Source: a virus. Taken from it: a stretch of 64,000 nt of DNA. The stretch spans positions 1 to 64,000 of IMG/VR virus record IMGVR_UViG_3300032246_001967; one strand, given 5' to 3'. Below the pieces are notes generated by a model that was given only the letters and a program-made list of their open reading frames with translations, did no database searches and was not told the DNA's origin. The position numbers and the translations under genes were made by a program. Positions 1 through 64,000 of this stretch are shown one piece after another; within the stretch, counting starts at the first letter, position 1, and the number at the start of each line of letters is the position of its first letter.

Positions 1-2
1 AT

Positions 3-245
3 AATTATAAAGCATTTGATGCTTTTGTTCCTGAGGAGATTTTAGCTAATCCAGATTTAGTATCAACTAAATATCCTTTAATGTCTGCTGCTTGGTTCTT
101 TAATAAAAATGGTCTTTGGGCTATTTGTGATAAAGGAGCAGATCAAGGAACTGTAACTGCTGTTACTAAAAGAGTAAACGGTGGAACTATTGGATTACCA
201 GATCGTATTAAACACTTTAACGAATATTATAATTTATTAAAATAA
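3..245 (+). CDS. Glycoside hydrolase 19 (chitinase-like) endolysin, C-terminal part, 5'-truncated
   Basis: Frame 3 reads ...NPDLVSTKYPLMSAAWFFNKNGLWAICDKG...VTKRVNGGTIGLPDRIKHFNEYYNLLK*. SAAWFF and TKRVNGG-GL-DR are GH19 phage lysin motifs. Not in the ORF track. Confidence 0.85.
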   Translation, partial: NYKAFDAFVPEEILANPDLVSTKYPLMSAAWFFNKNGLWAICDKGADQGTVTAVTKRVNGGTIGLPDRIKHFNEYYNLLK

Positions 246-622
246 TGAGTGAATTTCAATTAAAAGAAGGACAAGGGTATATCTACATTGGAGAATATTT
301 CCATAAATACAATAAACCAATTCCTACAGAAAAAAAAGTAGCTAAAGTAGATTCTTTATTAAATATTCCTCAAATCGATGATTATGCTTTTAGTTTAGAC
401 TTTACAGTAGCAGATATCTATTTGGTTGATGATTATGAAAAAATGTATGAAGCAGTTATTGCTTTATTAGCTAATGATCAATTAAAAGATGATTGGTATG
501 AAGATACTGATGGAGATTTGAAAGATAGAGTAGCTAAATTTATGGCTGCTTTTGGATATAAAGAAATTGCAGATGTAGATGGGGATGGTATTCCTGACCA
601 TTTAGATCCAACCATAGGTTAA
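245..622 (+). CDS. Hypothetical protein with C-terminal DxDGDGIPD Ca-binding-like motif
   Basis: ORF coupled to the lysin by TAATG; ends DVDGDGIPDHLD. Confidence 0.6.
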   Translation: MSEFQLKEGQGYIYIGEYFHKYNKPIPTEKKVAKVDSLLNIPQIDDYAFSLDFTVADIYLVDDYEKMYEAVIALLANDQLKDDWYEDTDGDLKDRVAKFMAAFGYKEIADVDGDGIPDHLDPTIG

Positions 623-705
623 TATCAACAATTTTCATGACCTGAATAAGGTCTTAGTTTATAGGCGTTATATTAAAAGTATATAGCGCCTATATTTATT
701 GATGT

Positions 706-1131
706 ATGGACGTTAATAAGATATTTGGCTTATTCGATTCTGGTTCTGAAGGAAAGGTTGAAAAAGAGGCTTTTGTAGATTTTACAGAAAGCCCGGTTTA
801 TTATTTAGGTATGTTTAAAAAACTTATTTTAAATAATGATATTTTTAAAACAAAAGTAAAATTTTTTCTTGAGCAATTTTATCCTGAGATAGATAATGAA
901 GAATCTGAAGAGCAGGGAGAGAATATAACTTATGAGAGAGCTTGGGAGTATGTAAAAAAATTTAACATAAACGAGGAGTCTCATAGAGAATCAATTACAT
1001 TAATTTTAGATAAAGACCTTTTGAAAGCCCTAGATAAAGCTATTTTCCACTTCCAGGAAATTGAATATTATGAAAGATGTGCTTATCTTAAAAAAATTTC
1101 AGATGAGGTAAAAAAACTCCTTTCCACCTAA
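706..1131 (+). CDS. Hypothetical protein with UvrB/C-like C-terminal helix (EYYERCAYLK)
   Basis: ORF preceded by the ATATTTAT motif. Confidence 0.55.
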   Translation: MDVNKIFGLFDSGSEGKVEKEAFVDFTESPVYYLGMFKKLILNNDIFKTKVKFFLEQFYPEIDNEESEEQGENITYERAWEYVKKFNINEESHRESITLILDKDLLKALDKAIFHFQEIEYYERCAYLKKISDEVKKLLST

Positions 1132-1133
1132 GT

Positions 1134-1162
1134 TTGGCCTTTGTTTTTTTCCATGTTATATT
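1134..1162 (+). promoter_or_regulatory. TTGG-N19-TATATT putative host-sigma promoter
   Basis: TTGG 1134-1137, TATATT 1157-1162; same 19-nt spacing at five sites. Confidence 0.65.
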
Positions 1163-1206
1163 ATAATTACGGGTTTAAAAAAAAGCTTGTAACTAAAAGA
1201 TAGAAT

Positions 1207-1404
1207 ATGAAAAACAGAGAGATTATAATGAGACGGTTGGATAAAATGGAGGGTAATATTGAGAAAATGTACTTCGTTTTACAACGTCAAGGTACTAGAG
1301 AACAGTTTGAAGAGAATCTTCAACAACTTAGAGAATTAGTATCGGAAACTAAAATGTTTGTAGATCAAGAACCACTTGGTCCTAATGAAATGAACAATAT
1401 TTAA
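1207..1404 (+). CDS. Hypothetical coiled-coil protein
   Basis: 65-aa ORF between the promoter and the HD gene. Confidence 0.55.
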   Translation: MKNREIIMRRLDKMEGNIEKMYFVLQRQGTREQFEENLQQLRELVSETKMFVDQEPLGPNEMNNI

Positions 1405-1405
1405 T

Positions 1406-2188
1406 ATGAATTTAACAGCAGAACAAATCCAACAGAATTGGATGAGGTTAATGGGTTTTATTGAAGATCACATTTCTGAACCTCGTAAATCTAAATTATT
1501 TGATTTTTATGAGAAATACTCTGAGCGTCTAATATTGATGCCTGCTGCTCATAAGAAAGAATACCATAACGCTTTTCCTGGAGGGTATGTAGAGCATGTT
1601 AATAGAGTTATTACTTGTGCTCTTCATCTTCATGAATTATGGGCTATGATGGGAGTTGATACTACTACTTACACTAAAGAAGAATTAGTATTTTCTGCAC
1701 TTAATCATGACCTGGGTAAAATGGGATCAGAAGAAGAAGAATCATATATTCCTCAAGATGATAAATGGCGTAAAGAAAAATTAGGAGAAGACTATAAATT
1801 TAACGATAGAATTCCTTTTGCTTCTGTACCTGATAGAGGATTATTTTTACTTCAATCACATGGTATCCAGTATACTTTTAATGAGATGATTACTATCCAA
1901 ACTCATGATGGTTTATACGATGAAGCTAATAAAAAATATTTAGCCACTTATCTTCCAGAACAAAAACCTAGAACTAGCTTACCTTATATTGTTCATCAAG
2001 CTGATTTAATGGCTGCTAGAATTGAGTTTGAAAGAGAATGGTTACCTAAATTAAATGGTAATAAAGAAGATAAAAAAACATTTACTTTAGAAACTAAAAA
2101 ATCAACTCCTACAGTTTCAGATAAGAAAGCAAGAGCTTTAAATAGTGTTAAAAGTGAGGGACTTAAAAATTTATTAGATAATTTATGA
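1406..2188 (+). CDS. HD-domain phosphohydrolase (YhaM/CBF1-like)
   Basis: YHNAFPGGYVEH, LNHDLGK, HDG, HQAD motifs. Confidence 0.85.
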   Translation: MNLTAEQIQQNWMRLMGFIEDHISEPRKSKLFDFYEKYSERLILMPAAHKKEYHNAFPGGYVEHVNRVITCALHLHELWAMMGVDTTTYTKEELVFSALNHDLGKMGSEEEESYIPQDDKWRKEKLGEDYKFNDRIPFASVPDRGLFLLQSHGIQYTFNEMITIQTHDGLYDEANKKYLATYLPEQKPRTSLPYIVHQADLMAARIEFEREWLPKLNGNKEDKKTFTLETKKSTPTVSDKKARALNSVKSEGLKNLLDNL

Positions 2189-2460
2189 TAACCATAGTTA
2201 TAATGCTCTTTTTATTGGTCGTAATCTTAGGATTTACGACCTTTAACCTTCTTAAAAAGAATGAAAAACAAGAAGATATCCTTGCTTCATACATGACTTA
2301 CCTTAATAAAATTTCAGATATTATTGAAGAATCAGATAGAAAAATTCATGAAGTTGATATGAAAGGTTCCTTTGAAAGTGATGATGAGGTAGGTTTTTTC
2401 TTCACACATATCAAAATGATTCAAGATGTTTTGAATCAATTTAAAATTAAAAATCTATGA
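2185..2460 (+). CDS. Small membrane protein (N-terminal TM plus coiled coil)
   Basis: Hydrophobic N-terminus MITIVIMLFLLVVILGF; ATGA overlaps. Confidence 0.6.
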   Translation: MITIVIMLFLLVVILGFTTFNLLKKNEKQEDILASYMTYLNKISDIIEESDRKIHEVDMKGSFESDDEVGFFFTHIKMIQDVLNQFKIKNL

Positions 2461-3164
2461 GTGAAGTAGTAGTGAAAAAGAAAAAAGGAGTACAATATTT
2501 TACTCAAGCAACAGAAGATGCTATTGTTGAGTATAATAATGCTACTACCTTTGAGGAAAAAAATAAAATTTATCATGACCGTATCCATTATGCTTTCTTT
2601 AAATTAACAGAAAATATTATTCATACTTTTAAATTTTATTATACTGAAGTAGATAATATTGAAGATTTACAATTTGAAGTTATTTCATTTTTAATCTCTA
2701 AAATGCATTTATTTAATCCAGAAAAAGGAGCTAAAGCATACTCTTATTTTGGTACAATTGCTAAACGTTATCTGATTTTATCTAATCAAAAAAATTATAA
2801 AAAACGTATTGATACGTCCCCGGTTTCAATTATTGAAGAAGATGAAAACCATTCTTATGAATTAGAAGATGATCAACCAATTGAAAGATTATCTTTTTAT
2901 ATTGATGAGTTTACGGAGCATTGCACTGAAAATATTTTTGAATTATTTCCTAAAGAAGAAGATGCTAAAATAGCTGATGCAATTCTAGAATTATTTCGTA
3001 AAAGAGAAAATCTAGATGTTTTTAATAAAAAAGCACTTTACATTTATATTAGAGAAATTATTGATGTAAAAACTCCTAAAATTACTAAAATAGCAAATCG
3101 TTTATATGATATCTTTAAAGAAGGGTATGTATTCTATCTAGAACATGGATATACAAGGTTTTGA
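2457..3164 (+). CDS. Late-transcription sigma factor, T4 gp55-like
   Basis: YFT near the N-terminus and region-2-like ISKMHLFNPEKGAKAYSYFGTIAKRYLI. Confidence 0.75.
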   Translation: MSEVVVKKKKGVQYFTQATEDAIVEYNNATTFEEKNKIYHDRIHYAFFKLTENIIHTFKFYYTEVDNIEDLQFEVISFLISKMHLFNPEKGAKAYSYFGTIAKRYLILSNQKNYKKRIDTSPVSIIEEDENHSYELEDDQPIERLSFYIDEFTEHCTENIFELFPKEEDAKIADAILELFRKRENLDVFNKKALYIYIREIIDVKTPKITKIANRLYDIFKEGYVFYLEHGYTRF

Positions 3165-3168
3165 TTTA

Positions 3169-3178
3169 AATATTTATA
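3169..3178 (+). promoter_or_regulatory. Putative late promoter NATATTTATA (representative of ~22 copies)
   Basis: Recurs shortly upstream of starts at 3169, 5614, 14298, 17554, 28122, 32021, 32703, 37175, 39840, 41747, 43683, 48253, 50633, 54643, 55307, 60892, 61546, 63296, 63868 and others. Confidence 0.75.
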
Positions 3179-3190
3179 ATCAAAAGCCTT

Positions 3191-3529
3191 ATGAGTTTAG
3201 ATGCTGTAGTATTCAAAAAGAAAAAATTCTCTGATATATTAGAAGAAATTTACGAAAATCAAAAGAAAAAAGAGGCTCAAATTTCTGCTTTAATTGGAGA
3301 ATTAAAACCACTTATTAATGATATAGGTGATGCTACTCTTGTAGTTCCATTAATTAAAGAATATATGGAAATTGGAGTAAAAAATGATGAACAATTAATT
3401 AAAATGGCTACAATTGTTCAACGTGCTTTACAAGTACAAGCCCAAACTGGAGCTAATGATTTAGCTTTCTCAGAAGAAGAAAAAGCTCAATTATTTGATT
3501 TAGCAAAAAACGTTGGTGAAAAGAAATAA
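3191..3529 (+). CDS. Helical protein, possible terminase small subunit
   Basis: Size, helical pattern and late promoter; the function is a guess. Confidence 0.35.
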   Translation: MSLDAVVFKKKKFSDILEEIYENQKKKEAQISALIGELKPLINDIGDATLVVPLIKEYMEIGVKNDEQLIKMATIVQRALQVQAQTGANDLAFSEEEKAQLFDLAKNVGEKK

Positions 3530-4740
3530 TGGTTGATGGTTTTTTAAATATTATAAATAAATCTTCACCTCAAGGTAGTAATAAAAAATCTTCTATTGGT
3601 TCTACTATTTTTATTGGTAGAGTAAATAATGTAATTTTATCTGACCAAGATGAAGGATGGGAAGAAAATGGTGAATACGCTAGCGTAGGATATATTTATT
3701 TTAGTAATCCTACAGTAAATAATCCAACAGCAAAAAATGTTGCTCGTCCTTTATTTTCTAATCAAAAATTATATCCTATTTTAAATGAATTAATTTATAT
3801 AATAGGTTTACCTTCTACTGATATTAATAGAGATCCTTCTCAATTAACTTTTTATTACTTCCAACCTATTAATATTTGGAATAGTAATCACCATAATGCT
3901 ATTCCTGATGAAATCTTTAACCAACAATTACCAGATTCTCAAAAACAAGATTATCCTACAGTTGGTTTAGGTGCTGTTAGAAGAGTAACAGATGAAAGTA
4001 CTGAAATTGATTTAGGTGCTACTTTTAAAGAAAAATCAAATATTAAAACATTACAACCTTATGAAGGTGATTATATATTAGAAGGTAGATGGGGCAATAG
4101 TATTCGATTTGGTTCTACTGTTATTAATAGTTATCCTTCTAATACTTGGTCATCAACAGGTAATAATGGTGATCCTCTTATTATTATAAGAAATGGCCAA
4201 TATAATGATGAAAAAGATGCTTGGGTACCAACAGTTGAAGACATTAACCAAGATTCAGGTTCAATTTATTTAACTACAACTCAAAAAATAAACCTAACTC
4301 CTGCTTCTCAAAATTATAATAGTTATTCAACTCAACCAACATCTATTAATCAATATATAAATCCTCAAATAATTTTAAATTCGGGACGACTAGTATTTAA
4401 TTCTTCGCAAGATAACATACTATTAACGTCTAAAAAAACCGTAGGATTAAATGCCGTGGAAAGCGTTAATATTGATACTAAACAAACTATAATAAATTCT
4501 AGTCAAATCTTTTTAGGTGGTAAAGATGCTACTGAATCTGTTTTAAAAGGAGATACTACAGTACAAATTTTATCTGATTTATTAACAGAATTAATTAATT
4601 TAACAACAGCTTTAGTAAGTGTTACTCCTCAAGGAGGACCTTTAGTAAATCCTGCTGCTACTCAATTATTACCTGAATTAGTTAGTATTAAAACTAGATT
4701 AGAAACACAAACAAAATCTAACATAAGTAAAACTTTATAA
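3529..4740 (+). CDS. Baseplate central spike/hub protein (gp5/gpV-like)
   Basis: N-terminal OB-like region (YPILNELIYI), EGRWGNSIRFGS, beta-helix-like C-terminus ending IFLG...ESVLKGD; lies upstream of gp25/gp6. Confidence 0.6.
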   Translation: MVDGFLNIINKSSPQGSNKKSSIGSTIFIGRVNNVILSDQDEGWEENGEYASVGYIYFSNPTVNNPTAKNVARPLFSNQKLYPILNELIYIIGLPSTDINRDPSQLTFYYFQPINIWNSNHHNAIPDEIFNQQLPDSQKQDYPTVGLGAVRRVTDESTEIDLGATFKEKSNIKTLQPYEGDYILEGRWGNSIRFGSTVINSYPSNTWSSTGNNGDPLIIIRNGQYNDEKDAWVPTVEDINQDSGSIYLTTTQKINLTPASQNYNSYSTQPTSINQYINPQIILNSGRLVFNSSQDNILLTSKKTVGLNAVESVNIDTKQTIINSSQIFLGGKDATESVLKGDTTVQILSDLLTELINLTTALVSVTPQGGPLVNPAATQLLPELVSIKTRLETQTKSNISKTL

Positions 4741-5609
4741 TGGCTGGAATTGATATTAAAACTTTACAAAGTGCTTTGCCTGATTCTTTAAAACAAAAAG
4801 GAGTCGCTAAGGTGAAAGACTTAATTATGAATAAAGGTCAAGAAGTTAAAACTAAATTACAACCTGCTTTAGATAATATAGTCTCCAAACTACCTAATCC
4901 TAATGAAGCTTGTTTAAATGATAATCAAATTCAACAAGTATTAATTACAAGAAATAATATAGTGAATGAATTAAACAAAGTTCAAATTGTTTTAAATGTT
5001 TTATCTACTTCAATAGGATTAAGTTCTGGTTTTTTAGAAGCATTAATAGTGACTGCTACTACTCTTAGAACTTTAAGAACATCATTAACAGCCACAACAA
5101 CAGCTTTAGGTCCATTACCTGTTCCTGGAGAAATAATAAGTGGGATAAATATTGCTAATGAAATTTTAGATAGACTAAAATATGATGATTTAGGAAATCC
5201 TAAACTAGAAAAATTAAAAACTAATATAGATGCTACGGCTATTCCAGTAGCTGTAACTGCTGTTTCTTTAAAAACATTTATTTCATCACTTAATACTATA
5301 GATGATTTTTTAACTAAATGCGCCCCTAATGCTATTTTAGAAAAAGTAAATGAAGATACTTTAAAAACAGTTGCTATTCAAAGTTTGATAGATACCTCAT
5401 CTCAAACAAATAATGCTTTATACCAAGGTTTTGCTATCACATTAGAAGAAAAAAATTATTCTCCTACTGTTAAACAATATAGAGCTGTAGGTAAGAATAA
5501 CCAAGGAATTATTTTAATATCTACTCCTTATTCTTTTACTACATCACCACAAGTATTAATTGATGAATTAAAATTCATTATTGATAGAGATAATTTAAAA
5601 GCTTATTAA
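4740..5609 (+). CDS. Hypothetical baseplate-region protein
   Basis: Translationally coupled ORF. Confidence 0.55.
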   Translation: MAGIDIKTLQSALPDSLKQKGVAKVKDLIMNKGQEVKTKLQPALDNIVSKLPNPNEACLNDNQIQQVLITRNNIVNELNKVQIVLNVLSTSIGLSSGFLEALIVTATTLRTLRTSLTATTTALGPLPVPGEIISGINIANEILDRLKYDDLGNPKLEKLKTNIDATAIPVAVTAVSLKTFISSLNTIDDFLTKCAPNAILEKVNEDTLKTVAIQSLIDTSSQTNNALYQGFAITLEEKNYSPTVKQYRAVGKNNQGIILISTPYSFTTSPQVLIDELKFIIDRDNLKAY

Positions 5610-5627
5610 TTTTAATATTTATAAAAA

Positions 5628-5999
5628 ATGAAACCATCCGAATTTAAAACTTTAATCAAGGAAGCTGTAAGAGAAGCTTTTCAAGAAGAATTAAAAGAAA
5701 TTCTTTTAGAAGCAGTTCGTGCTCCTAAAAGTGCAACTGTTGGGAATGGAGGTTATGGTACTGTAACTGAATCAAAAGGTACTTATGCTCAACCTCATAT
5801 AGAACAACCAAAACAATTATCACCCGCAGAACGTAGAAATATGTTTGCTGGAATGATAGAAGAAATGCAAACAGGAGGAGTAGCAAATACTGCTTATCAA
5901 GGTACAATTAATCCAAACCAACCAGTAGACACTATTAATGGTGCTTTACCTGAAGGACAAGTTGGATTAGATATGATAATGAATTTAATGAATAAATAA
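5628..5999 (+). CDS. Hypothetical protein with MK-x-E-x-K-x-LIKE leader
   Basis: MKPSEFKTLIKEAVREAFQEELKEILLEA; late promoter at 5614. Confidence 0.6.
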   Translation: MKPSEFKTLIKEAVREAFQEELKEILLEAVRAPKSATVGNGGYGTVTESKGTYAQPHIEQPKQLSPAERRNMFAGMIEEMQTGGVANTAYQGTINPNQPVDTINGALPEGQVGLDMIMNLMNK

Positions 6000-6415
6000 T
6001 GGCGTTTGGAGCAATACGTAAATTCCCTATAGAAGTAACTAGTTCTTTAAGACCTCAAAGAGCTATAGGGGTGAGTATTCCTTTTAACGCTCCAGGTGTA
6101 TTTTATTCAACTTATACTACTAAAGATCAATTAAAATCAAATATTTTAAATTATTTTTTAACCAATAGAGGAGAAAGAGTATTTAATCCTACTTTTGGTT
6201 CTAATGTTAGAAACTATATTTTTGAGCAATTAACCATTCAAAATTATGATGGTTTAGAATTTATGATTCAAGAAGATATGAAAAAATATTTTCCCAATGT
6301 TAATGTAAATAGCTTAGAAATATTTGGTTTTGAAGATAGTAATACTTTACAAGTAAAAATATCTTACTCTATAAAAGATTTTGGAATTAATGATCAAATA
6401 ACTTTAACTATATAA
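5999..6415 (+). CDS. Baseplate wedge/sheath initiator, gp25-like
   Basis: LLxTxRGER-type motif (FLTNRGERVFNPTFGS). Confidence 0.9.
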   Translation: MAFGAIRKFPIEVTSSLRPQRAIGVSIPFNAPGVFYSTYTTKDQLKSNILNYFLTNRGERVFNPTFGSNVRNYIFEQLTIQNYDGLEFMIQEDMKKYFPNVNVNSLEIFGFEDSNTLQVKISYSIKDFGINDQITLTI

Positions 6416-8262
6416 TGGCCAACATAACAAGAAATATTAATTATTTAAATAGGGATTTTCCAAATTTAAGAAATGCTCTTATTGAGTATTCTAAAACATA
6501 CTTCCCAACAACATATAATGATTTTAGTCCAGCATCACCAGGAATGATGTTTATGGAAATGGCTGCTTATGTTGGAGATATCATGTCATTTTATTTGGAT
6601 AATCAAATCCAAGAAACATTTATTCAATATGCTAGACAAGTAACTAATATTTATGATTTAGCTTATATGTTAGGTTATAAACCTAAAGCTACTAATGTAT
6701 CTGTTGTAAATGTAGATTTTTATCAACAAGTACCAGCTTCAGGTTCAGGTGTAAATAATGTTCCTGATTATTCTTATAGTTTAACTTATCCATCAAATAC
6801 TCAAATTTCAAATGGTAGTGTTAATTTTATAGTAGAAGAACCAATTAATTTTTCTTATAGTAGTTCTTTAGATCCTACCGAAGTTTCTATATATGAAATA
6901 TCAGGTGGAGAGCCTATTTTTTATCTATTAAAAAAGACTAGAAAAGCATACTCAGCTACTATTAATACAACTTCATTTTCTTTTGGTAATTATCAACCAT
7001 ATCCTACTGTTGAAATAAACACATCTAATTTTATAGGAATTTTAGATATTACAGATTCAGATGGAAATGTTTGGTATGAAGTAGATTATTTAGGACAAGA
7101 AATGGTTTTAAACTCAGTTAAAAATTCAAATCCTAATAATCCTAATTATTCTTCTAATGATAATACTCCTTATTTATTAAAACTTAAAAAAGTACAAAGA
7201 AGATTTGCTACTCGTTTATTAGATGCTACTACAGTTCAAATCCAATTTGGATCAGGTAACCCTAATGATACAGATGAAGAATTAGTACCTAATAACAATA
7301 ATGTAGGTATTGGTTTACCTTATGGTAAAGATAAGTTAACAACAGCTTATTCACCTACAAACTTTATGTTTACTAATACTTATGGAACCGCACCTGTTAA
7401 TACAACTTTAACTGTTAGATATTTAACTGGAGGTGGAGTAAATAGTAATGTAGGAGCTAATCAAATTTCTAGTATTATAACTTTACCATCATTTATTAAT
7501 AATAATTTAAATGCTACTACAGCTAATACTATTTTCTCTACAAGAACAATTAATAATGCTGAAGCAGCTTCAGGTGGAAAATCAGGAGATACTATTCAAG
7601 AAATTAGACAAAATACTTTAGCTAATTATCAATCCCAATTACGTAACGTAACTCAAGATGATTATTTAGTAAGAGCCTTAGCTATGCCTTCTAAATATGG
7701 AACTATAGCAAAAGCATATATTGAACCAACAAAACGTTCAAATTTAAATCCTGGTGAATTACCTAATAATTTAGATTTATATGTTTTAGGATTTAATAAT
7801 AATGGAAATTTAATTACTACATCTAATTTAGTAAAACAAAATTTAATTACTTATTTATCACAATATAGATTATTAAATGATTCCGTGAGAATAAAAGATG
7901 CTTTTATTGTTAATATAGGAATTAATTTTGATATTATTGTTTTACCTAATTATAATAATAATGATATTTTACTTCAATGTATTTCTACATTACAGAATTA
8001 TTTTAGTATAAACAACTGGTCAATAAATCAACCTATTATTTTAAGAGACTTATATATTTTATTAGATAGAATCCAAGGAGTTCAAACTGTTAAAAATATA
8101 GAGATTACAAATAAAGTAGGTGAAAGTTTAGGATATAGTAATAACTCTTATGATATTAAAGGAGCAACTATATCTAACATAATTTATCCTTCAATTGATC
8201 CTATGATTTTTGAAGTTAAATATCCGTTAACAGACATTCAAGGAAGAGTAGTACCTTTATAA
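6415..8262 (+). CDS. Baseplate wedge protein, gp6-like
   Basis: YLNRDF, DFSPASPGMMFMEMAAYVGD, LGYKP, GGKSGDTIQEIR, RNVTQDDY; follows gp25. Confidence 0.9.
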   Translation: MANITRNINYLNRDFPNLRNALIEYSKTYFPTTYNDFSPASPGMMFMEMAAYVGDIMSFYLDNQIQETFIQYARQVTNIYDLAYMLGYKPKATNVSVVNVDFYQQVPASGSGVNNVPDYSYSLTYPSNTQISNGSVNFIVEEPINFSYSSSLDPTEVSIYEISGGEPIFYLLKKTRKAYSATINTTSFSFGNYQPYPTVEINTSNFIGILDITDSDGNVWYEVDYLGQEMVLNSVKNSNPNNPNYSSNDNTPYLLKLKKVQRRFATRLLDATTVQIQFGSGNPNDTDEELVPNNNNVGIGLPYGKDKLTTAYSPTNFMFTNTYGTAPVNTTLTVRYLTGGGVNSNVGANQISSIITLPSFINNNLNATTANTIFSTRTINNAEAASGGKSGDTIQEIRQNTLANYQSQLRNVTQDDYLVRALAMPSKYGTIAKAYIEPTKRSNLNPGELPNNLDLYVLGFNNNGNLITTSNLVKQNLITYLSQYRLLNDSVRIKDAFIVNIGINFDIIVLPNYNNNDILLQCISTLQNYFSINNWSINQPIILRDLYILLDRIQGVQTVKNIEITNKVGESLGYSNNSYDIKGATISNIIYPSIDPMIFEVKYPLTDIQGRVVPL

Positions 8263-8263
8263 A

Positions 8264-9391
8264 ATGGCAGTATATAAAATTTTTCCAATAGCAGATACAA
8301 CCTTATATTCAGGATACCCTTCTATGAATACAGGGTTAGATGAAATAATAGAATCATCTACTAATTTTGAAACAGGTGTTCTTCAAACTCCTGGTTTATA
8401 CCCTCAAACATCAAGATATTTAGTTAAATTTGATCCTACAGAAATAAATGATATTATTAATAATAAAATATCTGGTTCTAATTGGCAATCAAATTTAAGA
8501 GTATTTATTGCTAAAGCTGAAGGTTTAAGTAATACTTCTTCTATAGCAATTAATGCTATAGCTGAAGATTGGGCAATGGGAACAGGTCATTTTTTAAGTT
8601 CACCAGAAATTAATAATGGTGCTTCTTGGATATGGAAAGATTATTCTGGAAGTGCTAAATGGACAACCTCAAGTTTTACTTCAGGCATTACAGGATCTTA
8701 TAATATAACTAATAATCCATCATCTCAAGGAGGTGGAGTTTGGTATACTAGTTCTCAACAATCACAAATTTTTAGTTTTTATTCTGATTTAGATTTAAAT
8801 TCAAATGTAACTTCTATTGTATCAAAATGGTATAGTGGTTCTTTTAATAATTATGGATTCATTGTTAGACAAACTGAGTCTCAAGAATTTATAAATAATA
8901 CTAATGCTCAAGTTACTTTAAAATATTTTTCAAGAGATACTCATACTATTTATCCTCCTCAATTAGAGTTTAAATGGAATGATTATACTTATTCAACAGG
9001 TAACCTTTCAGTTTTAAATACAACTCCAGTAACATTAGCTTTAGACCAAAATCCAGGTATATTTTATTCTAGTAGTGTTAATATTTTTAGAGTAAACGCT
9101 CGTCCTGAATACCCTGTAAAAGTATGGCAAACATCTTCAGTTTATACTCAAAATTATGCTTTACCTACTGCCTCATATTATGCAATAAAAGATTTAGATA
9201 CTGATGAGTATGTGATTGATTTTGATACTACTTATACTAAACTAAGTTGCGACTCTAATGGAAGTTATTTTACTTTGTATATGAATGGATTAGAACCAGA
9301 AAGATATTATAAAATTTTAATCCAATCAACAATTAATAACAACACAATAGTGTTTGATGAAAATTATATTTTTAAAGTAGTAAATGGCTAA
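8264..9391 (+). CDS. Virion structural protein
   Basis: Ser/Thr/Asn-rich beta protein in the baseplate operon. Confidence 0.55.
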   Translation: MAVYKIFPIADTTLYSGYPSMNTGLDEIIESSTNFETGVLQTPGLYPQTSRYLVKFDPTEINDIINNKISGSNWQSNLRVFIAKAEGLSNTSSIAINAIAEDWAMGTGHFLSSPEINNGASWIWKDYSGSAKWTTSSFTSGITGSYNITNNPSSQGGGVWYTSSQQSQIFSFYSDLDLNSNVTSIVSKWYSGSFNNYGFIVRQTESQEFINNTNAQVTLKYFSRDTHTIYPPQLEFKWNDYTYSTGNLSVLNTTPVTLALDQNPGIFYSSSVNIFRVNARPEYPVKVWQTSSVYTQNYALPTASYYAIKDLDTDEYVIDFDTTYTKLSCDSNGSYFTLYMNGLEPERYYKILIQSTINNNTIVFDENYIFKVVNG

Positions 9392-9737
9392 TATTTCTTT
9401 AAATAAAGAAACTTATAATAAATCCCAATTTCAAAGGGTAGTTAACACTAGTTTTACTCAATTAGTGAATACAACTCCTACTGCTTCAACAGCTTTACCT
9501 TTTGAAGATACAAATCAAAAAATAACAGAATTTTTTAATTCTTACAATTCTTTATTTTATGATATACCTAAATTTGGAGATACAAATTCTCATGAGTATC
9601 TTGTAAAAACAAGTGGAGAATATATTGGAAATATTTCTACTTCTGATGACACTGTTCAAGCATTAATTGAAGAAATAACCCAATTAAGACAAGAAAATTT
9701 AACTTTACAACAACAATTAATTTCAGGAAGTATATAA
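9384..9737 (+). CDS. Hypothetical structural protein with C-terminal coiled coil
   Basis: ORF in the baseplate operon. Confidence 0.55.
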   Translation: MANISLNKETYNKSQFQRVVNTSFTQLVNTTPTASTALPFEDTNQKITEFFNSYNSLFYDIPKFGDTNSHEYLVKTSGEYIGNISTSDDTVQALIEEITQLRQENLTLQQQLISGSI

Positions 9738-9738
9738 A

Positions 9739-12700
9739 ATGGCAGAAAACTATACAATATCAGAAGTATTAGCCAACGAATTTGAACTACAAACTATCTC
9801 TTCTCAGGATAGTAATTTATTATCTGAAGTACCTGTTGAAGGACTATTTTCTCCTACTCTTAGCTCAGTTGAATTTTCATTATATGATTTTAATAAAAAT
9901 CTATTATATTTTGATTCTGATTTAAAAAGTTGGTCAACTAACTTTGATTCATTTGTTAATAATGAAAATAAAAAAATAACTTCTCTTAATATTGATCCTA
10001 GTAAAGATATAGAAACTTTAGGTTATAATTATGGAAAAGTTTATGGATTTTATAACTTTATTCAAAATGAATTAGGGTCTTCTATCAATAATCAATTTTT
10101 TATTAGTGAAATATCTTCTGATAGAACAGAAATTAGAATAGATAACACTAACATTTCTTCAGAAAGTTTAGAAATTTTATATAATATTTTTTATTCTAAA
10201 TTTAATTCTCCTGATACTTATGATTATTTCTATTTAAATTTTGGAGACAATCAGTTATTAATTGCTACTAACATTTATTTAGATAAAAGTTCATCTGATT
10301 ATAGTATTTTAATTAAATTATATGAACCTTTACTTCCTCAATTTGATGTAAAATCTCAATGTTATGTTAGTTCTAAAATAGCAGACCCTGTAGCTTATTT
10401 AGTTGAATTTACAATTGATTTAGGACAAATTGATAATATTGTTCAAATTCAAGGTCCAAATATTAATTTAAATTTAAATGGACAAGTAAATAATTCTACA
10501 ACTTATCAATCATTTGATACTTTAACTTCAACAGTTAATACAAGTTCTTTTAATCAATTAAGTAGTTTATTAGAAGAAAAAGGTGTTGAAATTAATATTG
10601 ATTATACTGATTATTCAAACTTTGTATTTTATTCATCTGCTGTTTCTAGATTAGAAAATTTCTATACTAAAGCTAAACAAATTGAAGATTACAATAATGA
10701 TATAAATATTTTAACTTCATTACCTACTACTGCTGGTTCAAGTGGAAGTATTTCATTATTAGAACAATATATTTCAAATATTATTACTAATTTTGATGGT
10801 TATGAATATTATTTATATTTTGAATCTGGTTCTAAAGCTTGGCCTAAAACAAATTCTACACCCCCTTATTTATTAGCATCAACTGGTTCTACTGATGTTT
10901 TAAATTGGTATGGAAGTAATATTTATGGTTCTCCTTATTTTGGAGGCCAATTAGAAACAGCATCTTTATATGATTCAAACAATCAAGACCTTTTAATCAA
11001 TACTATTCCAGATTATTTAAATGATTATGATAGTGATGATTATTTAACCTTTGTTAAAATGGTTGGTCAATCTTTTGATAATATTTGGGTTTATATTAAA
11101 AGTGTAGTTGATAAAACAAATACTGATAACCGTTTAGATTTTGGCGCTCCGTCAGGAATTATAGCTGATATTTTAAGAAGTTTAGGAGTTAAAATCTATT
11201 CTAATAATTTTTCAGTAGATAATACTTATGAATCTTTATTAGGTATAGGGGCTAACGGAATGTTATATCCAACTGGTAGTGAATTAATTAATACTATTAT
11301 CACTGCTTCAGCTATTCCTTATGCTTTAAGTGATGTTAATAATTTAACATATAAAAGATTATATCATAACTTACCTTATATTTTAAAGAAAAAAGGTACG
11401 CCTGAGGGTTTAAAAGCTATTTTAAATGCTTATGGTGTTCCTGATACTATTTTAAGAATTAATGAATTTGGAGGTAAAGATAAAAATTCAAACACTTGGG
11501 ACCAATGGCAGGATGAATATAATTATGCTTTTGTAACAACAGGTTCAAGTAAAATATCAATACCTTTTACAACATCATCAGTAAATTATGGAACTGTTTA
11601 TCCTAAAGCTGTAGAATTTAGATTTAAAACTTTTGGTTTACCAATTGATTCTATTCCTTATTCACAATCTCTTTTAATAGATAGTAATAATAGTTTTGGA
11701 GTAGTTCTAGAATATACAGGTTCAGGATATTCAAGTGGTTCATATAATGGATCAATTATAGATCCTAATTACCAATATGCTACTTTAAAATTTATTTCAG
11801 GTTCATTATCTTCAAGTGTTTATTTACCTTTTTATGATGGTGGTTGGTGGTCAGTATTAGTTAATGCTAATTCAGGTTCAACTACTACTTATACTTTATA
11901 TGCTAAAAATAAAGATTATGAAGGTGAAGATGGAAATACAATAGGTTTTCAAGCATCTTCTAGCTTTGTAGGAGATAAATTCTGGTTAACTTCAGGTCAA
12001 TTATTTTTTGGAACAAGTAGTGTTTTAAACACTAAAACATATTCTGCGTTTAGTGGTTCTTATCAAGAAATAAGATATTATAATGTACCTTTAAGTGAAA
12101 GTGCCTTTGATGCTTATGTAATGAACCCTTATTCAATTGAAGGCAATACAATAAGTGGCTCTCAATCTTCTAAAAATAGTTTATTCTTTAGATTACCTTT
12201 AGGAGGTGAATTATATACAGGTTCAACTTCTGTTCATCCTGGTATAACTGGATCTTTTATAACACAATCATTTACAGGAACTTCATCAACAGGTTCATAT
12301 AGTGGAAGTTACTTTTGGAGTAAAAATAGAGAAGTAATATATTTTGATCAACCTGCTGTAGGTATTCAAAATATTGTTTCTGATAAAATTAAAACAATTA
12401 ATACTTCTTTACCTTATAGTGGTAGTAATGATCCAAATATTCCTAATAATAATATTTTATCTTCTCATACTTCAATTCAACAAAGTTTTGCTATAAGTTC
12501 TTCTTATACAAATGATATTAGTTATACTGAAGTAGCTTTTTCACCTCAAAATGAAATAAATGAGGATATAATGTCAACTTTAGGTTATTTTAACATTGGA
12601 GAATTAATTGGTGATCCAAGACAAATAAGTACTTCTGATGAATCTTATCCTGAATTAGATATTTTAAGAGATTTATATTTTGAAAAATATTCTTCAAATT

Positions 12701-14283
12701 ATGATTGGAATGATTATATCAGATTAGTTAAATATTTTGATAACTCATTATTTAAAATAATAAAAGATTATATACCCGCTAAAACATCTTTAGCTTCAGG
12801 TGTAGTAATTAAACAACATTTATTAGAAAGAAATAAATATCCTGTTCCGCAAATAGAATTTGCTTCTTCAGAATATACAGGATCTATTTCAATGTATGAA
12901 ATTTCTGGTTCTGATGGAGGTTCAATGAATATTACCTCTATTGTAACTCAAAGTTGGACAGGTGCTTATCCTTCAGTAAGTGGTTCAGTTCCTTTTACTC
13001 AAAGTTCTGAGGATGAGTTTTATAACGGTCAATTTAGTGGTTCTGTTATTGAAGTAACAGATGGAGAATTAGGTGATGATAATGATTTGCCTTTATCTAA
13101 TAATATTTCAGAAACTAGATTAAATTCGTTTTATATGGATGTTGATTATACAGATAATATTACAACACCAGTTAATCAACAGCTTATATTATCAGGAAGT
13201 GCTACTCGTTTTGCAATTCCTGATTCAAATTATACAATGGTTCGTAATATAAATCCTAGATATAATGGTAGTAGAACTACATCACCAGGATTTAATCAAC
13301 CTATTTATAAAGATTTAGATACATTATCGACTCAATCTCAAATTCCAAACGCTTCAAAATATGTAAATTATTTTGTTTATTTTGATTGGATTGGAGGGTC
13401 AACTCCTGAGTATCCAGGTGGAGGAAATATGCATTGTACTTATTTAATTTCTACAGAAGGTATAGCATATCCTTTAACTACAGAAAATAAAAATTTATTT
13501 ACAGTAGAAAATATTTTTATTAAAGGACAAAAAGCAAATATATTACCTGCTGTATATTCAGCAGGTAGTAATACAACTCAAGTAGATATTATTGAGGGTG
13601 GAGCTTTATATGATACTATTTTTGCTAATTCAGGCTCAACAACAGGATTATTAACTGGTGGATTTGCAATTTATGTTAAAGATATAGTAAATCCAAATTA
13701 TTTAGATGCTATATCTTATGATGTACCTACTTTATTAACTCAAAGTGCCTTTCCTAATACTTTATTTGATAGTGGAAGTGGATGGTTAAAATATATGTTA
13801 ACAGGAAGTGGAATATTTGGTGGAACAGATGCAATATATGTTCAACCAATAGGAACTAATTTCCAATTATTTAATAAAAGAACAGGACAATATGCTTCAT
13901 TAAATGAATTAGTACCTTATGGTGATACTTATCTTCCTTTAAAATATGGTGATATGATTCGTTTTGGTACTAATATAGCAGGTAATACAGGATCTTTAGA
14001 TTTTAATTTTGAAACATTAGGAATATCAGCTATCGCATCAAGTTCATTAGACACAGGTTCAGTATTTACAACTAGTTCTTTATTTGTAGATAATATTCCT
14101 TCAAGATTTGTTAGTAATTATTCAGTTCAAAATATTAGAGTATTACGTAGAGTACCTAATGAAACCTTTGTATTAGTTAAAAACTCACCAGCTTATACAG
14201 ATCCTGGATTTTTAATTCCTAATAATTTTAATCCAAATTTTGACCCTTATGCTTTAGCAAGAAAAGCAGGAATTATATCATAA
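9739..14283 (+). CDS. Large baseplate wedge protein (gp7-like, probable LamG-like domain)
   Basis: YILKKKGTPEGLKAILNAYG wedge motif; FSGSYQEIRYYNVPLS LamG-like end motif; many SGS/TGS. Confidence 0.6.
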   Translation: MAENYTISEVLANEFELQTISSQDSNLLSEVPVEGLFSPTLSSVEFSLYDFNKNLLYFDSDLKSWSTNFDSFVNNENKKITSLNIDPSKDIETLGYNYGKVYGFYNFIQNELGSSINNQFFISEISSDRTEIRIDNTNISSESLEILYNIFYSKFNSPDTYDYFYLNFGDNQLLIATNIYLDKSSSDYSILIKLYEPLLPQFDVKSQCYVSSKIADPVAYLVEFTIDLGQIDNIVQIQGPNINLNLNGQVNNSTTYQSFDTLTSTVNTSSFNQLSSLLEEKGVEINIDYTDYSNFVFYSSAVSRLENFYTKAKQIEDYNNDINILTSLPTTAGSSGSISLLEQYISNIITNFDGYEYYLYFESGSKAWPKTNSTPPYLLASTGSTDVLNWYGSNIYGSPYFGGQLETASLYDSNNQDLLINTIPDYLNDYDSDDYLTFVKMVGQSFDNIWVYIKSVVDKTNTDNRLDFGAPSGIIADILRSLGVKIYSNNFSVDNTYESLLGIGANGMLYPTGSELINTIITASAIPYALSDVNNLTYKRLYHNLPYILKKKGTPEGLKAILNAYGVPDTILRINEFGGKDKNSNTWDQWQDEYNYAFVTTGSSKISIPFTTSSVNYGTVYPKAVEFRFKTFGLPIDSIPYSQSLLIDSNNSFGVVLEYTGSGYSSGSYNGSIIDPNYQYATLKFISGSLSSSVYLPFYDGGWWSVLVNANSGSTTTYTLYAKNKDYEGEDGNTIGFQASSSFVGDKFWLTSGQLFFGTSSVLNTKTYSAFSGSYQEIRYYNVPLSESAFDAYVMNPYSIEGNTISGSQSSKNSLFFRLPLGGELYTGSTSVHPGITGSFITQSFTGTSSTGSYSGSYFWSKNREVIYFDQPAVGIQNIVSDKIKTINTSLPYSGSNDPNIPNNNILSSHTSIQQSFAISSSYTNDISYTEVAFSPQNEINEDIMSTLGYFNIGELIGDPRQISTSDESYPELDILRDLYFEKYSSNYDWNDYIRLVKYFDNSLFKIIKDYIPAKTSLASGVVIKQHLLERNKYPVPQIEFASSEYTGSISMYEISGSDGGSMNITSIVTQSWTGAYPSVSGSVPFTQSSEDEFYNGQFSGSVIEVTDGELGDDNDLPLSNNISETRLNSFYMDVDYTDNITTPVNQQLILSGSATRFAIPDSNYTMVRNINPRYNGSRTTSPGFNQPIYKDLDTLSTQSQIPNASKYVNYFVYFDWIGGSTPEYPGGGNMHCTYLISTEGIAYPLTTENKNLFTVENIFIKGQKANILPAVYSAGSNTTQVDIIEGGALYDTIFANSGSTTGLLTGGFAIYVKDIVNPNYLDAISYDVPTLLTQSAFPNTLFDSGSGWLKYMLTGSGIFGGTDAIYVQPIGTNFQLFNKRTGQYASLNELVPYGDTYLPLKYGDMIRFGTNIAGNTGSLDFNFETLGISAIASSSLDTGSVFTTSSLFVDNIPSRFVSNYSVQNIRVLRRVPNETFVLVKNSPAYTDPGFLIPNNFNPNFDPYALARKAGIIS

Positions 14284-14324
14284 AAACTAAACTTAAATAT
14301 ATTTATAATAAACATTAAAAAAAC

Positions 14325-14969
14325 ATGGGATACTTAAATAATAGTGTAGTAACCGTAGACGCAATTTTAACAACTAAAGGTCGTGAATTATTAGCACAAG
14401 GTAATTTTAATATTACTCAATTTGCTTTAGCAGATGATGAAATTGATTATACTCTTTATAATCCAAACCATCCTTCAGGTTCTGCTTATTATGGAGAAGC
14501 AATTGATAATATGCCTTTATTAGAAGCATTTCCTCAAGAAACTCAAATGATGAAATATAAGCTTACCACATTACCTCGTGGAACAGCTAAAATGCCTATC
14601 ATTGCTACTCTTTCTATAGTTAACTTAAAACAAGGTGAAACTTTAGTAATAAAACCTCAAACATTAAATTATTTAGGTGGTAATACAGAAGAAACAAGCG
14701 GTTATACTTATACAATTTCAGATGTTAGATTAATGTCAACTTTTGAAGGAGTAGGTATTAATACACCTCAAGCACAAGCATTAAATCAATCAACTACTAT
14801 AGGAACTAATGTATCTAAAACAGTAGTAGGTACTTCTTTAAGTATGAAAGCTACAACTATCAATACTTTATTTGGTACTAATACTACATTATATGCTACA
14901 TTAACTATTGAAGGTAGAGACAGTGGTGCTAGAGTTACTATTCCTGTTCAAGTAAATAAAGTATCTTAA
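14325..14969 (+). CDS. Baseplate/tail-fibre attachment protein
   Basis: ILTTKGRELLA...ITQFALADD resembles tail-collar fibre N-termini. Confidence 0.55.
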   Translation: MGYLNNSVVTVDAILTTKGRELLAQGNFNITQFALADDEIDYTLYNPNHPSGSAYYGEAIDNMPLLEAFPQETQMMKYKLTTLPRGTAKMPIIATLSIVNLKQGETLVIKPQTLNYLGGNTEETSGYTYTISDVRLMSTFEGVGINTPQAQALNQSTTIGTNVSKTVVGTSLSMKATTINTLFGTNTTLYATLTIEGRDSGARVTIPVQVNKVS

Positions 14970-14979
14970 TATATAAAAT

Positions 14980-16035
14980 ATGTCATTTAAAAGATTAGAA
15001 GCAGACGATTTTGTAATAAGTGCAGATAGTATTTCCTCTATTTTATGGTCAAATGGAAATCCTGTATTACAAACATTTTTTACATCATCAACTCAAGAAT
15101 TAGGCACTTCTGGAGATTATTATTTAAACGTATATAATACTGGATCCACTTTATCAGGATCAGCAGTTCAGTTTGCTATTGCTTATGGAAATACTTTTGG
15201 AAGTGGTAGTACAAACTATAATCAGTTAGTTGATGGTAAATCACCTTCATCAACCGTTTATGGTCAATGGCAAGATTTAGTAATTGGTGATGAAAATACT
15301 AATTTCCTTTTTGGCCCAGTTACTCAATCTCAATTCTTTGCTATTTCTTTTGATAGAGCTAGATATAAAGAATCTTTATTTCCTGGTTCATTAACTTTAA
15401 AAATATCAGGAAGTGCAGGTGTAATAACTTTAACTGATAATAGTCAATATGTTTCTTCTATTACTTATACAGAAGCCGGAAGAGTATTCCAATTAATTTC
15501 AGGTTCTGCAGGTACTAAATATACTAACGGTGGAACAACATCAGATGGATATTCTGCTAAATCAGGTTCATATGGTTGGTTATTACCAGATATTGGAACT
15601 ATTATTTTAAACCCAGTAGCATTAGCTGAACCTCAAATTAGTGGAGGTATTGCTTTTAATTATAGTGGTTCAGCAACAGTTCCAGGTCCTGGTTCAGCAA
15701 CTCCAACAGTGACTCCTATGGCTTCATTATATAAAGCAATTTCAGGATCAACTGCTGCTTCATTCACAATTAATTCTCAAGAAACAATTACATCAGATTA
15801 TATATTTGTTAGACCTAGAAGTTCAGAATTTAACTATTCAGAAAACCCATCATTTATTTCAGGTTCAACTGGTGAAGTTTTATATTCTAACTTTATTAAT
15901 AATCCTCAAACGTATATTACAACTGTAGGTTTATATAATGATAGTAATGAATTATTAGCAGTAGCAAAACTTTCTAGACCTTTAGTTAAAGATTTTACTA
16001 AAGAAGCATTAGTTAGAGTTAAGTTAGATTTCTAA
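14980..16035 (+). CDS. Baseplate/tail-associated structural protein
   Basis: C-terminal YITTVGLYNDSNELLAVAKLSRP. Confidence 0.55.
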   Translation: MSFKRLEADDFVISADSISSILWSNGNPVLQTFFTSSTQELGTSGDYYLNVYNTGSTLSGSAVQFAIAYGNTFGSGSTNYNQLVDGKSPSSTVYGQWQDLVIGDENTNFLFGPVTQSQFFAISFDRARYKESLFPGSLTLKISGSAGVITLTDNSQYVSSITYTEAGRVFQLISGSAGTKYTNGGTTSDGYSAKSGSYGWLLPDIGTIILNPVALAEPQISGGIAFNYSGSATVPGPGSATPTVTPMASLYKAISGSTAASFTINSQETITSDYIFVRPRSSEFNYSENPSFISGSTGEVLYSNFINNPQTYITTVGLYNDSNELLAVAKLSRPLVKDFTKEALVRVKLDF

Positions 16036-16040
16036 AATGA

Positions 16041-17063
16041 ATGGGTGCTTACAAACAATTTCTATCTTCCGATGTGGTAGTAGTACCATTTGAAGTAAAC
16101 AAAGGGTTTGCTTTTTATGGGGCTTCTGCTTTAACAAGTTCTACAGTTAATATAGATAGATATTTAGGTAAAAATATCCAATCACCTCTTTTTGATCCTT
16201 CAACTGCTCCTACTACAGGTCAAATTACTACTCAATATCAAGAGTTAATATATGAGTCTATAAAACATTTATATTACAGTAATTTTCTTAGTGGTTCTGA
16301 AAACTATGGTTTACCATTAGTAACAGCTAGTTTGATACCAGGAAGAGATACAGCTGGTAATGTTTATGTAGGACCCACAGAATCTACAGGTAGATATGCT
16401 AATTATTCTCCTACAACTTTAACTTTTGAAAAATATTATCCTATTTCATCAAGCGCTGAAATTGGAGTAATATCTATTCCTGCAAATTTATTCGGTAACT
16501 ATATTCAACCAAACTCATTTATTTGGGCTGCTGAAAGTGGATCAATAATTGATGATGGAGAAGGTAATTTAATATTATCTGCTTCTAGAAATATTTGTGG
16601 TAATATATTTTATGAACAAGGATTAGCAATAATTACTAGCGATAGTGATCCTTTTAATGATGGTTATGGTTTTGGAGATTATGGAACTGCAGTTTATGGA
16701 ATGACAGATGTTTCTATAGTTGAAAATTTAGTAACATCTTCAAATGTAACTTGTTCTTTTTCTTCATCAACTATTATTTATGAATCTCAATATAAAGTAA
16801 CTATAAGTGAGAATGAATATAACTACACTCAAAATCCAAGTGCATTATCAGGAAGCAATACAATTTCAAGTTCAGTAGGATTATTTTATTCCCCAGGTCA
16901 ATATTTATTAGATAATATAACTGGTTCAGAATTTGCTCCTTATGTTACAACAATAGGTTTATATGATGAAAATCAAAATTTATTAGCAATAGGAAAATTA
17001 GCTCAACCTTTACAAACAACATCTACAACAGATACAACAATACTTATAAACATAGACAGATAA
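16041..17063 (+). CDS. Baseplate/tail-associated structural protein (C-terminus paralogous to the upstream gene)
   Basis: C-terminal YVTTIGLYDENQNLLAIGKLAQP. Confidence 0.55.
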   Translation: MGAYKQFLSSDVVVVPFEVNKGFAFYGASALTSSTVNIDRYLGKNIQSPLFDPSTAPTTGQITTQYQELIYESIKHLYYSNFLSGSENYGLPLVTASLIPGRDTAGNVYVGPTESTGRYANYSPTTLTFEKYYPISSSAEIGVISIPANLFGNYIQPNSFIWAAESGSIIDDGEGNLILSASRNICGNIFYEQGLAIITSDSDPFNDGYGFGDYGTAVYGMTDVSIVENLVTSSNVTCSFSSSTIIYESQYKVTISENEYNYTQNPSALSGSNTISSSVGLFYSPGQYLLDNITGSEFAPYVTTIGLYDENQNLLAIGKLAQPLQTTSTTDTTILINIDR

Positions 17064-17066
17064 TTT

Positions 17067-17543
17067 ATGAATGAATGGTTTTCACAAACAGATAGTGACA
17101 GCGGGTTATTAACTAAAAAAACATATTCCTCAATTGAGGATTTCCCAGAAAATACCTTTGGTTTTATTTATATTGTAAAACATAGACCATCAGGTATGTC
17201 TTATATTGGAAAAAAAGTTCTTTACTATAACGTAAAGAAAAAACTAACAAAAAAGGAAATAGCAGAACAAACAGGACCAGGCAGGAAGTCATCCATAAAA
17301 ATGGTAGTAAAAGAATCAGACTGGAAAACTTATTATGGATCTGCTAAACCAATTTTAGAACTCATTAAGGATGGTAAACAAGAGGAATTTACCCGTGAGA
17401 TATTACAATTGGTTCCTAATAAAAAACTTCTTACTTACTATGAATGTAAGTATTTATTTACATATAATGTATTGGAACAACCTGAAGGTTATTTTAATGA
17501 TAACATTTTAGGCAAGTTCTTTTCAAAAGATTTTTTACTTTAA
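17067..17543 (+). CDS. GIY-YIG endonuclease (stand-alone catalytic domain)
   Basis: GFIYIV...SYIGKK, YYGS, FTREIL, E and YFNDNI motifs. Confidence 0.75.
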   Translation: MNEWFSQTDSDSGLLTKKTYSSIEDFPENTFGFIYIVKHRPSGMSYIGKKVLYYNVKKKLTKKEIAEQTGPGRKSSIKMVVKESDWKTYYGSAKPILELIKDGKQEEFTREILQLVPNKKLLTYYECKYLFTYNVLEQPEGYFNDNILGKFFSKDFLL

Positions 17544-17577
17544 TTTTTTTTATTATATTTATAACAAATTAACAATT

Positions 17578-17943
17578 ATGAAAAGACAAATACTTTCTGA
17601 AGAATTCCAGCGTATGCAAAAACTAGCTGGTATAATTACTGAGTCTGAAGATTCTTTTGGTCCTAATAGCATTTCTACATTTGCTAATGAACATTTTGAT
17701 GAAATTCAAAATATGTTTGGTAAACTTCGTGGTGGTAAATTTGAAGGTTTTACAAACAATAGAGGTATTGAAGTAGCATTTATTGGTACTGATGAAGATG
17801 ATGGGATGGATATATCTTTTGATCCTAAATTTGAAGAGATGTCAGACATATATAATGATATAGAACCAGTTGAAATAGCTGGTAAAACAGTTTATGTAAA
17901 TGATTATCTTAATCATAATTTAGATAATGAAGATGAAGATTAA
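17578..17943 (+). CDS. Acidic protein with scaffold-like RMQKLAGI leader; putative internal head protein
   Basis: MKRQILSEEFQRMQKLAGIITE versus scaffold C-terminus RWQKLAGIK. Confidence 0.6.
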   Translation: MKRQILSEEFQRMQKLAGIITESEDSFGPNSISTFANEHFDEIQNMFGKLRGGKFEGFTNNRGIEVAFIGTDEDDGMDISFDPKFEEMSDIYNDIEPVEIAGKTVYVNDYLNHNLDNEDED

Positions 17944-17966
17944 TAAATAAAAAATATTTTAAAATT

Positions 17967-17994
17967 AAGCTTGGTTCGCCAAGCTTTCTTTTTT
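17967..17994 (+). terminator. Rho-independent terminator overlapping a TTGG-N19-TATATT promoter
   Basis: AAGCTTGG-TTCG-CCAAGCTT plus T-run; TTGG at 17971, TATATT at 17994. Confidence 0.8.
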
Positions 17995-18022
17995 ATATTA
18001 CGGTTATGTTCAATATTTATGA

Positions 18023-18631
18023 TTGATGGATAAAAAAACTAATATATATTACTTGCATAATGGTGATAATATTCCTTTTTATATAGGAAAAACAGTTCAA
18101 AACCCATCAAAACGATTAAATAATCATAAAAAAGTTTTTGGAAATAATACATTATTAGAAGTTATAGATATAGTTGAAAATAATAATTGGTTATTTTGGG
18201 AAAAACATTATATTTCTTTATTTAAATCTTGGGGTTTTAATCTAGAAAATAAAAATGAAGGTGGAGGAGGATGTATAACTCATGAAGTATCAGAATCTGC
18301 TAGAGAAAAAATAAGTAAAACTCATAAAAATCTTAAAAAACCATTTACTGAGTCTCATAAAATAAACCATCAAAAGTCTTATGAGAACAGAAATGTAACT
18401 TGGGGAAATAAAATATCAGAAGGATTAAAAGGTAGAAAAATAACATGGGAACAAGGAAATGTAGGAAAACCATCTTCACCAATCAACCAATATGATTTAG
18501 AGGGAAATTTTATTAAAAAATGGGATAATATAAAAGATCCTTCTTTAATTTATAAATGTTATATAAGTGGTTGTCTTAAAGGAAGGCAAAAAACAGCCGG
18601 AGGTTATATTTGGAAATATGCAAATAAATGA
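18023..18631 (+). CDS. GIY-YIG homing endonuclease with NUMOD-type C-terminus
   Basis: IYYL...FYIGKT, R..NH, EKHYI, LENKNEGG; QYDLEGNFIKKW...TAGGYIWKY. Confidence 0.85.
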   Translation: MMDKKTNIYYLHNGDNIPFYIGKTVQNPSKRLNNHKKVFGNNTLLEVIDIVENNNWLFWEKHYISLFKSWGFNLENKNEGGGGCITHEVSESAREKISKTHKNLKKPFTESHKINHQKSYENRNVTWGNKISEGLKGRKITWEQGNVGKPSSPINQYDLEGNFIKKWDNIKDPSLIYKCYISGCLKGRQKTAGGYIWKYANK

Positions 18632-19550
18632 ATCATTAGTAGCATTAGTTAATTCAATTTTAGGAACAGGTAAATCTACTGCTAAAGGAAATAAATCATA
18701 TACCTGCCCAAAATGTAATCATCATAAACCTAAATTAGAAATTAATTTTGATATTACATCTCCCCATTATCAAAAATTTGCTTGTTGGGCTTGTGGTTTT
18801 AAAGGTAAAAAAATTATTCAATTATTTAAACAAGTTAAAGCATCACCAAATGCTCTTTTAGAATTAAGATCTATTGTTAAAACTGAAACTGCTGAAAAAA
18901 AAGAAATAACAACAGAAAAAGTTGAGTTACCAAAAGAATTTCAACCATTAATTAATATATCTAAATCAAATATTATAGGAAGACACGCTTTAGCATATTT
19001 AAAATCCAGAAATATTACTGAAGAAGATATTTTAAAATATAATATCGGTTATTGTGAATCAGGACCTTATAGAAATATGGTTGTTATTCCTTCATATGAT
19101 GCTGATGGTAGATTAAATTATTTTACAGGTCGTTCATTTGAAAAAGAAGCTAAAGTAAAATATAAAAACCCAACTGTATCACGTGATATTATACCATTTG
19201 AGTTGTTTATAAATTGGGATATACCGTTTATATTATGCGAAGGACCATTTGACGCCATTGCTATTAAAAGGAATGTTATCCCGTTACTAGGCAAAAATAT
19301 ACAAACAAAACTAATGAAGAAGATAGTAATGTCTTCTGTTGATAAAATATATATAGCCCTTGACCGGGATGCTCAAAAACAAGCTTTATCCTTCTGTGAG
19401 CAATTAATGAATGAAGGTAAAGAAGTATATTTAGTAGATATGCAAGATAAAGACCCAAGTGAAATGGGCTTTAAAAATTTTATTAATTCAATTTCAGAGA
19501 CTTACCCCTTAACACTCTCAGGCTTACTTGAGAAAAAATTATTTTTATGA
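18618..19550 (+). CDS. DNA primase (Zn finger plus TOPRIM); likely start ATG 18618
   Basis: CPKC...CWAC zinc finger, YFTGR, KYKNP, LCEGPFDAI, IALDRDA, KDPSE. Confidence 0.85.
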   Translation: MQINESLVALVNSILGTGKSTAKGNKSYTCPKCNHHKPKLEINFDITSPHYQKFACWACGFKGKKIIQLFKQVKASPNALLELRSIVKTETAEKKEITTEKVELPKEFQPLINISKSNIIGRHALAYLKSRNITEEDILKYNIGYCESGPYRNMVVIPSYDADGRLNYFTGRSFEKEAKVKYKNPTVSRDIIPFELFINWDIPFILCEGPFDAIAIKRNVIPLLGKNIQTKLMKKIVMSSVDKIYIALDRDAQKQALSFCEQLMNEGKEVYLVDMQDKDPSEMGFKNFINSISETYPLTLSGLLEKKLFL

Positions 19551-20320
19551 GTAAAATTAAACACACTTATAACAGAATCCTAGAAATCTCGGATGATCAT
19601 AAACAAATAACTTTACCTGATGCTAGATATTATAGACGAAATGGTCAATATTATCCTTCAATTACTTATGTTTTAGGTTATTACCCTAAAGGAAAACAGT
19701 TTGAAGACTGGCTTAAAAACATGGGTCGTTCTGCTGATTATATAGTTAAAAAAGCAGCTGAAGATGGAACCAAAGTCCATAATTTAGTTGAAAGTTATTT
19801 AAATGGAGAAGAAATAAAATTCTTAGATAAATTTGATAACCCAAGATATGATGTTGATATCTGGCAGATGTTTTTACGTTTTGTTGAGTTTTGGGAAACT
19901 TATAAACCTAAATTAATTGAAACCGAAGTACATTTATTTTCAGATGAATTAAAAGTAGCAGGTACGTGTGATTTGATTTGTGAGATAGATGGTAAAATTT
20001 GGTTATTAGATGTTAAAACTTCTAACATGATGCATAACACTTATCCATTACAAACAGCAATTTACGGGCATTGTTATAAAGAATGTTATGGAGTTGATGT
20101 AGACAACTATGGTATTTTATGGTTGAAATCAACTAAACGTAGACTTAATAAAGAAAAAATGAGTGGTAAAGGATGGGAAGTAGTATTACCTGAACGTACT
20201 CAAGAGGAAAATATTGAAATATTCAGAATGGTTAAACGTTTATTTGATATTGAAAATCCTCAAGAAGCACCTACATTCACTGAATTTAAGACCACAGTAA
20301 AAAGGGATTTGGAATCCTAA
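19547..20320 (+). CDS. PD-(D/E)xK exonuclease
   Basis: YPSIT, GTKVH, E...AGTCDL, LLDVKTS, LQTAIY. Confidence 0.85.
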   Translation: MSKIKHTYNRILEISDDHKQITLPDARYYRRNGQYYPSITYVLGYYPKGKQFEDWLKNMGRSADYIVKKAAEDGTKVHNLVESYLNGEEIKFLDKFDNPRYDVDIWQMFLRFVEFWETYKPKLIETEVHLFSDELKVAGTCDLICEIDGKIWLLDVKTSNMMHNTYPLQTAIYGHCYKECYGVDVDNYGILWLKSTKRRLNKEKMSGKGWEVVLPERTQEENIEIFRMVKRLFDIENPQEAPTFTEFKTTVKRDLES

Positions 20321-20341
20321 CTTATTTTTGTTATATTTATG
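20309..20341 (+). promoter_or_regulatory. Composite TTGG-N19-TATATT / TATATTTAT promoter
   Basis: TTGG at 20309, TATATTTATG at 20332-20341. Confidence 0.6.
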
Positions 20342-20354
20342 ACAAAATATTTCC

Positions 20355-21113
20355 ATGATTGGACTGGTCTCTTTATTAAAAGAAATACAAGGTAAACCTA
20401 AAGCTATTTTTATGGCAGGTCCAGCAGGATCAGGGAAATCATTTATTGCTTCTAAATTAATTCCTTCAAATTTTAATATTATTAATAGTGATGACACTTA
20501 TGAGGAATTACTTAAAGCAACTGGTTTAGGATTAAAACAAAAAGATTTTACTCCAGACCAATTATCTCAGGCCGCTAAATTACAAACTGTAGCTAGAAAA
20601 GAAACAGATAAAAAGTATCAGGAACTTACTAAAAATTTACAAAATGTAGTTATTGATGGTACAGGTGCTGCTACTAAACCTTTATTAAAGAAAAAAGAAG
20701 AGTTAGAATCATTAGGTTATGATACGTTTATGGTTATGGCTTACGTTCCTGTATTAGTTTCATTAGAACGTAATATGCAGCGAGAAAGAAGCTTAATGCC
20801 AGGTATTGTGCTTCGAACTTGGCGTGATGTAAATAAAAATATAGACACATATAAACAAGCTTTTGATGATAGTATCGTAATTGTGAATACAAGCGATAAT
20901 AAAGATTTAAATGTATTTTCAAAAGATAAATTACAAAAATATTTTGAACAATCCAAAGCAGTTGGTAAACCAAAAACACCTGAAGAACAACAAAAAGCAC
21001 AAGCAGAAAGAGACCAATTGATATCTGATATTGAAAAAATGTCGGTTAAGTTTCCTACTACTGATACATTAGAACAAGCAAAAACAAAAATAACTAACTT
21101 TATAAACAAATGA
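20355..21113 (+). CDS. P-loop kinase, zeta-toxin/AAA_33-like, with LLKE leader
   Basis: AGPAGSGKS, INSDD, VIDGTG, SLERNMQRER. Confidence 0.8.
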   Translation: MIGLVSLLKEIQGKPKAIFMAGPAGSGKSFIASKLIPSNFNIINSDDTYEELLKATGLGLKQKDFTPDQLSQAAKLQTVARKETDKKYQELTKNLQNVVIDGTGAATKPLLKKKEELESLGYDTFMVMAYVPVLVSLERNMQRERSLMPGIVLRTWRDVNKNIDTYKQAFDDSIVIVNTSDNKDLNVFSKDKLQKYFEQSKAVGKPKTPEEQQKAQAERDQLISDIEKMSVKFPTTDTLEQAKTKITNFINK

Positions 21114-21475
21114 AATTATTAGATTTATTAAACGAAATAGAAGAAGCAGAAAAAACTCATCTTGAACCAGTTGAAGAAGTTTACAAACCAATAGATGAAA
21201 TTGGTAAATTCTTTGTAGTTAAAAAACCTAAAAAAGGTATGACTAAAGAAGACCTTATGTATGAAGCAACTATCTTTGATAATATTATCCCTGAAGAAAC
21301 TCAAGGTGTATATAAACAAAAATCTGATGCTTCTAGAATAGCAACTGAAGCTTTTAAAGCGTATGAAGCTCAATTAGAAGAAATGGAATCAGCAATGAAT
21401 GATTTCCGTTCTGCTAAAAAAGATATTGAGGAAAAGAAAAAGGTTGCTAAAGAAAAAATAATGAAATTAAGATAA
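21110..21475 (+). CDS. Hypothetical protein with MKLLDLLNE leader
   Basis: Coupled ORF, K/E-rich. Confidence 0.6.
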   Translation: MKLLDLLNEIEEAEKTHLEPVEEVYKPIDEIGKFFVVKKPKKGMTKEDLMYEATIFDNIIPEETQGVYKQKSDASRIATEAFKAYEAQLEEMESAMNDFRSAKKDIEEKKKVAKEKIMKLR

Positions 21476-24072
21476 TGTCTGAAATAACAGAATCTTTATT
21501 AAAAGAACTGTTAGATGAGCCAATAACAGTAGCCATTTATGGTGGTGGTTTTAAACCTCCTACCAAAGGTCATTTTCTTGTAGTTGAAAAAGCATTACAA
21601 GAATTCCCTGAAATAGATGAATTAAAAATTTTTGTAGGTGGAGGAGTTAGAGATGGTATTACTCAAGATGAATCTATTAAAGTATGGGAAATTTATAAAC
21701 CCTACCTTTCAGATAAAATAGATATTGAAGCTTCTGTAGCCCCTGTTAAATCAGTTTTAGGATATGCTAAAGACCATCCTGAAGAAAAAGTTTATTGGAT
21801 TTTAGGCGCTCGTGAAGGTGATGAAGAAGATTTAAAAGATATTGAAAATAGAACTAAATCTTTATCTAAATACCCAAATATTGAAGTAAAAATTATCACT
21901 ACAGCTGGTGGTGTAAGTGGAACTAAAACCAGAGCCGCTATTAAATCAGGAAATAAAGAACAATTTTTCCATTTAATTCCAGACGTAAAAGAAAAAGAAG
22001 AAATCTGGAACATATTATCACCAGTAGTTAAAGAAGAATTAACTGAAGGTCGTTATGATTCATTAACTAGAACAGTTGTAAATGATATCTTAAACGATTG
22101 GAAATTACAATTTGATGGTGAAAATAGCGATTTAGAATTTGAAGAAGATTATGAAATGACAAATTCTAAAGGCGAACCTATTAATTTTGAACTTTATGCT
22201 GTTTTAAGAGTTAAAGAGACAAGTAATCATATTTACAAAGTAGATGGTGGTGCTGATCCTTTAAGAGATCCTGCTTATTTAGAAGTAAAATTTCAAGTAG
22301 ATCCTAGAGACTTACCTCAAAAATGGGAAGACATTTATATGGATTTAACTGATGTAGTTAGACATGAGATAGAACATATGACTCAACAGGGTACTAATGT
22401 TATTCCTTCTAAAAAAATGGAAGATGATGAGATACTAAGAAATCTTATTAATTTAAAATTATTACCTAAATCAGATTACTTCAGATTAGAACAAGAAATA
22501 GATGCTATGCTTCAAGGTATGTATTTGAAAGCTAAAAAATCTAAAACACCGTTTAAAGATGTAATCAATGATTATTTTGATAAAGTAAAATTATCAAAAA
22601 AAGATAGACAAGATATTTTATCTATTTGGAAAAATAGAGCTAAAGCTTTATCTTTACCTTTAAATGAAATTGGTGATGCAAGTGCTAAAGTATATCCTTT
22701 TACATCTAATAAATCACTTAAACAAATAATGGATAAGGCTATTGATTTTAAAAACCACGATCATATTTATCCATATTATTCTGATAATATTTTATATACA
22801 TTTGATACAGAAAAAGCCAGGTATCTTGTAGAAATATTAATCGACATGGAGATAATATCAAATACAAACTCAGCAAATAATCCTAACGAAAAATCAGAGC
22901 CATTATTTAATACAACATCCCAAGTTATTTTTACTACTGAAGGAAACCCAGGAGATGAAATTACTAATCTAAATGAACAGTACTCAGTTTTATCTACTAT
23001 TACTAAAATTATTTTAGAATTTGTTGAAGAATTTAATAAAAAAGGAGGAAATATAACCGCCGTTCAGATTGCTCCTAAAAGCGATAATGATAATTTATCT
23101 AAAATTGATTCAAAACGAGGAAAATTTTATACTGCTTATATTAAGAAGAATCTTTCAAAAGTTCCAGGATATAGTATTCGAGAAAAAACAAATTATGAGG
23201 GTCATGAATATATTGAAATCTATAAAACTAATAGTATAAATGAATTAGACAAGTCAAATCTCAAATCAATTAGTCAAAAAATTGATAGTTTACCTCAAGG
23301 TAAATTATTTGATGATGCTAAAAATATAGAAAGTATTTTTAATAAAAGTAAACATAGTTGGAACGAAACAATTGAATCTTTTGAAAAAAATAAAGATAAA
23401 GGTAAAGAACAATATGTTAATATAAACGATATTCATATTACTCAACCTAATATTCAGAGTAATAAGGTAAAAAATATGATTAAAAATATTGATAAATTAC
23501 CTGTTATTAATGTTGTTGAATTTCCTGATGGTGAAAAAGTGATTTATGATGGACACCATAGACTTATAGCTAATTGGGCTTTAGGGAATGAAAAAATCAA
23601 AGCAAACTTAGTTAAAATTGACAAATTAAAAGAAAATGATCCTTTTGGTATTAAGGCTTATGCTCGTGAATTAGTAAAAGAAACTTTTAAAAAAGATTGG
23701 AATCTTAAAGAAGGGATGTTATCTTTATCTAAGTATATGATTGACAATGGAATGAATATCAAACCATTGCCTAAAATAAAGGTTATAGATAACGACGCTG
23801 AAAATGCTTCTAATCTTTTGGGCAAAACAGCTTATTACAATCCTGCTGATAAGTCTATTACTTTATTCACTATGAATAGACACCCAAAAGATATTTTAAG
23901 ATCATTTGCCCACGAAATGGTTCATCATGAACAAAATTTAGATGGTCGATTAAATAATATAGCAACTCAAAATACAAACGAGGATGGTGATTTACCTGAA
24001 ATTGAAAGAGAGGCTTATGAAAAAGGAAATATGATGTTAAGAAATTGGGAGGATAATATAAAAAATGTATAA
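21475..24072 (+). CDS. Multidomain protein: HIGH-type nucleotidyltransferase, HExxH domain, unknown domain, ParB/Srx-like domain, second HExxH domain
   Basis: YGGGFKPPTKGH and SGTKTR; RHEIEH; IYDGHHRL; AHEMVH. Confidence 0.75.
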   Translation: MSEITESLLKELLDEPITVAIYGGGFKPPTKGHFLVVEKALQEFPEIDELKIFVGGGVRDGITQDESIKVWEIYKPYLSDKIDIEASVAPVKSVLGYAKDHPEEKVYWILGAREGDEEDLKDIENRTKSLSKYPNIEVKIITTAGGVSGTKTRAAIKSGNKEQFFHLIPDVKEKEEIWNILSPVVKEELTEGRYDSLTRTVVNDILNDWKLQFDGENSDLEFEEDYEMTNSKGEPINFELYAVLRVKETSNHIYKVDGGADPLRDPAYLEVKFQVDPRDLPQKWEDIYMDLTDVVRHEIEHMTQQGTNVIPSKKMEDDEILRNLINLKLLPKSDYFRLEQEIDAMLQGMYLKAKKSKTPFKDVINDYFDKVKLSKKDRQDILSIWKNRAKALSLPLNEIGDASAKVYPFTSNKSLKQIMDKAIDFKNHDHIYPYYSDNILYTFDTEKARYLVEILIDMEIISNTNSANNPNEKSEPLFNTTSQVIFTTEGNPGDEITNLNEQYSVLSTITKIILEFVEEFNKKGGNITAVQIAPKSDNDNLSKIDSKRGKFYTAYIKKNLSKVPGYSIREKTNYEGHEYIEIYKTNSINELDKSNLKSISQKIDSLPQGKLFDDAKNIESIFNKSKHSWNETIESFEKNKDKGKEQYVNINDIHITQPNIQSNKVKNMIKNIDKLPVINVVEFPDGEKVIYDGHHRLIANWALGNEKIKANLVKIDKLKENDPFGIKAYARELVKETFKKDWNLKEGMLSLSKYMIDNGMNIKPLPKIKVIDNDAENASNLLGKTAYYNPADKSITLFTMNRHPKDILRSFAHEMVHHEQNLDGRLNNIATQNTNEDGDLPEIEREAYEKGNMMLRNWEDNIKNV

Positions 24073-24607
24073 ATTTAAACTTACTAATACTTACAAACAA
24101 TTAAGAGAAGAAGAAACAACTACTCCGGAGCAAAAATATAAAATTTATTGCGATATGGATGGAGTATTATGTGATTTTGATGCTCGTTTTAAAAGTATTA
24201 ACCCAGAAAAATTATCACCATCTCAATATACAAACAAATATGGTGTTGATAAATTTTGGACAACAATTGACGCTGAAGGAGTTAAATTTTGGGTAGGAAT
24301 TAAATGGATGTCTGACGGTAAAGAATTATGGGATTATATTAAACAATATAACCCAACATTATTATCCGCGCCTTCAAGAGCCCCTTCATCACGTTTAGGA
24401 AAAAGATTATGGGTTAAAAACAACCTTCCAGGAACTCCATTAATTTTAGCATCAGCTGAAAAAAAACAGAATTATGCTAAAGGAAGCCATATACTTATAG
24501 ATGACCGACCAGACAATGTTAATCAATGGAAAAACAAAGGTGGGATTGGTATTTTACATATAAACACAGCAGACACAATTAAACAATTACAAAATTTAGG
24601 ATTATAA
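24065..24607 (+). CDS. HAD-family 5'(3')-deoxyribonucleotidase-like phosphatase
   Basis: CDMDGVLCDF, LLSAP, K, LIDDRPDN. Confidence 0.85.
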   Translation: MYKFKLTNTYKQLREEETTTPEQKYKIYCDMDGVLCDFDARFKSINPEKLSPSQYTNKYGVDKFWTTIDAEGVKFWVGIKWMSDGKELWDYIKQYNPTLLSAPSRAPSSRLGKRLWVKNNLPGTPLILASAEKKQNYAKGSHILIDDRPDNVNQWKNKGGIGILHINTADTIKQLQNLGL

Positions 24608-24609
24608 TT

Positions 24610-25605
24610 ATGGCATTTAAAAGAATAGTAGCTAACTCAGAAGAGGATTTAAAAACAATCATGAATGATATCATGAATTGGTTTAAGGAAACTAAAGATT
24701 ACAAAGTTGATTTTAGTAAAGAAAAACGTAAATTCTTAGACGACAATAAAAATATTGTTGAAAAAGATATTGATGTTATTAAAGTAGTAGATGGTGCTAA
24801 TGGTAAAGAAACCTCTATTAAATTTGTTCCTATGAAAGAAAAAGGAGAAATGAAAGTAGAAATAGGTGGAGAAGGTGAAGCGGCTATTGCTGGTAAAATT
24901 TCTAACCAAATGAAAAGTAAAGGAAAATTAAAAAGCTATAGTAAAGATAAAAAAGTTAAATTAGGTGAAGAAGACACTAAAAAACCTGAAATGACTGATG
25001 ATGAATTAATGAAAAAAATTAAATCATCTTTATCATTCCAAGTTTCAGGCGGTAAAAAAGGTAAACCTGGTTTAAAAGAATCTTTAGATAAAAGAATTGC
25101 TACTGTATTTTTTAAATATAAAGGTAAATCATTTCCTATGGATTATAAAACAGGTTCTATGTTTGAAAGATTCATTAATGATTTAACAAAATCAGGTGCT
25201 TTTAATAGTGAAGATGAAGTTTCTGATTTTATGGCGAGTGAAGAATTTGATTCTTATGCTAATAAATTTAATGTAGAAATTGATTGGGCAGAATATGATC
25301 CAACACCATTAGAATTAGCCCCTAAAGAACCAACAAATCCACAAGATTCAATTCCTGGTAGAGCACCTAAAGATTTTGTTAGTGCTGATATGCCTCATAG
25401 AGTATCTGATTTAATGGAAAAATTAAATAAAACAGGTAAATTAACTAAATCAGAATTAAAAGAAATCTTATTATACGAAAATATGGGTAGTAAAGTATCA
25501 AATTGGGATGATTTATATGATGAATGGTATTCTTTAGGTGATAAAAAATCATCATTTATTTCTTGGTTAAAAAATCATTTTAATCCTCCTACATATAAAA
25601 GATAA
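24610..25605 (+). CDS. Modular K/E-rich hypothetical protein
   Basis: Segments bounded by LGE, LKE, LME and a KSELKEILLYE repeat. Confidence 0.55.
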   Translation: MAFKRIVANSEEDLKTIMNDIMNWFKETKDYKVDFSKEKRKFLDDNKNIVEKDIDVIKVVDGANGKETSIKFVPMKEKGEMKVEIGGEGEAAIAGKISNQMKSKGKLKSYSKDKKVKLGEEDTKKPEMTDDELMKKIKSSLSFQVSGGKKGKPGLKESLDKRIATVFFKYKGKSFPMDYKTGSMFERFINDLTKSGAFNSEDEVSDFMASEEFDSYANKFNVEIDWAEYDPTPLELAPKEPTNPQDSIPGRAPKDFVSADMPHRVSDLMEKLNKTGKLTKSELKEILLYENMGSKVSNWDDLYDEWYSLGDKKSSFISWLKNHFNPPTYKR

Positions 25606-26186
25606 TGACTAAGGAAGAACGTAAAGAATATAATAAAAATTATTATTTAAACAATAAAGATTTAATAAAAAAGTCTAGAGATAATAATCAAGAAACTATA
25701 AAAAATTATAATAAAGATTATAGAGAAAAAAATAAAAATAAATTAAATCAATATAATAAACAATATAGAGAAAATAATTTAGAGTATTATAAAAATTACA
25801 ATAAACAATATAGAGAAAATAATCTAGATTATTTTAAACAATGGATAAATAATAATAGAGAATCAGTTAATTTAAAAACTAATCAAAGAAATAAATTAAA
25901 AAGAAAAAATAATCCTGAATATAAAATACAAGAAAGTACTAGAAGTAATATTTATAGAATTATAAAAAATAAAACTAAAAGTACTAACGAATATTTAGGT
26001 TGTAATTTTGAAGATTATAAAATATATTTAGAAAAAATGTTTACACCTGAAATGAATTGGAATAATTATGGAATTTATTGGGAAATAGATCATATTATTC
26101 CTTTAAGTAAAGAAGGAAGTTTTCATTATACTAACACCCGTCCTCTTACAATTACAGAAAATAGAAGTAAATATAATAAGTTATGA
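25605..26186 (+). CDS. HNH endonuclease (homing-type) with N-terminal YNKxYRENN repeats
   Basis: LGC...MNWNNYG..WEIDHIIPLS...HYTN..PL...EN..K. Confidence 0.85.
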   Translation: MTKEERKEYNKNYYLNNKDLIKKSRDNNQETIKNYNKDYREKNKNKLNQYNKQYRENNLEYYKNYNKQYRENNLDYFKQWINNNRESVNLKTNQRNKLKRKNNPEYKIQESTRSNIYRIIKNKTKSTNEYLGCNFEDYKIYLEKMFTPEMNWNNYGIYWEIDHIIPLSKEGSFHYTNTRPLTITENRSKYNKL

Positions 26187-26755
26187 GTAAAGAAAATAGT
26201 ATTTTAAAAAAAGAATTTAAATCACGTGATGTTGAGCGTTTACGTAATCTTGTAAAAGGGAAATACGGTGAACGTACATCTGTTGGTATTGGTTATAGTA
26301 AAGCAAAAGAGTTTCATAATGAAGGTGATGTTTGGGAAGAAGATGGTCGAACATGGACTATTAAAAACGGCTTAAAACAAAATATTACTAAATTAGATAA
26401 AGCAAAAGAAGGTATTGTATTGCCTTTGTTTTGTCCTAAATGTTCTAAAACAATGAAACCTCATTTAGATAAACAATGGTTTATAATTAATGGTCATTGT
26501 TTTAATTGCCAAGTAGACCATGAACATAAACTTCGTTTAGAAGGTAAATTTGAAGAAAACCAACAAGAACTTACTAATGATCTTGTTGATGGTGTTACTA
26601 AAGATTTTGAAATTTGGTTTAATGAAATGATTAACCATAAAGATCAATTTGTTACTGAAGCAGGAGATATTGAAAAATGGGATGGTACTGGTAAAGAACA
26701 ACTATTAAAACAAAAAGAAGAAGCACTTAAATATTTACAATCACTTAAAAAATAA
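26183..26755 (+). CDS. Hypothetical protein with CxxC...CxxC zinc finger
   Basis: FCPKC and HCFNC. Confidence 0.6.
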   Translation: MSKENSILKKEFKSRDVERLRNLVKGKYGERTSVGIGYSKAKEFHNEGDVWEEDGRTWTIKNGLKQNITKLDKAKEGIVLPLFCPKCSKTMKPHLDKQWFIINGHCFNCQVDHEHKLRLEGKFEENQQELTNDLVDGVTKDFEIWFNEMINHKDQFVTEAGDIEKWDGTGKEQLLKQKEEALKYLQSLKK

Positions 26756-27375
26756 TGGAACTTTTAGGAATGATAACAACTATAGTAGTAGCTCTAATTA
26801 CAGCAGTAATTGGACCTATAGTTATGGAATGGGTAAAAGCTAAATTAGCTAAAAAAGAAGAAAAAATATCAACTGTAAAAGAAGCAATTGATTTAAATGC
26901 TTTAGTTGATGGACAATTAGATCAAATGATGGATGAATTAGGATGTGATAGAATCTGGATCGCCCAATTCCATAATGGTGGTCATTTTTATCCTACAGGA
27001 AAATCAATCCAAAAATTTTCTTTTTTCTATGAAAAATTAACACCTAACACTCAGGCTATTCAACATGTTTTCCAACAAATTCCTGTTTCCTTATTTCCTA
27101 AAGCATTAGCTAAATTGTATAAAGACGGAGAATTAGCTATTCCAAGTTATAAAGATACTGAAACTTATGATTTAGAAGTATTTGCTCGTGATTACGGTAC
27201 TAAATCTTTTTATATGATTGCAATAGATGATTTGGATGAACATTTCATTGGAGTTATGGGTATATCATTTAATGATAAAGAACATAAATTATCCAAAGAA
27301 GAATGGATATTTATAAGACAGAAAGTGGGTGCTATTGGCTCATTATTAACAGATTATTTATATAAGAAAAAATGA
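26755..27375 (+). CDS. Single-TM plus GAF-like domain protein; candidate T4 T-type holin
   Basis: N-terminal TM; LGCDRIWIAQFHNG ... HFIGVMGISF GAF-like pattern. Confidence 0.55.
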   Translation: MELLGMITTIVVALITAVIGPIVMEWVKAKLAKKEEKISTVKEAIDLNALVDGQLDQMMDELGCDRIWIAQFHNGGHFYPTGKSIQKFSFFYEKLTPNTQAIQHVFQQIPVSLFPKALAKLYKDGELAIPSYKDTETYDLEVFARDYGTKSFYMIAIDDLDEHFIGVMGISFNDKEHKLSKEEWIFIRQKVGAIGSLLTDYLYKKK

Positions 27376-28121
27376 AAGACGCTCAAAAAATAAAAGAATT
27401 TTTCTCTAAACCTTTACAAGAAGAATCAAGAAACATTAGTAACATTAAAAAGAAATTAGATGCTTTAGGTGTTAAATATGAAATGTCTACTACTGATAAA
27501 GTTAGACCATTTAAAGTAATATACAAACCAATCAATAAATCAGATGAATTTTATGATAAGTTTAATGATATAGTTGATTTATTTAATTTAAAAGGTGTTG
27601 TAAAATCATCAATGAATGAAGCTAAAGAAGAAGATGCCGTTGATACAATTACAATGGATATTCCTTTATTCCTTCGTATGTTAGAATATTCAAGAGAAGA
27701 TGCTGCTCAAGATGTAGATTTACATGATGTTACTGAAAAAGCAAATACATTAGGTAAAGAAAGAGGTATCTTACAAATGGATGATTATGATGAGATTGTA
27801 GGTGCTGCTGAAGATAAAATTGAAGAAGCAGTTAACTTAAAAGCATCTAAATTATCAACTTCTGAATATCAAAAAGCTAAAAAATTAAAAGATTTTAAAG
27901 CAAGCGATTGGAAGTATGATTCTAAAGAAGATTTATATATTAAATCAGTTAAAGAAGCTACTGACTATATGAAACGTAGAAAAGCTATGGATGATTATGC
28001 CGCTAGTAAAAAAGATAAACCTGCCAAATTATATAATCCAAATCCTTCAGGTAAAACTGATTATATGAAACGTAGACAAAAAGATTTAGCTGAGGCAATT
28101 TTATCTAAATTAAAAAAATAA
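27372..28121 (+). CDS. Modular K/E-rich hypothetical protein
   Basis: Segments bounded by LQE, MNE, IEE, VKE, LAE; duplicated TDYMKRR. Confidence 0.55.
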   Translation: MKDAQKIKEFFSKPLQEESRNISNIKKKLDALGVKYEMSTTDKVRPFKVIYKPINKSDEFYDKFNDIVDLFNLKGVVKSSMNEAKEEDAVDTITMDIPLFLRMLEYSREDAAQDVDLHDVTEKANTLGKERGILQMDDYDEIVGAAEDKIEEAVNLKASKLSTSEYQKAKKLKDFKASDWKYDSKEDLYIKSVKEATDYMKRRKAMDDYAASKKDKPAKLYNPNPSGKTDYMKRRQKDLAEAILSKLKK

Positions 28122-28141
28122 TATATTTATACACATATAAT

Positions 28142-28705
28142 ATGAAAAAATTTGACTTAAGAAAGATGATAGCTGAAAATAAGGCTACATTTTTTGCTTC
28201 AATAAACGAAGGTGAAGCTGCTTATGAATACGAAAAAGGTAAAGAAGCAGGTGAAGCCATTGAAAAGAAAAAAATGAAAAAATCAGAATTAAAAGCTAAA
28301 ATCAAAGAAATGATTGTAGCTGAAATGGACGGTCCTGCTGTGGTTGATTCAGAATATGATTTCTTAAAAGAAATTGAAAATATGTTAGAAGCTGATGAAG
28401 AAGCTGATGCTGATATTGAAGCAGCAGATGATACCACAGGTGAAGACACTACAGCTGGTGAAGAAGTAGATACTACAGTAGATGTTTCTACAGATGAAGT
28501 TGATCCTAATATTAAAGCTGTACAAGATGCTTTAACTCAAGCACAAGCAGCAGCACAACAATTAGGTGATCCTAAATTAATGGACCAAATTGGTAACACA
28601 ATCACTTTCTTTACTCGCTCACACGTAGTTGAAAAACCAGGTGCCGCAGTAGCAGAAAATATTAATGAGTCTATGTTCCCAATGTTAAATAAAATTTTAA
28701 AATAA
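28142..28705 (+). CDS. Acidic putative head core/internal protein
   Basis: MKKFDLRKMIAE leader, internal KKSELKAKIKE, INE sites; late promoter at 28122. Confidence 0.55.
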   Translation: MKKFDLRKMIAENKATFFASINEGEAAYEYEKGKEAGEAIEKKKMKKSELKAKIKEMIVAEMDGPAVVDSEYDFLKEIENMLEADEEADADIEAADDTTGEDTTAGEEVDTTVDVSTDEVDPNIKAVQDALTQAQAAAQQLGDPKLMDQIGNTITFFTRSHVVEKPGAAVAENINESMFPMLNKILK

Positions 28706-28711
28706 AAGTAT

Positions 28712-28882
28712 ATGAACACAACAGAAATTTTTGAAAAAATTGAGATGTTATTTGAAGAATTTAAAGCAGAACATGCTAAAACTACAAAAGCAGCTCACGG
28801 TCGTGCTAGAAAAACTTTAGGTGAAATCAAGAAATTGGTTACCGAGTACAGAAAAGCATCTATCGAGGAAGATAAAAAATAA
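28712..28882 (+). CDS. Histone H1-like (Hc1-family) small DNA-binding protein, 56 aa
   Basis: Not in the ORF track. MNTTEIFEKIEMLFEEFKAEHAKTTKAAHGRARKTLGEIKKLVTEYRKASIEEDKK*; KAAxxRARK...K...EYRK matches the Hc1 N-terminal signature. Confidence 0.75.
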   Translation: MNTTEIFEKIEMLFEEFKAEHAKTTKAAHGRARKTLGEIKKLVTEYRKASIEEDKK

Positions 28883-30324
28883 TGACCAAAAAAGATCTTC
28901 AAAAGGTATTAAAGGAGTTCTTACTGAAAAGTAAGAGCTCTCTTATTACTGAAGAAACTTTAACACAAGCACAATTAGACAAAAGACAGGATTACTTAAA
29001 AGATTTAATGAAACAAAAAAGTAATCTTGTTAAAAGATATAAAGGCGAAGCTGAAAAAGTAGCCTATGGTCGCGCAACAAACATGGCTAAAAAAGCAGTA
29101 TCAGAAATGAATAAACAAAAATTAAAAGAATTAGTTAAATCTTCATTAATGAAGGAAGACAATAATGAATCATCAGCATTATTTAATGATCTTGAACAAA
29201 AACTAAAATCCCACGATTGGTATTACTATATGTCTGATGATAATAGAGCATACTCAAAGGGTTCAGCCCAACAATCTGAAATTCGTAAAATAATTAAAGA
29301 TTTAGAAAGTATGGGTCAAGGTCAAGAAGCTAAAGATTTATATAACAAATATGCTCCTTATAGAGAAGGTGGTCCTGATCTAAGAATGAAAGAAGATAAA
29401 AAATCATTTCCTGATTTAACAGGTGATGGTAAAGTAACTAAAGCAGATATTTTAAAAGGTAGAGGAATTGATTTAGATGAAGATATTGATTTAGGTCATC
29501 AAGATAATGAACCTCATATGGTTAAAGCTGAACTTTACCAAATTGGTAAATACGCTATGGAATTATATAGTTGGTTAGAAGAAATGGAAGAAACAGGTGG
29601 TGAATATGATTTTCCTGCTTGGTGGCAAGCAAAAATAACTACTGCCAAAGAAAACATTTCAGGAGCTAAACATTATTTAGAGTTTGAATTACAAGAACCT
29701 CAAATTGATGCTACTGTAGATGCTATGACTGGTGAAGAACCTCATGAAGGTGAACCAATGATGGAAGATGAAATTGGTAAAGATGAAGAATTAGCTGGAA
29801 GATTATATAAAATGAAAAATTTTGTTCAACCTGCTTTCTTTAAGAAAATCAGAGGTTTAATTAATTCTGGTGATTTAGAAACAGCTGAATTTTTTATTAA
29901 AAGAATGGAACCAGCAGCCGCTAAAAACGATTTAGAAATGGCTAAATTAAAAGGTGATTTAGAAGATATTGACGCTGTAATTGCTCAACGTAAAAGAGAA
30001 AAACAATTTGCCAATGTGTTCGCTGAAACTATTTCTAAAAAATTAAAAGAAACTTCATACCCTTGGGATAAATGTATTGCTGATAGAAAAGAAGAAGGTA
30101 AATCTGAAGAAGACGCTAAAAAAATATGTGGTTCTATTAAGGCAAAAAATAATGAAGGTATTGAAGAAAAGAAATTAACTACTGCTGAAAAAAATAAAAA
30201 AGAAGAAATAGTTAAATCTTTGAAAAAATCAGGAATGAAAAAAGATCCTAAAATGTATGCTATTGCTACTGCTAAAGCAGAAAAAGTTGCAGAAAATATA
30301 GTTAAAAAATTAAAAAATGACTAA
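28882..30324 (+). CDS. Modular K/E-rich polyprotein-like hypothetical protein
   Basis: Many short modules bounded by ITE, VSE, MKE, LDE, MME, LKE; includes DLTGDGKVTKAD. Confidence 0.6.
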   Translation: MTKKDLQKVLKEFLLKSKSSLITEETLTQAQLDKRQDYLKDLMKQKSNLVKRYKGEAEKVAYGRATNMAKKAVSEMNKQKLKELVKSSLMKEDNNESSALFNDLEQKLKSHDWYYYMSDDNRAYSKGSAQQSEIRKIIKDLESMGQGQEAKDLYNKYAPYREGGPDLRMKEDKKSFPDLTGDGKVTKADILKGRGIDLDEDIDLGHQDNEPHMVKAELYQIGKYAMELYSWLEEMEETGGEYDFPAWWQAKITTAKENISGAKHYLEFELQEPQIDATVDAMTGEEPHEGEPMMEDEIGKDEELAGRLYKMKNFVQPAFFKKIRGLINSGDLETAEFFIKRMEPAAAKNDLEMAKLKGDLEDIDAVIAQRKREKQFANVFAETISKKLKETSYPWDKCIADRKEEGKSEEDAKKICGSIKAKNNEGIEEKKLTTAEKNKKEEIVKSLKKSGMKKDPKMYAIATAKAEKVAENIVKKLKND

Positions 30325-30811
30325 AAACGAACTAAAAGATAAAATCAAAGCTCTAGTTAAACAGGTGTATACAAAAGATACGCCTGTTGATCTAGACTCT
30401 GATATTCATATTGACCTTGATGCGGATGCATTTCCTGTGTTAGGTAAGTTCCCTGATTTAAAACAGATTATAGTCGATTTATTTACAAAACAATACGAAT
30501 TATTTATATCAGATATTCAGTGGGTTGCACCTAAACCTACTACTTTTAGAATAATATTAGCTAATGGTGAGTCATTTTTCTTACATTACACACCAAGAAG
30601 CTGGGTTGCTACTATTGAAGGTAAAAAATATTATCTTGCCTCTTTAGGTGAAGAAGAGCAAGCAGTTCAAACATTAGCAAGAATTTTATCTTATGGCCAA
30701 AAAACAGAAACCACAGAAGCAGGCACCGAAGAAGCAGGAGCAGAAACCGGCGCCGAAGAAACAGGGCAAGAAGAAGTAGCACCTGAAGAAACACCAGCAG
30801 AAGAAGCATAA
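30317..30811 (+). CDS. Hypothetical protein, MTKNELKDKIK leader and acidic tail
   Basis: ORF overlapping the upstream stop. Confidence 0.55.
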   Translation: MTKNELKDKIKALVKQVYTKDTPVDLDSDIHIDLDADAFPVLGKFPDLKQIIVDLFTKQYELFISDIQWVAPKPTTFRIILANGESFFLHYTPRSWVATIEGKKYYLASLGEEEQAVQTLARILSYGQKTETTEAGTEEAGAETGAEETGQEEVAPEETPAEEA

Positions 30812-30813
30812 GT

Positions 30814-32022
30814 ATGAATGAAATAGATTTATTTTTAAAAAAATACAGTTACAAATTCCCTAAAGGATATCCTGATATGAATAATAAACAGGATGTCTTA
30901 TTATTAGAATCCTTATTAAGAGAATTAGGTATTAATTTAAATGAAGGTAATCCTTCATCTAATACTAAAAAAGCAATTGAATTATTAGTTCAAAAATATC
31001 CTGATAAATTTGAAAAACAATCAAATATATATCGTTTGGCTAATAAGGCAAAAATCTCCCCTGAAGAATTTGTTGACATTATTAAAAAAGAATTTAATAA
31101 TGCTAATGTAAAAATCTCACCTCCAGGAACTCCTCCAAATGTTAAACCTTTTGGAAGTAAAAAATTTACTTTATATGAATTTGATACTGAAGATGGTTTA
31201 GTTAGAATATTATTATCTGGAGGTAGAGGTTCTAATTTAGGATTAGAATTTGAAGATAGAATATACAATGGATTAAAAGATGCAGCTGGTGAAGATATAA
31301 ATGATATTGAGGATCCTATTACTGTTAAAATTTTAAAAACATTAAATATTAATCCTAAAAATTTAGATCCTGAAAAAGTAGAATTAACCGGAGGTGAAGA
31401 TACAAAACGCCCTGTTAGTTTTGAAGGTCCAAAAGATAGAGGAAAAACAATTGCTGATATTTCATTAGTTTATAATAATATTCCTTATTATTTGTCTATT
31501 AAAAATGTAGCTGGTAGTGGAATATACAATGGTGGAGTTATACCTGGTATTGTTTATAATAAAGATAAAACAGCTATAGAATTTAATCAATCGGCTTATG
31601 AGTCTGATGAATTTAAAAGTAACTTTTTGAAAGCATTTGGTGTTGATCCTAAAAAAATAGTTGAGGGAATAAATAATTATTTAACTCAAACAGGTAATCC
31701 TACATCATATGAACCTTCAACAGGTAATTTAGATGAAGTTAAAAAATTAATAGGATCTGGTTTAGATTATGGTTATTATTATATTAGACAACTAGGAAAA
31801 GACGATGTTAAAATATACAATATAACATCTGCTGAGGATACCTACAAATTAATAGGAGAACCTACTTCTATAGAAATAAAATACCCAGGTGTTAATACAA
31901 AATCAACCACAGTAAAAGTATCTTTAAAAGATTCAGTATTAGGTTTAAATAGAATTGAAATACAAATCAGAAATGCTAGTGGAGGAGAAGATAGACCTGT
32001 AATTAAAATGACAGTATTTTAA
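30814..32022 (+). CDS. Putative PD-(D/E)xK restriction-like nuclease with LNE-terminated leader
   Basis: GLEFE...TIADISL...YLSIK pattern after leader ...LINLNEG-type site. Confidence 0.5.
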   Translation: MNEIDLFLKKYSYKFPKGYPDMNNKQDVLLLESLLRELGINLNEGNPSSNTKKAIELLVQKYPDKFEKQSNIYRLANKAKISPEEFVDIIKKEFNNANVKISPPGTPPNVKPFGSKKFTLYEFDTEDGLVRILLSGGRGSNLGLEFEDRIYNGLKDAAGEDINDIEDPITVKILKTLNINPKNLDPEKVELTGGEDTKRPVSFEGPKDRGKTIADISLVYNNIPYYLSIKNVAGSGIYNGGVIPGIVYNKDKTAIEFNQSAYESDEFKSNFLKAFGVDPKKIVEGINNYLTQTGNPTSYEPSTGNLDEVKKLIGSGLDYGYYYIRQLGKDDVKIYNITSAEDTYKLIGEPTSIEIKYPGVNTKSTTVKVSLKDSVLGLNRIEIQIRNASGGEDRPVIKMTVF

Positions 32023-32033
32023 TATTTATAATT

Positions 32034-32687
32034 ATGGATTTAAAGCAATTAGTTAAGGAAGTATTAGCAGGTAAAGATTGTTGCACAGCATCAAAACCTA
32101 CTAAAGCGCCTATATTAAATGAAAATTTAGCTCCGCGTGAGATATTATCTGAGGGGTTAAAATATCATATAGACAATAAAAAACCGCTTACTGAGCATTT
32201 GTATCGTGCAGGTTCAACAGAATATTTTAATTTATGGTCAGAAGCAAGATCATTATATGTTAGAGGTATCCTGAATTTTTCAGGTGATGATTTAGATATT
32301 TTAACAGAAACCGATTTAGGTGAATTTACTATTATTAATGGTAAAAAAACACCTTTAGATTTTATTTTTGAAGAAATTGATGAAGAATTAGATGAAGCTA
32401 AAAAATCTAAAAAGAAAAATCCTCCATTAAATAAACCTCATCGTGGTGGTTCTAAGAAATTTTATGTTTATGTAAAAGATCCTAAAACTAAACGTATTAA
32501 AAAAGTATCATTTGGTGCTCAAGGTATGTCTGCTAAGATTAATAATCCTAAAGCAAGACAAGCATTTTCTAAACGTCACAACTGCCCTCAGAAAAACGAT
32601 AAAACTAAAGCTTCATATTGGTCTTGTCGCCTCCCCTCTTACGCTAAGCTTCTAGGATTAAAATCCAATTTTACAGGATATTGGTAG
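32034..32687 (+). CDS. Two-domain hypothetical protein with basic Cys/His C-terminal domain
   Basis: LDEAKK boundary; KKFYVYV...KVSFG...FSKRHNC...YWSC. Confidence 0.6.
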   Translation: MDLKQLVKEVLAGKDCCTASKPTKAPILNENLAPREILSEGLKYHIDNKKPLTEHLYRAGSTEYFNLWSEARSLYVRGILNFSGDDLDILTETDLGEFTIINGKKTPLDFIFEEIDEELDEAKKSKKKNPPLNKPHRGGSKKFYVYVKDPKTKRIKKVSFGAQGMSAKINNPKARQAFSKRHNCPQKNDKTKASYWSCRLPSYAKLLGLKSNFTGYW

Positions 32688-32719
32688 GAAAACTGCCTTT
32701 CCAATATTTATAATGGAAT

Positions 32720-33346
32720 ATGGCTTATGTTTATCTTATAACTAATAAAATAAATGGAAGAAAATATGTTGGTTCTTCTAGAAAATCTCAAATAGATCCT
32801 AATTATTATGGTAGTGGTAAAGCAATAAAAGATGCTTTAAAAAAATACGGAAAAGAAAATTTTCAAAGAGATATACTATGGGAAGGTGAGGGAAATGCTC
32901 GTGATATGGAAACTTACTTTTTAGAGAAAAAAGATGCTGCTAATAATCCTTTATATTATAATATGACTAATGATGCTAGGGGGAATAATCTTCATAAAGA
33001 AGAAACTAAAAAAACAGTTAGTGAAAAATTAAAAGGTAGTAAACTTTCTAAAGAAACTTGTGAGAAAATCTCAAAAGCAAAAATAGGATCAACAACTTCT
33101 AAAAAAGGTAAATCTGATGGTCCTAAACCTAAAGTATCTGAAGCACATAAAGGTAGAATAAGTCCTAATAAAGGAAAAAGTAAACAAGTAGCTTTATATA
33201 AGACATCAGGTGAATATATTAAAACATACTCTAATTACAATGAATTAGCAATAGATTTAAACATCAATCCAGAAACCGTAAGATGTCAATTAGTAGGTAA
33301 AGCTAAAACTATATGTAACAAACAATATAAAGCACAATATGTATAA
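32720..33346 (+). CDS. GIY-YIG homing endonuclease (Seg-like)
   Basis: YVYLITNKINGRKYVGS, YYGSG, KKYGKENF, YYN, NUMOD3-like repeats. Confidence 0.85.
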   Translation: MAYVYLITNKINGRKYVGSSRKSQIDPNYYGSGKAIKDALKKYGKENFQRDILWEGEGNARDMETYFLEKKDAANNPLYYNMTNDARGNNLHKEETKKTVSEKLKGSKLSKETCEKISKAKIGSTTSKKGKSDGPKPKVSEAHKGRISPNKGKSKQVALYKTSGEYIKTYSNYNELAIDLNINPETVRCQLVGKAKTICNKQYKAQYV

Positions 33347-33355
33347 CAAATTGTA

Positions 33356-33745
33356 ATGGATAAACTTACAGATATATTAAGAGAAATTCTTGAAGAAGAA
33401 AAAAAGAAAGAAGATCGTTGTAAACGTATTGCTGATCGTAGATATGATAAACCATCTGCTTATAAATCTGGTGCTATTGTTAGATGCAGAAAAGGAGATA
33501 TTTGGAAAGATATTAAAGAAGAAGAATTAAATGAAGATGAAACTCTTCATAAATGGTTTAAACGTTCTGGTCCAAAAGGTAAAGAAACAGGTTGGGTAGA
33601 TTGTAATGCTCCTGATGGAAAAGGAGGTTATAAAGCTTGTGGTAGAAAAGAAGGTGAAAAACGTTCTAAATACCCTGCTTGTAGACCAACTCCTTCTCAA
33701 TGTAAATCAAAAGGTAAAGGTAAAAATTGGGGTAAAACAAAATGA
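33356..33745 (+). CDS. Basic Cys-rich two-module hypothetical protein
   Basis: LREILEE leader; PSAYKSG..VRCRK and LHKWF...WVDC...CGR...YPACRP modules split by IKEEELNE. Confidence 0.6.
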   Translation: MDKLTDILREILEEEKKKEDRCKRIADRRYDKPSAYKSGAIVRCRKGDIWKDIKEEELNEDETLHKWFKRSGPKGKETGWVDCNAPDGKGGYKACGRKEGEKRSKYPACRPTPSQCKSKGKGKNWGKTK

Positions 33746-33984
33746 TTAAATTACAGAATATAATCACTGAAAATTATGGTGGTAAGGGTGAAATGGTTTT
33801 ACCCCCAAATCATAAAGCAGGTTTAAAAGTACCTAAAGGAGGTTCTTGTTGTGCTAATTGTAAATGGTGGGATAAAGAAAATCAAGTTTGCACTAGTACT
33901 TATTATGCAGAATGGGCAGGAACTAATAAAATTCCTTATGCCGCAGATGAATATTGTACTAACTGGTGGGAACCTATAAAATGA
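33742..33984 (+). CDS. Small Cys-rich metal-binding protein with MIKLQNIITE leader
   Basis: CANC...C...C..W spacing. Confidence 0.55.
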   Translation: MIKLQNIITENYGGKGEMVLPPNHKAGLKVPKGGSCCANCKWWDKENQVCTSTYYAEWAGTNKIPYAADEYCTNWWEPIK

Positions 33985-34250
33985 GACCCTATAAAGATTT
34001 ACAAGTAACAAAAGAATATATCATCAGAGAATTTGATGAAAACATTGACCCAATAGAGTTAATGTGGCATCGTGATAATGAAGACAGAATAGTTGAAATC
34101 ATAGAACCAGGAAATGGTTGGAAATTTCAATTCGATAATGAGTTACCTTGGGATCTTGAGCCTAAAATGTCAATATGTATATTACGACATGAATGGCATC
34201 GTGTTATTAAAGGAACAGGAAATTTAAAATTAAAAATATATAAATCGTGA
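33981..34250 (+). CDS. Cupin-like protein (likely start ATG 33981)
   Basis: WHRD..E and WHRVIKG metal motifs. Confidence 0.65.
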   Translation: MRPYKDLQVTKEYIIREFDENIDPIELMWHRDNEDRIVEIIEPGNGWKFQFDNELPWDLEPKMSICILRHEWHRVIKGTGNLKLKIYKS

Positions 34251-34885
34251 ATAATTTTGACTTAAAAGCATATTTAGCATCCCAAAAATTATTTGAAGCA
34301 GAACAACCTTCAGATGAAATTGAATTAGATCAATTAGATAAAGAAATCAGTTCAGCATTTGCTTCTGGCTTATCAGCTTTACAAGGGCAAACAACAGATA
34401 TTAAAGAACAAATAGAAGAAGCAGATATTCAATTAAATGAAGCTGTTGGTTCATTAATTATATCTTTATTATTATCAGCTCCTAAATTATTAGAAATAAT
34501 TGGAGGAATGGTTAAAAAAGTAGCTACTAAATTTGCTAAAGAAAAAGGAAAAGTAACATCAGGTGATGCTTTTATTCATGCTGGTCATTATTTAGAAGGA
34601 AAATATTTAAGTCTTCTTAAAAAGATTATTAAAGTTACAGGTATTGCTAGAAAAGCAAACATTAAAACAGATGCTGAATTAGAAACAGCAGCTAAAGTAT
34701 TACTTTATTCTGTTTTAGGAATGGCGGCTGTATCTGCTGGTGTTGCTTCCGCGGAATCAATTGGAGGATTTATAGCTGGTAAAGGAGTAGGAACAGCTAT
34801 TTATGGTGTTGCTAAAGGTGGATTAGCAGGTTTAAAAAGTACAGAAATAATTCAAGGTATTAAAGCGTTAGACGCTAAAATATAA
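34247..34885 (+). CDS. Protein with FDLK leader and hydrophobic Gly/Ala-rich helices
   Basis: After LNE: VGSLIISLLLSAP; C-terminal LLYSVLGMAAVSAG...GGLAGLK. Confidence 0.6.
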   Translation: MNNFDLKAYLASQKLFEAEQPSDEIELDQLDKEISSAFASGLSALQGQTTDIKEQIEEADIQLNEAVGSLIISLLLSAPKLLEIIGGMVKKVATKFAKEKGKVTSGDAFIHAGHYLEGKYLSLLKKIIKVTGIARKANIKTDAELETAAKVLLYSVLGMAAVSAGVASAESIGGFIAGKGVGTAIYGVAKGGLAGLKSTEIIQGIKALDAKI

Positions 34886-34938
34886 ATTATAGACTGATTC
34901 ATAGCCAGTCGCTCGTAAGAGATAAAAATATGGTAGCT

Positions 34939-34966
34939 GTGGCACCCCTAAAAAGGTGCCACTTTT
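34939..34966 (+). terminator. Rho-independent terminator
   Basis: GTGGCACC-cctaaaaa-GGTGCCAC plus TTTT. Confidence 0.8.
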
Positions 34967-34969
34967 AAT

Positions 34970-34998
34970 TTGGAAAATTAGATAAAGTACATTATATT
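34970..34998 (+). promoter_or_regulatory. TTGG-N19-TATATT promoter
   Basis: TTGG at 34970, TATATT at 34993, 12 nt before the ATG. Confidence 0.65.
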
Positions 34999-35010
34999 AA
35001 AACGTTAAAT

Positions 35011-36363
35011 ATGACAAAACAAATTGTAATCGTAGGAGCAGGTGTAGCAGGTGTTAATGCTGCCACTAAATTAGTTGACAATGGTTATCCTGGAAAGAAC
35101 ATTACTATTATTGATATGGGTAATGATCCTTACAAACGTAAACCAGAAGAAGTAATGACTGGATTTTTAGGTGCTGGGGGTTGGTCTGATGGTAAATTAA
35201 CTTATCATACAGCAATTGGAGGTCAGTTATCTAAATATGTTGGTGAAAAGAAAGCAATGGCTTTAATGGATGAGGTTATTAATAACTTTAAACGTTTTCA
35301 CCCTAAACCAGAAGAAATGCAATGTTCAAATCCAGTAGCTGAACCTGAATTTATTAAACCATATTTTGGGTTACGTTTATTTCCTGTATGGCATGTTGGT
35401 ACTGATTATTTGTCTGAAATTGGTAAAAATTGGTATGATTATTTAGTATCTAAAGGTATTAATTTTGTTTGGAATGAACGTGTATTTAAAGTTGATCTTG
35501 AATCTGATTTAGTGTATGCTACTATTAATGGTAAAAAAGGTGAGCATGCTTTTCATTATGATCAATTAATTTTTGCTGTAGGTAAATCAGGTATTGATTT
35601 TGTACAAGAAGTTCAAGATGAATACCAATTAGAAACAGAACCAAAATCAGTACAAATTGGAGTTAGATTTGAAGCCCCTCAAAAACACTTCCAGAAACTA
35701 ATTGATATTTCTTATGATTTTAAATTGTATCGTAAGTTTGAAGATAAAGGTGTATCATTAAGATCATTTTGTACTAATAATAATGCCGCTTATGTTGCTG
35801 TAGAAGAAACTTATGGTGATCATAGTTACAATGGTCATGCTAAAAAAGATCCAAAATATAAAAATGATATGACTAATTTTGGTATTTTAATGGAAATTAA
35901 CGGGATTGAAAATCCATTTGAATGGTCTCGTAAAGTGGTAAACGAATTACAATTTGCTAAAACAGGATTATATTATTCCCCATCACGTAAACCATCATTA
36001 ACTTCTGAAGGTAATAGAGTTAGTGCTATTCAAATTGATAATTTAAGTATTGTAAAACAAGGAATGGGTGAATATTGGAATTATATTGAAGATTTTATTG
36101 AAGATATGAAAAAAGTATTTCCAACATTACAAGATGATTGGGGTATTTATGTTCCTGAAGTAAAATATCTATCACCTGAGCCATTAGTTTACTATACTGA
36201 TTTAGCTTTAGTTGATTATCCAGATGTTCATTTTGTAGGAGACGCTTTATCAGCTCGTGGTATTACTGTATCAGGAGCACAAGGAATTTTATCAGTAGAA
36301 AAATTAATTAAAACAGAATGTCCTTGGGATAATTTACATGGAGATATTATTCATTGGAGATAA
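35011..36363 (+). CDS. FAD-dependent oxidoreductase/dehydrogenase
   Basis: IVGAGVAG Rossmann motif, GAGGWSDGKL, IGVRFE, RSFC, FVGD. Confidence 0.85.
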   Translation: MTKQIVIVGAGVAGVNAATKLVDNGYPGKNITIIDMGNDPYKRKPEEVMTGFLGAGGWSDGKLTYHTAIGGQLSKYVGEKKAMALMDEVINNFKRFHPKPEEMQCSNPVAEPEFIKPYFGLRLFPVWHVGTDYLSEIGKNWYDYLVSKGINFVWNERVFKVDLESDLVYATINGKKGEHAFHYDQLIFAVGKSGIDFVQEVQDEYQLETEPKSVQIGVRFEAPQKHFQKLIDISYDFKLYRKFEDKGVSLRSFCTNNNAAYVAVEETYGDHSYNGHAKKDPKYKNDMTNFGILMEINGIENPFEWSRKVVNELQFAKTGLYYSPSRKPSLTSEGNRVSAIQIDNLSIVKQGMGEYWNYIEDFIEDMKKVFPTLQDDWGIYVPEVKYLSPEPLVYYTDLALVDYPDVHFVGDALSARGITVSGAQGILSVEKLIKTECPWDNLHGDIIHWR

Positions 36364-36365
36364 GT

Positions 36366-36394
36366 TTGGCAATTTGGAATAATTTTGTTATATT
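36366..36394 (+). promoter_or_regulatory. TTGG-N19-TATATT promoter
   Basis: TTGG at 36366, TATATT at 36389. Confidence 0.65.
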
Positions 36395-36400
36395 AATATC

Positions 36401-36643
36401 ATGAATACGAAGTATCAACCAAGTAAAAAATTAACTAAAGCTGATGGAACAGTTGCTTATGTTTGGGAAGGCAAATTACATAACTGGGAAGGTCCAGCTT
36501 TAATTACTTCTGAAGGTAAAAAAGAATATCACATTCATGGTATTAAGTATACTCATGATGGTTGGAAAGAAGCAAGACGTAATCGTGAAGGTTTACCTTG
36601 GTATAAAACAGCTATGGGTCAAGCAGGTCAAAATAGAAACTAA
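36401..36643 (+). CDS. Hypothetical protein (GKLHxxxGPA repeat-unit type)
   Basis: EGKLHNWEGPALI...EYHIHG. Confidence 0.6.
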   Translation: MNTKYQPSKKLTKADGTVAYVWEGKLHNWEGPALITSEGKKEYHIHGIKYTHDGWKEARRNREGLPWYKTAMGQAGQNRN

Positions 36644-36645
36644 TT

Positions 36646-37176
36646 ATGAAGATAGGTTTATGTGGAACAATGAGTGTAGGTAAAACTACATTAGTTAATG
36701 CATTGAAGGAATTACCTGAATTTGCTGATTATAATTTTGCAACTGAACGTTCAAAATATTTACGTGATTTAGGTATTCCTTTGAATACTGATTCAACATT
36801 AAAAGGTCAATTTGTATTTTTAGCTGAACGTTGTGCTGAATTAATGCATGAAAATATTATTACAGATAGAACTGTAATTGATGTTATGGCATTTACTAAA
36901 TCAGCTAAATCAATTGATTATAATGACGCTGAAGCATTTTGTGATGCTGCTTATAAATTGATTAATGAATATGATTATATATTTTATATATCTCCTAATG
37001 GTATAGAAATGGAAGATAATGGTGTTCGTGAAACTGATTTAAAATATAGAGAATTAATTGATTTTACTATTAAATTATTAGTTTATAGAAGCCATCATAA
37101 AATTAAAAATTATACTGAACTATCAGGTACAACTGAAGAACGTATTAAAAAAATTAAAGAGACAATTTTTGGATAA
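36646..37176 (+). CDS. P-loop kinase/ATPase, NadR-like (AAA_28)
   Basis: GTMSVGKTTL, ITDRTVID, YDYIFY, EDNGVRE. Confidence 0.8.
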   Translation: MKIGLCGTMSVGKTTLVNALKELPEFADYNFATERSKYLRDLGIPLNTDSTLKGQFVFLAERCAELMHENIITDRTVIDVMAFTKSAKSIDYNDAEAFCDAAYKLINEYDYIFYISPNGIEMEDNGVRETDLKYRELIDFTIKLLVYRSHHKIKNYTELSGTTEERIKKIKETIFG

Positions 37177-37187
37177 TATTTATAATC

Positions 37188-37679
37188 ATGAAAAAATCTG
37201 ATTTAGAAAAAGAAATTAAAGAATATATCGTTGAAATTTTATCTGAAGAAACTATTCAAGAAGAAGATCCTCAAGTTAAAAAAATAAATGATAAAATTCA
37301 AAAAGATCCTGAATTCTTAAAGAAAACAAAAGAAGCAATGGCTAAAGCTGAAAAAGGTGATACTACAGATTTGGCTATGCTTATGGGTGGATTTGGTAAA
37401 ATGTTTGAATCAGAAGATGAAGATAGAGAACCTACTAAAGCTGAATTAGAAAAAGAAAAAGTAAAAGGTGCTCCATCTAAATTTAAAGTACCAAATGATC
37501 AATTTGAAGACTTTAAAACAAAATTAAAAACTTTAGTTAAAAAAATTAAAGACATGGAAAAAGGAGCAGAACGTGATAAGAAAATGGCTGCCCTTAAACA
37601 ATTTATCAAGAAACCTGAATTAGTTAAAGCGTTTAAAGAAAGAGACGTTGAAATTAATACTGGTGGTTTAGTAGGATAA
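37188..37679 (+). CDS. K/E-rich protein with MKKSDLEKEIKE leader
   Basis: Late promoter at 37175; LSE, IQE, MFE sites. Confidence 0.55.
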   Translation: MKKSDLEKEIKEYIVEILSEETIQEEDPQVKKINDKIQKDPEFLKKTKEAMAKAEKGDTTDLAMLMGGFGKMFESEDEDREPTKAELEKEKVKGAPSKFKVPNDQFEDFKTKLKTLVKKIKDMEKGAERDKKMAALKQFIKKPELVKAFKERDVEINTGGLVG

Positions 37680-37681
37680 TT

Positions 37682-38257
37682 ATGAACAAATCAACCCTTT
37701 GGGCCGTTATTGTAGTTTTGATTACTGTTATCATTTGGATGACCAAATGCAGTAATCATTCTACTATTACTGGTAGAATAGATACAGTAACGGATACTTC
37801 TTATATTCATGATACTTTAAAAATAAAAGGTAAAACAAAAATTAAACCTGTTCCTGTTCCTTTTTATGTTCATGATACTGTAATTGATTCAACAGGTAAT
37901 ATAACTATTGTTGAAGTAAAAAAATATGCTACAAATGATACTTTTATTTACGATACAGATTCAGTAAAAGTAACAGTGTATACTAAAATATATTCTAGCA
38001 GTCCTTTAGATTCTATTAGTAGTGAATTAAAAGCTATCATTAGGCATAAAATTATAGAAAGAGTAATTACCAAAGAAATAATTAGAAAAAATGCTTTCTT
38101 TGCTGGTCCTTCTATTGGGTTAGGTAAAACAAGTTATATATCTTTAGATGGTTTATATGAAAGAAATGGAAAAATCATCTATAAATTAGGAGCAGGGGTA
38201 AATACTAATCTTCAACCTATGTTGAAAGCAGGTATTTATTGGCAGATCTCCAAATAA
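37682..38257 (+). CDS. Envelope protein, possible spanin-like (signal/TM plus Cys, C-terminal amphipathic beta strands)
   Basis: TLWAVIVVLITVIIWMTKC; ends LKAGIYWQISK. Confidence 0.5.
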   Translation: MNKSTLWAVIVVLITVIIWMTKCSNHSTITGRIDTVTDTSYIHDTLKIKGKTKIKPVPVPFYVHDTVIDSTGNITIVEVKKYATNDTFIYDTDSVKVTVYTKIYSSSPLDSISSELKAIIRHKIIERVITKEIIRKNAFFAGPSIGLGKTSYISLDGLYERNGKIIYKLGAGVNTNLQPMLKAGIYWQISK

Positions 38258-38263
38258 AAATTT

Positions 38264-39841
38264 ATGAGTGAAAATGTAAACTTAAAAGATGTTATAAGAC
38301 AAGAGTACATAAAATGCTTGCAGGACCCTGCTCATTTTATGAAAAAATACTGTAACATCCAGCATCCTCAAAGAGGTAGAGTAATATTTAATCTGTATCC
38401 TTTCCAAGATAAAGTATTAAACCTTTGGAAGGATCATCCTTATTCTATTGTATTAAAATCTAGACAGTTAGGTATTTCTACATTAGCAGCAGGTTATTCT
38501 TTATGGTTAATGTTATTCCATAAAGATAAAAACGTACTTTGTATCGCGACTAAACAAGAAACTGCTCGTAACATGGTTACAAAAGTTAAGTTTATGTTCG
38601 ATAATTTACCTACTTGGCTTAAAATAGGAGCTGAGGAAAATAATAAATTATCATTACGATTAAGTAATGGTTCACAAATTAAAGCCACTTCAGCAAGTAG
38701 TGATGCGGGTCGATCAGAAGCCGTATCTTTACTAATTGTCGATGAGGCAGCGTTTATTGAACAAATTGGTGAGATTTGGGCTTCAGCACAACAAACATTA
38801 GCAACGGGTGGTGGAGCAATTGTGTTATCTACTCCTTATGGTACAGGTAACTGGTTTCATCAAACGTGGGTTAGAGCTGAATCAGGTGAAAATGATTTTT
38901 TACCTATTAAATTACCTTGGTATGTACATCCAGAACGAAATGAAGATTGGAGAAAACGTCAAGATGAATTATTAGGTGATCCTAGATTAGCAGCTCAAGA
39001 ATGTGATTGTGACTTTAATACATCAGGTGATGTAGTATTTTATCCTGAATGGACAGATTTTATTAGAGAAACAACACTTCAAGAACCAATAGAAAGAAGA
39101 GGAGCCGACCAAAATTTATGGGTATGGGAACCTGCAGACTATACAAGAGATTATATAGTAGTAGCAGACGTAGCTAGAGGTGATGGTAAGGATTTCTCAA
39201 CTTTTCATGTAATTGATATTGCAACTAATACACAAGTTGCAGAATATAAAGGGCAAATGTCGCCTAAAGAGTTTGGATACTTTTTAGTTGCTATTGCTAC
39301 TGAATATAATATGGCTCTATTAGTAATAGAAAATGCTTCTATTGGTTGGGCGGCTATTGAATCTGTGTTAGAAAGAGGATATCAGAACACCTATTATTCA
39401 CCTAAGAGTGATAATCTAACAGTTGATTCGTATTTTAATAAGTACGAAAATAGCGATAACGTAACGCCTGGTTTTACTATGTCATTAAGAACACGTCCTT
39501 TAGTAATAAATAAGTTTAGAGAATATGTCGGAGATCGCTCTGTGACTATTAAATCTAAACGTTTATTAGAAGAAATGAAAGTATTCGTTTGGAAAAATGG
39601 ACGTCCAGAAGCACAATCTGGTTATAATGATGATTTAGTTATGCCGTTTGGTATTGCTATGTATTTAAGAGACACATCATTAAAATTTAGACAACAAGCA
39701 CACGATTTATCAAGAGCCACTTTAAGTAATTTTTCAAAAGGAAATACTAGTTTTATAGGAGCCTATAATGCTAATAATGTTCCTAATCCTTATTCCATTG
39801 AAACAAACAGCGGAGTAGAGGACATTAAGTGGTTATTGTAA
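38264..39841 (+). CDS. terL: Terminase large subunit (gp17-like)
   Basis: LYPFQ, KSRQLGIS Walker A, LIVDEAAF Walker B, STPYG, ADVARG.DFS, NDDLVM. Confidence 0.95.
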   Translation: MSENVNLKDVIRQEYIKCLQDPAHFMKKYCNIQHPQRGRVIFNLYPFQDKVLNLWKDHPYSIVLKSRQLGISTLAAGYSLWLMLFHKDKNVLCIATKQETARNMVTKVKFMFDNLPTWLKIGAEENNKLSLRLSNGSQIKATSASSDAGRSEAVSLLIVDEAAFIEQIGEIWASAQQTLATGGGAIVLSTPYGTGNWFHQTWVRAESGENDFLPIKLPWYVHPERNEDWRKRQDELLGDPRLAAQECDCDFNTSGDVVFYPEWTDFIRETTLQEPIERRGADQNLWVWEPADYTRDYIVVADVARGDGKDFSTFHVIDIATNTQVAEYKGQMSPKEFGYFLVAIATEYNMALLVIENASIGWAAIESVLERGYQNTYYSPKSDNLTVDSYFNKYENSDNVTPGFTMSLRTRPLVINKFREYVGDRSVTIKSKRLLEEMKVFVWKNGRPEAQSGYNDDLVMPFGIAMYLRDTSLKFRQQAHDLSRATLSNFSKGNTSFIGAYNANNVPNPYSIETNSGVEDIKWLL

Positions 39842-39859
39842 TATTTATAATATATTTAC

Positions 39860-41737
39860 ATGGCAAACACTAATTTATTCGCTCGTCTACAAAGACTATT
39901 CTCTACTGATGTTATTATCAGAAATCAAGGTGGAAATGAGCTTAAAGTACTAGACGTAGATAGCATCCAAAGATCAGGAGATGTAGCTACAAATTCCTTG
40001 ATGGATAGATATAATAGAATCTATTCACCTGCCGCTTCATCATTATACGGTCAGCAAGTTAATATTAATTATCAATACTTAAGAACCTTCATTTATTCAG
40101 ACTATGATATTATGGATAACGATGCAATTATTGCTTCTGCTCTTGATATCATTTCTGAAGAAGCTACTTTAAGAAATGAAATGGGTGAGGTATTACAAAT
40201 TAGATCTAACGACGAAGATATTCAACAAGTACTTTATAATTTATTTTATGATGTTTTAAATATTGAATTTAATCTATGGTCTTGGATTCGCCAAATGTGT
40301 AAATATGGTGATTTCTTTTTAAAATTAGAAATTGCTGAAAAATATGGTGTTTATAATGTAATTCCTTTTACTGCTTATCATATTGATAGACAGGAAAATT
40401 ATGATAAAGAACATCCAAACGCAGTAAGATTTAAATATTCTCCAGAAGGTATTTATGGTGGTAGTTCAGGTTACTATCCTACACCTAACATGACTGCTCA
40501 AAAAGATGAAAATTTTGTTTATTTTGAAAATTATGAAATGGCTCACTTCCGTTTAATGACGGATGTTAACTATTTACCTTATGGTAGAAGTTATTTAGAA
40601 CCAGCTCGTAGAATTTATAAACAATATGCTTTAATGGAAGATGCTATGTTAATTCATAGAATCTCACGTTCACCTGATAGACGTATTTTTTATATTAATG
40701 TTGGTTCTATTCCTCCTAATGAAGTAGAAAATTTCATGCAGAAAACTATTTCTACAATGAAACGTACTCCATTACAAGATAAACAAACTGGTGAGTATAA
40801 TTTAAAGTATAATATGCAGAACCTTATGGAAGATTTTTATATTCCAATTAGAGGTAATGATCAAACAACTAGAATTGATACTACTCCTGGTTTAGCTTAT
40901 GATGGTATTTCTGACGTTACTTATTTAAGAGATAAACTATTTGCTGCTTTAAAAGTACCTAAAGCGTTTATGGGTTATGATGAAAACTTACAAGGTAAAG
41001 CAACATTAGCAGCAGAAGATATTAGATTTGCTCGCACTATTGATAGATTACAACGTATTGTATTATCAGAATTATATAAAATCGCATTAGTACATTTATA
41101 TACTCAAGGTTACACTGCAGATAATTTAACTAATTTCGAATTATCATTAACTACTCCTTCTATTATTTACGACCAAGAACGTATTGCGTTAATGAAGGAA
41201 AAAATGGATTTAGCAGCCCAAATGATGGAAACCAAATTAATTTCATCAGATTGGATTTACGAAAATATATTCCATTTCAGTCAAGACCAGTATGAAGAAA
41301 TGAGAGATTTAATTGCACAAGACCAAAAACGTACTTTTAGATTTACTCAAATTGCTGAAGAAGGTAATGACCCAGTAGAAACAGGTAAATCTTATGGTAC
41401 ACCACATGATTTAGCTTCATTATATGGTAGAGGTAGATATTCAGCAAATGAATTACCTGATGGATATGATGAAAAAGCTCCTTTAGGTCGCCCTAAAGAA
41501 AAAGTATCAAATATTAATACTCAAGATAATCCATTTGGTAGAGATAGATTAGGTAGAAAAGATATGAAGGTGGATGATCAAGAAGGATATGGCAGACCTA
41601 AAAAAGATGTTTCTCCATTGGCCTTAGAAATAGTAGCTAAAAATAAAACCTTATTAGAATCTTTAGAAAAGAAAATTAATTTTAAAGAAACTGATGATAA
41701 GGAAATACTATTAGATGAATCTAAATTAAAGGAATAA
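39860..41737 (+). CDS. Portal protein (gp20-like)
   Basis: YGRSYLE, LMEDAMLIHRISRSPDRRIFYINVG, EDFYIP, ALKVP; follows terminase. Confidence 0.95.
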   Translation: MANTNLFARLQRLFSTDVIIRNQGGNELKVLDVDSIQRSGDVATNSLMDRYNRIYSPAASSLYGQQVNINYQYLRTFIYSDYDIMDNDAIIASALDIISEEATLRNEMGEVLQIRSNDEDIQQVLYNLFYDVLNIEFNLWSWIRQMCKYGDFFLKLEIAEKYGVYNVIPFTAYHIDRQENYDKEHPNAVRFKYSPEGIYGGSSGYYPTPNMTAQKDENFVYFENYEMAHFRLMTDVNYLPYGRSYLEPARRIYKQYALMEDAMLIHRISRSPDRRIFYINVGSIPPNEVENFMQKTISTMKRTPLQDKQTGEYNLKYNMQNLMEDFYIPIRGNDQTTRIDTTPGLAYDGISDVTYLRDKLFAALKVPKAFMGYDENLQGKATLAAEDIRFARTIDRLQRIVLSELYKIALVHLYTQGYTADNLTNFELSLTTPSIIYDQERIALMKEKMDLAAQMMETKLISSDWIYENIFHFSQDQYEEMRDLIAQDQKRTFRFTQIAEEGNDPVETGKSYGTPHDLASLYGRGRYSANELPDGYDEKAPLGRPKEKVSNINTQDNPFGRDRLGRKDMKVDDQEGYGRPKKDVSPLALEIVAKNKTLLESLEKKINFKETDDKEILLDESKLKE

Positions 41738-41770
41738 GAATCTTTATATATTTATAACAAAATCTTGATA

Positions 41771-42628
41771 ATGTTAATAAAACATTCCAAATATAAAAAC
41801 ACGGGACTTTTATTTGAACTTTTAGTTAGACAAATTACCTCTGACACATTGTCTGGTAAGGACTCTAAAGCAACTAACCTTTTAAAGAAATATTTTGTTA
41901 AAACAGAATTAAGTAGAGAATACAAGTTATACGAATCTTTATCAAAGTATAAAAATATTACTGAAGCTAAAGCAGAAACTGTAATTAATACATTAATTGA
42001 ATCTTCTAAAGAATTAAACAGAGGTGCTTTAAAAAGACAAAAGTATAATCTAATTAATGAGATTCAAAAGCATTATAACTTAGATGAATTTTTTAAGACT
42101 AAATTACCTAATTATAAAGCTTACGCTTCATTATATACGTTAATAGAAATATATAACAGCGAAAATTTATCCAACCCGGACCAAATTATTTCCAATAAAT
42201 TAAATATATTAGAACATTTATCTTCTAAATCAGTTGAAAAAACTAAAGTTGAGGATAATTTAATTGAAGAATTTAAATCATACGATAAAGATCTTAGAAT
42301 TTTAACTTACAAAGTAATGTTAGAAAAATTCAATGGTAAATATGCTGATTTAAATGATAATCAAAAAATAGTTTTAAAAGAATTTATCAATTCAGTAGAT
42401 TCTACTCCTAAATTAAGAGAATTTTATAATACTAAAATAGGAGAAATTAAATCTGAATTAACAAAATTAAATAAAAAAGTTACAAATAAAGCAATCCAGA
42501 TTAAAATTAACGAAATTCAAAATATTATTACTCCTTTAGGTAAAACATCTAAAATTGGTAATGATGATTTAGTTAATTTATTACAATATTATGAATTAAT
42601 AGATGAATTAGTTAAAATACATGGCTAA
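41771..42628 (+). CDS. Conserved-looking head-region protein (likely start ATG 41771)
   Basis: KHSKYKNTGLLFELLVR; lies between portal and protease; late promoter at 41747. Confidence 0.6.
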   Translation: MLIKHSKYKNTGLLFELLVRQITSDTLSGKDSKATNLLKKYFVKTELSREYKLYESLSKYKNITEAKAETVINTLIESSKELNRGALKRQKYNLINEIQKHYNLDEFFKTKLPNYKAYASLYTLIEIYNSENLSNPDQIISNKLNILEHLSSKSVEKTKVEDNLIEEFKSYDKDLRILTYKVMLEKFNGKYADLNDNQKIVLKEFINSVDSTPKLREFYNTKIGEIKSELTKLNKKVTNKAIQIKINEIQNIITPLGKTSKIGNDDLVNLLQYYELIDELVKIHG

Positions 42629-43448
42629 TTTTAAATATAAAATAAAAGAAATTCAAGTAGGTGATGTCGAAATCGACAGAGGGACAAAATATACTGTAAA
42701 ATCAGTTGATCCTGAATCTGGAGCTATTGAATGGAGTGTAGAAAAAGTTGCTGATTATGAATCTTCTTTCGAAGAATTAAATAAAGCAAAAAACCTATTA
42801 GATAAACTTATTACAGCTCCAGGAGCAAAAGATGATATTAAAATTAGACAAATAGCTTCTCAAGTTAGAGACACTGTAAATAATTATAGAACTCATCTAA
42901 GAAAAAATTATCCTGAAGAATATAATAAAATCAAATCTTTATCCGAAGAAAGTACTACTGGTGGTGGAGTGGGACAAGCAAATTATACTTCAGGTACTGA
43001 AGGTGAAAATATAGCTACTAAATATGCTTTTAGTAAGAAAAAATTAAAAGAAGGTCCTGGTGCTTCAGTAGGTCCAGGTCCTAAAGCAGGTCCTGAAGGT
43101 GTTAAAGATAATACTTATGTAAAAAATTTTAAATATACTTTAGTTGATAAAAAAGCTTTAAATAAAGCTGCTAAAGGTATTGATGTTAAACCTTTATGGG
43201 AAGCTGAGTTTGATGTTGATGAATTAAATTTACAAAATCCTCAATTAAAAGATTGGATCCAAGAAAGAGTTCAATCTTTTGATGATATTGAAAGACAATT
43301 AAATGTTTTGGTAGGATTATTACAACAAGCAAAACAAGACACTATTCGTAAATATAGCCAAAATCCTAATTTTGCTGTTATTTATGGTACCGATATGGCT
43401 AAAGAATATTTAAACGACTTAATAGAATTATTTAAAAAACAACAATAA
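42621..43448 (+). CDS. Head-region modular protein
   Basis: IKE, LSE, LKE, LWE segment boundaries. Confidence 0.55.
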   Translation: MANFKYKIKEIQVGDVEIDRGTKYTVKSVDPESGAIEWSVEKVADYESSFEELNKAKNLLDKLITAPGAKDDIKIRQIASQVRDTVNNYRTHLRKNYPEEYNKIKSLSEESTTGGGVGQANYTSGTEGENIATKYAFSKKKLKEGPGASVGPGPKAGPEGVKDNTYVKNFKYTLVDKKALNKAAKGIDVKPLWEAEFDVDELNLQNPQLKDWIQERVQSFDDIERQLNVLVGLLQQAKQDTIRKYSQNPNFAVIYGTDMAKEYLNDLIELFKKQQ

Positions 43449-43450
43449 AC

Positions 43451-43684
43451 ATGGCAAATATACCAGTAAACGCAACCGGCATAGTATCAACAACAACAAT
43501 AACAGGTAGTTTTGGAGGATTTTCTGTAGTATCAGGATCAGCTGTATTCACAGGTTTAAAAGATGCTAATGGAAATATATTAGCAACTGTAGCTGCACCT
43601 TTAGTAATTAACTCTGGAGATACAATTCCTATTTATGTAACTAGCGCTTCTTTATCTTCTGGAGCAGTATTATTTTATTATTAA
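43451..43684 (+). CDS. Small beta-rich structural protein (possible decoration protein)
   Basis: Hydrophobic S/T/G-rich 77 aa. Confidence 0.5.
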   Translation: MANIPVNATGIVSTTTITGSFGGFSVVSGSAVFTGLKDANGNILATVAAPLVINSGDTIPIYVTSASLSSGAVLFYY

Positions 43685-43696
43685 TATTTATAACAA

Positions 43697-44581
43697 ATGG
43701 AAAAAACATTACAACAACAATATATTCTTATTAAAGAAGGCAAAGGAAACAAAGATGACTTTTTAAAAAGTGCTCGTCGTGTATTTCCTGAGTTTATTAC
43801 TCCATTAACTGACTATAAAACTGCTGTTAATATTCTAAAAAGCAAAAGTATTTTATCTGAATCAGTAAAACCTGTTGAAAAGAAAAACTGGTTTGAAATT
43901 TTTAATAAAAATATAAATGAAGCTGTAGGTGTTAAAAACACTAAAACTTATGGTGACCAAAATGAGTTTGATAAAATTGATTCTGAAGTACAAAAAACTT
44001 TAGATAAAGCTAATTTTAATAATAAAGACTCTAAAAATATTGATAACCTTTATGGTCAATCTTTCTTAATGGGTTATTATACTGAAATGAAAGATCCTAA
44101 AAACGCTGGAAAAACAGTAGATGAGTTAAAAGAAATTGTAGCTAAAAATATGGCTAAAGATATTAACTATTATGCTACAAATGCTTCATTTGGTGTTAAA
44201 GGTATTGGTTATGAAAAATCAAAAGAACAAAAAGACCCTAAAGGTAAATGGAAAGCTAGTGGATATGGTGATTTAAGTGAAGCTAAACGTCCTAATATTT
44301 CTTCAGAAATTAAAGAGATTGAAAAATCAAACGAAACATTAGCATTAGAAGCTAAAATAAAAGCAATTGATGAAGCTATTGAAAAAAGACAATCTAAATT
44401 ATCTATTGCTGAATCAGAAGAATTAGCTGAAATGATTGATCCTAAAATGGTTAAAACTCTTCAAAAAGAAATTAAAGAGTTAGAAAAATATAAAGCTAAA
44501 GCTGCTAAATTATATGAAAAAATAACTGGTAGTAAAAAACAAGAAGTTATAGACGAAGATAACGATTTAACTCAATATTAA
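43697..44581 (+). CDS. Putative prohead core protein
   Basis: Immediately upstream of the protease; IKE, LSE, INE sites; coiled coil. Confidence 0.5.
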   Translation: MEKTLQQQYILIKEGKGNKDDFLKSARRVFPEFITPLTDYKTAVNILKSKSILSESVKPVEKKNWFEIFNKNINEAVGVKNTKTYGDQNEFDKIDSEVQKTLDKANFNNKDSKNIDNLYGQSFLMGYYTEMKDPKNAGKTVDELKEIVAKNMAKDINYYATNASFGVKGIGYEKSKEQKDPKGKWKASGYGDLSEAKRPNISSEIKEIEKSNETLALEAKIKAIDEAIEKRQSKLSIAESEELAEMIDPKMVKTLQKEIKELEKYKAKAAKLYEKITGSKKQEVIDEDNDLTQY

Positions 44582-44582
44582 T

Positions 44583-45188
44583 ATGAAACAAGTATTAATT
44601 GAAACCATACCGTTTAATGTATCACGTACACAATTACATGAGGGTTTAAAAGCTCCTTCGGGTAATCCTTTAGTTGAAGGTATTCTAGCTACAGCTGAAG
44701 TAAAAAATGGTAATGGTCGTTATTATCCAAAAGAGTTATGGGAAAGAGAAATTGACAAATACCAACAAATGGTTAGAGAAAATAGAGCAACAGGTGAATT
44801 AGATCATCCTGAGTCTTCTATTATATCTTTAAAAAACGTATCTCATATTATTAGAGAATGTTGGTGGGACGGAGATAAAGTAATGGGTAAAATAGAAATT
44901 TTACCTACTGTATCTGGTAATATTTTAAAAGCACTTATTGATAATAATGTAACAGTAGGTGTATCATCTCGTGGAATGGGTTCATTAAAACAAATTGGTG
45001 AAGGAACATTAGAAGTACAAGATGATTTTGAATTATTATGCTGGGACTTTGTATCAACCCCATCTAATCCAGGTTCATATATGACGTTAGTTAGAGAAGG
45101 TATTGAAAAACCTACAAATGATTATTCTAAAGTTAATTCTTTATTAACAGAAATCCTTTGTGCTAACGGAACCTGTCCAATATTTTGA
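44583..45188 (+). CDS. Prohead protease (gp21-like)
   Basis: NGNGRYYP, GELDHP, VSH, GVSSRGMGS, DFVSTPS. Confidence 0.95.
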   Translation: MKQVLIETIPFNVSRTQLHEGLKAPSGNPLVEGILATAEVKNGNGRYYPKELWEREIDKYQQMVRENRATGELDHPESSIISLKNVSHIIRECWWDGDKVMGKIEILPTVSGNILKALIDNNVTVGVSSRGMGSLKQIGEGTLEVQDDFELLCWDFVSTPSNPGSYMTLVREGIEKPTNDYSKVNSLLTEILCANGTCPIF

Positions 45189-45216
45189 CCTCTCTTGGGA
45201 TAGTATCCCTTGACTG

Positions 45217-45246
45217 ACCCTCCCCTAAAAAGGAGGGTTTCTTTTT
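45217..45246 (+). terminator. Rho-independent terminator
   Basis: ACCCTCC-cctaaaaa-GGAGGGT plus TTCTTTTT. Confidence 0.8.
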
Positions 45247-45392
45247 GCGTTTTTGAAATATTTTGATATACGTATACCCGACAATATACGATTTTCTATA
45301 TCGTATTAAGATTTAAAATATCTATTACGCTTCGAGTAATCTATAATAAGCGTACTTCCAACAAAAATTATTTGAGGACAAAAAACAAACAA

Positions 45393-46466
45393 ATGGCAAA
45401 CAGAGACTTATTAAAAGAAGCCATTGCCGATGCTAAAGCTGTTAAGGAAACAGCCATCGCCAATGCAAAAGCTGCTCTTGAAGAAGCTTTTACTCCCATG
45501 CTTCGTGAAAAATTAGCTGCTAAAATAGCTGAAATGGATGAAATGGAAGAAGAAGTTGATTTAAAAGAAGCAGACGAAATGGAAGAAGGTCTTGAAGAAA
45601 CTTACGACAAAACTGATGAAGCTAAAGACATGGATAACATGGAAGAAGCTGAAAAAGTAGATGAAGTAGATCTTGAAGAACTTCTAAGAGAATTAGATGA
45701 ATTAGAAGAAGGTGAAGCGACAGGTGAAGAAGGATTTGGTAAATTTTCTTCAGACGGAACCGAAGGTTTCGATGGTGGAGACGGAGACACACAAGAAAAA
45801 GCATTAGATGAAGCTGAAGGTGAAGAAGATTATGAAGATAAAGATGCAGATGGTGTTGAAGATTCAGAAGATGAAGAAATTGACATCGAAAACATGGACG
45901 AAGATGATCTTAAAAAATTCATTGAAAGTGTAATCGCTGACATGGTTGAATCTGGCGAATTAGAAGCTGGCCATGAAGGTGAAGAAGGTGAAGAGGGAGA
46001 AGAAGGTGAAGAAGATGAAGAAGGTGAAGAAGAAATGAGTATGGATATGATGGCTGAGGTTAAGAAAGCTAAAAAAGATGCTGAAGAATCTAAAAAAGCT
46101 AAAGAAAAAGCTGAAAAAGAGCTTAAAGAAGCTTATGATGCTTTAGAAGCAATTAAAACTGAACTTAACGAAGTTAACTTATTCAACGCTAAATTACTTT
46201 ACACTAACAAAATCTTCAAAGCTAAGAATTTGAACGAATCACAAAAAGTAAAAGTATTAGCTGCTTTTGATAAAGCGGCTAGTGTAAAAGAAGCTAAATT
46301 AGTATTTGAAACTCTATCAGCTGGTTTCAATGAAAAGAAAGCTCCTATGAATGAATCATTAATCCGTGGTGGTGCTTCAAAAGCTGCAGGTGTAGCTACT
46401 AAAAAGCCAATTATGGAAGCTAATGATCAGGTTGCAAGATGGCAAAAATTAGCTGGTATCAAATAA
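45393..46466 (+). CDS. Prohead scaffold protein (gp22-like); likely start ATG 45393
   Basis: Very acidic coiled coil between the protease and MCP; ends RWQKLAGIK. Confidence 0.85.
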   Translation: MANRDLLKEAIADAKAVKETAIANAKAALEEAFTPMLREKLAAKIAEMDEMEEEVDLKEADEMEEGLEETYDKTDEAKDMDNMEEAEKVDEVDLEELLRELDELEEGEATGEEGFGKFSSDGTEGFDGGDGDTQEKALDEAEGEEDYEDKDADGVEDSEDEEIDIENMDEDDLKKFIESVIADMVESGELEAGHEGEEGEEGEEGEEDEEGEEEMSMDMMAEVKKAKKDAEESKKAKEKAEKELKEAYDALEAIKTELNEVNLFNAKLLYTNKIFKAKNLNESQKVKVLAAFDKAASVKEAKLVFETLSAGFNEKKAPMNESLIRGGASKAAGVATKKPIMEANDQVARWQKLAGIK

Positions 46467-46494
46467 AAAATAAAAACAAAAACAAATAACAAAA

Positions 46495-48174
46495 ATGTCA
46501 CAAGTACAACAACTTTTAGAAAGCGCAGCAGGTTCTTGGAAGAGCATGCAAAGCGACGCAGCCAAATTATCCGGCAAATGGATTAAAACTGGCTTATTAG
46601 AAGGTTTAGGTGAGATTGATAAGAATAACATGTCAATCTTATTAGAAAACCAAGCAAAACAGTTAGTAATGGAATTTAACCAAATCTCTACTAACTCTTA
46701 CTTTACTAGCGGTACTCAAGGTGAAAACTGGGCTGGTATTGCTTTACCATTGGTTCGTAAGGTATTCGGAACTATCGTAGCGAAAGAGTTCGTTTCAGTT
46801 CAACCTATGAACATGCCTTCAGGTCTAGTGTTCTTCTTAGATTTCCAATATGGTAACACTAAGAACCCATTTGCAACTGGTGATTCTTTATATGGTCAAA
46901 GAAACGCTTCTGGTCAGTTCCCATTTGCTACTACTGCCCCTTCAGGTGCTTTATATGGCGCTGGTAAGTTTACTTACTCAACTAACCAAACTTCATCTAC
47001 AGTAGTAACAACTTCAGGTTCTAACATTAGCTCAGCTTCTTTTGCTGATGTTAACTTTGATTCTAATTTCTCAGCTTCTGTAGCTGCTGGTAACATCAAG
47101 AAAATTGCTATCTCTAGTTCAAGAGCTACTAACTTAGTTTCTATGGATTTAGATGCGGTTCGTGGTTTCATCATTACTTCAGGTTCAGTTACTGTTGGTG
47201 CTAACTTACCTCAGTTCTTTACTTATGATTACACTAACGATACTGTAAACTTCTTCGTTTCTGCTTCTACTGCTCAAATCGGTGGTGCTTCTGGTGTTAA
47301 CACTTACACAGTGTTCTACAACAAGTTAACTACTGACCAGTACAGAGGTGACTTTGAAGAATCAAGTTCATACTCAACTCCTAACTCTTTAAGTACTTCA
47401 ACTATCATTATCCCTGAGATCAATGTTAAAATGCAGTCACAAGCTATCACAGCTAAGACTAAGAAGTTAAAAGCTGTTTGGACTCCTGAGTTTGCACAAG
47501 ACTTAGCTGCTTACCAAAACATCGATGCTGAAGCTGAATTAACTAACATCATGAGTGAGTACATTTCAATGGAAATTGATCTTGAAATCTTAGATATGTT
47601 AATTGAAGATGCTGCTGCTGGTACTGAATATTGGTCAGTTGTTAACAACACTGTAATTACTGGTTCTGGTGCTGGAGCTGTTCCTACAACTTTAGCTTCT
47701 GGTTACTACAATACTCAAGGTCAATGGTTCCAAACTTTAGGAACTAAGATCCAAAAGTTAAGTAACAGAATCCACCAGTTAACTTTAAGAGGTGGTGCAA
47801 ACTTCATCGTAACTTCTCCTACAGTTGCTACTGTTCTTGAATCTATCCCAGGATTTGCTTCTACTTCAAACGGTGAAGCTGAACAAATGGAATATGCATT
47901 CGGTGTACAGAAAGTTGGTAGCGTAAACGGTCGTTACAAGGTTTATAAAAACCCTTACTTAACTGAAAACTTAATCTTAATGGGTTACAAAGGATCTCAA
48001 TTCCTTGAGACTGGTGCTGTATTTGCTCCTTATATCCCAATGATTATGACTCCATTAGTGTACGATCCTGATACCTTCACTCCACGTAAAGGTTTATTAA
48101 CTCGTTACGCTAAGAAGATGTTACGTCCTGAATTCTATGCTAAGATCTATGTTAATGGTTTAAACACCATCTAA
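46495..48174 (+). CDS. Major capsid protein (gp23-like)
   Basis: LLENQ, LPLVRKVF, VSVQPM..PSGLVF, KLKAVWTPEFAQDL, APYIP, TPRKGLLTRY. Confidence 0.97.
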   Translation: MSQVQQLLESAAGSWKSMQSDAAKLSGKWIKTGLLEGLGEIDKNNMSILLENQAKQLVMEFNQISTNSYFTSGTQGENWAGIALPLVRKVFGTIVAKEFVSVQPMNMPSGLVFFLDFQYGNTKNPFATGDSLYGQRNASGQFPFATTAPSGALYGAGKFTYSTNQTSSTVVTTSGSNISSASFADVNFDSNFSASVAAGNIKKIAISSSRATNLVSMDLDAVRGFIITSGSVTVGANLPQFFTYDYTNDTVNFFVSASTAQIGGASGVNTYTVFYNKLTTDQYRGDFEESSSYSTPNSLSTSTIIIPEINVKMQSQAITAKTKKLKAVWTPEFAQDLAAYQNIDAEAELTNIMSEYISMEIDLEILDMLIEDAAAGTEYWSVVNNTVITGSGAGAVPTTLASGYYNTQGQWFQTLGTKIQKLSNRIHQLTLRGGANFIVTSPTVATVLESIPGFASTSNGEAEQMEYAFGVQKVGSVNGRYKVYKNPYLTENLILMGYKGSQFLETGAVFAPYIPMIMTPLVYDPDTFTPRKGLLTRYAKKMLRPEFYAKIYVNGLNTI

Positions 48175-48206
48175 TATAGCCTAGAAAGGATATAATTAAG
48201 TAAAGA

Positions 48207-48238
48207 AGAGCCTAGAGATTTCTAGGCTCTCTTTATTT
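48207..48238 (+). terminator. Terminator after MCP
   Basis: AGAGCCTAGA-gatt-TCTAGGCTCT plus CTTTATTT. Confidence 0.75.
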
Positions 48239-48288
48239 CTAGGTACTTACTATATATTTATACTCAACATAGTTATAAAATAAATTTT

Positions 48289-49203
48289 ATGAAAGAAACA
48301 CCAAGTCAGTTACCTATTCAAAGTTATGTGATGAATTTCCCGTTCACCTTATCAACAGAAGATCCAAATAACATTTGGATGCAAGAACTAACTGATGATG
48401 AGTTAAGAGTTAACAAACCAAAAGCTTATAAACAATTTATGGATTTATATCAGTTTATGGCTGGTGGATCTTTAGTTTATTTATTACCTGCTGAAGGCAA
48501 TTTTCAAGATCAAGTTTATGTAGCTAACTTAGGTATTCATTTACCTCATATTAAAAATGAAAATCATATTGTTTTATCTAACTTTACTTCTGATCCTCGT
48601 AAAGGTGAAGAATTAGTAGGTGAAAAATTTTTTAACCAAATGGGTTATAAAACAGCTATTTCTCCTTACAAATGGGAAGGTGAAGCTGATTTAAAATACC
48701 TTTATGGTAACAAATATATTGGTGGTTATGGTATTCGTTCCAATATTAAAACATATGAATGGATGGAAGAACAATACAATATGGATATTATTAAGGTTGC
48801 CATGACCGATGAATATCTTTATCATTTAGATTGTTCTATATTCGCGTTAAACACAGAACAAACATTGATTTGCACCGAGTTATTTGACTCTGAAGAACTC
48901 GCGTTAATAGAAAGAGAAACAGAAATTATTGATATTGATGTTGAAGATGCTTTAGGTGGATTAACTAACTCTGTTAGATATGGTAACATGATTTTATGTG
49001 CTTCTAATATTTCTGAGTTAAAAAAATCTCATGAATATTATGAAGGTGAAAAACATAAAATTGAAACATTAGAAAAAATTTGTTCTAATGCTGGTATGGA
49101 ACCTGTTATCTTCAATTTATCAGAATATATGAAATCAGGTGCTATGCTTTCTTGTATGGTAATGCATTTAAATAGAGTTGATCATAATAGAATTTTACTA
49201 TAA
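48289..49203 (+). CDS. Amidinotransferase/arginine-deiminase (pentein) family enzyme
   Basis: DQVYVAN, RKGE, WEGEAD, YHLDC, KSGAMLSC (catalytic D/E/H/C arrangement). Confidence 0.85.
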   Translation: MKETPSQLPIQSYVMNFPFTLSTEDPNNIWMQELTDDELRVNKPKAYKQFMDLYQFMAGGSLVYLLPAEGNFQDQVYVANLGIHLPHIKNENHIVLSNFTSDPRKGEELVGEKFFNQMGYKTAISPYKWEGEADLKYLYGNKYIGGYGIRSNIKTYEWMEEQYNMDIIKVAMTDEYLYHLDCSIFALNTEQTLICTELFDSEELALIERETEIIDIDVEDALGGLTNSVRYGNMILCASNISELKKSHEYYEGEKHKIETLEKICSNAGMEPVIFNLSEYMKSGAMLSCMVMHLNRVDHNRILL

Positions 49204-49922
49204 TGGCACAAACATTACAAGAATGGTTAAATACTGAAGTTAAGCAACTTCAAAAAATGCCTGTTGGTGATTTATCTAATACTTTCTTTTTTAGAGATCC
49301 TATTAGACCTAATTTTATAGACCATGAACATTTTTATAGTCCAGCTGATGGAACTATTTTATATCAGAAATTCATTAAAGATCCTACTGAACCTATAGTT
49401 GAGATTAAAGGATTAAATTACACACTACAAGATGTCGTAGGCGATGATGAATACAATACCCCTTCATTAGTTATCGGTATATTCATGTCGTTCTACGATG
49501 TTCATATAAATCGCATACCTTACGGAGGTATTTTAAAATATAAACCACTAGACGCTATACAGTCAACTAATAAACCAATGTTAGCTGTAGAAAAGGATAT
49601 CTTAAATAAAAAGATTAATCCTGCTAATATGGAGTATTTAAAATATAATGAAAGAATGTGGAATCAAATTTACTCACCTTCTTTAGATTACAAATATTAT
49701 CTTATTCAGATTGCTGATGAGGATGTAAACGTAATTGCTCCTTTTACAAATTCACAGAATGATATATTTGCTCAAAATGAAAGATTTTCTTTAATTAGAT
49801 GGGGTTCTCAAGTTGATTTAGTATTACCGTTAGATGAAAGATTTGATTTTGAACTTTGTCTTGATGATGCAATGCATGTGCAAGCAGGAATAGATAAGAT
49901 TATTAAAATAATAAATAAATAA
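49203..49922 (+). CDS. psd: Phosphatidylserine decarboxylase-like pyruvoyl proenzyme
   Basis: FFFRDP, SPADG, IFMSFYDVHINRIP, IRWGSQVDL (G-S autocleavage site). Confidence 0.8.
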   Translation: MAQTLQEWLNTEVKQLQKMPVGDLSNTFFFRDPIRPNFIDHEHFYSPADGTILYQKFIKDPTEPIVEIKGLNYTLQDVVGDDEYNTPSLVIGIFMSFYDVHINRIPYGGILKYKPLDAIQSTNKPMLAVEKDILNKKINPANMEYLKYNERMWNQIYSPSLDYKYYLIQIADEDVNVIAPFTNSQNDIFAQNERFSLIRWGSQVDLVLPLDERFDFELCLDDAMHVQAGIDKIIKIINK

Positions 49923-49923
49923 T

Positions 49924-50613
49924 ATGGCATCAAACCATTACGAGGATGAAGTATTTAAAAATAAAAGAATACCTAAAAATCCAATTAAATTCGGAATTAC
50001 TCTGAATGAAGAACAAAAAAAAGCTAAAGAAGATATTTTAAACAATGACATTGTAGCTTTAAAAGGTAAAGCAGGATCTGGTAAAACAGCAACTGCCTTA
50101 CAAGTAGCTTTAGATCAATTGTTTAAAAGAGAAATAGAAAAAATTATAATTGCTCGTCCTTATGTAACTGCTGGTGAAGATATTGGACATTTACCAGGAG
50201 GAGTTGATGATAAATTAGCTTATTTAACTGCTCCTATATATAATATAATGCATGAGTTAGTAGGTAAAGAAAAATCAGAAAAATTAGTTAATGAAGGACA
50301 AGTTTTAGTAGCTCCTTTTGGATTTTTAAGAGGTAATACATTTTCTAACTGTTATGTTTTGATTGATGAAGCACAAAACGCTTCTATGAAACAAACAGAA
50401 TTAATGATTGGTCGTTTAGGTAGAAACTCTAAAATGATTTTTTGTGGAGACATGTCTCAATGTGATTTAAAAAATAAAAAAGACTCGGGTTTTGATTTCT
50501 TTTTAAAACTAGAAATTGAAGTACCTAAAGTTAAAGTAATTACATTAGAAAAAAACCACAGACATGAAATAGTAGAACCTGTGTTAAAAGTGTTTGCTGC
50601 TTATAGAGATTAA
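49924..50613 (+). CDS. phoH: PhoH-family ATPase
   Basis: GKAGSGKT, IARP, GHLPG, FLRGNTF, IDEAQN, GDMSQCD, HRH. Confidence 0.93.
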   Translation: MASNHYEDEVFKNKRIPKNPIKFGITLNEEQKKAKEDILNNDIVALKGKAGSGKTATALQVALDQLFKREIEKIIIARPYVTAGEDIGHLPGGVDDKLAYLTAPIYNIMHELVGKEKSEKLVNEGQVLVAPFGFLRGNTFSNCYVLIDEAQNASMKQTELMIGRLGRNSKMIFCGDMSQCDLKNKKDSGFDFFLKLEIEVPKVKVITLEKNHRHEIVEPVLKVFAAYRD

Positions 50614-50650
50614 TATTTTCCCCTGTATCTTTAATATTTATAAATAAACT

Positions 50651-51025
50651 ATGGCTGCAGGTAAATATAATATAGTAATAGAACAAGGAGCAACGTACGA
50701 CATTACAATTGCTTATAAAGATTCTAACAACAATCCTATTGACTTAACAGGATTTGGAGGAAGAATGCAAATTAGACCTTCTATAGGATCTACAACCACT
50801 TATCTATGTCTATCTAGTAGTTTACAAGCTGATGGAACAGGTTTAGAGTTTTTATCACCTACTACATCAGGATCTATAAAACTTTATATTTCTGCTATTA
50901 GTTCTTCAATGTTAAATTTTGATCAAGCTGTTTATGATTTAGAAATTGCTTCTGGTTCTTATGTAAGTAGAATACTACAGGGTGGTGTAAAATTATCTAA
51001 AGAAGTAACAACCGGTATTTGCTAA
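50651..51025 (+). CDS. Ig-like virion/fibre adaptor protein
   Basis: IEQGAT...IDLTG...MQIR...YDLEI...ILQG. Confidence 0.6.
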   Translation: MAAGKYNIVIEQGATYDITIAYKDSNNNPIDLTGFGGRMQIRPSIGSTTTYLCLSSSLQADGTGLEFLSPTTSGSIKLYISAISSSMLNFDQAVYDLEIASGSYVSRILQGGVKLSKEVTTGIC

Positions 51026-52182
51026 TGAGTGATAAAATTTACATATCATCACAAGATAACCAAGTTAATTTATCTCAAAACAATAATATAGTAGTAATTA
51101 CCGACAGTGATCAAAACCAAATTACCGTCACTCAACCAGTTACTGCTGTTCTTGAAATAAATACACCAGGCCCCCCAGGCCCTCCAGGTCCACAAGGCCC
51201 TCCGGGTACTGGAAGTTTTGATACAGGATCTTTTGCAACTACAGGATCAAATAATTTTATAGGCACTCAAACAATTAACGGGAATTTAACTATCACCGGA
51301 TCAACAGCAGGAACTTATGGTACTATCAGTAGAATAAATTTTGTTTCTGGAGCTGCTATTGTAGTAGACGGGCCTAACATGGATTTAGTTGCTGGTCCAG
51401 AAGGATGGTCTGAATTAGCTTCTAACAACGGTGAAAATTATGTTTGGGTTGATAATGAAGGAGTAAAATTAGTAACTGGCTGGAATACATCAGCCCACCA
51501 GTGGTTAATAAATCTATCAGGATCTCTAAATGCTGCTGGAGATTTAAATATGAACGGTAATTATATTACCGGATCAATTAGTGGGTCACTTACCGGTTCT
51601 TTACTAGGTACTTCATCATATTCTAATCAATCATTAAGTTCAAGTTATGCTTTAACTGCATCCTATTTAGATAATTATATTGCTCCCTTTCCTTACACAG
51701 GTTCGGCTATAATTACCGGTAGTTTAGTAGTCACAGGTAGTATAAGATCTACTAATGGATTTACCGGCTCTTTACAAGGTACTTCTTCATTTGCAATAAC
51801 TGCTTCTACTTCTATTACTGAATCAAGAACAATTACTTTTAATTTAGGAAGTATCCCAACCCCAATAACAACTGGAAGTAAAACTAATAATATATTCTAC
51901 TCACCATACTCAGGGTCTATAAAAGGATTTATTTTAACATCAAATACAAGTTCAACAACAACCTTAGATATTTGGAAAAGAAATAATACTTTACCTACAT
52001 CTTCAGATACTATTATAACAACAAATAAACCTCAGTTAATAAACAACCAATTTACTAGTTCATATAATGTATCAGGATGGACAACTTTATTTAATCCAAA
52101 TGATGTATTTTTAATAAATGTTGAAACAAATACAAGTGCTTCAAATTTAACTTTACAATTAATAACAGAAATCTATAAATAA
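51025..52182 (+). CDS. Fibre protein with short collagen-like segment (likely start ATG 51025)
   Basis: GPPGPPGPQGPPG; TGSN.F.G.Q.I.G and FTGSL.GTSS repeats. Confidence 0.65.
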   Translation: MSDKIYISSQDNQVNLSQNNNIVVITDSDQNQITVTQPVTAVLEINTPGPPGPPGPQGPPGTGSFDTGSFATTGSNNFIGTQTINGNLTITGSTAGTYGTISRINFVSGAAIVVDGPNMDLVAGPEGWSELASNNGENYVWVDNEGVKLVTGWNTSAHQWLINLSGSLNAAGDLNMNGNYITGSISGSLTGSLLGTSSYSNQSLSSSYALTASYLDNYIAPFPYTGSAIITGSLVVTGSIRSTNGFTGSLQGTSSFAITASTSITESRTITFNLGSIPTPITTGSKTNNIFYSPYSGSIKGFILTSNTSSTTTLDIWKRNNTLPTSSDTIITTNKPQLINNQFTSSYNVSGWTTLFNPNDVFLINVETNTSASNLTLQLITEIYK

Positions 52183-54644
52183 TGGCAATAGTTGCAAAAT
52201 CAATAATATATGCTTGGCCTACAGTAACTAGTAGTATTACATTAGCAAACACAGCTAGTTTGACTTATACTACAGCCTCTTTTGGTTCTAAAACTATATA
52301 TTTTCCTGAAACTTCTTCCCGTGTATTTAAATCAGTTTATGCTGAAGTTGCTTTTCATGATGATATTCAAGTATCCACAGACGGTGGATTAGCTTCATTA
52401 AAATTAGATTTAAGTATTAGCGGGTCTTCAACATCATCTTCTATTTTATGGAACCCGGCAATACCTACATCAGGTGAAAATATGTCTTTTGTAGGAGGTC
52501 CATTTGATTTTACTAGTTTTTTTAATACAAACATACCAACAGTATCTTCATCTATTAATTTAATACCTGCTTTATATTATTATCCTTCTGTAGGTACAGC
52601 ATCTTTAATGCAAAATGCTAATTTTAAATTGTATTGTACTTATGAACATGATGATATAAATACCACATATATTAAAACTGCTATTATTCCTTTAGAATCA
52701 CCTATAACTGGTCTATCAAGTGGAACTATACAAGCCAGTATTATAGGTAATAACCAAATTCCTAGGTTAATAACTTCTAGTTCTTTAGATACAAGTCAAG
52801 TAGATAATTCTAGTTTTGGTTTCACACAGAGTGGTTCTGTAAGAGTCTCTAATTTCATTAGTAATTATACTATTACAAATAGTGGAAGTTATAGAGTAAC
52901 ATTAACTACAGGATTAGGTGATATCCCACCTACTTTTGTATCAGCCTCTATCTATAATAGCTCAAGCGGTGAATTATTATACAAAACATCAGGAGGTGAC
53001 CAAATTAATTTTGATCAATATGTATTTATTTCTAGTAGTTCATTACCGACAAAATTACGTTTTCTAGTAACTGGGGATAATGATTATAATGGGGGAAATT
53101 ATCAAATATACCTATCTCAATCTGTGTTATTCCCTGGATTTCTACCAGAATCAAATATAAATATAAGAGATTATTTTATAGAAATTGAAGGTAATGAATC
53201 TGGAGGTGCTACTGTAGATATTCAAATAACTGGATCAATTACATCATCGTTTGCAAATTTAAGCACTAGGTTTACTCCGTTAGAAAGAAGTCAAACATCA
53301 GATACTTATGATAGATTAATTTGGAGTATTCCAACATCAAGTTTACCTAATATATTTCAATCTCATAATTTTGGTTTAAGAACTAATATAGCATCAAATG
53401 CAAGTTTTAGACATGTACCTATAAATTTATATGTTACGTATGAATATGATAAAACAACTACTACCCAAGTAAATAATACTATCGTTTTACCTTGGTCTTT
53501 ACCAACACCTTTAACACCTAACGGAACTGATTTTATATTAAATAGTAGTGTAGCTACAACCGTTTTACCTATTTTTGAAACAAATCCTATACTTCAGCAA
53601 AGTGCTTTAAGAATTAACTGGGATGCTAACAACTCATTAACAACAGCTTATGTAACTATAAATAACCAAAGTATAACTACATCATACACCGATGGTGGAG
53701 CTGCATTATGTGGTATGAATAGCTTACAACACAGATTTGATGTTTCCGCTAGTAACGCTAATGCTAATACAGCCAATGTTGTATTAAGACGTGGATTAAA
53801 TTACTTAACTTCTTCATTTTTTGCAAATAGTGGAGCTACATATGCTACTAATATTAACGGCTACTATATTATAAATTACACATCAAACATACATCCTACA
53901 AAAGGTGTAGATGGTTGTGTTAGAAATTATTATTTTTTAAATGATCCTATAAATGCTAGAACAGCAATAACAACACCTACTTACACATCAAGTTCCTTTT
54001 ATTATAACACAACCAATTCAGGAAGTTTATATGTTATAGATAATAGTTACAGAGTAACAACTTTTGATCAAAACAACGTAACTAGATACGATGCCGGAGT
54101 AGAATACACAGGTTCAGAAGTAGGAGGTATTTTTGGAGTTTATCCAATGGTAAACTTATATAGAAATAACATTTTAACAGATGCTGAATTAGGTGCCCAT
54201 ATTGTAACAATTACCGGAAACCCTTTTGTTAAGAAATATACAAATCAACCTAATCCTTTAGGTTTATATGATACTTTTATTCCTCACCAGTATAGATTCT
54301 ACTGGGAATCACCCGCAGGTACATCAATATCCACAAGATACGGAAGTCAAAATATCTTAGTAGCAAATAGTTATACAGCACCAATTAGTGGTAGAATTTT
54401 TAATTATACAGGATCTGGACAAGGAATAAACATTGATATTTTTAATCAAACAACAGAACAGTTACTTTTACAATTAACTTCAAGTATAGGAGGAACATTC
54501 TCAGGAACAATATTCGATGATGGTTCTCCAATATTTGCATCAGTTACAACTGGAGATACTTATGGGCGTTCAAAAGCATTAAACGTTTCAAGTTCTTTAG
54601 ATGTATATTTAATTCCTTTTGAATATGGCTATTCAAATATTTGA
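52182..54644 (+). CDS. Large S/T-rich virion protein (putative receptor-binding/appendage)
   Basis: Beta-rich composition; coupled to the fibre gene. Confidence 0.55.
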   Translation: MAIVAKSIIYAWPTVTSSITLANTASLTYTTASFGSKTIYFPETSSRVFKSVYAEVAFHDDIQVSTDGGLASLKLDLSISGSSTSSSILWNPAIPTSGENMSFVGGPFDFTSFFNTNIPTVSSSINLIPALYYYPSVGTASLMQNANFKLYCTYEHDDINTTYIKTAIIPLESPITGLSSGTIQASIIGNNQIPRLITSSSLDTSQVDNSSFGFTQSGSVRVSNFISNYTITNSGSYRVTLTTGLGDIPPTFVSASIYNSSSGELLYKTSGGDQINFDQYVFISSSSLPTKLRFLVTGDNDYNGGNYQIYLSQSVLFPGFLPESNINIRDYFIEIEGNESGGATVDIQITGSITSSFANLSTRFTPLERSQTSDTYDRLIWSIPTSSLPNIFQSHNFGLRTNIASNASFRHVPINLYVTYEYDKTTTTQVNNTIVLPWSLPTPLTPNGTDFILNSSVATTVLPIFETNPILQQSALRINWDANNSLTTAYVTINNQSITTSYTDGGAALCGMNSLQHRFDVSASNANANTANVVLRRGLNYLTSSFFANSGATYATNINGYYIINYTSNIHPTKGVDGCVRNYYFLNDPINARTAITTPTYTSSSFYYNTTNSGSLYVIDNSYRVTTFDQNNVTRYDAGVEYTGSEVGGIFGVYPMVNLYRNNILTDAELGAHIVTITGNPFVKKYTNQPNPLGLYDTFIPHQYRFYWESPAGTSISTRYGSQNILVANSYTAPISGRIFNYTGSGQGINIDIFNQTTEQLLLQLTSSIGGTFSGTIFDDGSPIFASVTTGDTYGRSKALNVSSSLDVYLIPFEYGYSNI

Positions 54645-54656
54645 TATTTATAATAT

Positions 54657-54983
54657 ATGGCTATTCAAGTAACAGATACTTTTGAGTATAACCACGGAAT
54701 TTATACTCAACCCTATTTTCGTTTAACATTACATTATCCTGTAGCAGGTACTCAAATACCTGTAGATTGTTTTATGTATCCTTCTAAAGATGCATATTTA
54801 GCAGGTGTTAGTTCAATTGCTTGTTGGCCTTTTTATATTGAAACAGCTGAAGCTCCTACAACAGAAGTAGGAAATACAGTAGTAGATAAATATCTTTATT
54901 ATGTTACTATAAAAATAAAAGAACAATTAGAAGTTTTTTATCCTACATCTACTTTTAAGATTACAGGAATCCCAACAGAATAA
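54657..54983 (+). CDS. Hypothetical fibre-associated protein
   Basis: ORF with late promoter at 54643. Confidence 0.55.
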   Translation: MAIQVTDTFEYNHGIYTQPYFRLTLHYPVAGTQIPVDCFMYPSKDAYLAGVSSIACWPFYIETAEAPTTEVGNTVVDKYLYYVTIKIKEQLEVFYPTSTFKITGIPTE

Positions 54984-54998
54984 AATAAATAATGTTAT

Positions 54999-55250
54999 AT
55001 GGAAAATACAAAATTAACTCAAGAAGAGATTCAACAATTACAAGAAATTCAACAACAAAATCAATCATTAGCTTTAGAATTTGGTAATTTAGAAATTTCT
55101 AAAATTCAAATTGAAAATCGTTATGATGAATTAGTTAAAATTTATTCTCAATTAAAAACAAGAGAAAATGAGATTGGTAAAACATTATCTGAAAAATATG
55201 GTAATGGTACTATTGATCTTGATAATGGAGAATTTATTCCTAACGCTTAA
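54999..55250 (+). CDS. Small coiled-coil protein (possible fibre chaperone)
   Basis: Q/E-rich helix ending KYGNGTIDLDNGEF. Confidence 0.55.
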   Translation: MENTKLTQEEIQQLQEIQQQNQSLALEFGNLEISKIQIENRYDELVKIYSQLKTRENEIGKTLSEKYGNGTIDLDNGEFIPNA

Positions 55251-55271
55251 TTAAAAACTAACTTTAAAATT

Positions 55272-55300
55272 AAAAGGACCCCGATGTAGGTCCTTTTCTT
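55272..55300 (+). terminator. Rho-independent terminator
   Basis: AAAAGGACC...GGTCCTTTT plus CTT. Confidence 0.7.
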
Positions 55301-55331
55301 ATTTTAAATATTTATAACCAAATACTATATT

Positions 55332-56483
55332 ATGGCAAACATTCCAATTTGGCCTGGCTCTTCATCATTTTTCCCTGGAGATACTCCTTTCGGGTTTTAC
55401 GACAACGATTATCAGTTCCAAACTGACGCTGATAAAGTTGCTAGATTTTGTTCTTTACGTTTAGGTTATCCTATTGAAAACGTAGAATTACAAGATATAA
55501 ACTTTTATACAGCATTCGAACAAGCTGTAACAGTGTATGGTAATGAAGTATACGCATTCCAATCTAGAGATAATTATTTATCTTTAGAAGGTGCTCCAAC
55601 TTCATCAGTATTAAACAATGCTTTAATCACTCCTTCAATGGCTAATATTGTTAGATTATCTCAACAATATGCTGAAGAAGCAGGTACTGGTGGTAATGTA
55701 AATTGGTACAGTGGATCTGTTACTCTAACGTCTAGTATACAAGACTATGATTTATCAGCATGGGCTGCATCTCAAAATATTACTGGTGGTATAGAAATTA
55801 AAAAAATATTCTATGAGGGTACTCCTGCCATTAGTCAACTATATAGTCCTTGGGCTGGCTTAGGTCCTGGTACTACTGCAGCTGTTGGTTTAATGGGGTT
55901 AGCAGGTTATGGTCCTTCAACTAACTTCGTTTTAATGCCTCTAAGTTATGATATGGCTAATATTCAAGCTATTGAAATGAGTAATCAAGTTAGATATTCT
56001 AACTATACTTTCCAATTAATTAATAATAGATTAAGAATATTCCCAATCCCTGGAGGTGGAGACGATGGGGTTCAATTATGGTTTAATTATATTAAAGTAG
56101 ACGAAAGAACTAATTCTGCCATTTCAAATACTCCGGGTAAAATTACTAATATAAGTAATGTTCCTTATAATTATCCAACTTATTCTCAAATTAACCCAAT
56201 TGGTAGAAGTTGGATTTTTGAATATACTTTAGCTTTATCTAAAGAAATGCTAGGTTATATTAGAGGAAAATACTCATCAATACCAATTCCAGGAGCTGAA
56301 GTAACTTTAAATCAAGGAGATTTAATAGCTGCTGCTACTGCTGAAAAAGAAGCTTTAATTACTAGATTAAGAGAATATTTTGATCAAACATCAAAACAAT
56401 CTTTACTAGAAAGAAGAGCAGCAGAAACAACTGCTCGTCAAACTGAATTGAATCAATCACCAATGACAATTTTTATAGGATAA
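55332..56483 (+). CDS. Neck protein (gp13-like)
   Basis: LRLGYP..VEL; YTLALSKEMLGYIRGKYS.IP.PG.EVTLN. Confidence 0.8.
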   Translation: MANIPIWPGSSSFFPGDTPFGFYDNDYQFQTDADKVARFCSLRLGYPIENVELQDINFYTAFEQAVTVYGNEVYAFQSRDNYLSLEGAPTSSVLNNALITPSMANIVRLSQQYAEEAGTGGNVNWYSGSVTLTSSIQDYDLSAWAASQNITGGIEIKKIFYEGTPAISQLYSPWAGLGPGTTAAVGLMGLAGYGPSTNFVLMPLSYDMANIQAIEMSNQVRYSNYTFQLINNRLRIFPIPGGGDDGVQLWFNYIKVDERTNSAISNTPGKITNISNVPYNYPTYSQINPIGRSWIFEYTLALSKEMLGYIRGKYSSIPIPGAEVTLNQGDLIAAATAEKEALITRLREYFDQTSKQSLLERRAAETTARQTELNQSPMTIFIG

Positions 56484-56484
56484 T

Positions 56485-57006
56485 ATGGCACTTTTTGGAC
56501 AGGATCGGGACATATCAATGTTTAGATACATCAACAGAGAGTTGATGCAGAACATTATTTCTCAACAAGTAGTGTTTTACAAAGTTAATGTTCAAGAAAC
56601 TGTAATAAATATGTATGGTGAAGCATCAACTGGTAGATCATTTAATGAACCTCTTTTATTATATGCTTTAGTAGAAGTTGGTGATCAAACTGCACCTATA
56701 CAAGATGATTTAGTAGGATTTAATTGGCCTATGACTTTTAAATTCTTAAGAGATGATTTAGTAGATGCTAATGTTGTTCCTGAAATTGGAGATTATATAA
56801 TGTGGCAAGATGCATATTGGGAAATTGATAATGAAAATGTTGTACAATTCTTTACAGGTAAAGACCCAGATTATCCTTATACTGATGGAAATGGAAATAA
56901 CCCATTAGAAACAGATTTATCTCAATTTGGTTATAACTTATCTGTAGTTTGTACTGCTCATTACGTTCCAAGTGATAGAGTTGGTATTGATAAAATGAGA
57001 TTATAA
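56485..57006 (+). CDS. Head completion/neck protein (gp14-like)
   Basis: MYGE, PEIGDYI, YWEI; position after gp13. Confidence 0.65.
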   Translation: MALFGQDRDISMFRYINRELMQNIISQQVVFYKVNVQETVINMYGEASTGRSFNEPLLLYALVEVGDQTAPIQDDLVGFNWPMTFKFLRDDLVDANVVPEIGDYIMWQDAYWEIDNENVVQFFTGKDPDYPYTDGNGNNPLETDLSQFGYNLSVVCTAHYVPSDRVGIDKMRL

Positions 57007-57857
57007 TGGCTAAAGTAAGAAAACCAATCCCTAAAACTCAAAAAGAGATAGCTAATTCATTAGTTACTCCTAGTGATATTCAACAAGGTAATCCTAATTT
57101 ATCTCAAAATAATCCTAAAGATAGAGCTTTACAACAATCTTGGAGAGGAGATACAGTTAAACCTTATACTGTTGGTATTCAAGATATTGATGAAGCTGTT
57201 TTTTATTATTTCGAAAATGTAATTAGACCTACTGTAATACAAAATGAGGAAACTATACCTGTTCCTGTATTGTATGGTTCTCCTGAAAAATGGAAATCAT
57301 TTCAAAGAGATGGTTATTTAAGAGATTCAAAAGGAGATTTAATGGCTCCTTTAATTATATTTAAAAGAAATTCAATAGAAAAAAATAGGACATTAGCAAA
57401 TAAAATGGATGCTAATAATCCTAATAATTATGGTATATTTCAAAAATCATATGATTCAAAAAACGCGTATGATCCTTTTAATATATTAAATAATAGAAAA
57501 CCTGAAAAACAATATTATGCTGTAGTTGCTCCTGATTATGTGACAGTAACTTATTCATTTATTGTTTTTACTTATTATGTAGAACAATTAAACAAAATAG
57601 TTGAAGCAATTAACTACGCTTCAGACGCTTATTGGGGTAATCCTGAAAGATTTAAATTCCAAGCCAAAATTAATTCATTTGGATTCCAGACTGAATTAAA
57701 TGAAACAGCTGAAAGAGTAGTTAGAAGTACTTTTGATGTAACATTAAACGGTTATATCATTCCTGATAATATACAAAAAGGTACTAATGCTGTTAATAAA
57801 TTTAATAACAAAACTAAAACAACTATTTTCTTAGAAACAACTGATAATATAGATTAA
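57006..57857 (+). CDS. Tail terminator/sheath stabiliser (gp15-like)
   Basis: IPVPVLYGSPEKW, P.YVTVTY, QLNKIVE; gene order. Confidence 0.65.
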   Translation: MAKVRKPIPKTQKEIANSLVTPSDIQQGNPNLSQNNPKDRALQQSWRGDTVKPYTVGIQDIDEAVFYYFENVIRPTVIQNEETIPVPVLYGSPEKWKSFQRDGYLRDSKGDLMAPLIIFKRNSIEKNRTLANKMDANNPNNYGIFQKSYDSKNAYDPFNILNNRKPEKQYYAVVAPDYVTVTYSFIVFTYYVEQLNKIVEAINYASDAYWGNPERFKFQAKINSFGFQTELNETAERVVRSTFDVTLNGYIIPDNIQKGTNAVNKFNNKTKTTIFLETTDNID

Positions 57858-60800
57858 TGCCATTATTAAGTAAACCTGGTTTAATACCTGTTAAAATTGA
57901 GGGCCAAGGTAGTCAATTAACTACTCAGGTTAATAAAATTAATTTTACAGGCTCAGGAGTTACAGCTTCTGTAGGACAATTTAATGATGTAACTGTCACA
58001 ATTAATGCTTTAAGTACTACATCCGCTTCTTATGCTTTTTACGCTACAAGTGCCTCCTATACAGCTAATGCTTCTTATGCTACTACAGCTTCTTATTTTT
58101 CAGGAAGTATAACTAATGCACTCACCGCCTCTTATGTAAATCCTTTACGTCAAGTTGTTCAGATTACAGGTTCTCTAAACATTACTGGATCCACTTTTCA
58201 AACAGGAAATAACACATTAGCAGGAAATACAATCCTTTCAGGAAGCATTACAATCTCAGGATCAACAACGGTTCCTGCTACTCCTACTATTAAAGTGTAT
58301 GGAGATATGGAAACAAACGGGGTAATTAAATTTGATCCTGTTGTTAAAAATATAGATAATAGTATATCTGCATCTTATATTTATGTTTCCGGTTCAACAA
58401 ATGATCTATACTTTACTCAAAACGGAGAAGGTTACTCAAATACAACCCGTTTACGTTGGTTAGAAGGTAATTTATATACAGGTTTATTGAATGGAGGTTT
58501 AATAACATCAGCATCTTCTACTACTTTTAATATCAGCTCAGGTAGTGGTATTGTTGTTAATTTAAATGCATCTATAGGTGAAAATCCATATCCTACAGTA
58601 ACGTATGTAAATTGGAATTCATTTACTAATCAAACTTTAACTTATAGAACTTCATCAATTCAAACATTTATCGGTATTGATGCAAGCGGTAGTATAATTC
58701 AACAAACAACACCCTGGTCAGATGGCCAATATAATACATCTATTTCTATAGGAACTGTTTTACATCAAAATAAATCAACTATCAATGGACAAATTACTTA
58801 TCCTAACGTTGCTTATGGTTATAAACAGAGAACATATGATTTTATTAAAGCATTTGGACCACTAAAACTAACAGGTTATGCAATATACACAAGTAGTTCA
58901 TTAGGACTGACAGTAGGAAGTGGAACAGCATTTGCCGATGGTAGAAACTATCAAAATGACCCTAACAACCCATCTTATATTACGGATGCCGGAACTAATG
59001 TATCAAAAATATTTAGATATTATCAATCCGGATCAGATTTTGTACAGGATACAAATGGAGGTTTAGGATATACAGTGATAGATCCTGCTAATTTTAACCC
59101 TAATGGAACTGGTGTTTTAACAGGAGTAAGTCCTTCAAAATACACAATTCAGAGGGTATTTTATTATCCTAACTCTGCAACAAAAGGAATTGTAGTTTAT
59201 TATGGAAATACCGAATATGGAACTTTAGTTGAAGGTGTAGCTGGTATTCCAAATGAAACTTTTTTTGAAGTAGAAAATACAAAACAAAATGCAATTTATT
59301 TAGGAGCTATTGTTATTAAAGGTAATGCAACTTTTTTATCAACCCCTAATGTAGATTACCAAATAATAGCAGGTGGTTTATTTAGAGCAGGAGTAAGTGG
59401 TGGAGGTGGAGGAGGAGCATCACCTTCAGTAGCATTCCCATATACAGGATCAGCAACAATATCTGGTTCTTTAACAGTAGTAGGACCTATAACAGCAACT
59501 TCCTTTACAGGTTCATTGTTTGGAACTAGTTCATGGGCTACATCTGCTTCATTTGCTATATCAAGTTCTTATGTATTAAGTAGTTCATATGCTTTATCAT
59601 CTTCATTTTCTGCTACATCTTCTAATGCTTTAACTTCATCATTTCCTTGGTTCCAAACAGGATCTAATATAATAAACAGTGGAAGTGGTAACGTAGGAAT
59701 AAGTACAACAACTCCTACTCAAAAATTACATGTAGGTGGAGATATACAATTAAGTACTAATCTTTATTTCCAATCTTCAAGTAATAGTATTTTTGTAGAT
59801 CAAAATACAGGCACATATTTTAGGTTTAATTTAAATACTGCTGAAGTTTTACGATTTAACAGAGTTGGAACCGCAGCTGGTAAAATATCTATAGTACAAT
59901 TTTCTGCAGGAGTAACAGCGGCTACACAACCTGCATATTCATTTTCAGGTAGTGTAAACACAGGTTTGTTTTTATTTGGAACAGGAAAGGTAGGTATTTC
60001 AACAGAAGGTACTTCTAAAATGGTAGTAGACCAATCTGGTAGTGTAGGTATAGGAACAAATACACCTCTATATTTACTAGATGTTAATGGTACAGGTCGA
60101 TTTTCACAAAACGTACAAATAACAGGCTCAGGAACTAATAGTTTAATAGTAAAAGGATCAGGAACAACATCAGCAACTACTACCTTATTAATTCAAAATG
60201 CTAACAATACTGCTTCCTTAATAGTAACAGATAATAGTTATATAGGTATTGGCACAACAACACCATCAACACAACTAGATGTTTCAGGTTCTGGCAGATT
60301 TACAAGTAATTTAATTATAACAGGTTCTGTAGTAGCTACATCTTTTACAGGTTCATTGTTTGGAACTAGTTCATGGGCTATATCTGCTTCAAGAGCAATT
60401 ACAAGTTCATATGCTTTTTCAACACCCACTACTCCTAGTACGTTGTTTGTACAAGGATATTTAACTGGAAATCAATCTATTCCAAATAATACAGATACTA
60501 TTATTAATTTTGAAAGACAATATGATCTTAATTCATGGTTAGATATAGGTACTAGAAGATTTAAACCCACAATAGCAGGTTACTATTCAGTATCAATAGG
60601 AGCATGGTTAGAAAATCCAGCATCTCCAACAAACCAAGTTAATATACAAATAAGAAAATCAACAGGAGGAGGTCCTACAAGTACAGTAATGATTTTACAA
60701 CAACCATTAAATAACGGAACAGGTATTAGTTTAGCCGGTACTCGCATATTTTATATGGATGGCTCAACAGATTATTTAGATTTTACTATATTTCAAGGTT

Positions 60801-60883
60801 CTGGGGCTCCAAGAAATTTACTTTATGGAGGAACACCTGATGGGTCAGGAACTTGGTTTTCTGCTCATCTAATAACTATGTAA
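57857..60883 (+). CDS. Tail fibre protein with C-terminal C1q-like head
   Basis: GNVGIGTxTP...LxV repeats, ASYA repeats, F.PTIAGYY in the C-terminal domain. Confidence 0.75.
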   Translation: MPLLSKPGLIPVKIEGQGSQLTTQVNKINFTGSGVTASVGQFNDVTVTINALSTTSASYAFYATSASYTANASYATTASYFSGSITNALTASYVNPLRQVVQITGSLNITGSTFQTGNNTLAGNTILSGSITISGSTTVPATPTIKVYGDMETNGVIKFDPVVKNIDNSISASYIYVSGSTNDLYFTQNGEGYSNTTRLRWLEGNLYTGLLNGGLITSASSTTFNISSGSGIVVNLNASIGENPYPTVTYVNWNSFTNQTLTYRTSSIQTFIGIDASGSIIQQTTPWSDGQYNTSISIGTVLHQNKSTINGQITYPNVAYGYKQRTYDFIKAFGPLKLTGYAIYTSSSLGLTVGSGTAFADGRNYQNDPNNPSYITDAGTNVSKIFRYYQSGSDFVQDTNGGLGYTVIDPANFNPNGTGVLTGVSPSKYTIQRVFYYPNSATKGIVVYYGNTEYGTLVEGVAGIPNETFFEVENTKQNAIYLGAIVIKGNATFLSTPNVDYQIIAGGLFRAGVSGGGGGGASPSVAFPYTGSATISGSLTVVGPITATSFTGSLFGTSSWATSASFAISSSYVLSSSYALSSSFSATSSNALTSSFPWFQTGSNIINSGSGNVGISTTTPTQKLHVGGDIQLSTNLYFQSSSNSIFVDQNTGTYFRFNLNTAEVLRFNRVGTAAGKISIVQFSAGVTAATQPAYSFSGSVNTGLFLFGTGKVGISTEGTSKMVVDQSGSVGIGTNTPLYLLDVNGTGRFSQNVQITGSGTNSLIVKGSGTTSATTTLLIQNANNTASLIVTDNSYIGIGTTTPSTQLDVSGSGRFTSNLIITGSVVATSFTGSLFGTSSWAISASRAITSSYAFSTPTTPSTLFVQGYLTGNQSIPNNTDTIINFERQYDLNSWLDIGTRRFKPTIAGYYSVSIGAWLENPASPTNQVNIQIRKSTGGGPTSTVMILQQPLNNGTGISLAGTRIFYMDGSTDYLDFTIFQGSGAPRNLLYGGTPDGSGTWFSAHLITM
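59501..59551 (+). repeat. Direct repeat copy 1 (51 bp, 2 mismatches; 37 bp exact core)
   Basis: TTTACAGGTTCATTGTTTGGAACTAGTTCATGGGCTA at 59504 and 60344. Confidence 0.9.
60341..60391 (+). repeat. Direct repeat copy 2
   Basis: 840 bp downstream of copy 1, same frame. Confidence 0.9.
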
Positions 60884-60905
60884 AAAACTATAATATTTAT
60901 AACAA

Positions 60906-61478
60906 ATGGCAATATTATCAAAATCAGGTATAACTAACGGAGCAACAGTTCAACCAGGTCATGTTACTCAATCTGTAGACGCTTTTACAGGACTTGTAGC
61001 ATATGACATTACTTTATCAGGTTCATATACTTTAACAGGTAGTTTTAATCAATCAGGAAGCGCTAGAATATCAGGTTCACTTATTGTTAATACTGTTTCT
61101 GCTTCCGCATTAACTGGTTCTTTTACAGGACCATTAGTAGGTACAGCTTCAGGAGCTTCATATATAAACACTAATGTACCTTCTTTTAACCCTAGTGGAA
61201 GTGGAGTAAATTTCCAACCCGGTGGATTAGGAGTTTTAGCAGGTTCAGTTAAATTAGCTTCAGGTGTTAGTGCCGCAATTAATCCAACTGCTTTATCTGG
61301 AAAAAGATTTCAAACACAATATTGGGTTACTGCCACTAAAGCATCAGGTTCAACTTCTCCAAGCAATAATGCTTTAATGGTTCAAGAAACCGCTCCATCA
61401 GCTGGTTCATTTTTTATTAAAGACATTGGAGCTTCTACAAATGATGATGTGAATTTTATTATTGTTTATTTACAATAA
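60906..61478 (+). CDS. Short fibre/collar-like structural protein
   Basis: SGS/TGS-rich; late promoter at 60892. Confidence 0.55.
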   Translation: MAILSKSGITNGATVQPGHVTQSVDAFTGLVAYDITLSGSYTLTGSFNQSGSARISGSLIVNTVSASALTGSFTGPLVGTASGASYINTNVPSFNPSGSGVNFQPGGLGVLAGSVKLASGVSAAINPTALSGKRFQTQYWVTATKASGSTSPSNNALMVQETAPSAGSFFIKDIGASTNDDVNFIIVYLQ

Positions 61479-61577
61479 TAATATTTATATTTAAGGGTTT
61501 TTATTTAATTGGTTGTAAGTTAATCTTACTTTTGAGATTTTTTAACATATTTATAACAGAATAAAAACTAAAAGAAA

Positions 61578-63281
61578 ATGGCATCAACTTTAATATCACC
61601 TGGCGTATTAGCTCTAGAAAACGACCAGTCATTTATCACCCAACAACCAGTAACTGTTGGAGCTGCGCTTATTGGTCCTACTGTTAAAGGTCCTGTTGAA
61701 GTTCCTACAATTGTTACTTCTTACAGTCAATATCAGAATATTTTTGGTACAACTTTTCAAAGTTCAAGCCAAGTTTACACTTATTTTACTTCAATTGCTG
61801 CTTACAATTACTTCAATAATGGTGGTGAAACATTATTAGTAGCTAGAGTAGTAACAGGATCGTTTACTCCTGCTGAATCAACTCCTATTTCTGCTTCTAA
61901 CTCATCTTCTGCTGCTTTTTCATTAGAAACTTTATCTAAAGGTGTTATTATGAATAGTAGTTCAAGTTTAGCAAGTGATGGTACTTTACCAAGTGGTTCA
62001 TCAGATAATATTAGATGGCAAATTGTTAACTCAAATACTTCATCAGGTACTTTCTCATTATTAATTAGACAAGGTAATGATTTAACAAATACTCCAGTTG
62101 TATTAGAAACATGGACTAACTTATCTATGGATCCATTCTCACCTAACTATATTTCAAAAGTAATTGGTGATTATGCTTTAAACTATAACTCATCTAATAA
62201 CCAAATCCAAGTATCTGGTTCTTATCCTAATAACTCAAAATATGTAAGAGTTAAAGCTGTTAATTTACCAACACCTTATTATTTTAAGAATGATGGTACA
62301 TTTAAAGCTGAATATACTAGTTCAATTCCTTTAAATTCAAGCGGTTCATTCCAAAACGCAACTGGTAACTTATTTAACGGAAAAGCTCAATATTATAATA
62401 CAATCACTGACGGTAACTTCTCACAAGGTATTGGTAGTGCTAGTTATGATAATATGATTAATTTGTTGTCTAACGCAGATGACTACAAATTCAATGTATT
62501 ATTAACTCCTGGTTTATTTAATTCATTACAAACTTCTCAAGTAACAAATATTATTTCAAACACTCAAAACAGAGGTGATAATATTTTTGTATTAGACTTA
62601 GTACCTTACGATTCAACAGTTTCAACAGTAACTACTCAAGCTGCAACTCGTAATACTTCGTACGCCGCTTCATACTGGCCTTGGTTACAAACTATTGATC
62701 CTGATACTGGAGCTAACGTTTGGGTACCTGCTTCAACTATGATTGGTGGTGTTTATGCTTATAATGATTCTGTAAGTGAACCTTGGTTTGCACCTGCGGG
62801 TATTAACAGAGGTGGATTAGGAAATGTAATTAGAGCAGAACAAAAATTATCTCAAGCAAACAGAGATACATTATATCAAGGTAAAGTTAACCCAATTGCT
62901 ACATTCCCAGGAACTGGAGTTGTAGTATATGGTCAGAAAACATTACAAACTCAAGCATCTGCTTTAGACAGAGTAAACGTAAGAAGATTATTAATTGCTT
63001 TAAAATCTTATATTTCTCAAGTAGCAAATAACTTAGTATTTGAACAAAACACTATCGCTACTCGTAATGCATTTTTAGCTCAAGTTAATCCATATTTAGC
63101 TTCTGTTCAACAAAAACAAGGTTTATATGCGTTTAAAGTAGTAATGGATGATTCAAACAATACAGCTGATGTAATTGATAGAAACCAATTAGTAGGTCAA
63201 ATTTATATTCAACCAACTAAGACTGCTGAATTTATTTACTTAGATTTCAACATCTTACCAACAGGAGTAACTTTTGATTAA
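61578..63281 (+). CDS. Tail sheath protein (gp18-like)
   Basis: SPGV...E.D, YWPW, PWFAPAG.NRG, YGQKT, RVNVRRLL, FEQN, IQPTKTAEFI. Confidence 0.96.
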   Translation: MASTLISPGVLALENDQSFITQQPVTVGAALIGPTVKGPVEVPTIVTSYSQYQNIFGTTFQSSSQVYTYFTSIAAYNYFNNGGETLLVARVVTGSFTPAESTPISASNSSSAAFSLETLSKGVIMNSSSSLASDGTLPSGSSDNIRWQIVNSNTSSGTFSLLIRQGNDLTNTPVVLETWTNLSMDPFSPNYISKVIGDYALNYNSSNNQIQVSGSYPNNSKYVRVKAVNLPTPYYFKNDGTFKAEYTSSIPLNSSGSFQNATGNLFNGKAQYYNTITDGNFSQGIGSASYDNMINLLSNADDYKFNVLLTPGLFNSLQTSQVTNIISNTQNRGDNIFVLDLVPYDSTVSTVTTQAATRNTSYAASYWPWLQTIDPDTGANVWVPASTMIGGVYAYNDSVSEPWFAPAGINRGGLGNVIRAEQKLSQANRDTLYQGKVNPIATFPGTGVVVYGQKTLQTQASALDRVNVRRLLIALKSYISQVANNLVFEQNTIATRNAFLAQVNPYLASVQQKQGLYAFKVVMDDSNNTADVIDRNQLVGQIYIQPTKTAEFIYLDFNILPTGVTFD

Positions 63282-63321
63282 TTTTTTAAAATTTAAATAT
63301 TTATAATAAACAATAAATAAA

Positions 63322-63810
63322 ATGGCAGTATTAAATCCGAACGAAATATTTTTCACCGCCTTCGAACCAAAACAGGCGAACCGCTTTATCATGTATATTG
63401 ATGGTATTCCTGCATATGAAATCAAAGGGGTAGGTGCTATAAGTTTAACTCAAGGTACAGTTCCGTTAAACCATATTAACGTACAACGTTACGTTAAAGG
63501 TGTAACCAAATGGAATCCTGTACAATTTACTTTATTCGATCCTATCACTCCTTCAGGTGCACAAGCTGTAATGGAATGGGTTCGTTTACATCACGAATCA
63601 GTAACAGGTAGAGATGGTTATAGTGATTTCTATAAGAAAGACTTAACTTTCGACGTATTAGGTCCTGTAGGTGATATCGTATCTGAATGGGTATTAAAAG
63701 GAGCCTTTATTACTGATGCTAACTTCGGTGATTATAACTGGGATACTGTTGATACTGCTGTTAATATCACTATGACAGTACAACCTGATTATTGTGTGTT
63801 AAACTTCTAA
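63322..63810 (+). CDS. Tail tube protein (gp19-like)
   Basis: NRF, W..V..T..D, YKKD, W.LKGAF; follows the sheath. Confidence 0.9.
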   Translation: MAVLNPNEIFFTAFEPKQANRFIMYIDGIPAYEIKGVGAISLTQGTVPLNHINVQRYVKGVTKWNPVQFTLFDPITPSGAQAVMEWVRLHHESVTGRDGYSDFYKKDLTFDVLGPVGDIVSEWVLKGAFITDANFGDYNWDTVDTAVNITMTVQPDYCVLNF

Positions 63811-63830
63811 TTAATAAAAAGAAAATTAAG

Positions 63831-63859
63831 AAAGCTCGCAAGAAATTGCGGGCTTTTTT
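63831..63859 (+). terminator. Rho-independent terminator
   Basis: AAAGCTCGCAA-GAAA-TTGCGGGCTTT plus TTT. Confidence 0.8.
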
Positions 63860-63901
63860 CATTTCTATATATTTATATAGGACAATAAAGTTATAAATAA
63901 C

Positions 63902-64000
63902 ATGAGCGAATTTAATTTCCCAACAGAGGTTATAGATTTACCTTCAAAAGGTTTAGTATATCCTGAAACATCTCCATTATCTTCTGGTAAACTTGAAATG
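63902..64000 (+). CDS. Baseplate hub assembly protein (gp26-like), 3'-truncated
   Basis: MSEFNFPTEVIDLPSKGLVYP...; the LPS.G motif after the tube gene. Confidence 0.65.
   Translation, partial: MSEFNFPTEVIDLPSKGLVYPETSPLSSGKLEM

Follow-up and report, generated by a model that had tools for sequence, protein, structure and literature searches.

The window, a stretch of 64,000 nucleotides from the 128-kb genome of a phage of aquatic Flavobacteria (positions 1 to 64,000 of IMG/VR record IMGVR_UViG_3300032246_001967), includes a T4-type head module with genes for a terminase (PF03237), a gp20 portal (PF07230, 2.2e-69), a prohead protease and a capsid protein; the head is T4-like. It also carries genes for a series of proteins that begin with short leaders (Table 1). 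A sequence-only reading had listed 13 such N-termini, and all 13 read as it wrote them; the similar sites that it reported in the protease (VLIE, LHE), scaffold (LLKE, MNE, IME) and capsid protein (LLE) are also present.

Table 1. Leader-bearing and head-module genes of the window, and the leader classes. A slash marks the junction between leader or site and the following residue; distances run from the end of the late-type upstream motif to the gene.
Feature	Coordinates	Strand	Description	Leader or site	Class model (region, E value)	Late-type motif (nt)
5628	5628..5999	+	123-aa orphan; baseplate module, directly 5' of a gp25-like gene	class 3, MKPSEFKTLIKE/A	class 3, aa 1-14, 5.9e-5	5
17578	17578..17943	+	121-aa acidic orphan; mature part pI 4.05	class-2 tag, aa 1-22, MKRQILSEEFQRMQKLAGIITE/S	class 2, 1e-19	15
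20355	20355..21113	+	P-loop kinase, zeta-toxin/polynucleotide-kinase fold	class-4-like, MIGLVSLLKE/I	class 4, 0.77 (not significant)
21110	21110..21475	+	121-aa orphan	class 4, MKLLDLLNE/I	class 4, aa 2-12, 0.0015
21475	21475..24072	+	865-aa protein, N-terminal nucleotidyltransferase motif and two HExxH	..SLLKELLDE/P, by pattern alone
24065	24065..24607	+	NT5C-type 5'-nucleotidase; weak case	15-aa N-terminal extension ending QLRE/E
28142	28142..28705	+	187-aa acidic orphan, tandem leaders; pI 4.25	class 1, aa 1-14, MKKFDLRKMIAE/N; class 3, aa 45-59, MKKSELKAKIKE/M	class 1, aa 1-14, 0.0053; class 3, aa 45-59, 7.1e-5	11
28882	28882..30324	+	480-aa protein	MTKKDLQKVLKE/F, by pattern alone
32034	32034..32687	+	217-aa basic protein; leader, Cys-rich stretch, then invariant APILNE/N at residue 30	MDLKQLVKE/V		4
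33356	33356..33745	+	DUF5872 protein (PF19197, 3.1e-7)	MDKLTDILRE/I	class 4, 0.032
33742	33742..33984	+	80-aa Cys-rich protein	class 4, MIKLQNIITE/N	class 4, aa 1-12, 1.3e-6
34247	34247..34885	+	212-aa protein; C-terminal half Gly/Ala-rich, hydrophobic	class 1, MNNFDLKAYLASQKLFE/A	class 1, aa 1-19, 4.4e-6
37188	37188..37679	+	163-aa charged orphan	class 3, MKKSDLEKEIKE/YIVEILSE/E	class 3, aa 1-16, 5.1e-7	4
43697	43697..44581	+	conserved head-module protein directly 5' of protease	N-terminus MEKTLQQQYILIKE/G, of T4 targeting-sequence form		5
Protease	44583..45188	+	prohead protease, gp21/S77 family (PF03420, 1.5e-30)	own ends MKQVLIE/T and ..SLLTE/I
Scaffold	45393..46466	+	inferred scaffold (prohead core) protein, very acidic; between protease and capsid protein genes	C-terminal tail, nt 46419-46463, ..KKPIME/ANDQVARWQKLAGIK and stop
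Capsid protein	46495..48174	+	major capsid protein, gp23 family (PF07068, 6.8e-75)	predicted maturation site AKQLV(T/M)E/ at Glu60
Class 1				MxNFDLKKYLxENKL
Class 2				..EFxRMQKLAGIITE/S
Class 3				MKKSELKxxIKE
Class 4				MIKLxxILxE

The protease is 35% identical to T4 gp21 (PDB 5jbl, E=3.6e-17) and retains the catalytic His and Ser: its GELDHP and GVSSRG align with GELNHP and GVSSRG of T4, where the crystallised form has Ala in place of the His and of one Ser. All 17 capsid protein orthologues share L57, V58 and E60 of the predicted maturation site; unlike the T4 site at E65, this Glu60 lies in a different alignment column. Orthologues of the 43697 protein in related loci begin MKTLQ(E/Q)QYNLIKEGKG. 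From position and composition only, we infer that 45393 is the scaffold; searches for family, PDB or T4 gp22 similarity returned nothing. Its last 60 residues hold three invariant hydrophobic-x-E sites (21 of 22 scaffolds aligned). A late-type motif, ATATTTATA, is found at a distance of 4-27 nt before structural genes, those for the portal, sheath and tube among them, and before several leader-bearing genes (5628, 17578, 28142, 32034 and 37188).

The leaders are genuine and greatly exceed what chance would give. Among 338 representatives with no BLAST relation between their bodies (from residue 31 on), 127 of 56,953 pairs of N-terminal 12-mers reach a BLOSUM62 score of at least 34, as against 1, 0 and 0 pairs in three sets of internal segments and 0, 1 and 0 in composition-preserving shuffles of the same number of pairs. 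In this comparison signal peptides cluster separately, which provides a positive control for targeting signals. Where a single common leader had been proposed, the sequences sort into at least four classes, which cover 14, 11 and 9 body families, class 4 consisting of two groups of 3. The motifs sit at protein ends, N-terminally in 16 of 18 occurrences of class 1, 34 of 37 of class 3 and 19 of 22 of class 4, and at either end in 37 of 38 of class 2 (13 N-terminal, 24 C-terminal); position alone would place 4.8% at protein ends. Selection acts on the peptide, synonymous codon differences being as frequent as non-synonymous ones (for class 2, 277 codon pairs differ synonymously, 246 non-synonymously and 302 are identical), and synonymous variation is abundant in the remaining classes too. 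Each position as far as the Glu carries 2.5-4.3 bits of information, and about 1 bit per position remains from the third residue past it. In class 1, conservation extends 3-4 residues beyond the Glu (ENKL), which speaks against a bare cleavage site, as such a site would not need it.

Enrichment of the cleavage-type site itself, which the sequence-only reading had expected, depends on how much of the motif is used: plain [LIMV]xE is enriched just 1.66-fold at N-termini, and the seven-residue pattern hydrophobic-x-x-hydrophobic-hydrophobic-x-E, counted where it ends no later than residue 25, does better against internal positions. In the genome of the window it occurs at 23 of 3,287 N-terminal and 70 of 37,337 internal positions (3.7-fold), a count that is partly circular because the pattern was taken from that reading's own examples; the independent data are the relatives and T4. 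The cultured relative Flavobacterium phage immuto gives 3.1-fold (25/4,275 versus 84/44,839) and 80 related IMG/VR loci 4.7-fold (162/16,226 versus 429/202,194). After the hydrophobic pattern, Glu outnumbers Asp at residues 8-16 (76 and 9 of 364), whereas the two are nearly level internally (277 and 252 of 2,915). In T4 the pattern is enriched 2.7-fold, mostly in non-substrates: it marks 20 of 211 ORFs, just 5 of them known substrates, so that by itself it is only weakly specific.

These figures bear on the view that the leaders share no function and reflect amphipathic N-terminal helices of the ordinary kind in a K/E/L/I-rich proteome at 29% G+C, or else 5' ends of genes conserved for the sake of recombination or translation. 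The slight enrichment of the plain site and the T4 non-substrates agree with it, as do four proteins (21475, 24065, 28882 and 30317) with no support beyond the pattern and the terminase of relatives, which begins MSQDLKQIIRE, class-3-like, in a protein for which no cargo role is expected (the terminase of the window has Gln there). The excess of leader pairs over shuffles, their almost exclusively terminal position, the preference for Glu over Asp, the synonymous codon variation and the detection of a leader by a scaffold-tail model (below) make it highly improbable overall; it is refuted for classes 1 and 2 and stands for single class-3-like cases.

A new observation concerns class 2: in sequence, this leader matches the extreme C-terminus of the scaffold, ..RWQKLAGIK and stop, with a core identical to the class-2 leaders, the scaffold gene lying beyond positions 17578-44581. 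Models agree in both directions. Built from leaders outside the window, the class-2 model finds scaffold residues 351-363 (E=0.0021); built from 21 scaffold tails outside the window, the tail model matches 2 of the 173 proteins of the genome, the scaffold (6e-11) and residues 10-20 of 17578 (2.1e-6), and nothing in a shuffled proteome. Across 1,252 proteins the tail model has 10 non-scaffold matches, 9 N-terminal, 1 C-terminal and 0 elsewhere. The tail is kept in 22 of 22 full-length scaffolds listed (window, immuto and 20 loci), and in Mel-JY01. Every class-2 tag has [LIMV]xE on its body side: at most 6 residues downstream in 13 of 13 N-terminal tags (background 0.12) and 4-18 residues upstream in 24 of 24 C-terminal ones (background 0.27), most of the latter being orthologous scaffolds. 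In public data the class-2 tag heads at least 1,452 proteins, each representing a 50%-identity cluster, at E<=0.001. Among the best 150 of them, 4 of which carry a variant overlooked by the motif pattern, 147 occurrences of the motif are N-terminal, 3 C-terminal and 2 internal; [LIMV]xE follows within 7 residues in 143 of the 147 N-terminal tags, and the residue after the Glu is mostly S (59), N (55) or G (17).

Of the 173 proteins of the genome of the window, 8 match at E<0.01 a class model trained only on sequences from outside that genome: 5628, 17578, 21110, 28142, 33742, 34247, 37188 and 83964, the last outside the window. With about five more at family level, the supported carriers appear to number about 13, fewer than the roughly 20 first claimed. 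The best supported are small orphan proteins, not enzymes. The homology of 17578 to immuto gp083 is confined to residues 1-24 (83% identical), and its leader also heads 12 metagenome proteins with unrelated bodies; in the Atlas, 34247 matches nothing but viral hypothetical clusters; 37188 keeps its place 5' of the terminase gene in relatives. For 20355, 32034 and 33356 the leader is backed by orthologue conservation. In 32034 (phrog_7595, function unknown), P26, L28, N29 and E30 do not vary among the 11 orthologues, and the leader is present in 7 and missing in 4; all 4 small orthologues of 33356 retain a leader ending in Glu, and the DUF5872 domain also forms the C-terminal part of larger proteins with other leaders. 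At 30317 the Glu is absent from the site, in orthologues too. Together, 28882 and 30317-30811 correspond to a single 841-aa immuto protein; the 28882 orthologue L011_1686 begins MNNNQLKTVIRE.

The pattern drawn from these leaders falls exactly on known T4 gp21 sites in ipII and ipIII (MKTYQEFIAE/A) and in gp24 (MAKINELLRE/S), and also on those of gp23 (..FGSFLTE/A, residue 65) and gp68. Section 2.6 of PMC9026906 assigns targeting in T4 IPIII to residues 4 and 7 and processing to residues 8 and 10, with Asp at 10 blocking processing; the hydrophobic P7, P4 and P3 and the P1 Glu of the leader motif are these determinants of the capsid targeting sequence. The likeness is one of form, not homology, because the four class models have no match at E<0.01 in 120 kb of T4.

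We therefore favour, with reasonable confidence, a reading in which the leaders are modular propeptides that target proteins to the prohead and are then removed by its protease. That they are a modular targeting signal is very probable, that their destination is the prohead is likely, and that the protease cuts at the junction is rather likely. At the level of sequence, the tags are common to unrelated proteins, terminal, conserved as peptides and end at a junctional [LIMV]-x-E. Because one tag copies the scaffold tail and tags are reused on many unrelated small proteins, the tagged proteins are probably loaded into the capsid as cargo. The tag would draw its protein into the assembling prohead core alongside the scaffold, and the gp21-type protease would cut after the Glu of the [LIMV]-x-E joining tag and body, so releasing the body within the head; at least four tag classes would serve the phage clade in this way. 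As the class-2 tag copies the tail of the scaffold itself, its carriers presumably share the scaffold's binding site, which by analogy with other phages and herpesviruses may be on the capsid protein, at its inner face or its N-terminal arm. The scaffold C-terminus makes this contact in P22 and herpesviruses. From the sequences we infer prohead binding, cleavage, virion retention and delivery to the host with the DNA; for relatives of the phage, literature searches turned up neither a virion proteome nor mapped N-termini nor packaging experiments. The T4-style leaders first proposed gain independent support from a protease with His and Ser in place, matched T4 determinants, the scaffold tail and the body-side sites.

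Whether the bodies are injected is a separate matter, and we lean slightly against seeing the mature bodies as effectors delivered to the host. Carriers could instead be accessory core or assembly proteins such as T4 gp67 and gp68, degraded and expelled with the scaffold: the class-2 tag is the tail of the scaffold itself, many carriers resemble the scaffold in being small, acidic and of low complexity, several have further [LIMV]xE sites inside the body, and PMC9546572 describes the T4 core as digested to small peptides that mostly leave the head. Core structural parts would be conserved, however, whereas the bodies are extremely diverse across those clusters and turn over between close relatives, the pattern that PMC3012670 and PMC9026906 describe for the T-even internal proteins, which are anti-defence cargo; some carriers also have folded domains (DUF5872, the Cys-rich domain, the kinase). 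The accessory-protein reading is unlikely. Less probable still in our estimate would be a non-capsid partner, with the tags as docking sites or degrons for timed destruction by a phage or host protease, or as a handle, common to them and the scaffold, for a chaperonin or for oligomerisation. A protease-type site flanks every tag, and N-terminal sequences and the immuto annotation suggest that GroES and GroEL are encoded in the genome; the only conserved bearer of the class-2 motif is nonetheless the scaffold, at its extreme C-terminus, and gp21-type proteases act within proheads according to PMC9546572.

The cargo proposal is weakest for the kinase, nucleotidyltransferase and 5'-nucleotidase, whose inclusion is doubtful, and the enzyme arsenal first envisaged is not supported in that form. 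The kinase operon is preceded by another promoter-like motif, TTTGTTATATT, also found before the DNA polymerase gene, and the three-gene neighbourhood is kept in pelagimyophages, recurring in HTVC008M and Melnitz, so that an ordinary metabolic role is possible. The kinase (PF06414, 2.7e-11; top Foldseek matches 1gvn and 4gp6) begins MI.L..LLKE in 118 of its 120 best homologues, with M1, I2, L4, L7, L8, K9 and E10 invariant in 23 sequences; its AF2 model has a mean pLDDT of 90.8, yet residues 1-10 score below 50. Catalytic domains begin 6-10 residues beyond the Glu, not directly after it as had been stated. The nucleotidyltransferase motif of 21475 (TIGR00125, 7.6e-5) spans residues 19-54, with HExxH at residues 297 and 813; a cytidylyltransferase-like protein of Mel-JY01 begins MGKLINILLSE and HTVC008M gp130 begins MKTLKELLRK. 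In 24065 the domain (PF06941, 6.1e-5) runs from residue 27; in the immuto orthologue the extension differs and ends LLLE/E, and the Melnitz homologue seems to have none.

At the other end of the window, 5628 bears its class-3 leader within the baseplate module, where cargo is not expected; the gene that follows it matches the gp25 family.

We clustered 1,252 proteins from this genome, its cultured relative Flavobacterium phage vB_FspM_immuto (immuto) and 80 related IMG/VR loci by BLAST on residues 31 onward, which gave 418 families, and compared the N-terminal 12-mers of one representative from each of the 338 families that were long enough. At a BLOSUM62 score of at least 34, 127 of 56,953 pairs matched, versus 1, 0 and 0 among internal segments and 0, 1 and 0 among shuffled N-termini (56,953 pairs in each control set), which bears out the proposal of a sequence-only reading that otherwise unrelated ORFs begin with similar leaders. 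Clustering at a score of at least 30 resolved four leader classes: class 1 (MxNFDLKKYLxENKL, 14 body families), class 2 (..EFxRMQKLAGIITE↓S, 11 body families; the arrow marks the predicted cut after Glu), class 3 (MKKSELKxxIKE, 9 body families) and class 4 (MIKLxxILxE, two groups of 3). The leaders end at residues 9–22, with hydrophobic residues at P7, P4 and P3 and Glu at P1, counted back from the predicted cut; protein 30317 (proteins are named by gene start), which had been listed as an example, lacks the Glu. Signal and lipoprotein peptides formed a separate cluster in the same analysis, which shows that the method can pick up targeting signals of a known type.

A conserved 5′ gene end, kept at the DNA level for recombination or regulation, was considered as the cause of the shared leaders. 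Codon pairs in the class-2 core comprise 302 identical, 277 synonymous and 246 non-synonymous pairs, and synonymous variation is also found in the other classes; conservation therefore acts on the peptide, which rules the DNA-level explanation out. The same clustering also caught a group of seven proteins around 30814, with a conserved N-terminal domain (..FFKKYSYKFPKGYPDMNN..) and diverged bodies, which has no terminal Glu site and was not counted as a leader class. In 30814-32022 and its relatives the conserved module spans 40 residues and the C-terminal parts are not related by BLAST; this is another kind of modular N-terminus, without a Glu site.

Models of the four classes, trained only on sequences from outside this genome and run on its 173 proteins, matched eight at E<0.01, all of them N-terminally (table). 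Two matches lie away from the N-terminus: residues 45–59 of 28142 (class 3, with its own Met first) and the C-terminus of the inferred scaffold. Motif occurrences are N-terminal in 16 of 18 cases for class 1, 34 of 37 for class 3 and 19 of 22 for class 4, for which position alone predicts 4.8%. A Met stands directly or two residues before the leader in seven of the eight internal occurrences of these classes, which thus look like tandem leaders, fusions or mis-called starts.

Contig, head genes, leader matches and upstream words
Feature	Position	Strand	Family or class; E value
Source contig, IMG/VR viral contig	128,324 bp, 78% complete; window is its first 64 kb		
Large terminase	38264-39841	+	PF03237
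Portal, gp20-type	39860-41737	+	PF07230, 2.2e-69
Prohead protease, gp21/S77	44583-45188	+	PF03420, 1.5e-30
Acidic protein between protease and capsid protein (inferred scaffold)	45393-46466	+	no family match
Major capsid protein, gp23-type	46495-48174	+	PF07068, 6.8e-75
Leader-bearing gene	17578		class 2, 1e-19
Leader-bearing gene	33742		class 4, 1.3e-6
Leader-bearing gene	21110		class 4, 0.0015
Leader-bearing gene	34247		class 1, 4.4e-6
Leader-bearing gene, outside the window	83964		class 1, 1.3e-6
Leader-bearing gene	28142		class 1, 0.0053
Leader-bearing gene	37188		class 3, 5.1e-7
Leader-bearing gene	5628		class 3, 5.9e-5
Promoter-like word (A)ATATTTATA(A)	window 3170, 5615, 14299, 17555, 28123, 32022, 32704, 37176, 39841, 41748, 43684, 48254, 50634, 54644, 55308, 60893, 61547, 63297		
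Second upstream word TTTGTTATATT	window 20328, 36385; whole contig 78231, 85747, 95038, 98649, 123085, 124876		

The sequences quoted in the sequence-only reading are all present as written, and from its examples we derived the pattern hydrophobic-x-x-hydrophobic-hydrophobic-x-Glu (P7, P4, P3 and P1). In this genome the pattern ends within the first 25 residues at 23 of 3,287 positions, versus 70 of 37,337 internal positions (3.7-fold). Independent data gave 3.1-fold enrichment in immuto (25/4,275 versus 84/44,839 internal) and 4.7-fold in the 80 IMG/VR loci (162/16,226 versus 429/202,194 internal), a count that takes in the protease N-terminus MKQVLIE (22 loci) and the relatives' terminase N-terminus MSQDLKQIIRE or variants of it (at least 25 loci). 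Plain [LIMV]xE, the form proposed in the sequence-only reading, reaches only 1.66-fold at N-termini. Among 789 proteins non-redundant by N-terminus, the residue after the hydrophobic pattern at positions 8–16 is Glu in 76 of 364 cases and Asp in 9, the internal counterpart being Glu in 277 and Asp in 252 of 2,915. The large terminase of most of the fetched relatives starts with the class-3-like leader just named; in the window terminase Gln takes the place of its Glu. Either the pattern lacks specificity or this N-terminus makes a related contact.

The head module of this phage is of the T4 gp20–gp21–gp23 type, as judged from family and structure matches and from an alignment that places the catalytic His and Ser of the protease. 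The protease matches the solved T4 gp21 structure (5jbl, E=3.6e-17) at 35% identity to T4 gp21, and its GELDHP and GVSSRG motifs align to GELNHP and GVSSRG of T4, for which the crystallised inactive form has Ala at the His and at one Ser; it also weakly matches S80 (PF20034, E=0.0019). Called genes in the window, which has a G+C content of approximately 29%, all lie on the + strand, and no tRNA genes were found in it. The closest cultured phage is immuto (capsid protein 53.5% identical), followed by Microcystis phage Mel-JY01 (48%); immuto has the gene order of the window, and the small genes that separate tail-fibre genes from terminase are found in it as a block too. The host of immuto is Flavobacterium sp. 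LMO8. Its candidate tagged proteins are encoded at record positions 102294, 103366, 103806, 111184, 111675, 112261, 113188, 117631, 118632, 123355 and 125241, its 5′-nucleotidase is gp087, and its capsid protein is predicted to be cut after QIVSE. Terminase relatives number at least 600 matches in IMG/VR, from which the 80 loci were fetched.

The protein that we take to be the scaffold, from its position between protease and capsid protein, ends in ..KKPIME↓ANDQVARWQKLAGIK in the window and in ..EQVSRWQKLAGIIK in immuto, and the scaffold-position protein of Mel-JY01 ends in ..KKILNE↓SNNVVERMKKLAGIVK, each followed by the stop. R(W/M/F)(Q/K)xLAG(I/L) occurs within four residues of the end in all 22 full-length scaffolds (window, immuto and 20 loci; 21 aligned), two of whose tails read RMQKLAGIK and RMQQLAGLRK, and this core is that of the class-2 leaders, Mel-JY01 included. 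The class-2 leader model matches scaffold residues 351–363 (E=0.0021), and a model built from 21 non-window scaffold tails has only two matches among the 173 proteins of this genome, namely the scaffold (6e-11) and residues 10–20 of 17578 (2e-6). Across the 1,252 proteins the scaffold-tail model gave ten non-scaffold matches, nine N-terminal, one C-terminal and none elsewhere, and it gave none in the shuffled proteome. The class-2 motif itself is N-terminal in 13 cases, C-terminal in 24 and elsewhere in one; in two non-scaffold proteins of relatives, L036_6770 and the 735-amino-acid L050_843, it is C-terminal and the N-terminus bears a leader of another class. Few contigs hold both tag and tail for a comparison of their co-variation; one of them, L068, shows LAGL in tag and tail alike. 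Such a tail is absent from T4 gp22, and the inferred scaffold has no PDB match and no BLAST similarity to T4 gp22. A complex prediction for the capsid protein with the first 45 residues of 17578 scored 0.00, which counts neither for nor against binding. Reuse of the scaffold N-terminus as a tag was also considered and rejected: a model built from 18 non-window scaffold N-termini matched no other protein at E<0.3.

Sites of the type cut by the protease accompany these tags. N-terminal class-2 tags have [LIMV]xE within six residues downstream in 13 of 13 cases (background 0.12), and C-terminal tags have it 4–18 residues upstream in 24 of 24 (background 0.27), mostly in orthologous scaffolds. Conservation of class-2 leaders runs at 2.5–4.3 bits per position up to the Glu and is approximately 1 bit from three residues past it. 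In the aligned scaffolds a predicted protease-type site, PI(M/L/V/I/F)E, is invariant 13 amino acids ahead of the tail motif, and the last 60 residues hold three invariant Glu, each in a hydrophobic-x-E context (LV(F/Y)E↓T, (V/I/M)NE↓S and PI(M/L/V/I/F)E↓), among which are the scaffold sites MNE and IME picked out earlier by eye. The capsid protein has AKQLV(T/M)E↓ at Glu60, invariant in 17 of 17 orthologues and in a different alignment column from the site of T4, and the protease begins MKQVLIE↓T, resembling LLIE↓T of T4, and ends ..SLLTE↓I. In the 32034 family APILNE↓N is invariant at residue 30 and close to KAPMNE↓SL of the scaffold; the region upstream of it carries a leader in 7 of 11 orthologues and none in the other 4. 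Most orthologues of 32034-32687 have a C-x-C-G-C type cysteine cluster in the variable region before ILNE, and the AF2 model of the family is poor (mean pLDDT 60.2).

From these comparisons, the leaders are modular, terminal signals at the level of the peptide, the most specific of which is the putative scaffold's own tail, and all are bounded by predicted sites of the kind cut by gp21-type proteases. The best-supported mechanism is that tagged proteins would co-assemble into the prohead core, after which the maturation protease would release the body from the tag.

T4 offers a close precedent. In the T4 control (GenBank record, 120 of 169 kb, 211 ORFs) the seven-residue pattern coincides with known gp21 cleavage sites in ipII and ipIII (MKTYQEFIAE↓A), gp24 (MAKINELLRE↓S), gp23 (..FGSFLTE↓A, residue 65) and gp68. 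By itself the pattern is weak, marking 20 of the 211 ORFs, 5 of them known substrates, and none of the four class models matches any of the 211 at E<0.01; the leaders are thus like the T4 sequence in form and not homologous to it. Section 2.6 of one review describes 10–19-residue propeptides of T4 internal proteins that have affinity for the core, and reports that targeting of IPIII depends on residues 4 and 7 and its processing on residues 8 and 10, an Asp at position 10 preventing processing but not targeting (PMC9026906). These four residues are P7, P4, P3 and P1 of the pattern, and the effect of Asp, as that section gives it, fits the bias of the leaders for Glu over Asp. With the IPI, IPII, IPIII and Alt system of T4 the phage shares the protease family and the head module, and with the internal proteins the short N-terminal propeptide, the hydrophobic P7, P4 and P3 with Glu at P1, and a conserved leader on unrelated bodies with fast turnover. 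It differs in having at least four leader classes (T4 has one), none of them homologous to the T4 targeting sequence, carrier families that number hundreds to thousands rather than a handful, tags that are also C-terminal or in tandem and one class that copies the C-terminal tail of the scaffold; it also differs in being known from sequence alone. The reading that we consider best supported is that of the T4 capsid-targeting principle, apparently enlarged by several tag classes, a very large carrier pool and a scaffold-tail mimic. Two further T4 proteins have similar starts: gp61.1 (gene 61.1, T4 18966-19130, 54 amino acids) begins MKTFKEFIKE↓D, almost the internal-protein targeting sequence, and the head protein gp2 (gene 2) begins MAIFQIINE↓S.

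Scaffold tails with a second use have precedents elsewhere. The C-terminal tail of the scaffold binds the capsid protein in P22 (gp8) and herpesvirus, and herpesvirus scaffold and protease precursors have one common C-terminal tail that is released by a maturation cut. The peptide here likewise forms the very C-terminal end of the scaffold and follows a conserved protease-type site, PI(M/L)E↓, at a distance of 13 residues; by analogy, other proteins that carry it would be loaded. Tail reuse in this phage would, in contrast, be natural and widespread and would mostly concern cargo N-termini, and P22 has no maturation protease. P22 scaffold fusions serve as a cargo-loading system (PMC9962691). 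In encapsulins, a short terminal peptide on unrelated cargo targets it to the interior of an HK97-fold shell (PMC8229669). That peptide stays on the cargo, the shell is non-viral and neither scaffold nor protease is involved, whereas the shell gene of the window is a gp23-family phage capsid protein amid portal, terminase and tail genes. For the giant phages phiKZ, 201phi2-1 and SPN3US, three reports describe many head proteins that are cut by a related gp21-like protease and ejected into the host (PMC5694885, PMC7411985, PMC10052503). Their propeptides are long and not described as a few reusable short tags, and the genome here, at 128+ kb, is not giant. The cleavage motif of giant-phage propeptides also differs from the motif found here. 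In the Dar system of phage P1, anti-restriction proteins become part of the head as it assembles and are delivered together with the DNA (PMC12810830). The head type of P1 differs from that of this phage. We know of no short tag ending in a Glu site that is shared by the Dar proteins.

The cargo had been proposed to include enzymes, and for these the evidence divides. The kinase 20355 (PF06414, 2.7e-11) has a zeta-toxin/polynucleotide-kinase fold and 2,999 homologues at E≤1e-5, of which 118 of the best 120 start MI.L..LLKE, followed by a variable linker; M1, I2, L4, L7, L8, K9 and E10 are invariant. Even so, the AF2 model, with a mean pLDDT of 90.8, has values below 50 for residues 1–10: the peptide is conserved but lies outside the fold. 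The homologues of cultured T4-like pelagimyophages can be aligned from residue 16 onward only and have different leaders (MIPFILKE↓G in HTVC008M; MKTFAELQE↓G, near the T4 sequence in form, in Melnitz). In these two phages (gp129-gp130 and _118-_119, respectively) the kinase domain is conserved and the N-terminal peptide is lineage-specific. The Mel-JY01 counterpart of nucleotidyltransferase 21475 starts MGKLINILLSE. These leaders speak for enzymes as cargo; against it, the class-4 model scores the kinase at E=0.77, below significance, the N-terminal extension of the 5′-nucleotidase is not conserved and 30317 is without its Glu. The kinase operon is, moreover, preceded by TTTGTTATATT, which also stands ahead of the DNA polymerase gene, and does not use the motif of the structural genes, and kinase, nucleotidyltransferase and 5′-nucleotidase adjoin each other in HTVC008M and Melnitz too, in the fashion of a metabolic module. 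NCBIfam searches with eight proteins returned only weak nucleotidyltransferase matches, for 21475; PHROGs searches with 20 proteins of the region returned only two function-unknown families and one weak head-protein match (43451), and the ESM Atlas returned only viral hypothetical clusters for 34247.

The genome contains 41 copies of ATATTTATA, the word used by the structural genes; 29 of them end no more than 40 nt upstream of a called start. Copies in the window stand ahead of the genes for the portal, sheath (PF04984) and tube, of 41765, 43697, 48289, 50651, 54657, 55332 and 60906, and of the leader genes 5628, 17578, 28142, 32034 and 37188. In its extended form, (A)ATATTTATA(A), it ends 4–27 nt upstream of the start codon in structural genes, in several of the leader genes and in two genes for GIY-YIG endonucleases; the word probably serves this clade as its late promoter. 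TTTGTTATATT, found ahead of the kinase operon, the polymerase gene and further non-structural genes, could be a promoter of early or middle type.

Class-2 tags extend well beyond the genomes compared here. A word-based search found 12 metagenome proteins with a nearly identical class-2 leader on unrelated bodies, and a class-2 profile search of 1.84 billion representatives gave 1,452 matches at E≤0.001 and 36 at 1e-10. Among the best 150 of the 1,452, the motif is N-terminal in 147, C-terminal in 3 and internal in 2, both internal cases coming after a Met-containing leader start; [LIMV]xE follows within seven residues in 143 of the 147 N-terminal tags, and the residue after the Glu is S in 59, N in 55, G in 17, E in 5, T in 3, D in 2 and A in 2. 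The median length of these best 150 carriers is 117, and many class-2 carriers are fragments from short contigs, so full-length families are fewer than 1,452. In 50,697 cultured-phage records, tblastn found the class-2 leader only in the four immuto records. No description of these motifs was found in the searchable literature by motif strings and topics, a literature that largely leaves out subscription journals.

Proteins that are carried in the head and enter with the DNA are the first phage products that a host meets, and those of T4 include an anti-restriction protein and an RNA-polymerase-modifying enzyme. To our knowledge, outside a few model phages such proteins are detectable only by virion proteomics. 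It is quite conceivable, at slightly less than an even chance in our judgement, that a very large, mostly uncultured, aquatic clade with T4-like heads, the relatives of immuto and Mel-JY01, uses general address labels for the capsid interior: a handful of 10–25-residue terminal tags, one of them from the putative capsid-binding tail of the scaffold, with prohead-protease joints, by which any tagged gene product would be packaged and probably injected. In that case, what thousands of uncultured phages inject would be readable from sequence alone, the injected pool would consist of fast-evolving, likely anti-defence and takeover proteins and possibly enzymes, and the tags would be natural, ready-made tools for loading proteins into capsids. 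As encapsidation signals, the tags would make cargo predictable for a clade with hundreds of IMG/VR contigs (at least 600 terminase matches); protein clusters headed by the class-2 tag number 1,452 or more by themselves. The match between tag and scaffold tail gives a concrete, testable idea, in which cargo would compete with the scaffold for one site and the same protease would release it, and would tie phage internal proteins to the scaffold-tail principle of herpesvirus and P22 and to the loading peptides of encapsulins.

Several other genes of the contig merit mention. The 56-amino-acid product of 28712-28882 belongs to the chlamydial histone-H1-like Hc1 family (PF07432, 1.2e-11), has an immuto homologue and is without a leader; its gene sits within a late-type operon with leader-bearing genes on both sides, and the product may be a DNA-condensing head protein. 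Next to it, 28882-30324 and 30317-30811 correspond to separate parts of one 841-amino-acid immuto protein (gp079, residues 294–388 and 704–813), the gene being split in the window, and each part has an N-terminal helix. GroES- and GroEL-like genes lie in the second half of the contig (98954-100853), as judged from N-terminal sequence and the immuto annotation. Free-standing genes resembling homing endonucleases (GIY-YIG, HNH and SegE-type) are found at 18023-18631, 25605-26186 and 32720-33346 in the window and at 104142-104873 on the whole contig, and two of them lie directly 3′ of the late-type promoter word.

What the first reader, a model, noticed from the sequence alone, without database searches (positions are those of the whole stretch)
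17578..17643. N-terminal leader copies the scaffold's C-terminal motif (RMQKLAGII vs RWQKLAGIK)
Seen: ORF 17578 starts MKRQILSE-EFQRMQKLAGII-TE, and the scaffold ends IME-ANDQVARWQKLAGIK. In 17578 the motif is bracketed by LSE and ITE sites. Established: scaffold C-termini bind coat protein in several tailed phages (e.g. P22). Inference: the motif is a portable capsid-docking tag that is cut off after packaging. The gene has its own late promoter and terminator, like a stand-alone cassette.
Basis: partly seen in the sequence, partly recalled or inferred. Interest (0 to 1): 0.82.

Follow-up and report, generated by a model that had tools for sequence, protein, structure and literature searches.

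The report
Scaffold-tail copy as capsid loading tag
A small gene of this uncultured T4-like water phage starts with a short clip-off peptide that copies the conserved tail of the phage's head-scaffold protein, and relatives put the same peptide on hundreds of unrelated small proteins, so it is probably an address tag for loading proteins into the capsid, though no experiment shows this yet.

Summary
ORF 17578-17943 begins MKRQILSE|EFQRMQKLAGIITE|S, and the scaffold (45372-46466) ends PIME|ANDQVARWQKLAGIK*.

Inside this one genome the match is only weakly significant (rank 5 of 171 C-termini; 21 of 2000 shuffles reach it). The case rests on comparison with other phages:
- The tail is kept in all 120 closest scaffold homologues and in distant ones (immuto, Mel-JY01).
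- A profile of the leader aligns to a scaffold profile only at its last 15 columns (hhalign E 1e-6).
- The leader profile finds 1292 representative proteins. In the top 150 it sits at the N-terminus of about 80 unrelated bodies and is almost always followed by I/L-x-E, the T4 gp21-type cutting motif.
- The window and 5 of 5 tag-bearing relatives encode an S77 protease.

Best reading: a removable prohead-targeting tag that mimics the scaffold's helix-and-hook tail. It is analogous to the T4 capsid targeting sequence and to 80alpha SP/SaPI1 CpmB tail sharing. Packaging and cleavage are inferred.

I found no paper containing the motif. This scan has noted the same phenomenon before on other DNA (e1-5765097, e1-5750166, e1-5750153, e1-5698144). 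I class it as a new variant of a known kind.

The parts
17556..17568 (+). Promoter-like (or translation-initiation) motif TATTTATAACAAA, 9 nt upstream of the ATG
   Evidence: 24 matches in the window against 8.2 expected; 30 on the + strand and 3 on the - strand in the genome, 20 of 30 within 17 nt of an ATG-ORF start, including the portal gene (39860), 41771 and 43697; the motif (up to 2 mismatches) precedes 12 of 24 tagged genes in IMG/VR loci against 47 of 255 control ORFs.
17578..17643 (+). 22-residue leader MKRQILSE|EFQRMQKLAGIITE|. It holds a first L-x-E site (17593-17601), the core motif MQKLAGI (17614-17634) and a second I-x-E site (17635-17643).
   Evidence: Leader profile hits. A low-confidence AF2 model places a helix at residues 8-16 and coil at 17-31.
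17644..17943 (+). Acidic 99-residue body of the tagged protein (pI 4.05) plus stop codon. No known family.
   Evidence: No Pfam or PHROG hit. Ten metagenome orthologues. pI. AF2 mean pLDDT 52. No usable Atlas hit.
17967..17996 (+). Intrinsic-terminator-like hairpin AAGCTTGG-TTCG-CCAAGCTT followed by a T-run
   Evidence: 8-bp stem with 4 GC pairs; 2 such sites found in the region against 0.2 expected.
44583..45188 (+). Prohead protease, T4 gp21 family (Peptidase_S77). It starts MKQVLIE, like the MNEPQLLIE of T4 gp21.
   Evidence: PF03420, 106.6 bits; phrog_207. T4 gp21 sequence.
45372..46466 (+). Acidic scaffold (gp22-like by position). The true start is probably the ATG at 45393 (MANRDLL...).
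   Evidence: Consensus start of the 25 aligned homologues. More than 7900 metagenome homologues of the C-terminal 110 aa. Weak hhalign match to T4 gp22 (E 8.7e-4, probability 23%).
46407..46463 (+). Scaffold tail: a P-I-M-E site (46407-46418), then the 15-residue peptide ANDQVARWQKLAGIK (46419-46463)
   Evidence: An [ILVM]xE site ends exactly 7 residues before the W/M in 173 of 196 scaffolds. AF2 model of the C-terminal 110 aa (pLDDT 78): a 3-helix domain, a disordered linker, then a helix at residues 353-361 followed by GIK.
46495..48174 (+). Major capsid protein, gp23 family, with a very conserved 60-residue N-terminal region (E60 invariant in 40 sequences)
   Evidence: PF07068, 253 bits. 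Alignment A1.

Best explanation
ORF 17578 encodes a small acidic protein made with a 22-residue N-terminal address tag. The core of the tag (EFQRMQKLAGII) copies the helix-and-hook peptide that ends the phage's own scaffold protein (QVARWQKLAGIK). Because it looks like that tail, the tag should occupy the same docking site in the assembling prohead, so the protein is co-assembled inside the shell. I think that site is most likely the inner face or N-terminal region of the gp23-like capsid protein; the scaffold core is the other option. When the S77 (gp21-like) protease is activated, it cuts after LSE and ITE in the tag and after PIME in the scaffold. That frees the body inside the head and detaches the scaffold.

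Shown here: the sequence mimicry, its conservation, its portability, and the presence of fitting sites and of the protease.

Inferred: docking, packaging, cleavage, and any later role of the body, for example ejection into the host.
For: 1. Tail conservation. All 120 nearest scaffold homologues end R[WM]Q.LAGI. Distant scaffolds end SRWQKLAGIIK (immuto), ERMKKLAGIVK (Mel-JY01) and SRMQKLADIS (LR756508).
2. Scaffold identity. 44 of 44 IMG/VR ORFs that end in the motif and have at least 1900 nt downstream are followed by a gp23-like capsid gene.
3. Mimicry. The only hhalign hit of the leader profile against the scaffold profile is at the extreme C-terminal 15 columns, E 1e-6.
4. Portability.
- In immuto two other proteins, gp083 and gp230, start with the leader.
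- 38 leader proteins fall into 28 unrelated body clusters.
- Against 1.84 billion representatives, 1292 proteins match at E<=1e-3.
- In the top 150, 146 carry the motif within the first 30 residues, and 123 bodies fall into 80 clusters.
5. Cut sites. 142 of 146 leaders have [ILVM]xE within 7 residues after LAGx (ITE 96, INE 18, LTE 10, LNE 9), and 141 of 146 have one before it. In scaffolds a site ends exactly 7 residues before the W/M in 173 of 196. T4 gp21 cuts after L/I-X-E (PMC9026906, section 2.5, passage read).
6. Protease. An S77 protease is present in the window and in 5 of 5 tag-bearing genomes tested.
7. Selection acts on the peptide, not on the DNA. Five Leu codons, four Ala codons and three Gly codons are used among 24 leaders.
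8. Shape. AF2 puts a 9-residue helix plus a 3-residue end on a disordered tether in the scaffold. This resembles the 80alpha SP 'helix-and-hook' that binds the capsid protein N-arm (PMC5644958, passages read).
9. Promoter-like motif. The gene shares it with the portal and head genes.
Against: - No binding, packaging or cleavage has been measured for any member.
- Inside this genome alone the resemblance is weak: rank 5 of 171, and 21 of 2000 shuffles reach it.
- Tags are dispensable. Eight of 8 genomes picked through their scaffold tail (G002, G004, G005, G011-G015) have no leader hit.
- Bodies are mostly acidic: median pI 4.78, and 76% of 126 lie below 5.5. I recall the T4 internal proteins as basic, so 'DNA-associated ejected cargo' is not a safe transfer from T4.
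- [ILVM]xE is common in these acidic proteins (7% per residue). Presence of a site means little; only its fixed position does.
- The AF2 model of ORF 17578 is of low confidence (pLDDT 52).
- The capsid N-terminal region resembles that of T4 gp23, yet the T4 gp22 tail is not significantly like this tail (1321 of 20000 shuffles reach it). This weakens the idea that this conserved capsid region is the partner.
Confidence: 0.68

Rival explanations
1. The tag works the same way, but its partner is the scaffold core rather than the capsid protein. On this reading the scaffold tail is a scaffold-scaffold (or scaffold-portal/protease) contact, and the leader lets cargo co-polymerise into the core, as T4 internal proteins are said to have affinity for the core.
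For: [quoted passage not shown] The capsid N-terminal region is shared with T4 while the scaffold tail is not significantly shared, so the tail may track a clade-specific core partner.
Against: In the solved cases I could read, a scaffold C-terminal helix-and-hook contacts the capsid protein (80alpha SP and CpmB, PMC5644958). The tail sits on a long disordered tether after a folded 3-helix domain, which is a typical reach-out-to-the-shell layout.
Confidence: 0.25
2. The tagged proteins are not cargo but auxiliary assembly or competitor factors. By occupying scaffold-tail sites they tune scaffold:capsid stoichiometry or head size, as SaPI1 CpmB does with the 80alpha scaffold tail, and they are then degraded or expelled.
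For: CpmB shares the scaffold's C-terminal motif and competes for the same capsid site (PMC5644958, passages read). The bodies are acidic like the scaffold itself. Some scaffold-like acidic ORFs carry the motif internally or twice (L109, L025; P0145).
Against: The bodies are extremely diverse (80 clusters among 123), vary from 0 to 6 per genome and are absent from many complete genomes. That pattern fits accessory, arms-race-type genes better than assembly factors. The genes lie in the phage itself, not in a satellite.
Confidence: 0.1
3. The shared peptide is a recognition element for the prohead protease (an exosite or degron that recruits substrates), not a docking tag.
For: In both contexts the motif is flanked at fixed distance by protease-type sites.
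Against: The capsid protein, which in gp23-type phages is also processed, and the protease itself carry no copy of the motif in the genome-wide profile search. T4 gp21 is described as needing 'very few apparent determinants' beyond L/I-X-E (PMC9026906, passage read).
Confidence: 0.05
4. Chance resemblance, or a generic amphipathic N-terminal helix with no link to the scaffold.
For: The in-genome test is weak.
Against: Profile-profile hit only at the scaffold's last 15 columns, E 1e-6. Deep conservation at peptide level with free synonymous change. Fixed-position cut sites.
Confidence: 0.02

Closest known systems
Phage T4 capsid targeting sequence (CTS) of internal proteins IPII/IPIII, removed by prohead protease gp21
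   Same: A short N-terminal propeptide on otherwise unrelated, fast-evolving small proteins. It ends at an L/I-x-E site. The phage has a gp21-family S77 protease, a gp20-type portal and a gp23-type capsid (PMC9026906 and PMC3012670, passages read).
   Different: There is no sequence likeness: leader profile against the T4 IP that starts MKTYQEFIAE gives E 0.92. This tag is 22 residues with two sites, not 10 with one. It is a recognisable copy of the scaffold's C-terminal tail, which the T4 reviews I read do not report for the CTS. Bodies here are mostly acidic.
Staphylococcus phage 80alpha scaffold (SP) and SaPI1 CpmB shared C-terminal 'helix-and-hook' (RIIK motif)
   Same: A second protein carries a copy of the scaffold's C-terminal capsid-binding peptide and so reaches the same site. 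Both have an amphipathic helix plus a short hydrophobic-hydrophobic-Lys end: 80alpha ends LAEIARQKRIIKN, and tails here end RWQKLAGI(I)K. A predicted helix plus 3-residue end sits on a flexible tether.
   Different: In 80alpha and CpmB the copy is C-terminal and serves size control by a satellite. Here the copy is moved to the N-terminus, made removable by flanking protease sites, and spread over hundreds of unrelated bodies. Homology of the two motifs is not established: no PDB sequence hit for the scaffold profile.
phiKZ / 201phi2-1 / SPN3US giant-phage propeptides cleaved by gp21-like proteases
   Same: Many head proteins carry N-terminal propeptides that are cut after Glu by a distant gp21 relative (PMC9026906, section 3.2, passage read).
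   Different: Those sites are S/A-x-E, and no common scaffold-derived tag was described in the passages I read.
Nested protease/scaffold genes (lambda C/Nu3, herpesvirus UL26/UL26.5) and encapsulin cargo-loading peptides (recalled, not checked here)
   Same: Cargo or enzyme reaches the shell interior by carrying the same terminal peptide as the scaffold.
   Different: In those systems sharing arises from nested translation of one gene, or the peptide is C-terminal. It is not a transplanted N-terminal cassette.

Membership tests
T4-type capsid targeting sequence system | Short N-terminal propeptide shared by otherwise unrelated proteins of one phage lineage | tested here: met
   38 leader proteins fall into 28 body clusters. 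In the top 150 of 1292 profile hits, 146 are N-terminal and 123 bodies fall into 80 clusters.
T4-type capsid targeting sequence system | Propeptide ends at the prohead-protease motif L/I-x-E | tested here: met
   ITE at residues 20-22 of ORF 17578. 142 of 146 leaders have [ILVM]xE within 7 residues after the motif. This is sequence level only.
T4-type capsid targeting sequence system | Phage encodes a gp21-family (S77) prohead protease | tested here: met
   PF03420, 106.6 bits against a cut-off of 27. 5 of 5 tag-bearing relatives have one.
T4-type capsid targeting sequence system | Sequence relationship to the T4 CTS itself | tested here: not met
   hhalign of the leader profile against the T4 IP that starts MKTYQEFIAE: E 0.92, 1 aligned column.
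T4-type capsid targeting sequence system | Tag is sufficient for packaging into the head and is removed there | not testable with these tools
   Needs virion proteomics or reporter fusions.
Scaffold C-terminal helix-and-hook capsid-binding tail (80alpha SP/CpmB type) | Extreme C-terminal amphipathic helix followed by a short hook, on a flexible tether | tested here: met
   AF2 model of the scaffold's C-terminal 110 aa, pLDDT 78: disordered at model residues 66-98, helix at 99-107 (scaffold residues 353-361), then GIK. This is a prediction only.
Scaffold C-terminal helix-and-hook capsid-binding tail (80alpha SP/CpmB type) | Tail contacts the capsid protein N-arm and A/P cleft | not testable with these tools
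Scaffold C-terminal helix-and-hook capsid-binding tail (80alpha SP/CpmB type) | Sequence homology to the RIIK motif | tested here: inconclusive
   80alpha ends ...ARQKRIIKN against ...RWQKLAGI(I)K here. The shared QK...IIK is too short to score, and the scaffold profile has no PDB hit.
T4 gp22 prohead core scaffold | Gene lies between the prohead protease and the major capsid protein; acidic, helical protein | tested here: met
   Gene order 44583-45188, 45372-46466, 46495-48174. Same order in T4.
T4 gp22 prohead core scaffold | Detectable sequence homology to T4 gp22 | tested here: inconclusive
   hhalign E 8.7e-4 with probability 23%, over 51 columns around K[DN]L[TN]ESQK.KV. E 0.0013 with probability 18% for the C-terminal alignment. 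No Pfam or PHROG hit.

The most novel reading that the evidence does not exclude
In this large clade of uncultured aquatic T4-like phages, the capsid targeting sequence is a transplanted copy of the scaffold's capsid-binding helix-and-hook. Cargo and scaffold would then compete for one site on the capsid protein, with copy number set by that competition. The same logic may underlie the still unexplained T4 CTS, whose key residues 4 and 7 have the same i/i+3 spacing as M13 and L16 here. The hundreds of mostly acidic bodies would be a hidden reservoir of injected anti-defence proteins.
Probability: 0.3. Interest if true: 0.8.

Novelty: new variant of a known kind. Interest (0 to 1): 0.62.

Why it matters
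How T4-type phages address proteins to the inside of the prohead has been open since the CTS was defined. A 2023 review still calls it 'mysterious' (PMC9958956, passage read). Here nature labels the likely answer: the tag is a copy of the scaffold's own tail, so the tag's partner should be whatever the tail binds. That is directly testable with peptides, fusions and prohead cryo-EM in a cultured member (immuto on Flavobacterium sp. LMO8).

The tag also marks more than a thousand protein families of unknown function (1292 representatives) as probable capsid-internal proteins. These are candidates for injected anti-defence factors. Finally, it offers a natural packaging tag for engineering phages of Bacteroidota.

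Tried and rejected
- Complex prediction of capsid protein (A1) with ORF 17578 (A2): no verdict (score 0.00, controls not run). This is no evidence either way.
- Sequencing-run search: no RNA holder listed.
- AF2 model of ORF 17578: mean pLDDT 52, too poor for a fold search of the body.
- ESM Atlas search of the body: no usable hit by features. Structural neighbours have TM 0.37-0.58 with mixed families, so I did not interpret them.
- Pfam or PHROG searches gave nothing above threshold for ORF 17578, the scaffold and three head-module ORFs. Pfam gave nothing above threshold for ten tagged bodies from IMG/VR.
- Scaffold profile against PDB sequences: 0 hits.
- Foldseek of the scaffold C-terminal model against BFVD: only 2 hits at E<=0.001, both uncharacterised uncultured-phage proteins.
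- Counting LAGI-type DNA patterns in Mel-JY01 and LR756508 gave chance-level numbers. I dropped this.
- T4 gp22 tail against this clade's tails in C-terminal register: not significant (1321 of 20000 shuffles reach it; 25 of 254 internal windows score as high). I keep it only as a lead.
- Covariation of tag and tail within genomes: only seven genomes have both (the window's genome, immuto, G001, G003, G006, G007). There is one suggestive case: G003, tail WQKIAGIK with tags LQKIAGIL and LQKTAGIL. That is too few for a test.
- Literature:
  - The motif strings QKLAGI, MQKLAG, QQLAGI and RMQKLAGI occur in 0 papers.
  - 'capsid targeting sequence' with 'scaffold' gave 16 papers (14 listed). For most I saw only the listing and the start of the abstract. 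None of the titles or abstracts describes a scaffold-tail copy.
  - 'Mel-JY01' gave 0 papers.
  - 'immuto' gave 8 papers, none on virion proteins by title or abstract.
  - Supplements were not opened.
Full report
WHAT IS THERE

The window is the first 64 kb of a 128,324-bp, 29% G+C phage genome with all long ORFs on one strand. Its head module is T4-like:
- large terminase, 38264-39841
- gp20-type portal, 39860-41737 (PF07230)
- three ORFs of unknown family
- an S77 prohead protease, 44583-45188 (PF03420, 106.6 bits)
- a 364-residue acidic ORF, 45372-46466
- a gp23-type capsid protein, 46495-48174 (PF07068)

The acidic ORF matches no Pfam or PHROG family. It sits where T4 has gene 22, and a profile of it matches T4 gp22 weakly (hhalign E 8.7e-4, probability 23%). 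I call it the scaffold. Its homologues start MANRDLL, so the true start is probably the ATG at 45393.

ORF 17578-17943 (121 aa) starts MKRQILSE-EFQRMQKLAGIITE-SEDS, and the scaffold ends KKPIME-ANDQVARWQKLAGIK. QKLAGI occurs only at these two places in all six frames of the genome.

IS IT MORE THAN CHANCE?

Within this genome alone, barely. I scored each protein's last 14 residues against the first 30 residues of every other ORF. The scaffold ranks 5th of 171, and 21 of 2000 shuffles of its tail do as well. The comparative evidence decides the matter.

1. Tail conservation.
- All 120 listed homologues end R[WM]Q[KTQI]LAGI plus 1-4 residues.
- More distant scaffolds keep the tail: SRWQKLAGIIK in Flavobacterium phage immuto (57% identity over that region), ERMKKLAGIVK in Microcystis phage Mel-JY01 and SRMQKLADIS in an uncultured 484-kb phage.

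2. The IMG/VR scan.
- 89 lie within 6 residues of the stop of ORFs mostly 300-470 aa long.
- 25 lie within about 25 residues of an ORF start; 24 of these are distinct.
- 8 are other cases. Four are near-C-terminal with a short extension, one is internal in an acidic ORF, one probably uses an alternative start codon, and two look like chance.
- All 44 C-terminal cases with at least 1900 nt downstream are followed by a gp23-like gene.

3. A test that does not depend on the search pattern. A profile of 25 leaders (A3) was compared with a profile of 25 scaffolds chosen by homology and carrying RWQxLAGI tails (A4). It gave a single hhalign hit: leader residues 6-20 to scaffold residues 350-364, the last 15 of 373 columns, probability 91%, E 1e-6.

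4. Peptide-level selection. The conserved residues are encoded by many synonymous codons in both contexts. Selection therefore acts on the peptide and not on a DNA or RNA element.

PORTABILITY

- tblastn of ORF 17578 against 50,697 phage records found only its first 24 residues, in immuto. There they head gp083 and, in a close variant, gp230. The bodies of both are unrelated to ORF 17578.
- In the metagenome protein search, ten orthologues keep the body. Eight start with the canonical leader (one of these, P0012, behind a short N-terminal extension), one has a variant (MKDLIRMNQLAGIITE...) and one has an unrelated leader. Eight further hits share only the leader.
- 38 leader proteins fall into 28 body clusters at BLASTP E<1e-3.
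- The leader profile against 1.84 billion 50%-identity representatives gave 1292 proteins at E<=1e-3 and 115 at E<=1e-10.
- Of the 150 listed, 146 have the motif within the first 30 residues by my regex. Of the other four, two are N-terminal variants, one starts 20 residues further in, and one is internal.
- 123 bodies of at least 40 aa fall into 80 clusters.
- A few long proteins carry the tag twice: P0144, P0145, P0148 and P0179.
- Ten of the longer bodies have no Pfam family above threshold.
- Bodies are mostly acidic. Median pI is 4.78, and 76% of 126 lie below 5.5, against 45% of 141 ORFs of this genome.

CUT SITES AND PROTEASE

T4 gp21 cuts after Glu in L/I-X-E. The 10-residue CTS of IPIII is removed that way, and residues 4 and 7 matter for targeting (PMC9026906, sections 2.5-2.6, passages read).
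- In the leaders, 142 of 146 have [ILVM]xE within 7 residues after LAGx (ITE 96, INE 18, LTE 10, LNE 9). 141 of 146 have such a site before the motif.
- In scaffolds, such a site ends exactly 7 residues before the W/M in 173 of 196. The background density is 7% per residue, so the fixed position is what counts.
- The window's protease starts MKQVLIE, like the MNEPQLLIE of T4 gp21.
- All 5 tag-bearing genomes tested have one S77 gene above the Pfam cut-off.

SHAPE

AF2 on the scaffold's last 110 residues (41-row alignment, pLDDT 78) gives a confident three-helix domain, a low-confidence linker, then a helix over QVARWQKLA and a non-helical GIK end. The low-confidence model of ORF 17578 (pLDDT 52) also puts a helix over EEFQRMQKL, followed by coil.

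This is the layout described for the 80alpha scaffold. There the last 16 residues form an 11-residue amphipathic helix plus a 5-residue hook with the RIIK motif. They bind the capsid N-arm and the A/P cleft, and SaPI1 CpmB uses an almost identical tail (PMC5644958, passages read). The 80alpha tail reads ...LAEIARQKRIIKN. Its likeness to ...RWQKLAGIIK is suggestive but too short to test.

DISTRIBUTION

Leader counts per genome with the A3 profile:
- the window's genome: 1
- immuto: 2
- genomes found through a leader: 2 to 6 each (G001 6, G003 3, G006 4, G007 4-5, G008 4, G009 2, G010 2)
- eight genomes found through a scaffold ending MQKLAGI: none

Tags are thus an accessory feature of part of the clade.

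In the window's genome, outside the window, ORF 124159-124665 (168 aa, phrog_1987 body of unknown function) ends KMNE-DYQKRQWQHRAGIIK. Nearly all of its 108 homologues end [LM]xE-xF[IV]xxM[KQ]x[RK]AGIIK. hhalign aligns this tail to the leader (E 1.8e-4, probability 48%) and to the scaffold tail (E 0.018, probability 2.6%). It is a possible third, C-terminal version of the tag.

GENE CONTEXT

- TATTTATAACAAA lies 9 nt before the ATG.
  - The motif is over-represented: 24 in the window against 8.2 expected.
  - It is strand-specific: 30 on the + strand and 3 on the - strand of the genome.
  - 20 of the 30 + strand copies lie within 17 nt of an ORF start, including the portal gene and two head-module ORFs.
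  - With up to 2 mismatches it precedes 12 of 24 tagged genes elsewhere, against 47 of 255 control ORFs.
- A clean terminator hairpin follows the gene.
- Both neighbouring ORFs hit homing-endonuclease PHROGs.

The 'cassette' description therefore fits. 'Late' is inferred from the company the motif keeps.

MECHANISM

Best reading (0.68): a removable prohead-targeting tag that works by mimicking the scaffold tail. Which partner it binds is open. I put the capsid protein somewhat ahead of the scaffold core, on the 80alpha precedent and the tether geometry. Against that, the capsid N-terminal region is shared with T4 (KW..LLEG, ENQ.K), while the T4 gp22 tail is not significantly similar to this tail.

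Other readings score lower: an assembly competitor of the CpmB kind, or a protease exosite. The reasons are given under rival explanations.

COMPARISON WITH WHAT IS KNOWN, AND NOVELTY

The system works like the T4 CTS but is not a sequence relative of it. It works like the 80alpha SP/CpmB tail sharing, except that the copy has been moved to the N-terminus, made cleavable and spread over hundreds of bodies.

I found no paper containing the motif strings. Nothing in the titles or abstracts of the CTS-plus-scaffold papers describes a scaffold-tail copy. Supplements were closed.

Earlier notes of this scan describe the same phenomenon in other genomes. They are not independent evidence. I reached the same reading before seeing them and tested it here on this genome.

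Verdict: a real, ordinary-looking member of a so far unpublished variant of capsid targeting. The mechanism is inferred, not shown.

Noticed in passing
Same genome, outside the window: G000 C1 124159-124665 (L145:1660-2166): A 168-aa protein with a phrog_1987 body ends KMNE|DYQKRQWQHRAGIIK*. Nearly all of its 108 homologues end [LM]xE-xF[IV]xxM[KQ]x[RK]AGIIK*. This may be a C-terminal version of the same tag, with Arg/Lys in place of the Leu.
   Followed up: partly
window 17067-17543 and 18023-18631: The tagged gene is flanked on both sides by ORFs that hit homing-endonuclease PHROGs and have GIY-YIG-like starts (...FIYIV...YIGKK; ...IYYLH...YIGKT). This suggests a plastic, mobile-element-rich spot.
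   Followed up: no
window 3171, 5616, 14300, 17556, 20334, 33338, 39842, 41749, 43685, 54645, 55309, 60894, 61548, 63298 (+ strand): The motif TATTTATAAYAAA lies -1 to 17 nt before ORF starts, including the portal and head-module genes. It is strand-specific (30 against 3 in the genome). It could be a phage promoter or a translation-initiation signal; timing is unknown.
   Followed up: partly
window 45372-45393: The scaffold ORF as listed starts at a TTG, but 24 homologues start at the position of the ATG at 45393 (MANRDLL...), so that is probably the true start.
   Followed up: partly
window 46495-46674: The first 60 residues of the capsid protein are very conserved across 40 relatives (K28, W29, G33-G37, L50-K55 and E60 are invariant). 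They resemble the N-terminal propeptide of T4 gp23 (KW..LLEG, ENQ.K). E60 in QLVME is a likely maturation site.
   Followed up: no
P0144, P0145, P0148, P0179 (metagenome representatives): These long proteins carry the tag twice, at the N-terminus and again internally or near the C-terminus, each followed by I-T-E. They could be polyprotein-like strings of tagged modules or fused gene calls.
   Followed up: no
P0013, P0014 (orthologues of ORF 17578); G007 C1 136226: The same body occurs with a variant leader (MKDLIRMNQLAGIITEGQAKKMMAILNE) and with an unrelated leader. The variant leader also heads a different body in G007. Leaders and bodies therefore recombine.
   Followed up: no
G003 (L172; L138, L140): The scaffold tail reads WQKIAGIK, and two of the three tags in the same genome read LQKIAGIL and LQKTAGIL. 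This is one possible case of tag and tail changing together at the Leu position.
   Followed up: no
L025 (11067 and 13322), L022, L141: Some relatives have short acidic ORFs (84-224 aa) that end in the tail motif, in addition to or instead of a long scaffold. L025 holds two motif-bearing ORFs close together.
   Followed up: no
T4 record, L146 and L147: T4 gp22 starts MLKEQLIAE|A and the T4 CTS is MKTYQEFIAE|A. The two N-termini look somewhat alike ([LF]-IAE-A). I did not test the significance.
   Followed up: no

Follow-up and report, generated by a model that had tools for sequence, protein, structure and literature searches.

Phages and conjugative elements encode polyvalent proteins, in which two to fifteen disparate domains are carried on a single polypeptide (Iyer, Burroughs, Anand, de Souza and Aravind 2017, PMC5512222). 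The accessible text of that paper proposes that the domains are separated by the action of MPTases and describes no joint motif. According to the available portions of PMC9026906, the T4 prohead protease gp21 cleaves on the C-terminal side of L/I-X-E, and the T4 capsid-targeting sequence consists of IPIII residues 1-10. In the giant phages phiKZ, 201phi2-1 and SPN3US, gp21-related proteases process numerous head proteins by cutting after Glu, and some of these proteins are cut more than once. The motif of these proteases is S/A-x-Glu and their substrates are structural and inner-body proteins from separate genes, unlike the polyprotein reported here; the accessible parts of the papers on these phages (PMC9026906, PMC5694885, PMC10052503) do not describe enzyme modules being shuffled combinatorially at such sites.

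We analyzed a stretch of 64,000 nucleotides (the window) from a T4-like water phage. The window contains an 865-aa ORF (21475..24072, + strand) that a sequence-only reading had described as a polyprotein with an L/I-x-E site at every junction and as a string of cargo modules released by the head protease. We confirmed the ORF and found every motif quoted in that reading at its position. The protein comprises five modules and a spacer. As in polyvalent proteins, unrelated domains occur in one phage polypeptide, architectural diversity is high, zincin-like, ParB-like and (in homologues) weak ART-like modules are predicted, and separation of the domains is proposed. Unlike polyvalent proteins, as far as the accessible text of PMC5512222 presents them, the present proteins are shorter, with lengths of 485-1346 aa in the 120 listed homologues, have an N-terminal HIGH-motif nucleotidyltransferase as an anchor, and carry an explicit conserved joint motif that matches a head protease. 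The gene also lies in an operon of replication and nucleotide-metabolism genes rather than among late or packaging genes.

The locus resembles the system of T4 IPI-III and Alt, as covered in the available portions of PMC9026906 and PMC3012670, in having an S77 protease, a short leader ending in hydrophobic-x-Glu, the L/I-x-Glu motif, and a diverse and fast-changing repertoire; the leaders are likened by their closing motif. Whereas T4 cargo consists of single proteins with a leader each, here a single leader and ORF serve up to a dozen modules with sites between them, and packaging of the modules is putative. Like the polyproteins of RNA viruses, the protein is one translation product with short conserved sites at which cutting is proposed, but it belongs to a dsDNA tailed phage, its modules are accessory and freely swapped where those of RNA viruses form a fixed replication set, and the gene for the likely protease stands at another place in the genome. 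A literature search limited to accessible text found no paper describing module shuffling at joints of the prohead-protease type, and a term search of the accessible text of the Far-T4 paper (PMC4360716) returned nothing on the polyprotein gene.

Modules and joints of the 865-aa protein

All features described here are on the + strand. The protein begins with a leader (aa 1-11, 21475..21507) that ends in LKE, followed by a second site, LDE, at aa 13-15. Module A (aa 12-187, 21508..22035) is a HIGH-motif nucleotidyltransferase with a NadD/NMNAT/PPAT-like fold. On a Rossmann-like fold it carries TKGH (aa 30-33) and SGTKTR (aa 148-153), which correspond to the motifs (H/T)xGH and SxTxxR, and Foldseek aligned it with NadD, NMNAT and PPAT chains (best 5deo_A, E 7.9e-6, prob 1.00); the Pfam model CTP_transf_like scored 16.9 bits, below its cut-off of 21. 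Foldseek with the model of the whole protein gave matches to this domain only, and Pfam and PHROGs scans of the window protein gave only sub-threshold or weak matches. The joint between modules A and B (VKEELTE, aa 185-191, 22027..22047) holds two adjacent hydrophobic-x-Glu sites, VKE followed by ELTE. In homologues VKE (185-187) is the end of module A, and LTE (189-191) directly precedes module B.

Module B (aa 192-398, 22048..22668; alignment A3) is an HExxH domain (RHEIEH, with HEIEH at aa 297) that ends in LSLPLNE, with PLNE at aa 395-398 closing at nt 22668, and it is also found as a stand-alone protein. Its profile collected 813 representatives at E<=1e-3. In the whole-protein model its pLDDT was about 30 because the full-length alignment is shallow there. 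Weak, repeated PDB matches of this module to one repeat of designed beta-trefoil proteins were regarded as spurious. Module C (aa 399-590, 22669..23244) is DUF6934-like and ends in SINE (aa 587-590, end nt 23244). It belongs to module cluster 2, is present in 86 of the 120 proteins, and matched PF22028 above cut-off in homologues P0038 and P0026. Module D (aa 591-720, 23245..23634) is a predicted ParB/Srx-like domain with DGHHR at aa 692-696 and ends in KLKE (aa 717-720, end nt 23634). This module is rare (3/120 homologues) and matched PHROG 1033 (E 2.1e-5) and PHROG 33277 (E 0.0086) weakly; searches with it found no Pfam ParBc match and no PDB sequence match. A spacer peptide of 26 aa beginning NDPFG (23635..23712) lies between KLKE and NLKE (aa 743-746, end nt 23712) and forms its own cluster in at least 20 homologues.

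Module E (aa 747-865, 23713..24069) is a predicted minimal zincin-like domain with HEMVH at aa 813 and a conserved downstream Glu. In alignment A2 HEMVH does not vary, and E98/E100 vary little or not at all. When modelled alone, it was predicted to adopt a compact zincin-like fold (pLDDT 85.1). VIA-align placed this model with Z scores of 5-6.9 nearly all to zincins, the best matches being Wss1 (6.9), PprI/IrrE (PprI 6.5), SPRTN (6.4) and ArdC. Foldseek gave no match for module E at E<=1e-3, and PDB sequence and profile searches returned nothing. None of the peptidase Pfam models was above cut-off in the window protein or its homologues; the LPD/MPTase Pfam models gave no match, and LPD23 was reached only as a lead in the ESM Atlas (0.88). 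Among modules of the homologues, Tox-ART-HYD1 in P0006 reached 20.4 bits, below the cut-off of 25, suggesting a weak ART-like module; no P-loop kinase module was found among the first 240 proteins.

BLAST alignments against 119 homologues broke at query positions ~187-191, ~395-398, ~590-597, ~718-722 and ~746. In the AlphaFold2 model of the whole protein, pLDDT fell below 50 at 187-199, 390-403, 586-621 and 717-741, placing the joints in predicted low-confidence linkers. The junctions claimed by the sequence-only reading are thus backed by both breakpoints and low pLDDT. The motif by itself does not single them out, with [LI]xE sites at chance level within this one protein (15 versus 13.6 expected from composition).

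Module exchange among relatives

The 120 listed homologues, a list biased to proteins that share the modules of the query, have 93 architectures built from about 25 recurrent module families. The first module, nucleotidyltransferase A, is kept in 119/120 and the last, the zincin, is mostly kept (109/120), in agreement with the earlier prediction of conserved ends around a variable middle. Sharp right-hand breakpoints fell exactly on [LIVFM]xE in 322 of 596 cases against 1.9% expected, and the last identical residue was Glu in 360 of the 596 against a background of 8.4%; these counts are not independent events because the homologues are related to one another. When contexts were reduced to distinct ones, 110 of 224 ended in the motif. 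Breakpoints at xxE sites and the gain of modules at the linkers had both been predicted, and modules are indeed swapped among relatives exactly at hydrophobic-x-Glu joints. Relatives differ at these joints by gains, losses, duplications and rearrangements of modules.

Copies of module B were counted in a 50%-non-redundant set collected with the B profile. The motif stands immediately before the first residue in 108 of 112 copies that are not N-terminal, and at most 6 aa after LSLP in 42 of 51 internal copies, yet none of 56 C-terminal copies ends in it. Thus, the joint Glu occurs only if another module follows. The 14 contexts examined at the start of module B comprise 8 different 9-mers, and across them P3 is encoded by 7 codons and P2 by 5. 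There had been 16 contexts, two of which were dropped when a TGA at the joint proved to be an out-of-frame artefact. The DNA of the joints varies, and the constraint therefore acts on the peptide. P3 (aliphatic) and P1 (Glu) are conserved, and P1' is variable (G, V, A, E, N, I, L).

The same phage has a second modular family (ORF 28882) in which HExxH is found in 0/120 members. In this family 103 of 447 breakpoints fell on the motif against a site density of 3.1%, which argues for a protease acting in trans. At the level of sequence, it is the comparison of relatives, and not the motif count in a single protein, that makes the joints real, and from these patterns the chain is probably cut into separate proteins at the joints.

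Leaders, candidate protease and gene context

The N-terminal leader is portable among homologues, 10-15 aa long, and closes with the same hydrophobic-x-Glu motif as the joints. This leader stands in front of a HAD module in P0056, and P0154, P0192 and P0212 carry it before a zinc ribbon. About 13 stand-alone B proteins, with N-termini read by eye, have leaders of 9-14 aa with the motif directly before GRYD. Some relatives are leaderless: their A-first proteins begin directly at the fold, and some stand-alone B proteins begin MGRYD. In the window, leaders defined as two hydrophobics, any residue and Glu, ending at aa 8-15, occur on 13 of 70 ORFs against 3.1 expected, the scaffold included. Leaders of this kind are also found on proteins encoded beside head genes, and the same motif ends N-terminal regions of both scaffold and major capsid protein. 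The locus thus has a separable short propeptide ending in L/I-x-Glu, as in T4-type cargo.

A gene for a gp21-type prohead protease (Peptidase_S77), the candidate cutter, lies in the window at 44583..45188 (+), with its PF03420 match at 44664-45086 (106.3 bits, cut-off 27; PHROG 207 E 2.3e-56). S77 protease genes were found in 5/5 large related contigs, which are close kin and not independent evidence.

The polyprotein gene shares 1 nt with the ORF before it and 8 nt with the NT5C/HAD 5'-nucleotidase gene that follows (24065..24607, +); in some homologues the nucleotidase is fused as the last module of the polyprotein. It is part of a tightly overlapping operon with genes for a primase, an exonuclease, a Zeta/AAA_33-like kinase and NT5C. 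These neighbors are replication and nucleotide-metabolism genes, not head genes, and the late, packaging or conjugation context that points to transfer of polyvalent proteins with the DNA was not seen at this locus. The operon weakens the capsid-cargo part of the reading. Flavobacterium phage vB_FspM_immuto, a cultured relative, has the same synteny (gp088, 907 aa). Nampt (PF04095), a possible partner of module A, was not found in the 128-kb record (78% complete).

The element TATTTATA precedes 19 mostly structural ORFs. It is not found directly upstream of the polyprotein gene, and a terminator-like hairpin (17967-17986) stands between the gene and the nearest upstream TATTTATA copy. The T4-type late promoter TATAAATA was also considered; on the + strand the enrichment does not lie with this form, and genes are preceded by its reverse orientation, TATTTATA.

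Competing explanations and what the joints may mean

The explanation that we favor, and to which we give an even chance, is a polyvalent-type polyprotein diced at its joints by a gp21-type S77 protease and probably serving as capsid cargo. The protein would begin with a short leader and continue with modules that fold on their own: a nucleotidyltransferase of the NadD/NMNAT-like kind, the HExxH domain, the DUF6934-like and ParB/Srx-like domains, the spacer of 26 aa and a minimal zincin. Exposed linkers, every one closing on [LIVFM]-x-Glu, would connect them. The joints would be cleavage sites, cut after Glu, and the most likely cutter would be the phage's own prohead protease, of a type known to be specific for L/I-x-Glu. 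The leader, found again on the scaffold and on other proteins of the phage, may act like the capsid-targeting sequence of T4, so that the chain would be loaded into the prohead, diced inside, and its pieces delivered with the DNA. The cargo-module idea of the sequence-only reading thus gains from the shuffling, the motif at the joints, the linkers and the S77 gene in the window, while its claims about the identity of the protease and capsid cargo remain inference. Against cargo, module A and NT5C look like metabolic enzymes useful in the cytoplasm. Our literature search found no virion proteomics of phage immuto.

It is unlikely, in our estimate, that the protein is instead a self-processing polyvalent protein whose embedded zincins (module E and perhaps module B) act on the joints, in cis or in trans, with the head protease uninvolved. 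HExxH occurs at least once in 120/120 homologues and at least twice in 87/120, so an embedded peptidase could be the cutter, and the operon context would suit a cytoplasmic protein. In its accessible text, PMC5512222 makes the case that embedded MPTases free the domains. The predicted zincin-like compactness of module E, with its (nearly) invariant HExxH and downstream Glu, points the same way, but its structural Z scores of 5-7 are only middling and the peptidase Pfam models all remained below cut-off. The joints themselves speak against self-processing: conserved aliphatic P3 and Glu at P1 with a free P1' are a gp21-type signature, and zincin specificity is usually P1'-driven. This motif also closes the N-terminal regions of both scaffold and major capsid protein, and it marks breakpoints in the HExxH-free ORF 28882 family as well.

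Two further explanations concern what the joints are for. S77 could cut the chain without packaging: the protein would work intact early in infection, and its late cutting in the cytoplasm would serve as a timing switch, the leader being a propeptide rather than a capsid address. The replication and nucleotide-metabolism operon is consistent with this, and the available text of a preprint (PMC12991175) describes T4-type prohead proteases cleaving a cytosolic host CD-NTase late in infection, showing that such proteases can reach non-capsid substrates. The scaffold and the neighbors of head genes, however, carry leaders of the same kind, and in T4, as far as the available sources go, such leaders target proteins to the prohead core; we rate cutting in the cytoplasm as very unlikely. 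That no cutting takes place, with the protein a true multidomain enzyme and hydrophobic-x-Glu a linker 'grammar' marking permissive joints for in-frame recombination, seems to us quite improbable. The motif is common in a proteome rich in Lys, Glu, Ile and Leu, as its chance-level count in the polyprotein illustrates. Mere permissiveness fits poorly with joints that vary in DNA and are constrained in peptide, with an x-Glu that is lost when module B is last and present when a module follows, and with a motif that unrelated folds have in common and on which N-terminal leaders also close.

Extending the favored explanation of cutting by the head protease, we tentatively suggest, with some doubt, that T4-related aquatic phages may have a plug-and-play cargo system in which a capsid-address leader and a universal head-protease joint allow any enzyme module to be spliced into one gene. 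The product would be loaded into the prohead, diced, and injected as an early-acting cocktail of enzymes (nucleotidyltransferase, zincins, ParB-like, ART-like, nucleotidase), and the 93 architectures in 120 relatives would reflect an arms race fought by module swapping. The existence of the cultured relative vB_FspM_immuto makes the idea directly testable. If the joints are cut, they would provide a readable 'grammar', a leader and then modules each closed by hydrophobic-x-Glu, for expressing and swapping many accessory enzymes from one gene of a dsDNA phage. If true, this would join polyvalent proteins with T4-type capsid targeting and gp21 processing, which are kept apart in the accessible parts of the literature. 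The module boundaries of hundreds of uncharacterized phage domains would become readable straight from sequence, and the system would provide a natural blueprint for packing a capsid with several proteins.

Modules and their rearrangement among relatives

The window ORF at 21475..24072 (+) encodes a protein of 865 amino acids that the sequence-only reading described as a five-domain polyprotein with a L/I-x-E site at every junction, and every motif quoted in that reading was found where it had been placed. Module A (residues 12-187), which contains the motifs TKGH and SGTKTR, has structural matches to NadD, NMNAT, and PPAT (Foldseek, E from 7.9e-6, probability 1.00) and a Pfam score of 16.9 bits that is below the cut-off of 21. 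Module B (residues 192-398) contains an invariant RHEIEH and matches no known family; the ESM Atlas gave a lead to LPD23 (score 0.88). Repeated weak matches between a single repeat of the designed beta-trefoil Symfoil and positions 44-87 of the B profile (window about 22180-22310; lowest E 2.2e-6 when three repeats are summed) are probably spurious. Module C (residues 399-590) falls in a cluster with members matching DUF6934 (PF22028), and two homologues from this cluster, P0038 and P0026, pass the PF22028 cut-off. Module D (residues 591-720) contains DGHHR and matches the ParB-like PHROG 1033 (E 2.1e-5). Module E (residues 747-865) was modelled alone with a pLDDT of 85.1. The best structural neighbours of this model were almost exclusively zincins at middling Z values (Wss1 6.9, PprI 6.5, SPRTN 6.4, BepA 6.0, ArdC 5.0), and Foldseek returned no match to it at E<=1e-3. 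The whole-protein model had a mean pLDDT of 64.9, with module B poorly modelled because aligned sequences were lacking. The proposed junctions coincide with stretches of this model with pLDDT <50, among them 187-199, 390-403, 586-621, and 717-741. A literature search found no published description of such a polyprotein.

A search of 5.8 billion proteins, in which 8000 candidates were scored, yielded 2158 matches at E<=0.001, and the best 120 of these (485-1346 aa) were used as the homologue set. BLAST comparison of the query with 119 homologues showed breaks at residues ~187-191, ~395-398, ~590-597, ~718-722, and ~746. Module gain by insertion, as had been proposed, was seen in these relatives together with loss, duplication, and reordering. 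When the proteins were cut at supported breakpoints and the pieces clustered, the 120 best homologues contained 93 distinct architectures built from about 25 recurrent module families. The first and last modules are conserved as expected, with module A kept in 119/120 homologues and module E in 109/120. By number of the 120 proteins containing them, the families are module A (119), module E (109), module B (91), a C-like module (86), a spacer peptide of 21 aa (50), three modules about 95-113 aa long (in 42-48 proteins each), a zinc ribbon (32), a HAD/NT5C module (8), and module D (3). The joint-bounded 21-residue spacer ASDPQAGTALPYGSGFAPVKE occurs in P0005, P0123, and other homologues and is absent from the window protein; at least 20 of the 120 share an NDPFG peptide of 26 residues.

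The hydrophobic-x-Glu motif at the joints

The polyprotein contains 15 [LI]xE triplets versus 13.6 expected from its Lys/Glu/Ile/Leu-rich composition, so the junction-adjacent sites of this one sequence prove nothing alone. The segmentation snapped each breakpoint to the nearest motif if one lay within 5 aa, which places Glu at P1 of the joint logo by construction; 6,304 of 30,717 breakpoint observations were >5 aa from any site. The following statistics were computed without snapping. Right-hand breakpoints fell exactly on [LIVFM]xE in 334 of 1056 cases (1.9% in a null from random positions). We defined strict breakpoints as those with at least 9/15 identical columns before and at most 2/15 after. 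Among 596 of these, 322 ended exactly on the motif, a site ended 0-4 residues further along in 411, and Glu was the last identical residue in 360 (background 8.4%). The motif ended 110 of 224 distinct 8-residue breakpoint contexts. Since the homologues are kin, none of these counts consists of independent events.

Module B was also examined across a set of 1.84 billion cluster representatives (50% identity), where its profile matched 813 proteins at E<=1e-3; the counts of B copies cover 145 of the 150 matches listed. Among 117 copies with a complete N-terminus, 5 were at the protein start, and in 108 of the other 112 [LIVFM]xE directly preceded the first residue of B. Of the remainder, one had the motif 1-2 residues upstream and three lacked it. 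The C-terminus was complete in 107 copies. Protein-terminal copies, 56 in all, finish at LSLP-x-F/L/I, none with the motif at the end, and the 51 internal copies were followed by the motif within 6 residues in 42 cases and not in 9. The x-Glu thus belongs to the joint and to neither fold. At the DNA level the joint varies, with 8 different 9-mers over 14 genuine B-start contexts in loci, after 2 of 16 were dropped as out-of-frame artefacts. The original observation is confirmed, and the relatives strengthen the case far past the single sequence: comparison of these proteins gives good support for functional peptide signals that are specific to the joints.

Leaders and the neighbouring NT5C gene

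A site ends at residue 7-16 in 118/120 homologues, compared with 17% of internal 16-aa windows, although these leaders are homologous and the count is not independent. The leader and module A are separable: the leader precedes a HAD module in homologue P0056 and directly precedes a zinc ribbon in P0154, P0192, and P0212, which lack module A. Several A-first proteins of a diverse set have no leader and begin at the fold. Stand-alone B proteins occur in two forms, leadered or starting MGRYD; about 13 have a 9-14-aa leader with the motif directly before GRYD (N-termini read by eye). In the window, 13/70 ORFs have such a leader (two hydrophobics, any residue, Glu, ending at residue 8-15) versus 3.1 expected (binomial p 1.2e-5), including the scaffold, the polyprotein, and both of its upstream neighbours. 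These neighbours are a Zeta_toxin/AAA_33-like P-loop kinase (20355-21113), which has the 10-aa leader MIGLVSLLKE at its start, and a 121-aa ORF after it (21110-21475) with the N-terminus MKLLDLLNE; both leaders are of the type on stand-alone module B proteins elsewhere. Major capsid proteins of five relatives retain motif sites at N-terminal residues 9, 36, 51, and 60.

The NT5C/HAD nucleotidase gene (24065-24607) shares 8 nt with the end of the polyprotein ORF. NT5C is the fused last module in five homologues (P0074, P0085, P0090, P0092, P0099), and the first 15 residues of the separate window NT5C, ending LRE, align with the spacer preceding the fused copy. A gene appears to have been split or fused precisely at a joint, and the downstream gene is part of the polyprotein system.

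Candidate proteases and the proposed fate of the pieces

The window phage genome has a low GC content (about 26-36%), and its + strand carries all ORFs >=100 aa except one. It contains a T4-type head module with a large terminase (38264), portal (39860), Peptidase_S77/gp21-type prohead protease (44583..45188; PF03420, 106.3 bits versus a cut-off of 27), acidic scaffold-like ORF (45372/45393..46466), and major head protein (46495). The S77 protease is also encoded in 5/5 large related contigs. LIE ends at residue 7 of the window protease itself, and PMC9026906 describes a comparable site near the N-terminus of T4 gp21. The same paper reports that gp21 cleaves after the Glu of L/I-X-E, that IPIII residues 1-10 are a capsid-targeting sequence, and that gp21 relatives of giant phages cleave after S/A-X-E (PMC9026906). 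It is a natural inference, and one we consider quite likely correct, that the joints are cleavage sites.

Set against cutting by the S77 protease is the possibility that embedded zincin modules free the domains themselves, as Iyer et al. argue for polyvalent proteins (PMC5512222). At least one HExxH is present in all 120 homologues of the polyprotein. However, motif breakpoints also occur in a second modular family, that of window ORF 28882..30324 (480 aa), where HExxH is found in 0/120 of the members listed (333-817 aa) and 103/447 sharp breakpoints are on hydrophobic-x-Glu, compared with a 3.1% density of such sites. The result favours a trans-acting protease.

A live alternative is that the joints are cut and the pieces are not packaged, since prohead proteases, according to PMC12991175, at a late stage of infection also cleave a cytosolic host protein. 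Overlaps of 1 and 8 nt couple translation of the polyprotein gene to that of its neighbours, in a run that includes genes for a GIY-YIG endonuclease, primase, exonuclease, the Zeta/AAA_33-like kinase, and NT5C. The succession of primase, exonuclease, a single further ORF, polyprotein, and NT5C is preserved in Flavobacterium phage vB_FspM_immuto; no other cultured relative was found. On either side of the small gene at 17578 is a GIY-YIG (SegE-like) gene of homing-endonuclease type (17067-17543 and 18026-18631); PHROG labels the former "NAD synthetase", which Pfam SegE_GIY-YIG (E 2.2e-24) contradicts. In the window, 19 ORFs (+), mostly structural (portal, head-region, tail), have the sequence TATTTATA 11-34 nt ahead of their ATG, for example at 17556, 28124, 32023, 39842, 43685, 54645, and 60894 (+), and TATAAATA, searched on either strand, has 36 matches versus 23.3 expected. 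The sequence is a candidate late-promoter-like element. A scan of the window did not find TATTTATA directly upstream of the polyprotein gene, and there is a terminator-like hairpin at 17967-17986. This gene context, the lack of TATTTATA immediately before the gene, and the hairpin weaken the capsid-cargo part of the proposal, which may still hold. The best single reading, to which we give about an even chance, is that the S77 prohead protease cuts the joints and that the pieces would be capsid cargo.
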